The translations under genes were made by a program, and so were the position numbers. Positions 1 through 64,000 of a stretch of 64,000 nucleotides of DNA are shown here, in pieces. The notes beneath the pieces are model-generated. The model saw only the letters and a program-made list of their open reading frames with translations. It was not told the DNA's origin and made no database searches. The first letter of the stretch is position 1. Each line of letters opens with the position of its first letter. The DNA comes from Chiloscyllium plagiosum (taxonomy: Eukaryota): NCBI RefSeq assembly GCF_004010195.1, contig NC_057718.1, forward strand, positions 51,716,373 to 51,780,372, in the 5' to 3' direction.

Positions 1-1264
1 TTTTTGAAATGTTAAAGTAAGGCCACAGGTCGGGATGATTTATTGGTATCTAGTCCCTTTACTTTCTCCAGTTCTTTTTTATAAGCACAATCATCTTCAA
101 ATTCTAATTTATATTTGTCATGTATGACTTCTAAAATGATTTTGTGCTTTCTACCAAGGTGGCAGATATAGATAATTTGTTACATGACTCTACAATTTCT
201 ATATTCCACATTATAATTTCTTATGTCCCTAAGAGATTAATATGGACTCACATGTACTTTCTTCCTGAAAACTTAGAGATGCTTTTCAAATTTGTTTTTA
301 TGTCCCAAGTTAATTTATTCATATTTCAAATATTTGCTTTATTAATTTCAAAATACTCCCAATCCTCATGCTTTTGGTGGCTGTAAGCCTTTCTCCATCT
401 TTAACTTCTCTTGTTGGCCATAATTGCTCCATGTTTCCCATGGATATTTATTCCATGAGGAAATTTACAATCATTCCGAATTATGACTTAAAAGTTTCCT
501 GGTGCCTATCTAATGTATAATTTTAATCCGCTTTCCTGATCCATTTTAGATAATTTGTTCATCATGTCTACACAGGTTCCTTTGTTAAGTTTTAAGATCT
601 CAGTTTTATATTTAAAAATCATTCTCAAATTAAATACAATAATTTCTTTAACATGGTCCAAGGTTAGTACTACAATAGGTATTCTGGCTAAATTAGTATT
701 TTAGATACAAAATAGTATGCTGCCTAGATGACAGATTTAAGTTCTTAACGATAACTGCATTACTTTAGTTTTACGTACCTCTAATTTCCCGATATATGCT
801 CTTTGGAACACCATAATTATTTTTTGAAACCGTTAACTACCCCCAATATTATTTTCTGCTCCTTTTGTTTCTTAGCTTCACTCAAATTGAAAATGTATCT
901 TAATGTTCCAAACTAAACTCCCTTTTCTGTATACTTTATTGCCTGGATCATGAACCGATTCCTCAGACTTCACCAAAATCTCTCCTATTCATTAGAGATT
1001 CCCATTTAATATCGACCTCTACTTTCTAATCATACCACAGCCGTTTTACAAAACATTTAATTCTATCATTTTGTAGACTTCTGACGTTATTTGTGCTTGT
1101 GAATGACTGCTTTCTTAATGCCTAGTTCATCCAAACAAATATGACAGAATCATCATTGCAACCTACCAAAGGGAGGCTTCAAGATAAACATAATCCTTCA
1201 GTTTCTGTTCTCTATTCCTTCTGATGATCTTTAATTTTATTTTTCTCCTTTGGAAAATTTGCTT

Positions 1265-1620
1265 ATGGAATGTAGATATCACTGGCTAGGCGAGCATTTA
1301 TTTTCCATTGTTAATTACTCTTGAGAAACTGGTGGTGTGCTACCTTCGTAAATCACGCAACCTTTGGGTGCAGAGATGCCAGAGTCCTGTTAAGAACGCA
1401 GATGCAAGATTTTAACCATGCCACCGTGAAGGAATGGAGTTATAGTTCCAAGTCAGGATAGTATGTGGTTTGATGGGGAACTTGCAGGTGGTGGTGTTCC
1501 TACATGTCTGTTGTCCTTGTCTGTCCACTGGTAGAGGTGGTAGGTTTTGAAATTCTTAAGTATTGTTGGAAGTGCACCTATCCAAGAAAGTGAAGACGTT
1601 TGTAGATGGTGAACAGGTGA
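1265..1620 (-). mobile_element. L2-like LINE 3' end
   Basis: cactggctaggc.agcattta...ttccaagtcaggat...tgcaggtggtggtgttcc; homologous to 38835-39200 and 3557-3670. Confidence 0.65.
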
Positions 1621-1999
1621 TGGGGAGACTGATGCTAACCAGGTTAGCCTCTGTTGCCTTTTAAAAGTTAGTGCAAGAGTGATATGTTCAAGACTTCCAC
1701 GGCGTGAAATATTTCTTGGGCAAGAGCACAAAATGGTCCACAGCTAATCAGTAACTGACTTCACATTCTGACCGCATTTTCTTCCATTGACTGCACATTG
1801 GATTTCAATCTGAGTCCAATTTCATTCCCTTAACACTCCTCTTGTTTCCAGAAAAGTATACCTTTAGGTAAATATTTCAGGACAAGATTGTTATTTTATT
1901 GCGAGTAAGTAGTTACACAAGACATTGGATATTTAGGGTGCTGAATTTCCTTATCCAGCACCACTGTCCCTGATACTTCAAAGGTCTTGTGTTACTTTT

Positions 2000-2700
2000 C
2001 ATATTAGCTAGCTGCTTCCAACATTATCTGGACTGCAGGAACTGCCAGAAACTGCACCCATATAGTCATTACCATGTGAACCAGGAGCATTTGAAGATAT
2101 CTTGACGTCTCACAGACAAAGCTGAAGTGACAACAGCATCCCTAATATAACACCAATCTAGGAAATAAATTTGCACATCACTGAAATAGTCGCACGCAGA
2201 TGCTTTTGACTAAGCTCTGCTCAGTTAGATTTCGTGGACATGGAATAATTTAGAGACATTTTTGGCATTTGCCAAATGTACAAGAAAGGAAAGAAGTATT
2301 TGACAGAGATAAGGTTATTGTAGTTTCCTTTATTCAGGAGAAAGATGAGAATTGGAATGCAGAAGACAGAGAAGTTAAGCTCTGCAATGAGAGGAGAAAG
2401 ACAGCTCTCCAATCAAGAACCTTATCTTCCTTTGTTTTTGGAAACAGTTCCCATATATTAGAATGAGCAATAAGCAATGCTTGAAGTGATTGAGATTCAC
2501 AAAGAAGTGGTGTCCTGGCACCTCATCACAAGGTGAAACTTGCATCATTAGAACGAATATGTGGATGAGATTGAGAATATGAATATTCAAAGAGAGTTCT
2601 CAGCACCTGTGAGTACAATTGAAAAAGTGATTGTTGTATAATGCCACTCTAAAAATTCATGGTATGGTGATTATGCATTATGTGACGTGAAAATGCATTC
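2000..2700 (+). mobile_element. Possible Harbinger DDE transposase remnant
   Basis: Fragments NCTHIVI (about 2050; cf. DCTHV), DKGY (about 2308) and an FK.RF-like segment (about 2586); heavily decayed. Confidence 0.4.
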
Positions 2701-3458
2701 ACTCAGCTTGACAGTCAATACATAGTTATTAACTTTTCTAACCACTGCTGCCACATTGTTGGAACTAGATTCTGTGCATTCAACTCCATGTATGCATGGC
2801 TAAATATGTCCACTGCCTATGCAGAGTATTAATGACTGTATACTCCTCCCTCCACCTCCAACATGTAGGGGTGTGTATAAAATATGTCAGACGATGAACC
2901 CACCACCTTCTCATCCAATCCTGGTCTCAGCCCCTTAGTACTCTGGAACAGGCCAGTGTATGAATTAGCTCATAGCTTACCATATTTAAATTGCTAATTA
3001 AAAGTCAATTAGCCTTAACAAGCCGACTGACTTGAATAATACACTACCTAAGCCATGATATGGCTGGCAGCGACAGTAGTATGGGAGTGGATAGACTGTT
3101 TTTAAAGGCCTATATGATCCAAGTCAATTGGAAGGGGATGTCGCTCTGCATACATTGAAGTTATTTCTATTTGGGTGAGGGCGAGGAGGATGAGCAGTTG
3201 CATCAACCGACTCTACCAACTAAAATCTAGTCAACAGCCTTTTTCTTAGACTTCAACCAGGTGAAAAGTGCCGCCAAGGCATTGACTTTTTTAATTAACT
3301 CATGTTCCATCCCAATTTGCCCTTGAGAAGGAGATAATAAGCTCCATTCTAAAACCATTGCAGCCCATGTGCTGTATGTAGATCCACAATGCCAGGAGTG
3401 AGGGAATTCAAGGTTTTGTCCCAAGCAAACTGAAGAAACCAGAATACATTTCCAAGTC

Positions 3459-3498
3459 AGATTCCTGAAGAAGGGCTTATGCCCGAAACGTCGATTCT
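3459..3498 (+). ncRNA. Minimal type-I hammerhead ribozyme motif; predicted cleavage after C3492
   Basis: agattc-CTGAAGA-a-gggc(ttat)gccc-GAAAC-GTC^gattct: CUGANGA and GAAA cores, 4-bp stem II, 5/6-bp stem I, and stem III reduced to the palindrome ACGU. Confidence 0.8.
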
Positions 3499-3556
3499 CC
3501 TGTTCCTTGGATGCTGCCTGACCTGCTGCGCTTTTCCAGCAACACATTTTCAGCTC
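3461..3556 (+). mobile_element. 96-bp non-autonomous Penelope-derived element carrying a hammerhead ribozyme
   Basis: Flanked by a perfect 16-bp TSD tacatttccaagtcag (3445-3460, 3557-3572). Shares the gatgctgcctgacctgctg.gcttttccagc tail with copies at 22.0, 24.3, 27.2, 51.5 and 61.8 kb. Confidence 0.88.
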
Positions 3557-5099
3557 TACATTTCCAAGTCAGGATGGTGAGTGGCTTGGAGGGAAACATG
3601 CAGCTCATGGTGTTCCCATGTAACTGCTGATGTTGTCCTTGTGGACAGCAATGGGTTTGGAAGTTGCTAGTGTTTTTGAATCTAGGAAGCCTCTTCATGC
3701 CGGCTACACCATTTTCTTTCAGCTTGTCAGATCCAAAAGCATCCATTGGTAGCCTTCAGTTTCATAGTGCAGCTTTCCTTTTATGGAGAGTGCATATTTA
3801 AGGAGTGCTGCCTGTAGCATATGCCATTGACCCAACATTGCTCAGCCCCTCAACTCACAGCACTCCTGGGAGAAGGGTAGAAGTGTAGAATTGACACCAC
3901 TTTGCAAGGTAATGGTTTTAATGAGCAGGAGCCCAAAGTTACATGTTCCCACCTCCATTTGAACTAAAATGGGTAAGTCAAGACAATAACAACTAGGCCA
4001 TGCATTCGAGATGGGTTGGTCGCTTAACTATCAAGACATGTGTTTCACAATTAATGCCATTTTAGATTGAACCGTCGACAGCTGAGTCTTCCAAGTCCTG
4101 GGATACCCACTTGCAAGAAGGAGGTAAGGACTGTTGGATTAAAGAGGTAATCTGTTTTTCAATATCTGTTTTTCAAATTACTTTCTGAATACAGTTTACC
4201 TGCATTATCAAGATGACTGTGATCTCCATTCCAAGGCTTAGTATCACCTTCACTAAAAATCTTTCCATGCATCTCCAGAAGCTCAGTACCTGACATTTTA
4301 TTAAATTCCAAGGCTTTAGGCCCATCTTTCTATTTTCAAATTCATTATGATGCCAAAGGTCTATCCACCTGACAGACAACTGGCCTCTTAATTCAGCTGA
4401 CACAGGACAATTAAGATAAAAGGCATTCCTCAGATTTTACTTTAAGTTCTTCCTGATTTTTCAATCTCAAGACAGCAACTCCTGCCTTTCTCTGTCTTCA
4501 AAATATTGAACTATTCATTTAAATGTTTCTCATAAATGGTGGAAAATTGTCACTTTTAAAAAATATTGATATTATTATCGATTGGTAAGAACTGAGTTTT
4601 TCAAATATAGACTATAGTGATTTCCTTGCAAATATACAGGAATGATCTTCATTCTTATAATGCAAATATGCTATTAATTCAGACAAGCTTAAAATATTAA
4701 ATGCAACAAGTTGTACATAAATAGTGGTGAAAAATGTATGTCAGTTGAAAAACATTTTGGAATCTGAAAAGGTAAGCTAAGTTATCATCAGTTAGGTAGA
4801 TTGTGAGGATGGGAAGATAGGACACTTAGTAAAGGTGCACAGAGAGCAAGACTACTACAATGGATTGCTCTGTCACAAAGACTGATGTGGGAACAGTGGG
4901 GCATAACAGAAACTGTGAAAACATGACAGAAAGTTTCTGTAAGATATATGTAACTATACAAATGCCATTTTATTATGTGGATAGTAAACAGATAGTACAG
5001 ATTGACACTATTCTACAATAGAAACCATTCAATTTAGATTTCCATTGAGTACTGGAGATGAAGGGCAACAAAATAATTGCATTAGACGTGCAATGTTGA

Positions 5100-5450
5100 T
5101 TTATTTATGTGAGCATCCAAGTTCAGTGGGTAATAGGGAGGCAAATGAAATGTTGGGATTTATTTCAAAGGGAATGGTGTATAAAAGTCGGGAGTCATAC
5201 TAACACTATACAAGGCACTGGTCAGAACACAGCTGGAATACTGTGAACCCTTATCTAAGCAGAGGCTGGGTCATTAAGTATATTCAAGGCTGGGATAGAT
5301 TTTTAATCAGTAAGGGAATCAATGGTTCTGGGGTAAAAGTGGGAAAGTAGAGTTGAAGTATATCAGATTAGATTTTATCTCATTGAGTTGCAGAGTGGAC
5401 TCAATGGACGACTTTCGTTCCTACATCATATGGTCGGATGGTCTTATGTC
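5100..5450 (+). mobile_element. CR1 LINE 3' fragment with an internal deletion
   Basis: LYKALVRTQLEYC motif followed by the typical 3' UTR (gatttttaatcagtaagggaatc). Confidence 0.7.
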
Positions 5451-6899
5451 CATTGCATAGATCTCTCGGTTTTGTTTTGTAAAATTTTCTGTCTAATTTG
5501 CCAGGGTACATTCTAAGTTTTGGAGCATTGGAACAGCTATAATCTAGCTTTCATTATTGGCTGATTCTCTTGCATAAAATCCTTTTTCTACAAAAGCAAA
5601 TAACCTTCCCTAATTATTCTTTGGGAATTGTATCATTTAACTTCCATGAGGTAGCTTTTTCCCTACACCTTCTTCAGCAGCAGGTCCAGTTCAAATCATA
5701 GTTAAGATTAGATTCAAGTAAGAGTGAACGGAGAGACATTTGTAGCTGCAGTAACAGGAGCACATTTCTCCTGCTCTACCTTTTGTTCGAAACAACATGC
5801 ATTCATACTTATAATTATGTTTACAACTGAACTGCGCAACTAAAATTTCAAATTAATATTACCCTTCGTATATTTGTATAGCTAATACCATGCAACCCAT
5901 AAGCAAGTGCAATGAGATTCTATAAATTATGATGATACAGTGGTCACATGGTTCTGCCATCTAAATCCAGTCCGGAATGAGCATGGGAAGAGACAGGTCT
6001 TATACACAGGAATAGAGAGCTATATTTGATTATGTACTCTATACAAATGTCAATAAAGATATGCTACAGAATGCATGGAGTTAAAGAGCCTTTTTAAGAG
6101 GTAAGGAGTGAGCACATCTACTTATAGACACTTATAGCCTGAGATAATCCAGACTGGTATTTAAAGTGCAGGTAGCAGTATTTGTTTAAAGCACAGTTGC
6201 AGAGAAGTGGAAAAAGAAATCCTCCAGAATCATGACAGAATCCAAGGAATAGATTACAAAAGGTAAGACTCCTGAGATTGGAGTGGACCTTGGAAGGCTT
6301 CAGTAAAATAAAATGAAGGTATTAGCAAAGGAAAAGACTCTGAAGACAGGGGAAAAGAAACCCTTGGAAGACCTGGATTACTGATTTACAGAATGGGATG
6401 ACATTGAAAGGTGGGAATAAGAATGTCAGATGAATCTGAAGCCTGTCCACAACCCAGCAGTAAGCTGGCGAAAGAAAACCCTGTCGATGTGCTCTGATCT
6501 AATAAGAAGAAAAAAAAGCCTATGTATACCCCACGTCTGACAAGCACAGTAGTCCAGAGGGAGGCAGCTCCAGTAGAAACTTTGCCATTACCTCGACCAT
6601 GCCAAAGGCTGCAATGAGACAAGGTACTACAGTAAGCAGCAGTTTTAGTGCTCTCAAACAGCCTCAGGTTTCTATATGAAGGAAAAATGCCATCTAGTCA
6701 AAACATTTTATATGATGTAGTTACAAACAACTCATGCCTTTCTGGTAAGAAACCTCAGAAGAAAGTTTGCACAGTATGCTGCATTGAATTAAACATTCAG
6801 CACGTTCCTTAGCCAGTAAGGTAATTCTTCACAGGGTTCTGGGGAGTTGAATGTTCTAAATGCTTCTGGTTGGGAACTCTAGATATATCTTTAAGCTAA

Positions 6900-8370
6900 C
6901 AGCACATTCATCAACTCAAAAACAAAGAAAGCATCCTGCAAAAGGAAATTTCCAAAGAAATTTGGGTTCCCAAAGAAACTATCCAATCGGGAAAAAGTTC
7001 AGTTGTAAAAGAAACATGCAAAGTTTTAAGGCACTCTTATTAAGGGCCATCAAGGAGAGTGAAAACTGGTTTTGGATCATCAGCTTGAAGGTATAAGGGT
7101 TTCTAACACAATTTAAATTGACATAGGAATAGCTGTTTCAATACTGGCAGATGGCACGCCATGGTTAAAGTCTGAGAGAGTAAACTAAGATAAAACCTGA
7201 GGCACAGACCTTCAGGTAAATCACCTCAAAGTTTAGACATACAGGATAAAATGTCAGTGAAACATTGTTATCTTTGGAAAAACCAGAATAATTCTTTTTT
7301 GAGCAGAAATGTATATATTTATCTCGATCTCTTAGAGAAAGTGGATAGAATATTTCAGGATGAAGACAGAAAATTTCAGCAAGAATTTCCAAAGCTGTTC
7401 AAAAATATAGTCAACTGAAGCAGGAGAATCATATTACTCTACATGACCATGCTCAAACCTGCTTGTACATTCGCAGAGCAACTGTTAATGAAAAAATCAA
7501 AATCTCAGTTAAACAACACAATTGAAAGTGGGGTAATATTGTCAATGACGGATTTGACACAATGGTGCTTAGGTTAGGTAAGCTTTCCAAGACAAACTGG
7601 GAAAAATGATTGTGTGTGGCTCTTACTCAGTTCAACAAAGGACAAACAATGTTAAACAAATCAAGACAAAAATCCACCTCATTTTTTTCTGCTTATGATG
7701 GCTTGGTAAAATTTACCACACAAAATTTGTCTGCTAACTGTGGATTCTGCTAGACGGCAAAAAGTTAACATTTATGACTACATTTACATTACCAGACAGG
7801 CCATATTGCTTCAACTATTTACCATTAGGGATCTTTACTGCACCAGAGATTTTCCTAAGTGCAATGTCTAGAATCCTGGAATGAAAACAGAGAAATTTTT
7901 TGCCATATAGATGATATTTTAGTGCTTGACAAAATGAAAAAAAGGAACATGATGAGAAGATCAGGTATGTGTTGAAGGCAATAGAAAATGCAGGCCTCAG
8001 CGTAAGTGAGAAACGTCTATTTTTTACAGTGAAGATTACATTGACAGGTGACATTATCCAAGAACAAGGCAACAAGGAAGAAAAAAGCCATTAGTGAATT
8101 CTGGCACTAAAGTGTGGAAATAACGGACATGTTTTTAGGCATGGTAAAGTAGATCAAGTATCAAGGTTTATCCCCAAGTGAGCCAATCTCATTCAATCCA
8201 TAAAAAAGGTTTGCACAGAAAAAAAATGCCTCCAATCAGATTGGACTCAAGAACAGACTACAGCTTTTGAAAGCATGCTACAGTCCTGGTTTATTCACTA
8301 TAGTAGTCACAGATAAGTCGTCTGCAGGATTAGGAACAGTCCTTAATCAGACACATACTGACAGAACATG
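6900..8370 (+). mobile_element. Decayed Ty3/Gypsy LTR-retrotransposon pol (protease-RT-RNase H), cut off by a CR1 insertion
   Basis: TTFTLPDRPYCFNYLPLGIFTAPEIF (from 7777), CHIDDILV (7901), EHDEKIRYVL, TDKSSAGLGTVL (about 8310); contains stops and frameshifts. Confidence 0.85.
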
Positions 8371-8389
8371 AAAACTTCAAAGGGTAGAT

Positions 8390-8900
8390 AAAGGCTGGTT
8401 CCCCTGGTGGGAGAATCCAGGACCATTGGGTTAATCTCAGAATTAGAGGTTACCCAGTTAAGACAAGGTTGGAGAAAAATTTCTTTCCTCAAAGGGTTGT
8501 GAATCAGTGGAATTCTGTACTGCATAGGGAAGTAGAGGTTGGGTCATTATGCAGGTTCAAGGCTGAAATGGACAGATTTTTAATAAATAAAGGGATCCTG
8601 GGTTAAGAGGAAAAGGCAGGAAAGTCGAGTTGAGGATTATCAGATCAACAATGATTTGGAGATGCTGGTGTTAGACTGGGGTGTACAAAGTTAAAAATCA
8701 CCCAACACCAGGTTATAGTCCAACAGGTTTATTTCGAAGCACTAGCTTTTGAAGTGCTGCTCCGTCATCAAGCTAGTGCTTCCAATTAAACCTGTTAGAC
8801 TATAACTTTGTGTTGTGTGATTTTTAACTCAGATCAGCTATGATCTCATTGAATGACTCAATGCACTAATGTGCTCGTTTCTGCTCCTATGTTTTATGGT
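8390..8900 (+). mobile_element. CR1 LINE 3' end (interrupted at 8656-8829)
   Basis: gttgtgaatcagtggaattct...gatcagctatgatctcattgaat...ctgctcctatgttttatgg tail. Confidence 0.7.
8656..8829. mobile_element. Second fold-back short-element family, nested in a CR1 tail, with a hammerhead-like remnant
   Basis: Inverted arms (agttaaaaatca...ttatagtccaacaggttta / taaacctgttagactataa...tgatttttaact); TSD cagatcaacaatgat / cagatcagctatgat (13/15); minus strand ttgatga-cggagc...aaaagcta. Confidence 0.7.
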
Positions 8901-11900
8901 TTTTCTGTCTTAAATCTGCTAGAAATCTGAATCAAAAATGGAAATTACTGGAAAAAAAACACGAAAGGTCGGATAGCATCTTTGGAAAGAGAAATGTAGT
9001 TGAAGGGTGGTATTTAATGTCTACCCAAATGTTAATTTGGAGGTGGGGAGGAGTCTTTTAATAAGGCTAGACAATGTGGGATGGGGAACTGCCATGGTTC
9101 TGGTTCTGTTCCAGTGAAGTTCAGGGTAGGGAGAGCTGGTGGATGGCCTTCCCATCTCTACACAAACTGAAGTCCTTAAGTGGACAATTAATGCAGGGAG
9201 CCTGGAAAGGAAAATATTGCTGGTCAACTTGTGGACCACTGCGAAAGGGGGAAAGAGAGGCTTCCCTCTTTGCCAATGTTTGATAAAGAAATCCAGCATT
9301 GTAAAGAGAGGGTCTGCCAAGTACCAACCCTGCACCTTTTTGACTATCCCTTTTTTGCAACATCCATCCCACACTTATGAACCTACAACGCAGTTCCTCG
9401 AAATTGGGTACATTGCAGGCAACTCTCATCACTCCTGATAGCACTGCTTCAAATGGAAAGCTTCCAGCCTTGGGTTGTCCAGCAGCTCTGGCTTGTGAGG
9501 CAGAGGATTGGAGTCAGAATTTCCATCCCCTGGGATCCTTGATACACTATGACAGGCCTTCCCCAATAGAATGGGCAAGGCCACTGTTACCTAAAGTTAA
9601 ATCTATCCAATGCAATGTCTCAGACCAAAAATTCTTCAGCATTTCCAACATTTTCAGTTTATAATATGAGGCCTGGAATACAAAGTAGGAAATTCAGGAA
9701 ATTCAGTAACACTTTAACTCCCAATCCCAAACCTTGCGAATTAGATTCAAGGTTGAGTTAGAAACAGGGAATTATGGGTGCTAGTCGAGAAAGTGGAGTT
9801 ACAACTACATCAAATCAGGTTTGATCTTACTAAATAGTGAAGCAAGTTCAAGGTGTTGAACATAACATATCTTTCTCAACCAAATAGGAACAGATTTAAT
9901 CTTTGGCCTTTGTTGTGGGGGTACCCTTTTCAGCAGTAAGATATTTTTTGGATACGATCCCAGATCATCTTTGGGGGAGGCCTGGTGTCTTTTAGCAGAA
10001 CAATGGTGCTCTTTTTGATCGATGTCAAGATGCCTTTTGGGAGAGGCAAGGCGCACTTTGAGATCATTCAGACAATTCAGACATGCATGTAGCTCATGAA
10101 TTGTCAAGACCATTGGAGCTGAAAGCAGAGGTGTCAAAGGAACCATCAAGTGTGTCAAAAGGAACAGTCAAAAGCACCTGTCAAGTTATTGAAGTTCTGA
10201 AATGTCCTGCTCTTTAAATATTTGAAAAACCTCTATCATTTTTAAAAGAATATAATTACTCATTACTGCACTCTGTACTTTGATATAAATTTGATCTTGA
10301 CATTATTAGATTAATGCTGCATTGTTAATTTCATAATTTTCCATTATCACAGTGATGTGCCTATCTGGCATCTCCATTTGATTGACAGCCTCAAAACTTT
10401 ATAGCGTCTGAAATGGAACTATGATTTCCAGTGCTTCTTTTTTTTTAAAATGGATTAAGCAGTTGAATATTCATTCTTAGAAGGAATCATAAAGGAAGGA
10501 ATTAAAATTTGGGCAATAGCTTTTAGTATGATATATTTTTTATAAAGTCAGTGATTGACACTTTGGTTTTTAGTTCATCTCATCTCAGCATGGGTCCTGA
10601 GCTCTACCATGTTAAATACTGGATGAATGACACAGAAAGGGTAATGACAAAAGGTAGTGAGAATGTTTGGCATTAATTGGCAAGTTTTCTAAAAAGGGTG
10701 ATGGGTGTAGTTGAGAGAATAGGAATTATAAAGACCCTGAAGAACTGGGGGGAGGGGTTGTGGGGTGAGGTGGTGGGGGGGGGGGGTGCATGTGGAGTAT
10801 CTGTGGGGAGCCAAGATGCTAAGAACTGTGTTACATTTTATTGTTCTGATTTTAAATTCCAACACAGTACTGAAGCACCAGGGAACACATTTACACAGCC
10901 CGCTTCTCCACCCAGCAAACTTTGTGCTTGGTCTTGGGTCATACCAGCTTGACTCCCAAAGAACTTTCCTCCCTTTCTCCTTCTGGGGCACTTTCTCTTT
11001 TCATTTCCTGTTTGAATAGTTTGTGGAGCTGGCAAACGTCCTCACTCTGCACTCCTGACCTGTGAGTAAACACTTGGGCTGCAAAATCAACTCAGTTGAC
11101 TGTTGAGTTACCTCGAACATTATACCAAGAATTGTTTTTAAAAAGAAAAGTTGAAAGAGAACATTGGTTTGAAAAAGCTTAACAGACCCAAAGTCCATTC
11201 CTGATTATTCTATTGTCACAAATATGTATCTACTACCCAAAGCCAATATTTATTTAAAATGGATGAAGTAATTGGTATAAAATGATTCCAATCGACTAAC
11301 TTTGTGGATTCAACTGAAACTGGGTCCAGACTGTACTTGTTCCAGTTAGAGAGGATGAGAGACTTTTTGAAATTTATTGAACACTTTGAGGGCAAACAAA
11401 AACTATTTGACAATGACTTCCTTGGAGGTTTAGAAAACACCTAGAACCTGACAGGATGAGACCGATCTGAGTTAATAGCTGACACAGTTAAAAAGTAAAA
11501 TCGCTTTGATTAAAAGTAAATGGATAGGTCTTTACTAAACCTAGGTTAACCCCATTCCTGATATTTTTGGGGTTTGGGGATAGCAGCCATTTTGAACTCT
11601 GATCTGGATAAAAGTGTCATGAGCAACCATTTTGTGTGATCACAGCTTCTCAGGAAGGAGGATATTCAGGACTACTGTACTGAACCAGTCTACCAGAAGT
11701 CATAAGCTATAGTGCTATAAAAGTGAAGGAATAGAGCCTACACTCACTCCTAAATGCTATTCTGCTCAGTGTACCTGTGGGAATAAATGTCATCCAGTCT
11801 ACTATACCCGTCCTAATACAGACCTCATCGCAGCCACTGAAGTTTGACATCAAGTTTTCCATCTCTTCACCTTAGAAAAAAGATACTTCAAGTGAGCCAG

Positions 11901-12959
11901 GTCTGCAACCACAGTAGAAAGTATTCATAAGATATAAATTTTATCCTTCCTATAAATCTTAGAGTCTGCACTTTCACTAATAACACCACAACTTTCTGCT
12001 TCAATACATTTAATGGTAATAATTGTACAATAACCTTGCTTAAAGCATACAACTGTGTTGATTTTTTTTTGAAAGGTTGAAACACCTGAAAATTAAAAGT
12101 GGGCTACAAATTGTCTTGTATAAATTTGTAATTCTCAGACCCCTCAGAAGACATGCCTGATGGTATCTGACACCATTGTGAAGTTCCTGTACTATCATTA
12201 CTCAGTGAATGCTGACTGAAATGATCACTGTGGTCAGAATCTTCCCAGGTCTGGAATGATGTGAACCATGAGTGAGGAAGTAGGGAAAATCAGGTGAGAT
12301 GTCAAGTGAGGACAATATCAATGACAAGACCAAAGAGTCAAATGGGTCAACCAAGTTCAAGTGTTCAAGACTGGATTCTCGCTAATAAGCAGTAAGAGGC
12401 CTATTAATTGGGATTATCACTCATTATCATCTTCACTATTACTTACTCTCATCTCATTAAACAGCATTGTCCCACCAGATGTCAAGAATTTCTAACATGA
12501 ACATCAGAGCAGATACCTGGCACTCCAGTTCACCACTTGCTCCTCTGGATCTCTACCTTGGACTTGCCATCAAAGTCTAATGGCACACTCCATGGACAGA
12601 GACCCCATATCCACAGGCATTGGCACATGACACACACCAGCCTCACCACACAGACATGGCACATCTCTAATCCACTTGCAGTACATTTCTGCACTTTGGA
12701 CTGCACTAGCACCTCTCATTGGAATGCTGCTGCCAGGAAACATTGCTTGTTTGAACAGGCACACAGCTCACAGATTTGGTGGGGATGGGGGTGGGAAGTG
12801 GGGTGGGGGGGGGGTTGAGAATCATTTGCAGTGAGAAATGGTGCAGACAGATTACATATCGTAAAGTCAGTATATATCTCTTAAAAGTCTCTGCTCTGAA
12901 AACCAAGTGGCATCTACATTCTGCTCTTAGTGTCATTCTCAAATAGGAAAAGGAGGATT

Positions 12960-13190
12960 AAGGTATAGAGCAGCTTCCCAAGTGCATAGATGTGGTGCTG
13001 AAGGCCTGAGTAGTGGAGATGGACAAGAAGATGCCATTTTTCCCCCAAGTGTCAAAGCGTTCTTACAGAGTACCCAGAGCAGGGAATGGAAGCAGGAAAC
13101 CTAAGAGGGCAATTCCCAGACTGCAGTGCTGAGGAACTAGCAGCAGTGCTGTAAAAAGACAAATAACCTCTTGCAAATTATCAAAGCTAT
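12960..13190 (+). mobile_element. Decayed Myb/SANT-like ORF of a PIF/Harbinger transposon
   Basis: ...DVVLKA*VVEMDKK...REWKQET*EGNSQTAVLRN*QQCCKKTNNLL resembles the W..VA..VN...RT..QC.KK..DL Myb/SANT signature. A possibly similar minus-strand remnant lies at about 45890-46170. Confidence 0.55.
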
Positions 13191-14998
13191 TGAAAGGTTT
13201 TTCACATAATTATCCATTGCACCACCCTTTCATGCTATGCAACAAAGTCCCACTCACCCATTAGCACTTCCTGGAGCTCAGCATATTTGGCCTGATACTC
13301 CAGATCAGCTGCAGACACATTCACAAATTACACTTATGCACCCAGTTCCCACCATCTCGATGTCCTTCCAGCTACTGAACAACGGCAGGCACATTATGCA
13401 AGTGCAGTACAACACAATCACTATCATTCGTTCTCCTTGCATGCTAGAACATGACTCAAAATTGAAAGAAGCAAAGCAGAATCGGAGGGGACAAGGAAGT
13501 GAATGAACTGCAATGAACTCTGTGGCATTCATTGTTACTATGACATTAAGGATGACGGTCTATGCATCTTTTCAACTCCCACCTCACCATTTTCCTGGTA
13601 ACCAGCATGAACAGCAAGCTGCAGACATTGTGACCAGGGACATCTTGCTTTTCTCTTGATCTCCTTTGCTTGCCCCATTTTCTGTTCTCATACACCCCAA
13701 AACTGCTGCCTCCCTATCCTCAGCTTACCCAGGAGGAGATAGAGCATAACTCTGAAGAAGATACTTCATCACCTGAACCACAGCCACAAGCTCTGACAAA
13801 GGCACTGTCTGTGCCTCAGATGTCAGAAATGAAATGGGATCTGCACATGTTGTGTCACAAGGCATAAGTGGGCTACCACCATTGCTGGAGAAAAGGTTAG
13901 TTTATGTGTCAACAAATCACAAACAAAGGATACTCTCTGCTATGGGGACAATATAAAGGTAAGGCTGGCTCCTGTAGCACCATGTCCACTGCGTATTGCA
14001 ATTTCATACCTTTTTAATTGAAACAATTCACAATAATTGTTGATAGTATTTTTTTTCAAACTCCAAATTCCATTGCCATCTTGTCTTAACTGGAAGAATA
14101 TTACTCTAACCAGGAATGGGAGATACAAGAAGAAATGTTTCAAACTAACCTTAGCGTTCAATACTTTGTTGTGTACCCTCCCATTTTGAATTTTTCAACA
14201 TCCATGCTGTTCATTGTGATATTCAGATAATTATTTTTCACTGCATAGGCAGTACTCTAGCAGAGGGCATCATCCACTCAAAGAACGGGTGTGTCTTCAT
14301 ACAATGCTCAGTTTAGAATGATCCTAACATTGCTCTTCCAGACCAGAGTATGATCAGTCGAATTTTTAAAGTGTTTTTAGCCGATGTAAGTTACTTCAAC
14401 AAAATGATTAAATGGCATCTTAAAATATTGAGGTAAGTGTATTTTATAGCAAAGACAACATATAATATACTTGCACTTGTGTTGAAACTTGAATTATTTG
14501 AGTCAATATTTTTCAAGTATCTTTACTTATATGTAATTTACATTAGAACTCAAAGACAGTATTTTCACCGACTTTATCACAGAACATCCCATATCTCACC
14601 CACTTTCATTTCCTCCTTTCTAAAATTACGATGTCTTTCTGGAGCAATAGTTTCACGAGCACCAGTTGTGCTCTTTTATCTCTCTCAAGTAAAAATAATA
14701 CTGTGAATCTTTCTTATAGATCAGGCATGACTGCAAAATTTAAATCTGGAGCCATTAACTTAATAAATGGAAATAATTCATTGTTGTGATTTGTTTACAA
14801 CCTATACCAAACTATATTTCATGTCTGCAAGGTTTGGGTTTTGGGCTTGATTTACAATTATGAACAAAATGACAAAGATTTCAGTCCAAGATGGACATTT
14901 GCTTTGTTTTGTTTCCAATCTACTGGAGATAATTCTCCATTATAACCTGCATACTAGTACCAATTTCACCAAGAAACTATTTCCAAGACTTCACTTAC

Positions 14999-15034
14999 CT
15001 GAGCCTATGCTGTTTATGGTGTGGGTTTGTGCCT
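14999..15034 (-). CDS. Candidate additional 36-nt cassette microexon at SS3: (E/K)AQTHTINSIGS(G)
   Basis: aaaaatgcattttcag|AG GCA CAA ACC CAC ACC ATA AAC AGC ATA GGC TCA G|gtaagtg. Length is a multiple of 3, there is no stop in the required phase-1 frame, the donor is perfect consensus and UGC sits at -11. The pyrimidine tract is weak and there is no transcript evidence. Confidence 0.4.
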
Positions 15035-16465
15035 CTGAAAATGCATTTTTGACCATTGCAGCCAGTTCCATGTTTTTAGTTGAGGTTGCAATAGTGGATG
15101 ATCAGCTCAAAGGTCAATATCTGTTTCGAATTACTTCCTGATTTCTGACTTTCCTTCTCTTTGTAAGCTGTATTTCAGAACTGTCAGCATGAAGAGTGTA
15201 CGTCAGAGCAATTAAAATTAGATCAGGGTGGTGTAGAAAGCTTACGCCTATTTCAGATCCAGACTCTATAAGGTCAAATTGCTCTCCTAGTAGTGAAATA
15301 ATGTACATGACCTCGAAACACACCTGAGCCAGAATGCAGAGAAATACCCGGATGAAAATGAAACCTGTTTCCTCTTGGAGAGAGTGATGCAAAAGTGACT
15401 TTACAGAGACTTTAAAAGGAAAAACATCTTCACAAAAGTAATTTCTCAAGTAGGAAAACATGTTATATGATGATAGACTGCTATGTTACCACACAAGATA
15501 GAATGACTGAAAGTAAACAGTGACATCAGTTGCCCAAATTTGATGATGTTATCTGCATTTTCTGTCTTTTGGGTGTTAATCCTATCCCAAGTGGTTAAGA
15601 ATCCCTGTGAACTAGTCATTAAAATGGATTAGTGTCCTATTGGGAATGTGTCTTGTTAGGCAGTGTAGGTTGCAATGAAAATGTACATGACATCATCAGT
15701 AGACAATGCAATTATCTCACTAACAGTATACATCCTAATACATTTAAAAATACTTTAATTGCACCATGTAAATCAATATAACAATTTTAAAAAATGAACC
15801 AACAAACTATGGAGTTCCCATTTATGGGCTGTCCTGTGCATAAGACACATTTGCAAATCCATGAGCAGACGGTAACATCCTTTGACTAAAAATGAAAGCT
15901 GTAACAAGTTAAGACTATGCAAAACCAACGTCATTTTTAAAAATAGAAATCATTTGAGATGCATGTACGCTTCCTTAATACCATTTTTAATGAAATAGTC
16001 TTATAAAAGTTTATCTTCTATTTAGTTTCTCCACTTGGCTAAGTAAGGTGAATGGAGCCATTCATAGAAACTACTCTAAAATAATTGTTTGAAGACAATA
16101 CAAAAGTATTAGTATTTAGTCAGGACACAAAGGGCTGTTATACCTTGGGGTTTTTTTTGAGGATTGTTAGATAAATCTTTTAGTCTGTTTACAGGGTGAA
16201 AAAGTGGAATCAACTTTGTGGAACTGAAAAATGATGTTATCAAATATACCACTAATGTTATCTTTTCAAGTCACTGACAGAACTTATTTCAGAGCTTTTG
16301 CCAAACTGCCATTATATTAGTCATATTAGCAAGAGATTTGATTAAAAAAATTCTTTGGTTATTTTTATCCTGCAAAATTATTGTGCAGGATTTATCCTAC
16401 AGGTCTGGTTAGTAGAGGGAAGTCACAATCCATTCCTTTTCTACATTTTTAAATCCTTTAATTAA

Positions 16466-16526
16466 CATGCAAAGAGGTTTACTTTTCCATGCATTATCTT
16501 AAGCATTTTTAAAGTGAAGTCATGCA
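16466..16526 (-). promoter_or_regulatory. Cluster of three UGCAUG (RBFOX) intronic splicing elements downstream of the SS3 microexon
   Basis: catgca on + at 16466-16471, 16488-16493 and 16521-16526 (TGCATG on the sense strand), about 530-590 nt downstream of the microexon donor. Confidence 0.65.
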
Positions 16527-17051
16527 GATTATATATTCAACTAGATGTATCTATGATTCCTTCCCACCATTGATGTGCAGTGAGCAGGGTGAAAAAAAAT
16601 GTTTCTTCAAATGAGGTCTTGGATAAATGTAAATCACAACAAGATCAATCACACTCACTTGACAAAGGTGTAAAATTACATTAGTCCTTACAAATAATAC
16701 ATAGGCCATTGTGCTTTCTTATCTTGTCATTAATTGCCCATAAATTGCAAAGATTTAAAGGCATTCCTTTATCTCATCAATCTCACACATACCACTAAAT
16801 AAATCTAAGCCCATATTCTAAATGATATAAAAATTAATTGATAGAAATACTTTTTTGAACAATAGTCATTACAAAGAAAAACATGTTTTAACACCCTGGC
16901 AAGTTCATTGCAGTTTTCTAGTCTGAGCAGATCAGTACATCTCAATTTCTTAACATATATTGGTGAGTCTATGAAAAGAATAAATTCTACTTTAGCAAAT
17001 CGTTTTAAAAGTAGGAGAGAAAGAGTGAAAAAGCTTTGAACAGCAACTTAC

Positions 17052-17078
17052 TGTTATTACAGTTAATCCTGATACAGT
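17052..17078 (-). CDS. NRXN1: Neurexin splice site 3 (SS3/AS3) cassette microexon, 27 nt: (D)CIRINCNN(S)
   Basis: ttccctatctag|AC TGT ATC AGG ATT AAC TGT AAT AAC A|gtaagt. Matches the known NRXN1/3 SS3 insert DCIRINCNS. It lies 4153 nt downstream of the 204-nt exon and preserves frame. Confidence 0.96.
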
Positions 17079-17183
17079 CTAGATAGGGAAGAATAGATGA
17101 AAAATGAAATTATATCCTTCAAGGTAACAGCTGCAGACATCCACAAAAATTACATTCCACCCTTCCGGGGACAGACACATGCA
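17079..17183 (-). promoter_or_regulatory. 3' splice-site region of the SS3 microexon with tandem YCAY (NOVA-type) motifs and an upstream UGCAUG
   Basis: The sense strand reads ...aatttcatttttcatctattcttccctatctag; TGCATG at 17183-17178. Confidence 0.4.
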
Positions 17184-20100
17184 AATGTGGCCATTTTACT
17201 GTGGACTTTCCTCTGTCCTGTTAACAAATCTTAATAACGTAGTGGCCTCTGTACATTATAATCTATTATTTGGCCTACTTTATATCTTGAATTAAAATAG
17301 AACATAAGATGGCCACCTGCAAACATCAGCTACATGATCCCTAAACCTAGATAAAAAATAAAATTTTTCTCACGTCAAAGATATTTGACCCAGACAAGCC
17401 ACAGACCTTTCCTCATGTGTGAAAGAACACTGCTGCCCACTATGAAAATAGGCAGTGCTCCATCATACCGGGGTACAAGTTGTAATTTGGCAAGATCACC
17501 TATCTGTGACCACTTTTAGATTCTTCAAAGGCTTAAAACAAAGATTCCATTAATTTGCTTGCATAAAAGAATTAAAAACTGAAACCCGAAATGCATTAGC
17601 AATTTGGAATTGTAACTTAAATAAGGAACAATCATTGGACATTTGTGAGAAGACACAAAGCAACTGACGGAAATACATTTTACGGTTCGGGAGAAGATTC
17701 TAAACCAGAACTCGTCATCCACGTAATAAAAATTCTTGAAAATATTATATTTTGCCACAGTTAAACGATCAAAACATGCACAAGATCTTTTTCTTCAAAG
17801 AGATGGGAAGAAAAACTGAAAATTCTACATTAATTATGGAGATATTGAGAGAGTATTTTGAGTGTTATACGTCCAATACCAAAACATTTTGACAGCTGTG
17901 TTCTGACTGATTAAGAAAATCTTAAACACCCTTGAAGAATTTCATTCATAAAAATTCCAGGTTAATTTTCATGTAGCTGGGTTTGTCATGTGTCGTCAAC
18001 CGCAACAGAAAAGTGGTTGCAAACAGCCAAAGACCAAAGTGTACACATCTCCTTACAAAAAATGCTGTGCTTTTAAACACCTCAGCAGCTATTTTAAAAC
18101 ATATTTATTATTAAGCATGGAAAATTTTGGTCTTGGAGTCATGGGAAATGATACCACAAAGATCCAAGAGGAGATGTTTGCAGAACTCTTGTCATTTAAT
18201 TATGAGGGTAAGGGATACAAGCAAACATTTCACCAACACTATCATCAATAGTGGATTTATTTTTCATAACTTGTATGTTTATGTTTGTTGCAGATTGTTT
18301 ATTTCAATTGGAACTAATTAAAATAGTGTTTTTCAAAGTAATGATCTCCTGTCCGGCATCTGGTAAACATGTTCCGAGCGATTTTCCAAAATGAAAGACA
18401 ACAAGAAAATGTCATAAAAATAGTGATTCTTGGGCACAAAGCTGGTGCAGGTAGAAGTCATTGCTATGAATCTTCAATAAATCATGATCAAAACAGCTAC
18501 AAGATTAATAAATTGGATTTCCTTTTTCGAATAGGGGTTAAAAGAAAACCATGATCTTATCTGATATTATGATATTAAGATTTCTATGGCGAGCCAAAAA
18601 TCACATCGAAAACTAGGCAAGCTTTCCTTTCTATGTGGTAAAGGTTTTCGTTATATGGAATACATCCATGAAAAGAATAAAATTGCTTGAAAATTGTTGG
18701 ACAACCAAATGGGAACAAGAACTGCATTAAAGAATCACCAGGACCTGTTGCAAAATAGGGTGTCAAAGGTGCAACAGAATGCAGAAATCAATTACAATGT
18801 GAACCTATGCACGTAGCACCAATTACTGGGTCAAAAGGGAGGCATGTACTATTGGAGTTCATTATTCTGGGGATTCCGAAATCAAAGCAGATTGGGATGT
18901 TTTTTTGGATTCAGAGATTTTTCTTTTTATCTCTCTTCCAATTAAGATTATTTCAAATGTTCCATTTAAATGAGATTGCTGCTATTCACTTGACAAGCCA
19001 CTTGACTTTTTCACTCTGCCGCAGTAGGAAGAATGACAGTTTTGTCATCTTCAGAAAATGACATTTGGTATTTTTCCTTGTTTTTCACAGGATTGTACTC
19101 TCTCTCTCTACATGCCAATCCAAAGGTGGTAAATAATGTTTTGGGAGAATGTTTTTACGTTGCCAAACTTACAGATTTATATCTTGTGTTATAAATAAAC
19201 ATTTTTAAAGGCTATTGGTGGTTTGGAAAAATGAGATGAAACATTGGAAAATTGTTTACCTTAAAACACATTTGTGCAATCTACCACAACTGAGAGGTTT
19301 TGGTCACATTATAACATGTGATACAAATCTCCAAACTTTTATCAATGTCATCCAGTCCAAAGGGCTGTGATAAAACATCAGACAGCACACCCATCTCTGG
19401 TTGGTTATTAATATATACAACTAGTTTAACAAAAATAAAAAATCCATTTCATGGTTCAGTTGTTGTGCTGAAAAAGCTGTCCTCCTGAATGAGAAGCATG
19501 AATCTGAAACACCTTCGAGAATGATGGATATAACTGCCAAACCTTCCAAGTCCAGACATGAATTTTGCCAATTTCACAGGACCCAAGTTGAGGAACAGAG
19601 ATAAAATTAGTCATTTTATATCTTGTGCAATCGTATGGCCAGTCATCTAACCAATTAAAAGTTGACAGCTTTGAAATTTCAGGGAAACAAGTTGAATTTC
19701 CAGCACGACCAGCTGGAATACAGGCTAGGTTGCAACTTTGACATGAATCAAGTCATTTGGCTTTAAGTTTGAAATTCCAATCTTGGGGGAAATGTGTCTA
19801 GTTTTTTTTTGTTTAGTGTGTGCAGAAAATAATATATCATAATTACAATACAAGTCAAGGAGAAGAAGGAGGTGGACGTTTTGATGAAATTGTTCAAAGC
19901 ACTTGTCTCATATATGAGAATGAGCAGTGTTAGGAATATTATAGTTACGTGACCATCATGGGAAGCTAGTATCATTCCTGACCTCAAATAGTTTGCATAC
20001 ACTAATATGAATGAAATGGAGAGGCAGATTTCAACAACACTGCATATTCTTGTCCATCAACCTAACAAAATATTTTAAGCATAAATATTTTCAACTGCGG

Positions 20101-21231
20101 TGTGCAGAAATGCAAACGCATGCAATACTGGAAATGTATGTTTATTTCAATTTGTTTTTTTAAAGTATGAATTATGCATGTATTTCCATTTCCATGTTTG
20201 AATGAAACTAAAGCAAGCATTTTCACTGTAAAAGAGGCTGCACATTCTTGTTCACATGGCTGTTTGCTTAGGGCCGCAGACCTTGGCCTTTGAAGGGTTG
20301 TGTACCATCTTTTGATCCAAAACAAGTGTGTAACTATCACCACAATACAATAAAAATGGACTTTTAAAAATATGAATATGATTAGAATGAAGAGTAGTGG
20401 ATATAACATTTGTTAAAAACAAAGAGATGAAAGCAGAAGCCCATAAAGTTATTCAAGGGATAGTAAATTACTAATTTGTTGCAAAATATCTACTTTACAA
20501 AATAATTTTTCAAGTTCAAAGTTTCTCAACCTTGTATAACTACACAAGTAATGTACACTTAGAAAAACCTGGAGCTGGATGGGATTGCTTTGCATTTTCA
20601 ATAAAATATCATATCGAAGTTGGGAAAGACTCAGCAAGGTATTGCTCATGGAGACTGAAGCAAAGTTATAATTTTTGACTACTTCTATGCCTGTCCTCTT
20701 TAAACTACTCCACAAATATTGCTTGTGATGAAATGACTATAAAAGTGCATAAAGGCAACTACAGAACAAACATAGTTTCCTGTGAATATCCGGCACCAGA
20801 TCAATAGCAATCTTCTTTTTTTTTATTTGGAGATTATTTTGCACCCATCACATATTGCAATGTATGACAGAAATGTGTGAGATGCTATGTCTTCTATAAT
20901 GCTTGACAAATGGGCTTCTTGCTTCAGATACAAAGAAAATATAAAAATGAAATATGAATTCATTAAATGCATTTGAAAACGAAAGTTGTACTTTTAGTAT
21001 AAGAAACATTTCAAAAATGTATTATTCATAATGAAACAGAAATGATAATTTTGTTTATATGAAAAAGCCAAGTCTCAAAAGATGGGGTTATAACTTATGG
21101 CAACAAGTTTTATTGCATCTTTCATTCTTAAGTGTTTTTGTATTTTCAAGCAGATTCATGAAAACAACCTAATGAACCATTTAAAACAACTATAAAAAAA
21201 TGTGACGATGCAAAGTCAAAATGGGCGTTAC

Positions 21232-21435
21232 CTAGGTTGACAGTTAGTTTGACACGACCACCATCAAGTTCCAGTCTCAGAGTATCTGCTGAATCTCGGG
21301 AAGTGGTTGCCATCAAGATTCCGTATGCTCGTTGGGACATAAACCGCAATGATACATCCTCTGCTTCCGTGTGCATTACAACAGGTAGCTGGATTTTCAT
21401 AAACTTGCTTCCATCATAGCTCAGTATTGTTGCTT
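21232..21435 (-). CDS. NRXN1: Alpha-neurexin internal exon, 204 nt, phase 1-1: (E)[67 protein letters not shown] (N-terminal LNS4)
   Basis: Acceptor tttaatag|AA GCA; donor AAC CTA G|gtaacg. Joins the previous exon as G+AA = Glu, giving ...[14 protein letters not shown]..., as in vertebrate neurexins. Confidence 0.97.
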
Positions 21436-22020
21436 CTATTAAACATTGGAGGAAATAAAACATCCTGAATATATTTCAGTACATAATAATTCTAAATTTC
21501 AATTTCAAATCTTTCTAAATGCTGTGCCATTGAAGATTCAGCATTTTTCTGTTTTCTGGCAGTCTGTTTCAGCTTTGGGTTACAAAGATCATTACCCTCT
21601 CAGACAATTAGCTTTGTTGCACATATGCAATGTAAAATTCTGATTTTTGGATTGAAAATGCTTAATGTACAAATATGAATATCAAGACTCTTGAAAGAAT
21701 CACCAAAGTTCCATCAATCAAGATTAATCTTTAAGATATGTATTTAGATAAAATGCAAAAATACGACATTTTAAAACAGTTAAACAAATTAAAAGTAAAT
21801 GTTCAACTGTATTGATAATTTTGCGTTTGACTCACTGAATACTTTGAAAAACTATTGAAATACCTTTTCTTGTTCAAATGAAAGAATTAAATGCACAGTT
21901 TAATGTAAACATGGCTCAAACTTTGTTTTACATAAATAACTTACTGCTTTCTCAGACTATGTTGCTCCTCACGTTTGAAAAGATGTTGAACAGAAGAAAA
22001 TAAGCAGGATTCTTAAAGTA

Positions 22021-22188
22021 GGCAAAAGTGAGGACTGCAGATGCTGGAAATTAGATTAAGAGTGATACTGGAAAAGCACAGCATCTCAGGATCAGGAAAA
22101 TCGATGTTTTGGGCAAAAGCCCTTCATCAGGAATTCCTGCTCCTTGGATGCTGCCTGACCTGCTGTGCTTTTCCAGCACCACTCTAAT
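22021..22188. mobile_element. Fold-back Penelope-derived element with a degenerate minus-strand hammerhead
   Basis: Perfect 16-bp TSD caggattcttaaagta (22005-22020, 22189-22204). The minus strand reads ctgatgaagggcttttgcccAAAACATC (core mutated). The arms are inverted copies of the family tail. Confidence 0.85.
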
Positions 22189-24290
22189 CAGGATTCTTAA
22201 AGTACCAAGATGAGTTATTGTAAAATAAAGTAGAACAGCAACAAGGTTTGAACAGATGAAGTGAAATTTGCTCAGACTTTTTTGTCTATTTGGCACTAAA
22301 GATATTTTAAACCTGTGTTAGGAAAATGAAATCTTAACTTTGGATTCAAACCAAGTAACAATTCCTTAACATCTATGCAGTTTGCATAATACAAGTCAGA
22401 AAAGATAGGAGATAAAATAATAATCTCCTTTTGCTATTTACGTGGGTCATCTGGTGTTCAGGTTAAAGCTGACAGCACATGTTCCTTAGGATACTTGACA
22501 ACATTTACCCACAGCTGACCTGCAACACTCATCATAAGAAACACAAGATCTTAGAGCAAACACAAAGGATGGTTAGTGTTTTATTATTCAGTTATAATCT
22601 TTAACCATGTTTAGCTTTACTTGATGCTGCCTTTTTTTTGTTTGCCTTCCTCCACTTCTATTTCATTTACAGATTTTCTGAACAGAATGAATGTCCCTCA
22701 CTGTTTAAATGTTCTATCATTTTAAATGCTGTTACATGATTGTTAAAATACCACAGAATGCATTTGCGTGGGTGTTAGGGGAAAGTGGAGGGTAAAGAGA
22801 AAGAAGTAACTGTCAGCAAGAAATACTTATTTTGTGGAACAATCTATCAAAATGACAGCCTTGGATTAGTGATGACTTGTAATAGTTATTGGATACTTTT
22901 TTTTTCTTTGCAGCTAACTGAGAATGATATAAAGGTGATCCACTGATGCTAGGCAAAGACTGTCAGGAGGCATGTCAGCTCATTGTCATTGATTGTCACA
23001 CAATTGTTGATCCAAAGCCATCTTTCTGTCTACTGAAGTTCCTACTGAATTATTCTATGCGGAAAACAAATGTCAATGGGGATTATGTTCAAAAGAAAAG
23101 TCAATTCCTGATCAGTCCGGGAAACAAAAGCCGCACGTTGATCAATGACAGTTTGTGCACATCCTCCATATTTATTCTTAAACTTTCTCCACATTAAATG
23201 TCAATTGGGCGCATCTCCTTTGTTTTCACTTCAATTAATTCTGGCTTTGAACAGCATGTAGAAGCCTTTCAACTAAAAACCATGCTTTAATGACAGAAGT
23301 GGGTTGAAAACAAAACAAAATTCTGGAACAAATGGGCATAAATACTCAGTTTTATTTCTTTCTCTACAGCAGTGACTTCCTTAAATCAATTTCAAATAAT
23401 ATCAAAAGTTACCCTGAAGGGCAAGTCGTTCTTAAAAGGCGGAAGGTGTAATGATAAGTTTATAGAAATAAACCCAACAGGGAAGAAGCTTAATTAGAAA
23501 AATAATAGGCCAATTTAGGTTACATTGTGGAGATTTGGGAAGGTGTTCATGTCAAAACAAAATCTGCTTCCTAACCCCAAACTCACCTCCAGTCTGCAAC
23601 CATCCATTTCTGGCTTTAACTGGCTTCTGGCCTTTATCCACTATAGATGGTGCAGCCAATCAGATCCAAGAAGATGGACTGCAGTTTTAAATATAATATG
23701 AATTCTGTGAAACTCATTGAGGCTGTCATTGAGGAAATCAATCACTTAAATTACAAAAACCCTGTGGCTTTTAATCCTGAGTGACATGTTCTTCTCACCT
23801 TTCAGACTGACCCATTCCTGCATGTCAGGTTGGTGAGATCGTATCCTACACTTCTCTTTATTCTATGTTACAAAAGCAAAATATTGCAGAAGGGGAGAAC
23901 AAATATAGATAGGAAAATCTAGAGAGGGGCCCCGGTTAGCATTGGGCCTGGGAAGGAAAACACTTCTTTACCTTATTGTATCAAATTAGATTAGTTAATA
24001 ATGCTAACAGCTAGACTGAATGATAACATCATTCTCCAAACCTGATCACAACACTCTTACAACAATGGTGTGTGGTCTGCTAGCCATCAGCAAGGGATCC
24101 TCAGTCAACATTGCCAAAGGCAAGCAAACTGAAAATGTCTTCAGTGCAGCGCTATGGCTAACACCCATGGCAGTACTTGAAGAAATCACCTCACCAAATT
24201 CTGCAACACAAAGCCATGGTGGAAATGTCATACCTCCAGCTAAAGACCTGCATCTTGTGGAAGGCCTCAGCCAGTCTGCATACTTGACAG

Positions 24291-24500
24291 TGAGAAAATG
24301 AGGACTGCAGATGCTGGAGATCAGAGCGTGGTGCTGGAAAAACACAGCAGGTCAGGTAGCATCCGAGGAGGGGGAGAAGCGACGTTTGGGCATCAGCCCT
24401 TCATCTCATTCCTAATGAAGGGTTTATGTCTGAAACGTTGATTCTCCTGCTCCTCAGATACTGCCTGACCTGCTGTGCTTTTCTAGCACCACACTCTCGA
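24291..24500. mobile_element. Palindromic Penelope-derived element with two divergent, degenerate hammerhead remnants
   Basis: 15-bp TSD ctgcat(a/g)cttgacag (24276-24290, 24501-24515); inverted arms of about 90 bp centred near 24405. Confidence 0.85.
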
Positions 24501-24789
24501 CTGCATGCTTGACAGACTGGTATCACTGAATTGATTGATCAGGTCTTGAATAGTCTTTGGAGTCTCTTAGATGTTTAATAATCTTCTGGTTAGTGTGCTA
24601 CATTGTCAAGATCCTGAGAAGACAGGATTGACAGGGAAACTGCCAAAATTAAGGAGCTCGTTAAAGCTACTGATTCATACTTTGGGAATCACAGGACAAC
24701 TCTGAACAACAGAAACAAAACCAGCAAGGACACTCAGTGTATTGCAGCCAATTTTGACTTCCTTTCTAATGATCTCAGTCAGGCACCAG

Positions 24790-25305
24790 CTGAGTGTTAA
24801 GATCTGGTCTCACTCCTATAGGAAGGATGGTGTGAAACTTGAAAAGGTTCAGAAAAGATTTACAAAAATATTGCCAGTTTTGGAGGGGTTAAGCTACAGG
24901 GAGAAGCTGAATAGGCTAGGGCTGTTTTCCGTGGAACGTCGGAAGCTGAGGGTGACATCATATAATCAGGATAAATAGACTAGGTCTTTTCCCTGGCGTG
25001 GGAGAGTCCAGAACTAAAGGGCATAGGTTTGGAATGAGAGGGGAAAGATTTAAAAGGGACCTAAGGGGTAGCATTTTCACGCAAACCGTGGTGTGTGTAT
25101 GGAATCAGCTGCCAGAGGAAGTGATGGAGGCTAGTATAATTACAGCATTTAAAGGCATCTGGATGGGTATATGAATAGATGGGTTTAGAGGGATATGGAC
25201 CAAATGCTGGCAAATGGGACTACATTAATTTAGGATATTTGGCTGGCATGGATGAGTTGGACTGAAGGGCCTGTTTCCATGCTGTACATCTCTATGACTC
25301 TATGA
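24790..25305 (+). mobile_element. CR1 LINE 3' end
   Basis: YRKDGVKLEKVQKRFTKILPVLEGLSYREKLNRLGLFSVERRKLR and a tctatgac repeat tail. Confidence 0.9.
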
Positions 25306-25562
25306 ACTGTGCATTTGTATGAGTATCAATATATAACTTAAATGAAACATTTAAACTAACTAAATTCTATGCTCTCTATTGATCAGAAACAACCACTGCA
25401 AAGCAGTATCGAGATAAATATAAATGAGAAGATTCACAACGAAACTACAAGAATGCAGAGAAATATTTATATTCACATCTCTCGAGCTGCACTGAGGATA
25501 TACAAAAAAAGGCATGAAGGGTACTGTATATCTTGTCGGTTGTAATTTATACTTTCTCTGCA

Positions 25563-25778
25563 CAGGCAATCCCTAGATTGCGAACTGGTTCTGTTCTTGA
25601 GATTGTTCGTGAGTCAATTTGTAGCATGTTAGAACACAAGCAGGATGAGATAAAATAGCCGCTTATAAGTAAGGGAAGGATTTGTACATTGGATCTTTAA
25701 AATTATTCCCCTGTATGCAATCGTGTTCCTCAGTATGAGTATTCATAAGTCAGATGTTTGTAAATTGGGGGACAGGTA
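25563..25778. mobile_element. Tigger-like MITE remnant
   Basis: caggcaatccctagattgcgaac at the left end and gtttgtaaattgggggac at the right end are imperfect inverted termini. Confidence 0.5.
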
Positions 25779-27191
25779 CTAAATTAAATTATAACATTTT
25801 ATAGAATTAATAAGCCAACTAAAAACAAAATGTGGCCTCGTGGCTATGTAATACCATTCAAACTTGAAATCATGACGATAATATTAGCATATTTCTTCAG
25901 TAATCTATATCTGATCTTTTAACAAACAGACTCCTGAGCTGGACTTTTTCTATGATTGGAGGGCATATCTATAGTTGCAAAATTGGTAGTGAAAATGGAA
26001 TTGGGAAATCCAAACGTTGAAGATAGCTCACCCCTTTCTGAGGGTGATAGGGAGGTGGGGTGTAGAGAGAGTGAATAGTGGATGTAGAGAGAGGTGGATT
26101 CTAATTGCACATCCAATGGTTCATGAAGGTTAATGGCTCAGGCTAATGTGATTTTCTCCAGTGGAATGTCCAAAACACAAATTGCTCAATTTAGACCTGG
26201 TCAAACAACTTTTCAAAACAATGAACACTGGATCTAAAAGCAAAAATTTTGGATTGCAAAAGAAAAAGCTTCAGCTGCTTGACTGAAGTTCCCAGACTAT
26301 GACACTTACTGAGAGAGGTCACATGATATAGTTTCTGGGTGCAAAATATGTTCGTTTTGAAGACAGACAGTCAGAGAAAGCTTGGTAAGGAGGGTGAGCC
26401 TTTGCTCACTCTTTCGTTCTCGGAAACGCCTCTTATCAAAGTTTTTGTGGTGAAAACCCACCAGAAGACCTCACTTCTGTAAGTGGAGGGTTCTTAAAGG
26501 AAAAGTGTGAATCTCTATCATTGTCTTCAGAAAAAGTAATTTTAGCCCGGCATACCCAATCCAAGAAAGATCTCACTAAAAATAATTTTATTGCAAGTGA
26601 CTTTGGCTGCAGACCAACATTTGAACAATCGATGAATAATTCTTTATTTTAAATGAACTGTTGTTTTGGCCAAAGTTCTTCTGAAATAATAATATGAAGG
26701 GTTTGTGTGTGTGTCTGCGAATGTTTTTTGAAAAAGTCAGTTGAGTATCTTTGTGCATTTTAAATCTTAATACCTTAAGTCTATTCATATTTCTAAAATA
26801 ATCACTTGAGTTATTTTTATGCAATGCAATTGTGTTAACGTCAGGAATCTGTCCGGCTTTTTCTGATACTAAGCTGCATACACTTCAAAACATATGATTG
26901 GTACTATCATTTCCCTTTTAAATTAAATCTTTGTTGTGAACAGTAGAGGAGCGAGACAAGGAAAGAAATCGGCATACCCCTCCTAACATAGCTGAACATC
27001 GGCATCTCCAAATCATAATCTAGCTGTGACACTGTAAAGAAAGGAACATTCAATTTGCTAAGAGACAGGAAATCTTGAAATCTGTGAGGTAATAATCACT
27101 CGCAAATGAATGTGTAATCTCTAGGAAATGCAACATGTATGTTCAAGAGTTACTATGTGGAAGAATATAATTGATGCTATTATAAGGAAAA

Positions 27192-27367
27192 GGAGAAAGT
27201 GAGGACTGCACATGCTGGAGATCAAAGGTGAAAAGTGTGGCACTGAAAAAGCACAGCAGGTCAGGCAGCACCTTAGGGGATGATGAAGTGCTTATGCCTG
27301 AAATGTCAACTCTCCTGCTCCTTGGATGCTGCTGACCTGATGTGCTTTTCTTGAGTCAGACTTTTTG
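27192..27367. mobile_element. Older fold-back copy of the same Penelope-derived element
   Basis: TSD gctattataaggaaaa / gctattataatgaata (14/16; 27176-27191, 27368-27383); degenerate tgatgaagtgcttatgcctgaaatgtc. Confidence 0.75.
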
Positions 27368-29999
27368 GCTATTATAATGAATACTGTCAATTGTTACATT
27401 TAAGTCTGAGATTGAGATCTGAGTTGTAGTTGAAAAGGTCATACATAACTGCATGAGTAAAATCTTGCATATTTCTCCAATATACAATGGAAACATCTGA
27501 ACTGTGACACACTCGTCTGTTTAAGATGTGGTTAGGATGATTTTGTTGGATATTTTGAAAGTAGTTTGCTGCTAATTTATACCTGTTTTTTTTTGGCAAT
27601 CTGAATGTCATGGTGTATAAGAAATTAATGCTTTCCTTGTGTGTTATTGTGACTTTAGGTTTACTGGTAGATTGATAATTCATGAGTGCATTGGCAAATT
27701 ATTCTAATTCTCCTTCTGTGTGAGTTCAAATGTCACATAAGATAACACAAATGTACAATCTATTTTTACGAGATGACTGCATCACCTAATAATTGAGTGA
27801 ATTAGAATGAAAATTGAGTCCCTGAAAACCAAGAAATAAAAAATCAAATATATAGCCCTCAAGAAAACTTCAAAAAAGGTCAAAAAATATAAGTGATCCA
27901 GTTTATTAAGTTATTGTGTATTACAAATGCTTTCTCACCATATTGAATTAACATAATAAATCAATATATTATACTGCAAACAAATAAAAAAAGTGGCATC
28001 TGTGTTCTGAAAATCAATATGGATACAAAACGGGTATCATATTTATTTTTTTGCAGCAAGTATTTGATCATGTTGGCTTTATTTTAACAGCCAGAAAGAA
28101 AAATGCAAAATAAGTTTCATTAATATTCAAGATTTTAACTTGCTTTGCAAAAAAAAAACTGTTCGAATTAGAAGTATGCATAAATGGAACTGTTTAATAC
28201 ATGATGGTGTGCTACTTTGGGGATAATAAATGTTCATTAATGTTTTACATCTGCTGCCCTTGCAGATCCACATATGTTTTTCTTTTTAAATCAGAATTTC
28301 TTCATAGAATCATTAAAATCCCTGCTGTGTGGATGCAGGTAATTCAGCCTGTCTAGTTCACACTGCTCCTCTGAAGAATATTCCACTCAGATCCTTTCTA
28401 TCCCTGTAACTCTGCATTTCCCATGACTAACCTACCGAGCCTGCACATCCTTGAACACGATGCCCAATTTAAAATGGCCAATCGTCCTAACCTGCAGATA
28501 TTTGGACGTCTTAATTGCAGCTGTTATATTGCCCCGAAATCAACTTGCCAAGTTGTCATACTTAAGTTTCAAAAATCATGGCCAGGGTACAAATATCTTG
28601 TTTGTTTTGAGTTGATTTGTTTCATTCTTTGATGCTATCGCAACTGGAAGTTGTATCTCAACACAACTTTTTTGTCAGTGTGACATCATGTTTCGTGTAG
28701 CAATCACCCTCCCTATGAACATGTCCATACAGCACCATTCAGTTCTGCTGTTCACTACGAGCTGAGTTCATATTGTCTGAATGTATTTCAATCAGAACTG
28801 CACAGTACAGACTGAAAGAATCTTTAAACCATCATCAATCCAACAGTTCACCAATCAAAATCTTGACCTCTTCATGACTAGAACTTTTGAGGTTAGATAG
28901 CAGCTATCGATTCTTTTCCCCCAGTAACAGCAAATGAAAGAAGCCTCATTTTTCCGACTTGAAGACCCAAATCAAAATAAAGGGCCAAATCCTACCCAAC
29001 TTTTCAGCCTGGGGAAGTGGAGATGGGATCAAAGTGGATCTGCTGACCCCAGAACAGAATGATCAGAGTGGGGTGAGAGTGCTGAGAAGAGTGTGCTAGC
29101 AAGTTCAGCTTGGGGTTACCTGGCTTTTTTGGTTTTCCCAGATGTTTTAAAATATGTAAGTGCTCAGCCCTCACTATTTAGTTGCCTATGACAACCTCAT
29201 ATCCCTCATACCCTCAGTCTGCCCAATAACTACTCACCCAATCCATTGCAAGTATGTTTTCAGGAGCCATGTTCGGAATACATAAACTTTTCTGACTCAC
29301 ACGCGTTTGAAATAAGAAAAAAACTTTCACTCTTGAAGTCTGTGCAAAGATTTGTTATTCCCTCAAGTGGCTAGATTGTTGAAAATCCAAACAAATTTTT
29401 TTCAATAATCACCTCAATGACATCTAATCCTTCAACAACTCTTAAAATGATCAATCAAAACTGGAACTCAGATCCATTGCTGAAGTATTTTCTTCTAGAC
29501 CGTTAAAACTCAGCCAAATATCCATAATAAGCTTAGCCATAACAAATGCCCTTGGGAAATGTCAATAATAATTTCTATTAAAACTTTAAACACTGATAAT
29601 AATGTTTTTGTGAGATAACCCAGATAATTCTCAAGCAAAGCAGTTTAGCAGCATGTATGTTTTTGTTTATATTCTAGCTTCCAGCTCAGATTAAGTTTTT
29701 GGCTTTTAAACGCAGTAAGTTTAGAGCATGATACTTAAACAGATCTGATGCGTCCTTCAAGAGTATTCACATCTCTGTAAAATTGTAACTCTCACACTAT
29801 GAGTAAAGACCATTGGAACAGCAAAAGGGAATCTGTTTAAACTTAGTACTAGTTTCCAGTTACCCTGCTAAGCTTGGGTTTCCTGCCTGTGTGATTCATG
29901 CTTGCTGCCTTTCCACTACGAATGTAAATGATAGAAATAAGCTAGAAATGGGGCTGAATATCTGCATCTGCCCAATTGTTTTAAAGACTTAAAGATCAA

Positions 30000-30625
30000 G
30001 ACAGGGTGGTTAAAAGATGTTTCACATGCTTGCTTCCATTGCTCAGTCCTTTTGAATATAGGAGTTTGGAAGTCATGTTAAGGTTGTAGAGAACATTGGT
30101 GAAGCCTCTTTTTGAGTTCTGTGTCCAGTTCTGGTCAACTAGTTATAGAAAGGATATTATTAAGCTGGAGAGGGTTCAGAAGATATGCAGCAGGATGTGG
30201 CTGGGTATTGAGTTAGAAAGAAAGGCTTGAACGTTTTTCAGTGGAGTGTATGAGGTTGAGAGGTAACCTTATAGAAGTTTATAAAATCATGAGAGGCATA
30301 GATAAGGTGGACGGCAAGGGTCTTTTCCCGAGCGTGGGGGAATTCAAAGCTAGATGTCATATTTTTAAGGTGAGAGGAGAAAGTTTTAAAAAAGGCATGA
30401 GGGACAACATTTTTACACAGAGTAGTTCGTGCGTGGAATGAAATTCCTGAGGAAGTGCTGGATGTGGGCACAATTACGTTTAAAAAACATCTGGATAAAG
30501 ACATGAATAGGAAAGCTTTGGAGGGATATGGGCTAGGAGCAGGAAGGTGAGGCTAATTTAGTTTGGGGGCATGAACTGGCTGGACTGAAGGGTCTGTTTC
30601 CATGCTGTATGACTTTATGACTCTA
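30000..30625 (+). mobile_element. CR1 LINE 3' end
   Basis: RLRGNLIEVYKIMRGIDKV; tatgactttatgactctat tail. Confidence 0.9.
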
Positions 30626-33600
30626 TTTATGGAGTCATCTTGACTCCACAAAAATCCAGCCTTTCATTTTTTAGTGAAGAATGGAACATAGCTGACAACA
30701 TTGCAGCCTCTTACACAATTTTCAACCAAAGGACAGACATGAAATTTTGCAATTATTCTAACAACTGTTTTTGTACTGTTTAACTAAAGCCATAAAGGCC
30801 CTTAAAGAAACATTGAAACTACATCCCATTATGATTCAACACTGTAAGTTAAGTACAGCATTGCAATTGATGAGAACAACAGCAATCATAATAGCAGGAT
30901 CCAATTGCACTGTCAGTCTCCATTTTGCATTCCATATACTTTTCCTGACGTGTTCAATACTGTTAATGACAATCTTCATCAGACTAATTATATGAATCTG
31001 ATCTCTGGGTTATGCTATTTTTGACTTTTCAAATTAAATAACAATGGGATATCTGTGAGACACTTCGTTACTCAAGATTGTTTTGACTGCATTTTTGCTG
31101 GGCTAGGCTATCTGCAATACCTAAACTTTACCACACGGTGGTACAGCGTGCACGTTCAACCAAAAGATTTTATAATGCTTTCGACAGCTTCCTTTTGATG
31201 AGCGGCAGATTTGCTCTCTCCTTAATAGAACAATTGAGATGCAAAAAATAACTGGCAAAATATAAGTATGTATGTGGCATTTTCTTAACAGTGTCACCAT
31301 TTATTATGTCTCCAAATAAATGTAAAAAAAAGCCCCAAACATTCATTCTTTGGAAATGGGAAACAGAAAATGGGACAGATGGACATAAACACAGTATTTG
31401 TCTTGTGACAGAATTGTAGACATCTAGAGCCGATTTAAAACAACAATCCAATCATGGAAGTTTAATTGGGAATGGGAATAAATGAGAGTTGAGAAGCTAG
31501 AATACAGTGCAAATCACATCTGAACCCAAAAACTACAGCACAAGATTGTAATTATTTTTAAATTCAGCCTGTTTCAGCATTATCAGAGACAATTAGTGTT
31601 GAGACCAACTGTGCAAGGTCTCTGAACCCTTGATCTTGCAAAAGAATTAATGGTTGTAAAATCATTACCAATGGTTAAATGATCTGTAGTTGACTGGATG
31701 GAATTTATCTGCCCATTGTACTTTGTGCATAAGTAACAAAATGACAAAAATTGCATGTACGATGGGGTATTCTTAAAACCTATAATTCTGATATATTGCT
31801 ACAAAGATCAATAATTAATGATCTAAAAAATAAGTGCTTAGGGTTTATAAATCAATGGAAAGACAAGCACCAATTATCATACTGCAAGAACGCATTTCTG
31901 TCCAGGAAATTAGTCTGGAAAATACATTGCTTCACATTGCAAAAAAACCTGCACTTATCCTGTACTTCTGGAAGCAGATTTAAACAGGTTGGTAATTTTC
32001 TCTTCAGGAGTTGCAATTAGCTCGAAAGAAGATCCAGTCAAACAGACAACTATTCTGTGGCTCACTGCTTTGTTCATAGTGTTACAGTAATATTATATGA
32101 CCAGAATCTTATAGGAACAGAGGGAGGTTTAGACACGTTAGCATCCATTCTGTGTTCATTATATCTATTATAGCATGGTGTAATATAACACGATTTGGAG
32201 GCCCTGGTGTTGGACTGAGGTGGACTAGGAAAAGTTGGATAGGTCAACCAAATGATACCCAAAACTCAGATATGAGATAGGCTTGGGTTGACATTAGACA
32301 AAGATGTCTAGATTGAATCAGATTCCAACCTTGTGCAACTTCCCCACTTTCGGTTTTAATGGAGAGATGACGTAGAGTCTGGGATGGGTCATTCAGCCTA
32401 CTCTTACAAGCAGGTTGCCACTTAACCTTTATAATGAATAACATCTCACATTTCTGTAAAACATTTGAAAAATGCACGTAAACTGAAGCAAGGACTGTTT
32501 CAGCAATTGACAGTATCCATCCCAATTTGAAACTATATCATCATTCCTTCATTGGAACTGGGTCAAAAACCTGGAAATTACAGAGTTTGTCCCTGATGAT
32601 TTCTTAGTTCTATAGCCCTGTGACCAAATGGATATCAAATAAAAATTAAACGTCCCTCTTTATTTTACTTTGAGCCCAGTTTGAAGTTTATCTTCTGGAA
32701 ACAATTGCATTATGTGGAATTGCATGGAAGGCACAGCACAGATGCAGGTTGTTCAGCCCAACCAGTCTGTAACAGGGTTCATGCTCGCATTGTGGCCCTC
32801 CTTCCATTTTTCACCTCCAGTGCTCCCAGCATAACCCTCTGCTCTATAACAAGAATGCTTTAATGTGAAAAATATCCCAAGGTCCTTTACAGAAATGTAC
32901 TCCGACATAAATTGGTACTGTCAAAGATAAAGACAGCTTACCAAATGTTTGTAACAACCCCAAGTTTTAAAGCACAGTGAGAAGTGAAGGGAAAAAGGTG
33001 GAGGGAGACAATTTTGTGACAAAGGTGGCTTATATCATTATAGTCAATTGTGAAGTGGAGGAGAGGATGCACAAAAGATTAGAGCTGAAGGAGCTTAAGG
33101 TTGTGTGAATGTTGAAAGACTTGAAAACATTACAGCATGAGGGAATGGTGGGGCTATCTCATGATGTGAACATTATGATGATAATTTCAAAATGGAGGCA
33201 TTAGTGGAGCAGAGATCAAAGCAGATGTACGACAGATGGGTCACAGGAGATCAGAATTTAATTTTGTATTACGATATGGGTAGCATATATTTGGATCACC
33301 TCTGGTTTATGTTGGGTGGAAAGATCAGAGGCTCACAAGAAGAGCACTGGAATCATAACCCCGGAGGCAAAACCTGTTACTTGCAACTGAATATACCTGT
33401 ATGTGTCATATAGATGGTTTTCCAGTCTTTTCTTCAAGGAGTGTCATGGGCCAGGAGCAGGCAAGTGGGACTAGTTCAGTTTGGGATTATATTCGCATAG
33501 ACTGGTTGGAGCAATGGGTCTGTTTCTATGCTGTATGACGCTATGACTGTATAGGATGCAAAGTTTAAAACTGTCAGTTCCAGCCAAATACAATAATGGC

Positions 33601-34654
33601 TAGGAAGCTAAGGAATGGAGTTTATGACAGGCGTCAAAAAACAATTGGTCAGATTTTTATTCCTCCTTCTGTGTCAAATTAGAGGCAGGATGACCAAACT
33701 AATGGCTATTATGTAGTCCTCTATATCTCATGGTAATTATTTTGCAGGATTCAGGAAAGGGTGAGGCAGGGACATCATCTACCCCTATATAAATTCCCCC
33801 TTTCTAGTTTTTCAGGTTTTTTATTGGGATGAAAGGGCTTTCCACCATCCCAAAGAATGGGAAAGGGTCGAAAGGCCAGAGAGGTGAGTCAGAAGGCTAG
33901 ACACTTCAAAAGCACGTTCAAGCCTTCAGGCTGGTTACAAGTTAATATGGAGGGAGGTCCAGATATCAGACAATAGAGGAAGGGGCAATTCCATGCAACA
34001 ACCAAACTTTGGAGCTGACATCCATTTTGATGAGGTCTGTCTCAGACAGTTGTGGAGACCCTGCCTTTTTAAGTCTCAGGAAATGAATCTTAAGCCTATT
34101 GCTGCTAGTTAAAGGAATCATTATAACTCTTGAATAAGATGACAGCCAAGACAACCCCTTCAGTGAACTGTTCAAAGACCGTTCCAACTTGATGCCTGCC
34201 TCAGGTCTGTTGAATGACATGGAAGGCCAAACACAAATTGGAACTTCCTACAAGGACAACTGCTTTTGCTGACAGCATGGCATCCTCACCTCTGATGTGA
34301 AAACAAGGCCAATAATTCTGGTCTTTTAAATGTTTAATTGGAGGAAGTTTAATCTCATCCATATATGGATATAATATAAACAGGCTAACAATGCAGGCAG
34401 AAGGTGGTGTGAGCAAGGCAGTGGTGAAATAGAGCTCATTTATACAAATGGAACTTGACTTTGTGTCTTTGGATAGGGTTGTCAGGGGAATGAATGGCAG
34501 TAAAGGATAGGGCAGTGCCAAGATTTGTTCCTTGCAAACCTCCAAATGTAACAGTGTAGGGCAGTGAGAGATGACATTCAAAGGCATTCCATGGCTAAAA
34601 CTGAGCAAGATGAGGTGAGTTCCACTCAGTAAACCATTAGATTTTTAATGAATA

Positions 34655-34870
34655 CTAAGAACTGCAGTTGCTGGAAGTCTAAGACATAAACAGAGAGTGC
34701 TACGGTAACACAACAGTTCTGGAAGCATTTATACAGAGAAACCAGAGTTAACATTTCAGGTCCAGAGACAAAGTTCAGTGGGTTCTGATGAAGGGTCACT
34801 GGAATCGGGATGCTAATTCTCACAGATGCTGCCAGACTTCCTTTGTTTCTCTAGCATTCTCTGTTATTGT
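34655..34870. mobile_element. Third fold-back short-element family with a degenerate hammerhead; related fragments near 8920-9000, 46360-46475 and 49230-49345
   Basis: ttctgatgaagggtcactgga at about 34783; inverted arms; aagaactgcagttgctggaa is matched in reverse at about 49330. Confidence 0.6.
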
Positions 34871-36387
34871 ATTAGAATTTTTAGTCTACTAAAGAACTGA
34901 TTTCCAATTTACTTTGAAGAAAGCAAACTCAAGAACTCTCCAATTAACTGTTCCTGGACAACATTTTGTCAGTGTGAACCATTCTCTGTATACTTGTTTT
35001 TTCAAATAATTAAAAATATAATTAAGCCTTTTATGTACTCTTGTTTGTAATCTGATCTCTTATACTTCTAAAAATCCTGACAGATTGTTAAAATTCTTAA
35101 TATGCCAAGATGCCTTACTGTGAAAGGACAGTTTTATTATCAACATAGTGAATTAGCATAAGTGCTAACACACATTTCATACGCTGTTTAGAACTACAAG
35201 CAGCTGTAATATTTAAGGTTCATAACTTATTTTATAGATTATTCTAGAAGAGATTCATTTATCATACTTGACCTTCTTTATAATTCATGTTAAAACATCA
35301 GGTGATGGATTGTGTTATATCAGAGTCCCTATTATGAAGTCTTATGGGGATATTAGACTTTTAGCTAAGTGTGAGTTTTTGGTGGGATTCTTGCTGTGAG
35401 GTCCAGTGAGATTTCTTGCTGCATTTTACCAATAGCACCTCATTAACTACCTATTCCACTCCTGTGATGTCCCTTAGGTCTGATTCCAGCCCCATCTTAG
35501 TATGCACTGCTCCCAAAACAACTCGCAACTCAGCAGGTATCCAAAACAGTATCCCTTGCACCTGTGTCATCTTTAAGATGCTGTCATGTACCTGAACAAG
35601 TGTTGGCAATCTGGCATCAACCCTCACTGGCAGCATATTGGCACAGCAACCACAAAGCCACACTGCTTACAGTTCACAGCCAGTATGGCTGATATTCCCT
35701 TACACATACAACCCTGTTCTCTTACCCTAGTGTCTGTTTCACTACCAGACCATACAGTTTACCAGTCCTTAGCTACATTCCATCTACACACCCTCTCTAG
35801 CTGCATCCTGTCTACCCTCTCGAAGTCATCACTACACTGTCCCCTATGCCCACTGGACACCTGCATCTTGTCATTGCCAAGTAGGAGATTACCACATTCA
35901 GGAAACATTCAGACAGATAAGTCCAAAAAACAGGTTTTTTTCTCATAGTCAGTGAAAGGGAACACAAGGAAACTAGTCCACACCCACAATGCAAACTGAA
36001 TATTGGCACATGATCTTGATGCATACGCACCTTCCCCTTATATACACAGTCTACCTGCAAAGAAATACTTTCAAATGAACTGTACCTGGAATTTGCAAAC
36101 ACTTGTTTCAAGTATTTGTCCCTTCCATGTCCTAACGCCCAACAGATCTGTTCATCAAAGCAATACCAACTCTACTCACTCTGGTCACTGTCTCAGCCAT
36201 TTTGCAGTTACATTTCACATCTAGGGAATGACAAGTGATGCCAGAGAATACAGCTCATTGTTGGAACTGTCAGCACTAACTCCCTCCCTAGCTGCCATAA
36301 CCCTCTTTCCATGTAACCTTTTCCTTTGCATTATCCTGATCATCCCATTTCTGTCTATGGCCCCATTTGGAGTCCCACCACATTAAA

Positions 36388-36562
36388 CTCAGAGTGAATG
36401 GAGGATATGCTGAATTGTACCATGGTAGGCTGTGGGAATGGGAAGTTACTGCTACTCTTATATGCTTCCCTAGTGGAAGCCACAGTGATAATCACTGACA
36501 GTAACTCCCCATTCCCACAGCCTACCATGGTACAATTCAGTATATCCTACATTCACCCTGAG
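36388..36562. repeat. 64-bp-arm inverted repeat (60/64) with a 47-nt loop containing two small hairpins
   Basis: Arms 36388-36451 and 36499-36562; loop hairpins gcttcc/ggaagc and cagtgat/atcactg. Confidence 0.95.
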
Positions 36563-36654
36563 GTTCCCTCTTCACCATACTTTGCTCCCCCACCCCTGCC
36601 CGCTATCATCCTTGACTTCCCCAACTTTCTTGACAGTCATACGCCTACAGGAAG

Positions 36655-36712
36655 CCCCCCCACCCCACCCCCCCCTCCCCCCCCCCCACACACACACACA
36701 CACATACACACA
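36655..36712. repeat. Poly-C tract followed by a (CA)n microsatellite
   Basis: Read directly from the sequence. Confidence 0.9.
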
Positions 36713-37496
36713 TATTCAGCAATCAATGAATGGATCCTCAGGGCTGCATTTGCCTGAGATCTTTAACTAACTTTGATGACCAGCCGTAGACATGACTGAC
36801 CAGACCAAACCACTGTTTTTGCAGCTCCATAACTGACAGGAAGTGATTTCTCTGAACGTTAGTGTTGGCTGCACAGGATAGTCATTGCTCACTCTTAGAC
36901 TGCAGTTGGCTAGACCAAGGCAATGTTTCAAGCTGATGACTGACTGTGGCCATGTTCCTGGGCAGTATCAAGACTGTGCTACTGACTGATGATCTTTAGA
37001 CACCCTGACTGACTGTGGACCCCATGTGAGTGCACTGAGGACTATCCCCCACCCAGTTAAATGCTGGAATTCCCTCCCTAAGAGTCTACCTCCAGCACAT
37101 GGACTGCAGTGGTTCAAGAAAACAGCTCACCATCACTTCCTCAAGGGCAACTAGGGATAGGCATTGAAAATGCTGGGCAGCCAGTAACACCTAAATCCCA
37201 TGAGTTTTGTCAAAAAGTTTCCAACAGAGCCATTTAGTAAAATACACATGCAGCATGTTTGCTACTCAGGCAGCTGGCACATGCTGGAGATGTTAGATAG
37301 TCTTTATGTGCCCTATATTGGGGTGTCATCCATATCCGCTCTTTGTTAGACAGATCCCTACTGACCAGTAGCTTGGCTGTGTGTCTGAGCATGTCGATAC
37401 AACATTCCTGATAGCCCTTGGTTCTGGCTGAGGTGTCAATGCACTAACAGGCACGGCAAGCCAAGATATGGGTGCTGCGAGTATTCAGGTAGATGG

Positions 37497-37760
37497 AATC
37501 ATAGAATCCCTACAGTGTGGATTCAGTCCACATTGACCATCACCCACCCAGACCCACCTGTCTCCCCCATCGTTGTAACCCTACATTTCCCACAACTAAT
37601 CCACTGAGTCTGCACATCTTTGGGCTGTGGGATGAAACTAGAGCACCCAGCTGAAACCGATGCAGACATGGGGAGAATGTGAAACTCCACACAGTCAACT
37701 GAGGAATCAAACCCATTTCCCTGGTGCTGTGAGGCAGCAGTACTAACCAATAAGCCACTG
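37497..37760 (-). mobile_element. HE1/V-SINE-type element; a partial copy also lies at about 28305-28510 (-)
   Basis: Reverse complement of the 45074 element (gaatcatagaatccctacagtgtgg...aaactccacacagtca...gtgctgtgaggcagcagt). Confidence 0.8.
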
Positions 37761-38834
37761 TGGTTTTAAGTGAATGTGCGTTATAAGAGGGAATGAGATG
37801 CACTCTAGTCCAATCCATTAGCATGGTTTCTGTTCCTGCATGCCATGTTAGCTGCTGATGCACCCTGCAATGCAAGTCAGTGCTACCTAAGTACATATGC
37901 ACCCATGCACTTTGTATGGGTTGGCAAATTTTGGATGTCAATGACTGGACGAAGGACATGTGCAGCCAGTGCATGTCTGACTGTGAGCTGAGATGCTGTT
38001 TGATGCTGGATGCTGGTCACAGGCAGTGGCAAGCTGAAGTCACCAGGTACCCGCTTTCTGATCACTGACATGATATGGATTATTCATAAGGCATTTAACA
38101 AGTAATAGGTCCCCTTAACTGGCAACCTGCCACTGCCCAATGAGGAATACCCGTCATTGCTTGCTAAAAGCATTAAAAATGCTCCCAACGTTGAGATGGC
38201 TTTGGCGGACTTCTTGTCCAATTCCACCACAAATCTCACCATAGCCCAATTCACTCAGACCCCCATAGGATTCTGCCCATGATTTGTAAAGACTGATATA
38301 CTCTATCCAGGCAGTGACAAAGATACTTCATCTAATTTTATCAGAGTGACAACTATCAGCTGGTATCAAAGAAAATGTTGGAAATATTGGGATTTGGTTG
38401 AAATAGGAGTTTGGCTCAAACAAATAGATCAGTAGATTAACTGATCTTCAGCAGTAACAAGACTAGTCAGGGGTTGCCTCAGTAAGAATTATTATTTTGT
38501 ATTTGCAATAAACTTGCTTAGAATCATAGAGTCATAAAGGTTTACAGCAGGGAAACAGGCCCTTTGGCCCGACATGTCCATGCCGCTCAGTTTTCACAAT
38601 TAAACCAGTCCCATTTGCCTGTGTTTGGTCCATATCCCTCTATATCTATACCATCCACCTGTCCAAATGTTTCTGAAATGACAAAATTATACACAGCTCC
38701 ACCACTACCACTAGGCAGCCTGGTCCAGATGAATAAATTGATCCCCAGACTCTTTCGTATCTCCACTCGCTCACTTTTAAAAGGGTGATTCTTTAGAGAT
38801 CCCTGATTCCAGCCATTTATCTTTACAGATGTTT

Positions 38835-39690
38835 TATTCATTCATGTGATATATGCATCGCTGTTTAGGTTAACATTTACTGCCCATCCCAAATTGTTCT
38901 TGAGTAGGTAATGGTGAGCCTCTGTAGTCCATGGGGTTTTGGAACACCTATAGCATTGTTAGGGAGGGAGTTCTGGGATTTTGACACTGGTATAGTTAAG
39001 AAATGTCAGTTTGCTTCCAAGTGAGTATAGTGCACAGCTTGGAGAGAAACACCCTAATGTTGTCTTCATGCACCTGCTGCACTTACACTTTTCAGTGGGA
39101 GAGGTTGTGAGTTTGAAAGATGCCGATGAAGCAGCCTGGCTGAGTTGCTGCAGTGTATCTTGTAGGTAGTATTCACTGCTGCCATTTTGCATCAGTGGTG
39201 GAGGGAGTAAAAGCTGAAGGCAGTGAATGGAATATCTATCAAGTTGGTTGCTTTGACTTATCTAATATCAAGCTTCTTTTAAGTTGTTAGAGCTCACTCA
39301 AGAGGAGAATATCAGATCACACTTCCAGTGGATGATACATACTTTGAAAACTCAGGAGATGAGTTATCACTCCAGAATTCCCAGACTCTGGTCTATTCTT
39401 GAGCAACAGTATTTATATGGCTGACCCTGTTCAGTTTCTGGTCAATGATAACCTCAGGATATTGATAGCTGGGTATCCATAATAGTAATATCATTGAATG
39501 TCAAAGGCTAGATTCTGATTGTCTGGCACTTGTGTGGTGTGAATGTCATGTGTCACTTTTCAGTTCAGGCCTGGATGTTGTCCAGGCCTTGCTGCATCTG
39601 GACATAGAGTACTTTAATATCTGAAGAGCCAAGAATGCACAATGTTCCACACCAATCATTAATGAACAACCCCATTTCTCACTTTATGAT
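38835..39690 (-). mobile_element. L2-like LINE 3' fragment
   Basis: Same 3' tail as 1265-1620, extending into decayed coding sequence. A plus-strand tail copy lies at about 37065-37200. Confidence 0.65.
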
Positions 39691-40979
39691 AAATAGCAGA
39701 ACATTACAAAAACAGAGAATGACTGAGACATGTCATTTAATGTAAATAGTGTTAATTGACATTTTGTTTCTTATCCATTGGGTCAGATGAGGCAAATGTC
39801 AAACAAAAAAATAACAGGAAAGATTGTTTAAAGGTTCCTGGGGAGTGGCACTTGGTGGGGGGAAATGATGATGCCCAGTGGAGGTCCTTGGGGCTGATGG
39901 GGGCATTTGTCAATGGCATTCTGAGAGCTAGAAGCTCTCATGGATGCAGCCATTTTGTGGTTCTTGATTCCAGGAAAACCATATCAAAAGTCTGAGTATG
40001 ACAAGGTATTTTCCAGAAAAAGAGATAATGGGGCTCTCACTGGCTTTCCAACTGGGGTCAAGACTTCCATTGTCTCCACACAATTCAACTCTGGATCTGG
40101 AATTTTGTATAAGGGTGTAATGGTTCAGAAATGTCAAGGAGCAGATTAAGTCCGTCTGATTTGATGAGGTGACCTGGGGACAGAGAATAATTCTTTGTTC
40201 TGTTTAATTGCAGAAGTACAACCTAATAATTTTTATGATAGTCTTGTAGCAACATCTGTTATGATAACGTAACTTCTGTCTATTTATTATTGTACAATAA
40301 TCTCCATCTTGTTTAAGACAATATCTCTTCTCATTAGAAAACCAGGTGGTTTTCCTCAACTTCACCAAGAAAAAGGATCTTGGCAAAAATATGTTTCACC
40401 AAGATGAGCTGTGGCAAGAATCCAACAGGCAACATAAAACATTTTTCTAAAATGCAGTAAACATACTGTAACAATGTAATGAAAAGAACAAAGTTCTAAG
40501 AATTGTATTCCACTCCTTCCAAGTCTTTTCCTGTGTTTTTTCCCCAATGTCAACTGATCACTTCAAGACATCATAATTCATGCAAGATGTAAAATGAATG
40601 AGATTCTCATCATGAGTGCCACAATATAGCTAGCAATTGTATAACAAGAGACATGTTTTCATTGGCTCAGACAAGTTGTGCTAATTTCTCAAGTCATCTC
40701 AAGTCCTCCTGTGAAAAGTAGCATTAGTAGCTTAACATAACATTAAAGGGCAATTCTCAAACAGTCCTCTGAAATGACAGATAAAAGTGCTTGCACGCTT
40801 CGTACGATAAGAGTGATTGTCAAATTTTACATGATGAGAAACCCTGTTGCACAATGAATATAAACTGAAATATGTTAGGGAGAAGGAAATTTCATTCATT
40901 TTTTGCTTCTGAAATAGATTTTTCTTGTAAGAAGAAACAAATAAAACCCATGTTATTGGGGTTCAAATGTCCTGCTTAC

Positions 40980-41363
40980 CTCTCTCACAAGATTTGCCAA
41001 GAAATCCAGTTCCAGAGCAATCACAAATGTACCTGTTCCAGCCTTCTCTACAAACACCATTGTTTCGGCATGGATCACTAAGGCACTGCTTTGGACCTTC
41101 CTTTGCACAGGAAGGTTTAACTCCAGCCACATTTTGGATTTCAGCCATTCTCCGTATATCTTTGCTTTGACCATCGATGAACAAGTCTCTGATACATCCT
41201 ACATATCCGTAGTTAAGAAGAGCTGTCCACACTTCTGTTGGGAAAATAAGAGCTGCTTTGTTCTCAGGTAGTCCACCCAAATATAAGTCATCATCCAGGT
41301 CCAGAATTTCACTCTCCCCATGTGCCATATATGGTGAACGCTTGCTGTTAATGGTGATAGTAC
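40980..41363 (-). CDS. NRXN1: Alpha-neurexin internal exon, 384 nt, phase 1-1: (G)[71 protein letters not shown]...[35 protein letters not shown] (C-terminal LNS3 + EGF-B)
   Basis: Acceptor ttttctctccag|GT ACT ATC; donor GAG AGA G|gtaagc. The translation is unmistakably neurexin. [14 protein letters not shown] and DGQSKDIR match NRXN1 as I recall it. Paralog assignment is less certain than the family. Confidence 0.97.
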
Positions 41364-42744
41364 CTGGAGAGAAAAGTAAAAAATAATATTGAAATTTAAT
41401 GTTTTTTTAATATCTTCTTCACTGGGAATTGATTATATGGGCACTCACTTTGGCTGAGATATCACTTTTCATTTAAGAAAAAAGGTGAGTCCACATTTTT
41501 TGTAATATACATATTTGCTGCATCTCAACTAAAGCAATACCATTCAGTGTTTCCTTAGCAACGGGAATGTAATGATACCATAAGAGGAGTAAAAATGCTG
41601 ATGAAGCCACAAAAATGAGTTTCATAATAAGCACTTATCATTCATTTTCCTATATGACTGCAATAATCAATTAATATCAACATTTAATAAATTCTTGGAG
41701 ATGCAAAATGTTATGGTTGCTGATCTTCAAAATCTTCACAGGCATTGAAGATTAAATAAACCTTCAATACTATTTTTCACCATGTTCCAGATGTATTTTT
41801 AATCAACCTGTTCGGACATATTATGACATCCCTCTGGAGAAATTAGGACTTTAACCCAGGCCTCCTGGCCCAGCGGTAAAGACATTACTACTGTGCCACA
41901 AGAGCTCTTACACTCATGTTCTACATTATTCATGAACCAACTGAAACCATATGCCACCATTACATTAACCATCAACATTTCCTGAGCATGTTTCGTGACC
42001 ATGTTATTCAATTTTCAATTTGCTTCCTCTGAATCTTATCAGTTTTGGCACTGAACCAGACAAGGAGAAACAAGCTAAAACTTTGAAAAAATGTGCAGTT
42101 TCACCCTTTTGCTATATTTTAGCATGATGTCTCATTGCCAATGGTTTAATAACTTCACCATTTGTGAATTATTGAATTCTAAAGAATTATTGTCTCTGTT
42201 TGGTTTTTCCATCTCTGAGGCATCTGTTCCAAATATGCAACCTTCCACATTAGTGCATTAAAAATGTACTTTTTTTTTCCCCTTATCTGAGGATTCTCAC
42301 CTGGTATGGCTGACAGGGCCCTTCGCCATGTAGAATACATCTTACGTACTTCATCCATCATTCCTTTCCCTACCTTCCAAGACATTGATATCATTCCCTT
42401 TGGCTTCAACTTTCAACCCATCAGTTTCTGTATTCAATGGATCATGCTTTGTTACTCTACTGTGATGCCACTACCACATTTTCTCCTCCTCACCCTTTTA
42501 TGTTTTGTAATGCCACATGAAGTGTTTGGATTCAAACCAGACTGGTTGAGAAGCAGGCAAGATCAAGACTTATCTTCAGGCTTGGACTTTTTTATAACAC
42601 TGGTTATTGCATCGTAAGACGAAATTCTTCTATACATTGTATTCAAAAATGTACCAGGCTTTAATTTTACGAGTACATTATTCAAAAGTTATCCCATGAA
42701 TTCTACCACCAACTGCTCATCAATATTCCACATACTTCTCTACA

Positions 42745-43135
42745 TTCTGGAATATTGTGTCCAGGTCTGGTTGCCCAGTTTTGGAAGGATATTATTAAGC
42801 TGGAAAGGGTTCAAAAGAGATTTACCAGGATTTGTGGGTTGTGGAAGGTTTGAGTTGTAAAGAAAGGCTGGTTAGGCTGGGACGTTTTTTCACTGGAGCA
42901 TAGGAGGTTGAGAGGCAGCCTTGTAGAAGTTTTAAAATAATGAGTATAAATAAAGGAAGTGGTTGATGTGGTATAATTACAATGTTTAAAAGACATTTGG
43001 ATAAGTACATGAAGAGGAAAGGTTTGGAGGGATATGGGCCAGGACCAAGCAGGTAGGTCTCGTTTTGTTTGGGCTTATGTTTGGCATAGAATAGTTGGAC
43101 CAAAGGTTCTGTTTCTGTGTGTATGACACAATGAT
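42745..43135 (+). mobile_element. CR1 LINE 3' end with an internal deletion
   Basis: KDIIKLERVQKRFTR motif and a tail matching 30000-30625. Short tail-only copies lie at about 33440-33550 (+) and 38520-38720 (-). Confidence 0.85.
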
Positions 43136-43349
43136 TGTTTGCACTTTCTACATGATTAGTCTTCGGGTTCCTGCCTCACACTCCACATACTTTTCTTTCT
43201 TCACTCCTCGTACCATGTGTTATTAATGATCAGTAAGGTGTAGCTTCATGATATCTTCACAAGGTTTCTCCATGGTCCGAAAGTTCTTATGAATTATCCC
43301 AGAGGTATCATTCCATCTGGGATACCTTGATTCACTCCTCTTTCATCCC

Positions 43350-43730
43350 AAGCAACCCCTTCCATTCAAGCACAGGAGATGCCATCCCAGTCCTTTCACC
43401 GTCTCCTTTCTCAATGTCCAAGAACGTCATGGAGACTGCTATGTATCTCTACTTCTCTCAGTTTCACAAAGTAATTTCCTCTACCTTCGGCAGACCAAAC
43501 AGAATCCGGACACCCGTTTTGTGGAGCACCTTGGTTCAGCTGGAAGCATGAGGGTCCAGTCACCTGCCATTTTGTTTTTTTGCCATGCTTCCTCTGTAAC
43601 TTTTAGGCCCATTTCCTGCTGCAGTGTTTGAATGGGGATCAATGCAAGCGCAAGGAAAAGCACCTCAACTTTCATCTTGGTACTATACATCCTTCTGAAA
43701 TCAACACTGAGTTCAACAACTTTCGACTGT
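43350..43730 (+). mobile_element. Decayed Penelope-like GIY-YIG remnant
   Basis: LYLRQTKQNPDTRFVEHL (about 43479) and EKHLNFHLGTIHPSEINTEFNNFR (about 43655) resemble the LYIGET...RF.EHL and EE.LIFRLGTLQP.GIN motifs. Confidence 0.7.
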
Positions 43731-44434
43731 AACCTCTGTCTCCATCTTATTCTGGGTTTTATGTTTGCTGACTTGTTCTTTCTGTATCTCTCCATGTAGT
43801 ATTCAGGTAGCTGCTCTACGTCCATCCACATCTCACCTGAATAAAAGCTTTATTTCTCTTTTTTTTTCTCTCATTCCCATTCGCTTTTGCCTTTTGCATC
43901 ATGGAATGTTTCATTATTTATCACCCGTCCCCTCCAATTTATCATTGACCTTTTGGTCTTCCTGCCCCAACCCTGGTTCTACAGATTTCAAACCTGTTAC
44001 ATTTCTTTCTTTCTTCTGAAAAGCCTAAAATATTGAGTAGAATTCTCCTCCACTTGGTGTGGCCAAGAATCATGCCAAACACGGTGATTATGAGGGGCTA
44101 GAATGGCTAAGTATTGTGAAAATTTTCCCAAATTTCTCAAGCCTTAAATGTCAAATTCAGAATATTGCCCTGGTGGCAACAATATTATTTCCTTGCATTT
44201 GTATTAAGTTAAAGGGTAACTCATTTTATTTACATCCTATTTCCAATTTTCCTCTCCTCTGCTGAGAAACAAACATGCAAATTCATGACAGGAAAAACAG
44301 AGCAGATATCTGGTAGCTGCAGCTCATTGAATGCCTATCCTGGCCATCATATCATTGCTTCTAACTCTCAATGTTCCTGGATGCGCAATGGCCACCATCC
44401 TTCTCAAGTGTTTGTCCACATAACTTTATAGCTA

Positions 44435-44550
44435 CCTGACCAATTGAGCAGCGCTTTGAAAATTTGTACTTCCAAATAAACCTGTTGGACTATAACCTGG
44501 CGTTGTTTGATTTTTAACTTAGTCCAACCCAGTCCAACACTGCCACCTCC
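44435..44550 (+). mobile_element. Another copy of the 8.7-kb short-element family
   Basis: taaacctgttggactataacctgg...tgatttttaactt is shared with 8787-8829. Confidence 0.65.
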
Positions 44551-45073
44551 TCATCATAACTTCACATTGACATGCCACAAGCTTCACCACATTATCATGC
44601 CTGCTCTCAAACCAATTCAGACGTCACCTCAGGGTTTTAACACTTGCATGCTTCTACCAGGTCACTCTGTAAGCAGGAACCACCACACATCTCATGATAT
44701 GCTCACTATGTTTTTGCACCAACATGCCAATATGCATCTTTAACGCTCTTAGCTTGCTTGGCACTGACTCACTTTAGGACTTGCTTGGTTACTACCAGTC
44801 CTGCCTGTTTCACATTCCTTTCTCAGCGCATACTGATTTTAGCACTGAGTTAACAGCCTGCCAGAGTCTGAGTATAATTTGCTTTATAGCACTGTGGAAC
44901 AGATTGGCAGCTTGTGATGTTATAGGGGCACTGAACAGTCAGTCTGTCAGTCTGCAGACGTGTTATTTTATGACACACTAATGGCAGAGTTGCAACATAT
45001 GACAGCAGTTTATGTGGCAAACACAGTCCATGTTCTTTAGCAATATGGCAATACGTAGAAGTAAATATGTGGG

Positions 45074-45412
45074 ATGGCACAGTGGCGAGCACTGCTGCCT
45101 CACAGCACCGGGGACCTGAGTTTGATTCCAGCCTCAGGTGACTGTCTTTGTGGAGTTTGCACAATCTCCCTGTATCTGCATGGGTTTTCTCTGGGTGCTC
45201 CGGTTTCCTCCCACAGTTATAATATGTGCAGGTTAGGTGAATTGGCAATGCTAAATTGTCCATAGTGTTCAAGGATGTGTAGGTTAGGTGCATAAGTCAG
45301 GGGTAAATGTAGGGTAAGCGGGTAGGGAAATGGGTCTGGGTAGGTTACTCATTGGAGGGTCGATGTGGACTTGTTGGGCTAAATCGCCTGTTTCCACACT
45401 GTAGGGATTCTA
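45074..45412 (+). mobile_element. tRNA-derived HE1/V-SINE-type element
   Basis: A box tggcacagtgg, B-box-like gtttgattcca, core tgtggagtttgcac...gggtgctccggtttcctcccacag, tail cacactgtagggattctat. Confidence 0.85.
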
Positions 45413-46954
45413 TAAGTCTACGAAAGGGAAACAGTCCTTAGTGAGGTGAAAGGAAGTTAGAGTCCATCAATTAATGGACAGTTAGTCAATGGGCTCATCA
45501 GATGACACTACAGCGCGTTGAACATGTTCAGTCGTGCAGATCAAGTGTAAGCAGTTCAGGAATTCCTGGCAGCTTGTTTGGGTGCTGCAGAGACATCAGT
45601 TCTAGGGATGGGTCAGTTCATCCTAAAATGACACTGAGACACGGACTAAGTAATGTTGGAACTGGATGCAGGAAGAGTTTGTGGTCATGAATGAACAGCA
45701 GAGATGGTATAAATGTCCTCACTTAGTGCCTAGGAAGCACAAAGCGAATGAAGGATTAGTCGCTTATGAGAATGAAAGTGGTGTGAGTGCTTGAATGGAC
45801 ATGATACATGCAATAGTGACAGCTGTAATCCATGAGCATTGGTGAGATATGTGTGCAGTGGCCGAGTTTACCCTGGCGGACTGCAGATAGTCAGAGACCT
45901 TCTTGTGGCTTTGGTGGGCATTCCCTTTGATGTGGAACACAGCTTTGAGCTGTGTTGAACTTTTGTCCAATTGGCTGGATGTATTGGTATCACCTCCCTT
46001 GCGGTCAACAGAAAAATGGACTGCACTTTTCTCTATGATCCCATTCATCCATTCCTACAAACCACTGTCCTGGAGGAGCTTCCTTTCCTCTGTGGCATTT
46101 TTCGGATTGAACAGTGCAGTTTGAAAGGAAGCACCTGGTTGGCAGCATCCGAGGTGGTATTAAATTTGGCACTGGGACACACATGCCGTAGTTCACTTCT
46201 ACCTATCTGGTGAATCTCCCCATAAAACACTCCCAATAGCTCAGTTGAATAATTAGTGAGGTGGGAAAAGAAAAACTGCATGAGAAAATTCATCCTGAGC
46301 TATGGTGGACTGGACACTATGAAACTCCCTCGACACACCCTTTAATCATAAATGGACACATTTAGCACCTTAACTGTTTCTCTCCATAGATGCTGCCTCA
46401 TCTAATGAATACTTCCACTATGTTTTGCTTTTATTTCAGATATCCCACAAACTGACAGTATTTTGCTTGTGTAAACTCTTGCAGTCAACAGTGATGGAGA
46501 CTTCAGGCTAGAAAAAAAAAAGTACCTGATTTCCTTGAAAATGAAACTGTCCTTGGACTCTAACATGCTTTGGAAGCATGACAAAATCTAAATTTACAGT
46601 AGCTACCTGCATTTGTCACCAGGGGTTTGAGTTCGGTAAGTAATTCCTGGAAAATGGTATTATGGGTCACTCCAAATCACTTTGACACACTTTCTGTGTC
46701 ATGGTTACAAAACAGCTAGAAGCCTGACAAAAATTCAATTACCTTACCATGTAACATGTCTTTGGATATCTAAAGGAAGGGGATGAAATAAAATTGTTAC
46801 TTCTAAACATAAGTTCCTGCAGGTTATATTGATACAAAGCTAGCACAATGTTTGCAGATTTTGAAGACCTTGTTTTGAAATCATCTTTCTTTCTAAATTA
46901 ACATTCCATAAAGAGAGAAGAACTTCTTATCATGGATCACTAGTCCAGTAACTT

Positions 46955-47310
46955 TTTTATTCATTTCACGGGATGTGGGTGTCACTGGCTAGGCTAACAT
47001 TTATTGCCCATCACTAATTGTCCAGAGGACATTTGAGAGTCTACCACCATTGCTGTGGGTCTGGAGTTACATACAGGCCAGACCAGATAAGGATGACAGA
47101 TTTCTTTCCCTAAAGGACATTAGTGAACCAGATAGGTTTTTCCAACAATTGACGATGGATTTGTGGTCATCATTACACTCTTAATTCCAGATTCTTTATC
47201 AAATTCAAATTCCACCATTTGACACGGCAGGATTTTAAACTGAGTTCCCAGAATGGTAACTGGGTTTCGAGATTAATAGTCTAGCAGTAATGCTACTAAG
47301 CTATTGCCTC
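46955..47310 (-). mobile_element. tRNA-headed SINE with an L2-type tail (SacSINE1/DeuSINE-like); head fragments at about 49810-49935 (-) and 50290-50440 (+)
   Basis: Tail shared with the 1265 and 38835 LINE ends; central ccctaaaggacattagtgaaccagat domain; tRNA-like head. Confidence 0.65.
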
Positions 47311-47666
47311 CTTTTAGTGGTATGACAAGCATATGCATTTTTTTAAGTGGATCCTTTACAATTCCCTCATGTATTATTAAAAAAACACATATTAACAACT
47401 GATAGTAGGTCTAAATAGAACAAAATCTCCTATCAAGACTCACAGTAAGGAATACGAAAACTCTCCAGTTAATATGTGAAGGGAGAGGATTAGAATGGAA
47501 AGAGGGTATAGTAAATAATATTTATATCATATATGACACAATTATGAAAAGTGTAGACAGACATTTTTAAGTTAATCTTAAAAAAAATCTTTGTTTATAC
47601 TTTGAGGTTTTGAAGATTAAGGCAAGCAGAACACATCAGAACACAATTATTTGATAGTTATTGGCT

Positions 47667-48707
47667 GTAATACTGTAGTGATTGGAACTAGGTGGACCTC
47701 ATTGACTATGAGATCCTTGATTGGGGTTGTTAACCTGGGCCAATCAGGTAGCCCTGGCAGACCAATGTTAACAGGCATTTGCAGGATGACTGGGAACTGG
47801 GTGGTCAATGACCAGCCTGCAGGAAAGTGGGCCTGAGGAGGGTCAGTCAGTATGCAGGGTGACCAGAGACCAGAAGGCCGACGGCTGTCCTGCAGGAAAG
47901 CTAGCCAAGGACGGTCTGATCAGTATGTGTTGTGGACTGGTGTCCGGTGTCTTTTTTATAGCTATATTGTGTCTGTGTTCTATGCACTGTTTCTCAATTG
48001 ATTGCACAGTCTTGCCTGTGTTTGTTACTGTTATCTTTGTGATGAATGGAAGTAGGATTTGAGCTTTGTCCTCATCTCCCTGAAAACTGGTTGAATGGTG
48101 GGGTTTGGGGTTTGACCTCAAAATCTTTTCCCCTGTACATAGTGTTTTTTTGTGAACTGCTGCTTTCTGTTTATTGTTAACTGTATTTTGTACTATTTAA
48201 TAAAATTAAGAACAGGAATGTCTGCCTTAGAGTGGCCAGAGGGTAGGGGGGATGAGTGGGTTGCTGGGTGTGTGTGTGTAGGGTGGGTTGGGCGTGGGCA
48301 ATGTAGGGTGTGGGGGTTGGGAGGTCTGTATTCTATGGACAGTTTCTTGTCTAATTGGACTATCTTGTATGTATCTGTTACTGTTCCTTTTGTGATGACT
48401 GAAAGTGGGATTTGAGGTTTGTCCTCAATCTCCCTGAAAACTGGTTGAACAGTGGGGTGTGGGGTTTGGAGTTTGGCTTTGCAGCTCTTTCCCCTGTACA
48501 TAGTGTCTTTTTGTGAACTGCTGCTTTCTGGTTATTAACTGCATTTTTTTACTGTTTAATAAAATTTAAAAAAAATGTAAACAGGGATTTAGAATCTCCT
48601 CAGTTCAGAGGACTGACTCCGAGCTGGCTGGGCCACAGCCAGTGTACTGTGCACAAGTGTAAAGGGTGACTTGGTAATGAGATACTGGCCTCCGTGCAGT
48701 TATTTCA
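47667..48707 (+). mobile_element. Putative solo LTR split by an A-tailed retro-insertion (47781-48573)
   Basis: Begins TG, contains CCAAT, resumes at about 48574 and ends ...gttatttCA. The 3' half is repeated at 49011-49128. The insert is flanked by aatgttaacaggcattt / aatgtaaacagggattt (15/17). Confidence 0.6.
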
Positions 48708-51538
48708 GCCCTCACCTACACACGTGCTCAGGCCTTCAAAAAATTAATTCAGTGTTCAGGAGTGGTTGTGTCTGACCAAAGCGATATTGACCCTTCTTTA
48801 GATTTCTTCTTAGATTTTTTATTGTCATGTGTACTCGAGTACAGGAATACAGGAGTACAATGAAAAGTGTACAAAGTCACTATTTGCCACCTTAGACGGG
48901 ATTAAAAACAGAAGCAGAAATAAAAGAAACAGCCAGTGAGAAAGGAAACACCCAGATCACTTCCCCACCTCTACCATGTGCCGAGAAAAAATATTTATAT
49001 AAACTGGACTTCAGAATCTCCTCAGTTCAGAGGATTGATTCCAAGATGGATGGCCAAGCCAGTGTACTGTGAGCAAGTAAATAAAGGGTGACTTGGTGAT
49101 GGGATACCAGCCTCTGTGCAGTTTTTCCAATTTCATGGACAATTTTGGATAAGACTCCTCAGGAAAGATGTACAGGCCTTTGAAAGGACACAAGGGAGGT
49201 TTACCAGGGAGAGATCAGTCGGATAACATTTTGACCCTGGACACTGGGCTCAAAATGTTAGTTTTGTTTCTCTACAAATGCTGCCAGTTCTACAGTGTTC
49301 CTCAAGAACTCTCTGTTTGTGATTCAGATTTCCAACAGCTGCAGTTCTTTGTTTTATTTATCTGATGTAATCTGGTTATAAAGAGAGCACGGATGGCTAT
49401 GAGGTGATTGAATAACTTTTTATCAAGGTGGTGAGAAGAATTCATGGAGTGGATAGGGAAAGAATTCCCTTTAGCAAATAGATCAATAACCAAAGGTCCC
49501 TGACTCAAAATCATTGGTATAAGAATTACAGCAGAAAAGCACAGAATGTTTTCACTCAGAGTTGGTGGAATTTGTACTAGATGAAAAGGTGGTGGAGATT
49601 GATTCCATAATTATTTTAAAATGAAGTTCAAAAGATACTTGAGAAGAGGAAGCTACAAAATGGCCAAACAGTGGGATGTTGGATAAAAAATGATTGCTTT
49701 TTCAGAACGCCAGCACTGGTCTGATCAGCTAAATTACTCTGTCCATACTGTATGTTTCTATGGTTTACAGACAAATCAATGATTTATTGTACCACTACGT
49801 TTGTCACAATTAGACTAGCTTTTAATTCCAATTTTTAAAATCAAATTTCAGCATCTGCCATGGCAAAATTTGAACTCAAATTCTCAGAACGTTAGCTAGC
49901 GCTTATGGATTTGTAATCTAGTGATGTTACCACTATAAAAGAACGGAGGGTCCAGAGCTTAAGGGAATGTTAATAGGACAAATGAACGAACAAAAGGTAG
50001 ATCGAGAGACTGTGTGAATGGCGGAATCAAGGATAGCTGAGACAAAAATCTCATCTTTTGATCAGTTACCCTATTGCACTCTGGATTCAAAAGTCACTTT
50101 AATAAATTCAGATTGCAATCAGTGACCCTATTTTATCGATTATTATGGAGGTTATAATGAGACAAGTAGGGATTTTTTTTTGATTAAGAGTGAGTTGCGA
50201 GAGCTTGTTGGAGGGATTCACTCATGAAACCTACCATGTTCTCTGGACGTATCATACCGAACTTGCCATATAAATTCCACTTTTCTTTTGTAGTGGAAAC
50301 ATCACTGGACTAATAATCCACAGGCCTCAGGCTATGTTCTGTGAACACAGGTTCAAAACTCACCATGGCAAATGTTGAAATTTTAATATAGTAGAAAATA
50401 ATAGAATGAAAAGCTAGACTAATGGTGACTATATAAGCATTGCCTACAGAACTATTGTCATATATATTTTAAAAACACCTGGTTCATAAACATCCTCTCA
50501 CAACTGATTTCCACCCTATCTTGCCATACACCATTCCGAGAATATCTTGACACTCAGTGGATATCCATATAAAGACCAGTATCCCTTCCACCAACTTCAA
50601 ATTTCAAAGCTCATTGTAGACCTGGACAAGCATTGTCAGTCCAAAGCTGCCCTGTGCAGTTCCTGATATTTGCACAGACATGGGAGACAGGGAGAAATTA
50701 GCACTCTGCTTTAGAGGGAGAGTCTTCGAAGCCCAGCTGGATGGAGTGGTGACAAAGCAGGACTTCCTCCTCCCCCAGGACCAGAGTGTGACCATAACAC
50801 CAGACCATGTTAGCCCTGTCCAAGGTTGTAACCAGGATTAAAGTAGACTCAGATATCCGAAGGAATCACTAGCAATGTAGGAAGAAGTTCAATTTCCTTT
50901 TCCACTCCATCGGGGTAGGTTTCATTATCTTCTCTCTGATGCTTCATACTCATTTTAACTTTGTGACTGTACTCAGCTCCAAAAAAAGACTCATGGTCTA
51001 TCACTCTCATCACTGCCTGCTACATCTTCCCCATTCGCTCTCACACACCCCAGTCATTGACAACATTAATCCAGCATGCCCTCCACACTGCCCAGCCATT
51101 CACTTGGGACATCTCCTCACTTACGCCAACAGTAATGTCTGTGCCACTAGCTTTCATTTCCCTTAATACCTGACTCTCATTCTATGAGGAAAATAATCCA
51201 CCACAGGGCAGAAAGGCTCAAGATAGGCCGTGTGATGAGAAGATGCTGATTCTGACGGCCCTGTATATGCCCTGGCATACCATTGGAGGCTGCCGTTGAC
51301 TTATTTTGCGAGAAACCTGAAAGCAAAAGCTGTTTCCTTGGCTTACCTGAGGCCTACTGACAACTATGGAAGCTTCCTGGCTTTGTGTCTGTGCTAACTG
51401 GCATGGTCAAGACTGCAGCACTGTGAGCCTGGTATCTCTGGCTGAGGAATCAAAGCAGAAAACGGCAAGACAAAGCAATGCAAGGTGAGCATCTGAGTGG
51501 AAATAGAGTGACCAAGTGAACACCCTAAAGGTGCAGTC

Positions 51539-51636
51539 AAGATTAAAGTGGTGCTGAAAAAGCACAGCAGGTCGGGCAGCATCAGAGGAGGAGGAAAATC
51601 GACGTTTCGGGCAGGAGCCCTTCATCAGGAAGGGCT
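51539..51636 (-). mobile_element. Penelope-derived element with an intact hammerhead core, sense to the neurexin pre-mRNA
   Basis: Minus strand CTGATGA-a-gggc(tcct)gccc-GAAAC-GTC at 51628-51601. Putative TSD ccctaaaggtgcagtc / ccctagaggtccagcc (13/16). Confidence 0.8.
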
Positions 51637-51739
51637 CCCTAGAGGTCCAGCCTGGGCTAGTCAATGAGTAGGATGTGCCTTCTTAAGTGCACAGTATCCT
51701 TGCTGCTGCATTACAATGATAGTTGCTGGCACATCATGA

Positions 51740-52470
51740 AGTGCAGGACACAAAATGGTCCAGCACTGGAAAAGGCTCTTCAGCCCATCATGTCTGCACT
51801 GACAATGATGCCATTCTAAACTAATCCCATCTGCCTGCATCTGGTTCAATCCCTCTATTCCCTGCCTGTTTTTGTACTATTTAAACACCTCATTAATAAT
51901 GCTATTGTACACCTTCTACCACACCTCTAGCAGAGTTTTCCAGGACCCACCACCCTCTGTGTATAAGTCTTGCCTTACATATCTCCTTTAAACATTCCCC
52001 TTCTCACTTTAAACCTATGTCCCCCAGCATTTGACATTTTCATCCACAACTCTCATGATTTGACATATTTCCATCAGGCAACCCCTCAGCCTCTGAAACT
52101 CCAGGGTGAAAACAATCCAAGTTTGTCCAGCTAATACACTCTAATCCAGACAACATCCTGGTAAACCTTTTGCACCCTTTTCAAAGCCTCTGCATTCTTC
52201 CTGTAGTATGGTGACCAGAGCTGCACATAATACTCCAAATGTGCCTAACTAGACATGTAGACAAATGCAAAAAAGAGTTGCCAACTTTTATACTTGATGC
52301 CCCAACCAATGATGGCAAGCATGCTGAACAATTTCCTTACCACCTTGTCATTTTCAGGGAATTATGGGCTTGCATCCCAAGATTCTCTGTATATTAATGC
52401 TCCTAAGGAGCCTTGATACTGTCCTCATGCATTTGACCTCCAAAAATGCTTCACTTCACATTTGTTACCA
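51740..52470 (-). mobile_element. CR1 LINE 3' fragment
   Basis: Reverse complement of the CR1 RT C-terminus and 3' UTR (caacatcctggtaaaccttttgcaccctt; gctgcacataatactccaa). Confidence 0.75.
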
Positions 52471-52633
52471 AAGTATTTGACAATAAATTATCATTGGCAA
52501 TTGGTAAGCCATTGCTGCCTAGTCAGATTTTCACCACAATATTCACGAAGAGCATAACTGGTGTCATGGGTTGTTCCCAATATTGAGATGGACCCTGTTG
52601 CACTAGAGGTTCAATTCTGCCACACATTTCAGC

Positions 52634-53863
52634 TGGATTTCAGTTTGCTCACTGAGCTAAAAGTTCATTTTCAGATGATTCGTCACCATACTAGGTAACA
52701 TCTTTAGTGATCCTCTGGATGAAGCACTGGTACTGTAGCCTGCTTCTATTTGTGTTTGGGTTTACTTGGGTTGGTGATGTCATTTCCTGTGGTGACATCA
52801 TTCTCTATGGTGATTTTACTTCCTGTTCCTTTTCTCAGTGGATGGTAAATGGGATCCAAGTCAATGTGTTTGTTGACAGAGTTCCAGACAGAAATGCTAT
52901 CCCTCTAGGAATTCTCATGCATGTCTCTGTTTGGCTTGTCCTAGGATGCAGCGTTGTCCAAGTCGAAGTGGTGTCCTTCCTCATCTGTATGTAAGGATAC
53001 TAGTTAGAGTGGGTCATGTCTTTTTGTGACTGGTTGTTGTTCATGTATCGTGGTGGCTAGTTTTCTGTCTGTTTGTGCATTGTAGTGTTTGTTACAGTTC
53101 TTGCAAGTTGTACTCAAAAGGAATGGGTACCCAATGAACACAGTCCGCCGATTCTCAGCAACATACCCTAACAAGCAGACAAAACATGTCCAGAAACCCG
53201 AGCCACTCTCCCCTACATCAAAGACATCTTGGAAATGACTGCCAGACTACTCAGACCCTTTGGCATTATGGTAAGTCACAAACCCACCAACATACTAAAA
53301 CAGCAGTTGATGAACTTGAAAGATCCTATACAGACAAGCAAAACTAATGTCATTGACAAAATGCCTTGCAAGAACTGTAACAAAGACTACATTGCACAAA
53401 CAGGCAGAAAACTAGCCACCAGGATACATGAACATCAACTAGCCGCAAAAAGAAATAACCCATCTCAGTAGCATCCTTACATAATGATGAGGAAGGATAC
53501 CACTTCGACTGGGACAAGACATCCATCCTAGGACAAGCCAAAAAGATACATGCACAAGAATTCCTCAAAGCATGGCATTCTAACCAGAACTCTATCAACG
53601 AACACAATGACTTGGATCCCATTTACCACCCCCTGAGAAAAAGAACAGGAAATGACATCACCACAGGAAATAACATCACTAACCCAAGGAAACCTAAACA
53701 CATAAATAGAAAGTGGGCTATACCACCAGTGCTTCATCCAGAGGCTCACTAAAGATGTTACCTAGTATGGTGACGAACATCTGAAAATGAACCTTCTAAC
53801 CCAGTGAGCAAACTTTACATCCAGAACCTGAACCTGAACTACAAGTCTTCTCAAAACTCACTA
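52634..53863 (+). mobile_element. 5'-truncated Penelope/Poseidon-type element with an inverted duplicated 3' end
   Basis: KRNGYP...TLPYIKD and NVIDKMPCKNCNKDYIAQTGRKLATRIHEH (GIY-YIG). 52634-53106 is the reverse complement of about 53366-53825. 12-bp TSD acacatttcagc (52622-52633, 53864-53875). Degenerate hammerhead in both arms. Confidence 0.9.
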
Positions 53864-53949
53864 ACACATTTCAGCATTGGCGCACATCGCTGAGAGCCGT
53901 TTAAGATTCCACCTTTGAAAATTTCTAAATGTAGTCAACACAATTTTGT

Positions 53950-55150
53950 GAAAGACAAATCATATTTGACCAATTTATTAAGTTTTTAAAAGTAACAATG
54001 TGGATAAACAGCATATTTAGATTTTCATAAGGCATTTTGTGAGTTATATATCAAGGGTTACTATAGAATTTAAGAGCTCGTGGTATAGGGGGTAACATAT
54101 TAGATTGAAAAAAGGATTGGTTAGTTAACAGGCTTAGTCATAAAATAGTAATTTCAGGGTGGCAAGGTGCAATGAATGGAGGACCATAGGAATCAATGCT
54201 GGGACCTCAATTATTCATAACTTATGGAATTGTTTGGATATGGGGATCTAAAGGTATAGTTAAGTTTGCTGATGACACAAAAATAGGTTGGAGTCCACCA
54301 AAGGATATTGTTAGGTTAACCAGTGGGCAAATGTTAGGCAATAAGTATACAATATGGGTAAGTGTGAATTTGACCACTTTGAAAGGAGAACAGAAAATAA
54401 GCAATTTATATAAACGTGGAGAGAGATTTTTGAACTTTGTGTGCAGAGGGATCTGGTGTCCTGGCACACATTTCATATAATGTTAGTATACAAATATAAC
54501 AAATGATTAGGAACGCAAACAGAATGTTATTGTTCATTAATGGGGGAAGTCATAATTTGAAAGTAAAGATATTTTGCTGCAGTTGCACAGGATGTCAATA
54601 AGACCATGTCGAGAGTACCATGAATTTTTGGTCTACTTATTTAAGCATTTGTCTAAATATGTTAGAAGCTGCTCAAAGAAGGTAAACTCAACTAATAACA
54701 GGGGTGGGAGTATCAGCTTATGAGGGAAAGGTTGGACTGGTTGGACCCGGATTCATGGTGGTGATCTTATTGAGATATCTAACATCCTGTGAGGAGGTAA
54801 CAGGGGTGATGCTGAAAAGGTTTGCATTTTGAGGGAGAGATGAGAACTGGGGACATAGTTTTTAAAAAAAGCTATTCCCCTTTAGATGGAGATGAGGAAC
54901 AATAGTTTCATGCAGATATTAAGATTCCATGGAACTCTTTTCCTGTAAAATAGTATAGATAGAGTCATGCAGTATTTTTAAAGCAAAGATGCACAGACTC
55001 TTGAATAACAAAGGAATTGATCAATGGTTATTACAGATTGATAAGAATATGGAGTTGAGGCAACAAACAGATTAGCCATAATCTTTGTAAAAATGGTGGA
55101 GCCCACTTGAAACGCTAAATGTTCTACTCCTGCTCCTACTTTGTTTGTAC
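53950..55150 (+). mobile_element. Old CR1 LINE with RT core
   Basis: LGPQLFI...VKFADDTKIG (CR1 RT FADD motif) followed by the 3' UTR. Confidence 0.85.
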
Positions 55151-55369
55151 ATGTGTGAGTATATATGTTCATATGTTTTGGTTTTAATCTAGTTTTCCCT
55201 TGTTTTTATTTTCCGATACCTCATTGCACATTCAATAAAATCGTTGGCAATTTAACATCTACTTTCAGTGACAGGATATTCAACTTTTAATTTAAAAATG
55301 CATAAAATTGTAAAACTTCCTATTAATGACAATGTTTTATGTATGGCTGTTCTCTCAAATTTCTTCATT

Positions 55370-56035
55370 TCAAAGGGGACCTTGGTGTACAAATCCATAG
55401 ATCACTGAAGATGTCAGCACAGGCAGACAGGGTGCTGGAGAAGGTCATACGGGATGTGTGCCTTCATTTGCTGGCATGTAGAACAAAGAAGCAAGGAAGT
55501 CTTGATACAACTTTATACAGTATTGGTTAGGCCACTGATGGAAAACTGTGGGCAGTTCTGGTTACCACACTATCTGAAGGATGTCATTGCATAGGGTGCA
55601 GAGGAAATTCACCAGGATCGTGTATGAGATGGAAAATATAGTTAAGAGGAGAAACTGGATTGGCTGGGTTTGTTTTCGCTGGAGCAGAAGAGGCTGAGGG
55701 GTGGGGTATCTGATTGAGGAACACAAAATTGTGAGAGGCAAAGATAGGGTGGATTGTGAGTATCTGTTCCCATGGCAGATGTGCCTAAGACCAGAGGGCA
55801 TAAGTTTAAGGTGAAAAAGAAGTGGTTTAAAGGAGAACTGAGGAAAATCATTCTCACCCAGAGGGCCTGAGAGGGTGATGGAGCCAGATACTCTCGCAAC
55901 ATCTGATGAGCACTTAAAATGCCAAAGCATTGTAGGTATAGACCAAGCGGAGGTTGGATGGTCTTCAGAGGGTCAGTGCAGACTCAATGGGCCTAATGAC
56001 CTGCTTCTACACCATAGGGCTCTATAATTCTATGA
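55370..56035 (+). mobile_element. CR1 LINE 3' end
   Basis: DLGVQIHRSLK motif, KDVIA*GAEEIHQ segment and ctataattctatga tail. Confidence 0.8.
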
Positions 56036-56884
56036 AATTAAGAAGGTTTAATGTAGTTTGGTGTTTGTTGGTCAGCATAGACATGGTGCTGGGCCAAAGG
56101 CCCTGTTTCTACGGATGGAATATGGATAATTTATCTTGACAAAATTGACTGCAGAAGGTCAGCTGATTTTTTTATGGTTCCTGTTTTTACAGGGAGTCAG
56201 TCATGTCTAAATATGCCTCTGGAAAGTTATTAAGATGAAAGTGCATTTTTGGACCTTCTCTTGAAAAGACAGCAGGATGCAACGGATCGATAATGGAATT
56301 AGCAGTTACTATTTTCTGCTTATTCATTGGAAGTCAAATACTATGGTCATCCCAGACCTGGCATCTGTAAATTTACAATCTAATAAAGAAGAACATGAAT
56401 GAATTTTTTTGATAACAAGAATGTGTAAATACCTGCCATACATTTGCCATTGGTGTGACATTTACCTCCGCCATTAAATGGTTTGTGTAATGTTGTCACA
56501 TGACAAAATTGGGACCGTGATGCAAAATAGCAATTTATCCACAAAGGGGCTAGGGCCAGTCAGTCTGTGACAAGTACCTCAAAGGTGTGACACCGTGCTC
56601 AGCAAAGCCCTTTTCTGACTTCCTACAATTTGATATTTATCCCTGCTGAAGTTTCATCACAATTTTGACTGAAAAGATTTCTACCAGAAACCTGCCATTA
56701 TTGGAGTATCTTTGTGAATTCTACTTGAGGCCAACAAATTCCATTGTACCTTCAGAGAACTGAAAAGAGAATTTTCAGGTTTGGATATTCAGACCACCAT
56801 TTTGGAGAAACAATGTATTCCTGACTTCCACCAGTTTAAATAATCTGTGTGTTACATCTCTACAAACCATTCTTTTCTTATAGA

Positions 56885-57101
56885 CAGTCTGTTCTTCTAT
56901 AAAGCGATGGTTGCGTTCTTGTGCAATCTTGCGTTATAGAAATTCACACTTTAGAATCAGTGCTTAAAGTGTTGGCGCTGTGATTGCATTAAAGCCAACA
57001 CACATTTTAAAAGTGCGTGCTTTAGAAACTGCGCCTCGATTCATCAATGGCGTTATAGCTAATTCACATTGACGAAATGTGCATTATAGCAGAAGTACCT
57101 G
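56885..57101. mobile_element. Tc1/Tigger-type MITE
   Basis: Imperfect TIRs cagtctgttcttctataa / ttatagcagaagtacctg followed by TA. Confidence 0.55.
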
Positions 57102-57469
57102 TACATGCATACTTTGGATGATGAGAGAATGATTGTTGTGATTATATTTGGGGTGTTATGCAAAAATTCACTGAACATTTCTTTTGAATGTCCTCTGCAT
57201 GGGGTCTTCAATGACCATTGAGAAAGTGTCTGGGTCATATCACTCTCTCAATAGCCATGAAAGCCCACTCTTTAAATATTTTTGAGGCAGAAAGAGATAG
57301 GTTCTTGAATATTAGTGGGATAAAAGATTATCATGGATATGCAGGAATCTACAGTTGAGGTGAAAATCAGATCAGTTATGATGTTATTAAATAGTGGGGA
57401 GGGCTTGAAGGGCTGAGTGGCTTATTGTTGTTCCTTGTTTGTATGTTAATATGTTCATAAAACTCTACA

Positions 57470-58250
57470 CTACTGTGAATGCAGTCTCACCACTACTCTG
57501 TACAGTTGGAACAAAACTTTAATAATTTTATACTCCATCCTCCTTGCAATAAAGGCCATCATTCCATTTGCCTTCCTAATTATGTAATGTATCTACTTGC
57601 TAGTGTTGATTCAGATACAAGGATACAGATCTCTCTGTGCTACAACATTTTGCAACGTGTCCCCATTTGATTGATATTTTGCTTTTCTACTCTTCCTAGC
57701 AAAGTGGAGATCACCATATTTTCCAATATTATTCTCCATTTGCCAAAGTTTTGTTGACACACTTAAACTATATCTAATTGTGGACATCCTCACAACTCGC
57801 TTTCCTATCTTTGTATTATCTTCAAATTTGGCGACAATACAGTTAGCACTGTCATACAAGTGACTGATATAGACTGTAAATACTTAAAGGTCCAGTGCTG
57901 ATCCTTTGACTGTCCACTGGTTACAGTTGCCCACCTGAATATCATTCATTTTTATCTGACCCTGTGTTCCATCTTCGATATCCAATCATCGATTCATATT
58001 TATATTTCATCCCATACCATATATGTGCATTAGTATTGTGCAGTGTACTTTATGTGGCACCTTACCACATGACTTTTGAAAATCCAAATGTATTAAATCT
58101 ACAGGCTCTTCTTAATTCACTCTGCTTGTTACCTTTTCAAAGAACGGATAAACATTTAACACAATTTCCCTTGCACAAAACTGACTGTAATATGCTTTTC
58201 AGCTTGTCATGCTCAAAGTTCCTTAATAATAGATTCTAAAATGTTTCCAA
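57470..58250 (-). mobile_element. Old CR1 LINE RT fragment
   Basis: IVAKFEDNTKIG (decayed KFADDTK) and QRDL motifs. Confidence 0.75.
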
Positions 58251-61200
58251 TGATGCATGTTAGGCTAAATTAGCTACAGCTTCCAGCTTTCTAGCTATTG
58301 AGTAGAGGATTTTCATTAACATTTTTCTGAAGCTCGGATTTTTCCAGAAACTTTGGAATTTTAGAAGATTATCACCAATGTGTCAATTACCTCTGTTAAG
58401 ACTTAAAGATACAGGTCATTTTAGATTCAGAAGAAAGGTCAAACTTCAATTGCTTTCCTTTTTTTCTGGTTACTGTCACCATTTTAAGATCCTCCCTCCC
58501 CTTTCCCCTTGACTTTTAATTGTTAGTATGATTTTTCTTAGTGTTTTCCACTGTGAAGACAGAAACAAAATGCTTCTTCAAAGTTTCTGCCATTTCCTTC
58601 TTCCCTATAATTAATTCTCCAGTCTCATCCTCTAACTGATCAATGCTCAGTTTAGCTCCCTTTTACTTCTAATATCTTCACAGACAGTTTAATTATATAT
58701 CTCTTGTAATTTTTCTCTCATCTATTTTTCTCCAATATATGTTAAAAATTTGCTTTTGAAACTTTAGCCAAGCATTTGTCCTACATCTAATTTTGAGAGC
58801 ATTTTTCATATTTTCTTTCAATTTCATACCAAATCTGAAACTTCCATTGTTAGCTATGAATGGTGAATCCTTCACATAGAGTATTTCTTTTTCTCAATGG
58901 AATATATTTTTGCTGAGTTACAAAATATCTCCTTAAATAGTTACTGCTGCTTATTCACTATCTTACTACTTAATCTATATTTCCATTTCATTGTTTATCT
59001 ACCACCTTATTATTTAATTTTTTTTTCCATTTCACTGTTGCTGACACTATCATCATGTTCTTGTAATTGCAATTATTTAGTGAAATACTTTAATTTCAGA
59101 AGCACATTGCTCACCCTAAAACTAAATGCAAAATTCTATTATGTTATGATCACTTTTACCTTGAGTACCCTTTACTGTGAAGTAATTAACTAATCCTTCT
59201 CATTATAGATTACCACACTTAAAATAGCCTGTCCCTTTACAATAGATTCACAGAATCCATTGAGTTAGTAAAGCACAAGAAAAAGGCCCCTATACCCATT
59301 GAGTCATTAAGCAAGTATCTGTACTTTGACTGTAGCCTTGTATTCTATTGCACTTCAAGTGTTTATCTAAGTAGTTCATAAATGTTATGATGGCTCTTGC
59401 CCTTGCCACCCTTTCAAGCGGTCAGTTCCACCCACCACCCTCAAATTGTAATTTTATACATAACTTCATAAAAATATTATAAATTAAAGCATAATTTCAG
59501 AGCCCCCTCTGGTCATCAATTAGTCACTCATAGGACAATCACATTGAGTGACCATCTCCCACACAGTGCCTTGGTCTGACCTAAAATTTAGCTTTGCAGT
59601 GAGATTCATAAACCAAGAGGGAATATTCTGGCCCAGAGGTAAGCAAGGAAAGAAACATTGAAACATATACTCTGAATGGTATTGCGAATATAAATCATGT
59701 ATATTAAAATACAACTTTTAGTTGAAGAGTTAAGCAAAAATGGGCTAAGTGTAATGATGGCAAGCTTGGTATCAATTATACTTAAAAGCTTGGGTCCATG
59801 TTGACCTTAGAGGGTAAGAGCTAGAATGGTAAGTTTACAAAAAAGCAGGAAGGTAAATCTCAACAATATTTTGGCATATGCCTGGGTCTTTTGGTAGATA
59901 GATGTTTGTTGCATTGCAGCACAGGTGCCAGTGCAGTTAAGACAGTCACATAACACTGACCAGATATGTTTCTGCCTTGCCTTTTATCATTCGCTGCGTG
60001 TCTTGGAGTCAGTGTAGTGTCTTAAGTCAGTTAGCTGTGTTGAAATATCGAGTAACATCAGTCAGCACAGAACCCAGACTGTTTGTACTAGTGTCTGTTA
60101 TTATGGCTGTGCAAATAGTGTTTGAATGAACTTCAAGGGATCAATCTCACTAAGAACCTGACTCTATGATATATGTATGGACAAACAAATAAAAATGACA
60201 AACAGCATTAACAGTTGCAATACTTGCAGTGAAGAACAATCAGGAAGATTGGCAGAATCTTCCCAGCCTCTGGAAGACATGGGCAATGGTTGGTCAGTTG
60301 GTAACATAACAGCATTGTGATCAGAAGAGCGATGCTGAGAAATAAAAGTCTGATTCTGCATCCAGGATTGAATGGTGAGACAGGAATTTCCCGTGTGAGT
60401 AATGAGAGAATAATTTGCACCCATTTACATGTATAAGCAATTCATCATAAACTCTCTTATCTCATTGACATAGAGTTTACTATTCTCCCACATGAGAAAA
60501 CAAGATGGTGACAAGAATCATCATGAGATTCAGAGTGGGTACTTGTGACTTCAGATCACCATTTGCTCCCGTGGGCCTCCATCTTACACCACAGTCAATA
60601 ACCTCTCCGGGCACACTTAATGGGTGTGATCACCCTGTTCATGGTGATTGGTATGGACAAGCACCAACTTCATTGCACCTTCATGGGACAAGACAAACCT
60701 ATTTATGATGCAGTTTCACACTTCAATGCTGCACTTCGGAGTGCACCAGCGCCTCTGTGTATAATGCTGCGGATAGGACATTTTCCACACAGGGACAGAT
60801 GTCTAATCCACTGATCCAACCAAAGTGCACATCAGGACTCCTCATTTACTTATTTTGCACTCACTCATTAGGCACCGACTTGAGTGCTCACAGCACCATG
60901 TCTTGCCTTGCATTGCCACATCATGACTGGTCCCTCAGTCAGAAAAGGAAAGCTGTCTTGGTTTGCATGTCAGCACTTGTCAGGACTGTCAGCAGTGATC
61001 AGTCAAAGACAGATTGCCGTACATCACCATGTTATGTCAATCTCATACCTGCACCATGTGCAAGCAGAATATGTGACACTGTATATGCATCAATAAAATA
61101 GCCAAACCTCAAAGGCTAAGGGATATAGTCCTCAGTCAGAACAAGTAAGACATCCTTCACTCAGAGTTCCAGGCATGGTAAGTTAAGGGCATTATCCAAT

Positions 61201-61829
61201 GTCAGCCCAAGGGCTAGGTCATGTTCTGTTGCTTGGGGTCTCTAGGTCAGGGTTCCTTATCTTGACAATCTGGAGAGTAAGCCACAGTCAGTCCCATGAG
61301 TTCAGTGCCACCATTCTGGGACATCGCAGTAAGTTAATTTGGAAATAGCACAAACATTAGGCAGGGTCCATCTAGTTCAGCATTTGGGGCACTGTCAGTC
61401 AGTCAGTCAGTCCTGGGGGTCAGCTCAGTGGAAGTGAACTGGGGTTATCAGAGGCCACTGCTGTGATATCAATTTTGAGGAAGTCAACTATGGAGACTGG
61501 AGAGAGCATGCTGGGACATAGACAACAATTGTGAAGGGGGAATGTCAGCATATGAAGGGTGGGTGGAGATGATAGTGCAGTGGAGTTCATGGGTTACTCT
61601 CAGGAGGGCAGTCGTTAGTGATCACATCCACAGCTTGAAATCACCTATAATCATAGTACCCTGCATGTGAAATGCATGCAGTATCCAACAGTGTGGGATT
61701 TAAATGCTGGTCACAAGCAAACTCGACCATATCATTAATCATTGCAGATTGAACATAGTCATCTTACAGCTCGTGTAGGAGGAAGTTAACCAACAAAAAC
61801 TTATTCTGAGGGTACATAGGTAATATGTC

Positions 61830-62087
61830 TGATACTGGATTAGTGGTGCTGGAAGAGCACAGCAGTTCAGGCAGCATCCAAGGAACAGCGAAATCGACTG
61901 AGGTGGGGGAAGGGGAAATGAGGAAACTGTTGAAGTCCACATTGATGCCCTGGGGTTGAAGTGTTCCGAGGCGGAAGATGAGGCGTTCTTCCTCCGGGCG
62001 TCTGGTGGTGAGGGAGTGGCAGTGAAGGAGGCCCAGGACCTCCATGTCCTCGGCAGAGTGGGAGAGGGAGTTGAAATGTTGGGCCAT
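61830..62087 (-). mobile_element. 3' fragment of a Penelope-like retroelement (GIY-YIG C-terminus) fused to the short-element tail
   Basis: ORF AQHFNSLSHSAEDMEVLGLLHCHSLTTRRPEEERLIFRLGTLQPQGINVDFNSF, followed directly by gtcgatttcgctgttccttggatgctgcctgaactgctg. Confidence 0.85.
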
Positions 62088-62499
62088 AATGCAAAATACA
62101 AGTGCACATTTGTTGATGTGTTGCTATTTAAGAACCAAGCTACACAAGTTATGCCTTAGATTACTCAATCTTAGAATCTTATATAAAGAAGTGTTGCTCT
62201 TTCTTTGATGCCCAAGATAGCCGAACATTTTCGCATTATTCAATAGGTGACCTTTATGTACTGGAAAATATTCAAATGGTTGAAAATGTTCACTTTTGAT
62301 CAGCAACAACTGAACCTCACCCAAAAGTGAAAAAAACACAAACAGAACAAAAGCTGTGATTGCTTCTGGGAACAGACAAAGACTGCTTGCCTTTTGAGAA
62401 GCAATAATTTCGCAGTCAGTAAATGATCACTAAACTCAGCTCATATTTTGGAACAGTGTTTCAATTACGCCCAGTCTGGTTATTGACATCTCTAAAAAA

Positions 62500-63060
62500 G
62501 GAAACTGTCTCTCCATATCTATACTGTCTATGCCCCTCAGAACTTTGTACACCTCAATCAGGTATGAGCTCAGCCTTCTCTCGCTCTAAGGAAAACATTC
62601 CTGGTCTATATTGTCTCTCTTCATAGATGAATCACTCTGGCTCCAGGGGCATCCCAATGACACTCTTGAATACCCTCTCCAATTCAATCACATCCTTCAT
62701 ACAATGTGTCAACCAGAGCTGCATGCAATACTGCAGCTGTGGCCTAACTAACGTGACACACAGCTCCATCATAACACCTGAGTTCCTGAATTCAATGCCT
62801 TCTCAAATAAAGAAAACATAGATATTTAAAAATGGCAAAGAGGATTCAGATGTGCAAATTGCACCTCTTACACACCTGATCCACCTGTTCTACCACTTTC
62901 AAGGATCAATGGACATGGACACCGACATCCCTCTGATCGTTTGTACTTGTTAGAGTCCTACCATTCAATGTGTGCTCCCTTGTCTTGTTAGTCTTTCAAA
63001 AATGCGTCACCTCACACTTTTCAGGATGGACTTCTATTTGCCATTTTCACCTGATCAAAC
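62500..63060 (-). mobile_element. CR1 LINE fragment
   Basis: caccagagctgcatgcaatactgcagctgtggcctaac-type antisense CR1 sequence. Confidence 0.65.
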
Positions 63061-63256
63061 CAGCCGCTCTATTTTTAGACGGTGGATGCTTCATTTTAGT
63101 TTCATCACTATAAACTCTGGAAAACAGTTTTTATGGATGATTTATGAATGCACAGAATTGCTGAGTATGGAGAGTGAAATGAAGTTTGGGTTAGAGTTTT
63201 ATGAAGTTGGCAAGACAACGTAGATATTTAAAAATGGCAAAGAGGATTCAGATGTG
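62819..63256 (+). repeat. Exact 36-bp direct repeat (62819-62854 = 63221-63256)
   Basis: tagatatttaaaaatggcaaagaggattcagatgtg occurs twice, 402 bp apart. Confidence 0.95.
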
Positions 63257-64000
63257 GAAATCTCACCCCTATTTCTGACAGATCCAATTGTTTCTGTAGG
63301 GACAATGATCCTCACAATGGAAAATACAAACTTGTTTTGATTCAGTGCTGAAATGAAAAATTCATCCCGTAGACATACAAACTCAAAGGATTGATAAAGT
63401 CTATATAAGAGCTGAAGATTTTCAAATGCCCTGTTCATTAATGAGCTTTAAAAAAAAAAGGCTGCAGCTGTCACTGCGTATAAAAAATAAGTGGACTCCT
63501 TTGATTAATAGTAGGCTATAATGGAGACAGAGAGGATATGACGGACCATTGTGAATTGGTGGTGAATGAATTGACAATGTGTTAATGTGAAAGCGGTAAG
63601 GAGCAAAAAGGTGTGGATGGAGAGAATGTGTAAGCATTGAGTTGATATCTGGAGCATGAACTATAGGATGGTGGTAGAGTAGGGCTCCTGAGCCATACCT
63701 CATCCACTCTGACTACTTTTCTTTCTTCTTTTCTTTATTTTCTTAGTTTTTCTCTCTTTCTACTTACCTTTTGGAAAGAGCTTGGTCATAGAGGCAGTGG
63801 CGGTGATGGCGCTGGCTGAGGGCCAAGAGCAGAGACTTTGGTGGTTGGTCACAAGGTGGTTGGTGTGCCCAGGTAGAACTCTGGCAGTTGGCAGCATCAT
63901 GGAAGTGACTGGAGGTCTCTAACAGCACCAGAACGGGTCTTTGGCAGCCTGTGGAGATGCTGATGAGCCTGGATGGTGGTCAGTGGTAAGATGGCAGTGC

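Follow-up and report, generated by a model that had tools for sequence, protein, structure and literature searches.

Hammerhead-bearing repeats in a shark neurexin gene are terminal repeats of an abundant Penelope-like retrotransposon and share a preferred 5' end

Minimal hammerhead ribozymes in the terminal repeats (pLTRs) of Penelope-like elements (PLEs) were described in 2014 (Cervera and de la Pena, PMC4209133). The motif studied here shares with them the CUGANGA box, one unpaired base before stem II, a G-C closing pair, GAAA, a two-base palindromic stem III and a short stem I, and in both cases the copies are mostly dispersed single truncated elements, accompanied by inverted pairs on opposite strands. 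The sections of that paper available to us count about 4,000 motifs in coelacanth and 9,000 in Xenopus, name no sharks and contain no end map, whereas we counted 78,990 exact core matches; stem II of the present motif has 4 bp.

A closely related system is Poseidon of Anolis carolinensis (PAc; Frangieh et al. 2024, PMC11167929), in which reverse transcription (RT) was reported to initiate internally, with a tail, with both strands extended and with uncleaved RNA used, and in which no RNA ends lay at the cut site. As in our family, the PAc hammerhead sits in the pLTR close to where the ORF begins, two classes of 3' ends are set apart by a tail of 30-40 nt, and ends at the cleavage site are missing. 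In our family the ORF probably starts about 165 nt behind the core, in PAc inside it; a linker zinc finger here points to Neptune/Nematis, and the accessible text on PAc reports no 5' pile-up with an extra G. Drosophila virilis Penelope, whose pLTR contains a promoter (PMC2377424), and the pLTRs of Adineta (PMC3846280) likewise show a pLTR promoter or start, an initiator-like motif, solo pLTRs and an inverted pLTR with the tail on one arm. Solo pLTRs are few in those published accounts and were ascribed to recombination or deletion, whereas here there are tens of thousands with their own target-site duplications (TSDs).

Animal non-LTR retrozymes share with our copies a type-I hammerhead, the non-coding state, derivation from or dependence on PLE pLTRs and a TSD of >4 bp, but are described as tandem 150-450-nt repeats that yield monomers or circles, whereas ours lie scattered as solo or head-to-head stubs, with ends that bear no relation to the cut site (PMC7229834; bioRxiv 10.64898/2026.07.22.740005). 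In full-length L1 copies and processed pseudogenes, an extra 5' G, sometimes within microhomology, is read as a copied cap and marks capped full-length L1 copies; L1 primes at the poly(A) 3' end and makes kilobase copies, whereas we propose internal priming and a run-off product of about 100-135 nt (PMC11702581). The element class and the hammerhead are already known, and the family is ordinary though very abundant. Our literature search turned up no account of either this shark family or a 5' pile-up; repeat databases and supplements outside that search may contain one.

The window analyzed is a 64,000-nucleotide stretch of the Chiloscyllium plagiosum genome, and its features are as follows.

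3445..3460: copy 1, left TSD, 16 bp, perfect; right TSD at 3557-3572
3461..3556, + strand: copy 1, solo pLTR stub of subfamily B without tail, beginning at A(-4)
3465-3492, + strand: copy 1, intact minimal hammerhead core, predicted cut after 3492
21149..21475, - strand: stop-free stretch with a second neurexin-like exon, by eye, borders approximate
22021..22188: copy 2, head-to-head pair; TSD 22005-22020 / 22189-22204, 16 bp, perfect
22021-22134, - strand: copy 2, left arm, beginning at A(-4), tail present, core decayed
22135-22188, + strand: copy 2, right arm, without core
24291..24500: copy 3, head-to-head pair; TSD 24276-24290 / 24501-24515, 15 bp, 1 mismatch
within copy 3, - strand: left arm, tail present, broken core
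24406-24500, + strand: copy 3, right arm, mutated core
27192..27367: copy 4, head-to-head pair; left arm (-) reduced to the tail, right arm (+) with decayed core
27176-27191 / 27368-27383: copy 4, TSD, 16 bp, 2 mismatches (10 perfect)
40975..41355, - strand: alpha-neurexin host exon, neurexin-1-alpha match
51537..51636, - strand: copy 5, stub plus short inverted head; TSD 51523-51536 / 51637-51650, 14 bp, 2 mismatches
51628-51601, - strand: copy 5, intact core, sense to neurexin pre-mRNA
61830..61898, - strand: copy 6, 3' part, GTC and downstream pLTR sequence, subfamily A
61899..62088, - strand: copy 6, 5' part, fragment coding for the C-terminal portion of the element's GIY-YIG endonuclease

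The earlier note on this DNA had described at least six related repeat loci; the six that it listed were all recovered and are mutually related. The hammerhead of the unit that it described passes our descriptor at only two of the six, 3465 (+) and 51628 (-), and the other four loci have a broken or missing core. Three of the supposed single units are palindromes, with two inverted arms placed head to head (22021, 24291 and 27192). Duplications flank five loci and are perfect at two (3461 and 22021), as had been read, with lengths of 14-16 bp in place of the 15-16 bp given; among 500 random window pairs used as a control, no perfect repeat was longer than 10 bp, and no TSD was found for copy 6. 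The consensus patterns used for the Pol III A and B boxes had no match at the loci, in line with the note. The Rfam check that it proposed, run on the window, gave no match to any hammerhead model at E<=5.

The motif itself was correctly recognized as a Penelope-type minimal type-I hammerhead: CUGANGA...GAAA, stem II, the palindromic positions 15.2-16.2 and the NUH triplet are all present. The minimal-hammerhead descriptor matched 14 times in 264 kb of unselected DNA versus 0 in each of five shuffles, and the loci examined contained 305 distinct matches. Stem II of the family is an invariant 4-bp GGGC/GCCC with a variable loop, and in subfamily C a U.U in stem I has become U-A. Compensatory stem changes, judged by reading, appear only between families (ACGT versus AGCT in stem III, with differing stems I and II). 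The strict core is kept in 43 of 109 arms picked by their 3' end. In the modeled fold of the copy 1 monomer stem II alone is predicted to form, and the antisense arm of palindromic copies encloses the hammerhead in a long hairpin.

These repeats are the pLTR of an abundant endonuclease-coding PLE, probably of Neptune/Nematis type, and the earlier note was right to name a GIY-YIG/RT protein as the mobilizer. In 24 of 29 loci selected by endonuclease, a core on the same strand lies 122-275 nt (~200) downstream of the endonuclease, and 12,134 exact copies continue into the upstream UTR of the element. The order is endonuclease, ~200-nt pyrimidine-rich UTR, ATTC, minimal hammerhead, ~60 nt, an optional tail of ~35 nt and the ORF start; in four loci (L115, L021, L013 and L184) the tail continues into an ATG-started frame. 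A GIY-YIG-like segment was seen in the natural frames, with the Pfam GIY-YIG family (PF01541) at E=0.018, below the cut-off. No RT family of Pfam matched six partly masked frames, and the unmasked parts of two loci (L068 and L074) carry what we take to be RT-like motifs, most RT cores being masked as N. The linker of loci L061 and L068 holds a C-x4-C-x2-C zinc finger, a sequence feature that points to Neptune/Nematis, since a CX2-5CxxC finger in the RT-EN linker defines the Neptune (or Nematis) clade (PMC8557442).

The earlier note had proposed a separate retrozyme-like family. Variant counts at the sites tested did not differ between long (18/11/2) and short copies (70/26/9; Fisher p=0.40), and an apparent short-only variant in a smaller sample vanished when 40 long loci were added. 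Since the unit belongs to the coding element as its terminal repeat, in cis in those 24 of 29 loci, and its variants are common to short and long copies, a separate family is unsupported. Genome-wide, exact core matches numbered 39,449+39,541 = 78,990, against 0 for the reversed control, and the 3' 24-mer of subfamily B matched 45,322+44,965 times. Descriptor-passing motifs of all families are estimated at roughly 190,000 (103,000-316,000).

To map the ends of subfamily-B copies, arms were picked by their 3' motif from the initial 3 Mb of a single contig, plus 14 copies from loci chosen for other reasons; 104 of 114 arms were kept after 10 abutting N were dropped, and the counts include both palindrome arms and two over-extended arms of one locus. 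The 5' ends concentrate just upstream of the core, with 44 of 71 arms at risk ending within 0..-7 (7.8% per nt), 20 of 91 in +9..+1 and 2 of 27 in -8..-43 (0.2% per nt). While 25 of the 104 arms extend past -43, the remaining 79 end downstream of it. The main start point is A(-4) in an initiator-like TCATTC, the ends being spread across about 15 nt and not confined to one base. An origin from splice acceptors, for which AG-preceded sites 17-30 nt upstream were considered, was rejected, as the interval -8..-43 accounts for just 2 of 27 ends. A tail is present on 43 of the 104 arms, giving two 3' end classes, and 57 have an inverted partner <=70 nt away. The TSD mode is 14-15 bp (24 of 70), with 15 of 70 lacking a TSD >=8 bp. 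In subfamily A the pile-up is weak (about 4 of 25 by eye).

A second feature marks these ends. At A(-4) junctions of subfamily B, the main subfamily, a non-templated G is present genome-wide in 3,955 of 6,556 cases (60%), against ~27% expected from base composition, and in 34 of 56 once arm-templated cases are removed (p=8e-8). One base further out G falls to 15 of 69, and two bases further to 8 of 69. Copies that end one base later, at -3, have G in 14 of 100 by hand tally, versus 63 of 100 at -4 (p=7e-13). Ends at position 0, a second control, have G in 38 of 100 when tallied by hand and in 9 of the 16 non-arm junctions, several of them element-derived slippage. At non-arm junctions no excess was seen in the samples of subfamily C (G in 6 of 20, p=0.45) and subfamily A (6 of 23, p=0.70); a hand tally of subfamily C that includes arm-derived bases gave 43 of 100. 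A cap-like G as a feature of all subfamilies finds no support. Among non-inverted G junctions, exactly one G separates TSD and element in a single case; because the G is mostly part of the TSD or of filler, a target-site or microhomology bias may account for it.

We consider it probable, at about 0.62, that most short copies arise by an internal start of RT at the end of the pLTR and run-off at the capped 5' end of the uncleaved transcript. Transcription would start at A(-4) of TCATTC; RT would initiate internally at the end of the terminal repeat and, with uncleaved RNA as template, run off the capped 5' end, and the extra G would be the copied mRNA cap. By analogy with the anole element in vitro, palindromes may come from priming on both nicked strands. 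To work, the hammerhead would need to dimerize or be assisted by protein, and the RNAs released by its cleavage would not be templates for these insertions. In one raw RNA run, possibly from a related species, 2,472 reads on a long subfamily-B copy showed no site rich in molecule starts or ends; 92% continued into unrelated sequence and depth rose several-fold at the core. A second run gave no reads on that copy. In these reads an RNA start would look like the many genomic copies that begin at the same site.

It is fairly unlikely that the solo stubs of ~100-135 nt act as transcription units of their own, driven by their internal promoter, and are remobilized in trans as a SINE-like non-autonomous family. 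Short arms make up about three quarters of subfamily B (79 of 104), run-off on a solo copy would leave an identical footprint, internal initiation requires no defined RNA 3' end (PMC11167929), and putative non-autonomous PLE derivatives are known (PMC8557442; bioRxiv 10.64898/2026.07.22.740005). However, no short-only variant was seen at the two sites tested, such stubs lack the part of the initiator-like motif that precedes A(-4), and the anole protein requires a sequence past the RT start, within the ORF, that stubs do not contain (PMC11167929).

Ordinary 5' truncation of long mRNAs copied from the 3' end, with a hotspot at the 5' edge of the hammerhead from RT stalling or a bound protein and the G from untemplated addition or target microhomology, appears quite unlikely as well. 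PLE insertions are heavily 5'-truncated and inverted (PMC8557442), and the range of ends from +9 to -7, the missing G excess in the subfamily A and C samples and the partial one at position 0 would suit it. Structure would be expected to halt RT at its 3' side, yet the ends come after the whole motif has been copied; the end hazard falls about 35-fold just upstream of -7, and the G excess is specific to -4 as against -3.

A classical non-LTR retrozyme, in which dimeric hammerheads split tandem units into the monomers or circles that are then reverse-transcribed, is largely refuted for these copies and very improbable: the type-I hammerhead with its palindromic ACGT stem III, the large TSDs, the non-coding state of five of the six window loci and the detection of retrozymes in one chondrichthyan (bioRxiv 10.64898/2026.07.22.740005) fit it, but ends expected at +28 occur in 1 of 99 arms at risk (+27..+29), the unit of ~95-130 nt is below the described 150-450-nt repeats (PMC7229834), palindromic copies hide the motif in a hairpin, and 433 distinct cores include no head-to-tail array, their 38 same-strand pairs within 1.5 kb, none of which is a unit array, being by reading nearly all separate insertions or internally deleted partial tandems.

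Under the capped run-off model, the end map provides in vivo, genome-scale support for the 2024 in vitro claim of an internal start on uncleaved RNA (PMC11167929) and predicts an exact RNA start site. If the model is true, run-off on capped RNA wrote tens of thousands of start-site records into the genome, and the hammerhead occupies the opening 32 nt of the mRNA, so that its cleavage would remove a capped leader of 32 nt, making the role of the PLE hammerhead a testable question. More tentatively, PLEs might routinely shed integrated "strong-stop" copies of the capped leader, the hammerhead might be a decapping switch, and the stubs might seed SINE-like or retrozyme families.

The host gene was correctly named as a neurexin and is an alpha-neurexin on the - strand, the exon at 40975-41355 matching neurexin-1-alpha at E 3e-89. 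Copy 6, described earlier as retaining only GTC and tail, does retain them, and the loss of about 240 nt inside the element has joined them to GIY-YIG coding sequence directly upstream on the same strand. The loci are accordingly non-coding, as had been claimed, at five of six, with ~190 nt of endonuclease sequence at 61830. Pfam gave no match for the 70-aa fragment, and a first look at the genome gave 86,087 candidates for the coding part of copy 6, the best 150 of which, self excluded, show 84-92% identity.

All six repeat loci claimed for the window were present and mutually related, and their host gene is an alpha-neurexin, on the minus strand. The earlier note had assigned target-site duplications (TSDs) of 15–16 bp to five of them, two perfect; both counts held, and the lengths were corrected to 14–16 bp, whereas the longest repeat in random pairs was at most 10 bp (500 trials).

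3461: TSD of 16 bp, perfect
22021: TSD of 16 bp, perfect
24291: TSD of 15 bp, 1 mismatch
27192: TSD of 16 bp, 2 mismatches
51539: TSD of 14 bp, 2 mismatches
61830: target duplication sought, none found

A minimal-hammerhead descriptor, which matched 14 times in 264 kb of unselected DNA and never in five shuffles, was passed at 3465 (plus strand) and 51628 (minus strand); the other four loci failed it. The Rfam check proposed in that note matched no hammerhead model in the window at E≤5. Three loci are head-to-head pairs with predicted folds of long hairpins.

The copies had been described as non-coding, which fails at 61830, where sequence coding for the C-terminal part of a GIY-YIG endonuclease adjoins directly upstream on the same strand. 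Used as a query against the 3.56-Gb genome, this fragment returned 86,087 candidates; among the best 29, the window's own locus left out, in 24 the endonuclease was followed, 122–275 nt downstream and in the same orientation, by the hammerhead core. Readable parts of the frames in longer copies, where N covers most RT cores, contained a C-x4-C-x2-C linker and what we take to be a GIY-YIG segment and RT-like motifs, with a Pfam GIY-YIG match of only E=0.018. According to PMC8557442, a zinc finger in the RT-EN linker marks Neptune or Nematis elements. At four loci, the tail (an optional ~35-nt 3′ extension) runs into an ATG-started frame ~165 nt behind the core, as in a partial-tandem pLTR. Because the core trails the endonuclease in cis, the linker and putative RT-like motifs are present, and the tail leads into an ATG frame, the sequence indicates that the hammerhead unit is the terminal repeat (pLTR) of a coding Penelope-like element (PLE).

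The 30-nt core pattern had 78,990 exact matches genome-wide, and the subfamily-B 3′ 24-mer had 90,287. Subfamilies A, B and C accounted for 22, 61 and 19 of 102 cores, by a script assignment that filed a few A as B. Copies running into the upstream UTR occur in all three, with 12,134 subfamily-B copies continuing exactly; at two sites, long (n=31) and short (n=105) copies showed no difference in variant counts (p=0.40). No head-to-tail unit arrays were found among 433 distinct cores, and almost all of the 38 same-strand pairs <1.5 kb apart read as independent insertions or internally deleted partial tandems. The proposed retrozyme-like system is thus not upheld: the unit belongs to a coding PLE and, because unit arrays are absent among these cores, the copies differ from non-LTR retrozymes as defined in PMC7229834 and bioRxiv 10.64898/2026.07.22.740005. 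Internally deleted partial tandems elsewhere in the genome (L115:4152-5052, L021, L013, L314), ordered as pLTR, the first 120–280 nt past the tail, then a jump to the UTR or a new ATTC-started unit, are candidate precursors of retrozyme-like non-autonomous units.

To map 5′ ends, arms (single copies or palindrome halves) were picked through the 3′ motif so as not to select for the core; 10 of 114 abutted N and were dropped. Position 0 is the first C of CUGA, and the predicted cut lies at ~+28.

Ends of 104 arms, mainly from the opening 3 Mb of a single contig; a palindrome counts as two arms, and two arms were over-extended by the script
+61..+30: 5
+27..+29 (cleavage site): 1
+26..+10: 7
+9..+1: 20
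0..-7: 44
-8..-43: 2
beyond -43: 25

The predicted cleavage site differs from where copies begin. The stop rate per nt was 7.8% in 0..-7 and 0.2% directly upstream. An inverted partner lay within 70 nt of 57/104 arms, and 43/104 had the tail; in a second sample (n=70), the modal TSD length was 14–15 bp. Perfect GGAATTCC-centred palindrome pairs, in which both arms stop exactly at A(-4), made up nine of the first 100 places listed for subfamily C.

A variable loop beside a constant core and stem II points to conservation of the hammerhead at the source level, and other hammerhead families at the same loci show compensatory stems. Once inserted, it decays, the strict core being kept in 43/109 arms.

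The template at the 5′ peak, CCTCATTCCT, fits the initiator consensus YYANWYY, with A at -4. In subfamily B, a base other than the templated C before A(-4) was G in 3,955/6,556 cases genome-wide against ~27% expected, and in 34/56 (p=8e-8) after removal of arm-derivable G junctions. As controls, G stood one and two bases further out in 15/69 and 8/69, and before ends at -3 in 14/100 (hand tally). Ends at position 0 had G in 38/100, and in 9/16 non-arm cases, partly through slippage derived from the element. Samples of subfamilies C (6/20) and A (6/23) showed no excess. In L1, an extra G is the mark of full-length copies made from capped RNA (PMC11702581). In most simple copies of the PLE unit studied here, the G lies inside the TSD or filler, which is compatible with a terminal cDNA C annealing to the target and also with target bias.

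An anole Poseidon protein is reported to begin reverse transcription internally, at two sites flanking the tail, and to extend both nicked strands with uncleaved RNA as template (PMC11167929), and a Drosophila element is transcribed from inside its pLTR (PMC2377424). Together, these predict cap-ended leader cDNA and palindromes: primed on the pLTR copy in the leader, a cDNA would reach the cap after 95–135 nt, and head-to-head joining of two of these would give palindromes with the tail on one arm. The copies agree in appearance with such short cDNAs and one-tailed palindromes. From this pattern, we infer RNA start at the pile-up, copying of the cap and two-strand priming. In the one raw RNA run with matching reads, no position stood out for transcript starts.

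PLE pLTRs were already known in 2014 to carry minimal hammerheads, mainly in dispersed truncated copies (PMC4209133), and a link between these and retrozymes followed in 2026 (bioRxiv 10.64898/2026.07.22.740005). The C. plagiosum family is real, very abundant and of this known type, not a new retrozyme system. No paper on the family or its 5′ pile-up was found in the literature, with Repbase, Dfam, Lunse et al. 2017 and preprint supplements outside the scope. The 5′ end pattern offers a testable refinement of the PLE mechanism.

Further repeats occur in the window.

8651-8829, 44446-44557, 26995-27016, 32192-32225: second hammerhead family, often palindromic; copies decayed
52679-53777: different PLE, ~1.1-kb head-to-head insertion with endonuclease coding remnants
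34646-34737, 49269-49360: two old repeats of tail type, decayed and remotely similar to the pLTR unit's tail
24823-25305, 30150-30626, 33438-33552, 38524-38649, 42785-43124, 45366-45403: 3′ fragments of a LINE-like family, presumably CR1/L2-type

The second hammerhead family has stem II GGAGC/GCTCC and a stem III palindrome AGCT, with intact motifs at other genomic loci (L013, L088, L100, L180 and others). An Rfam mir-9 match at 8722-8796, under the gathering score, is this family's palindrome. The 52679-53777 insertion carries its own decayed hammerhead, of a 7-bp stem II type, at both ends; this type is intact in L079, L095 and L125.
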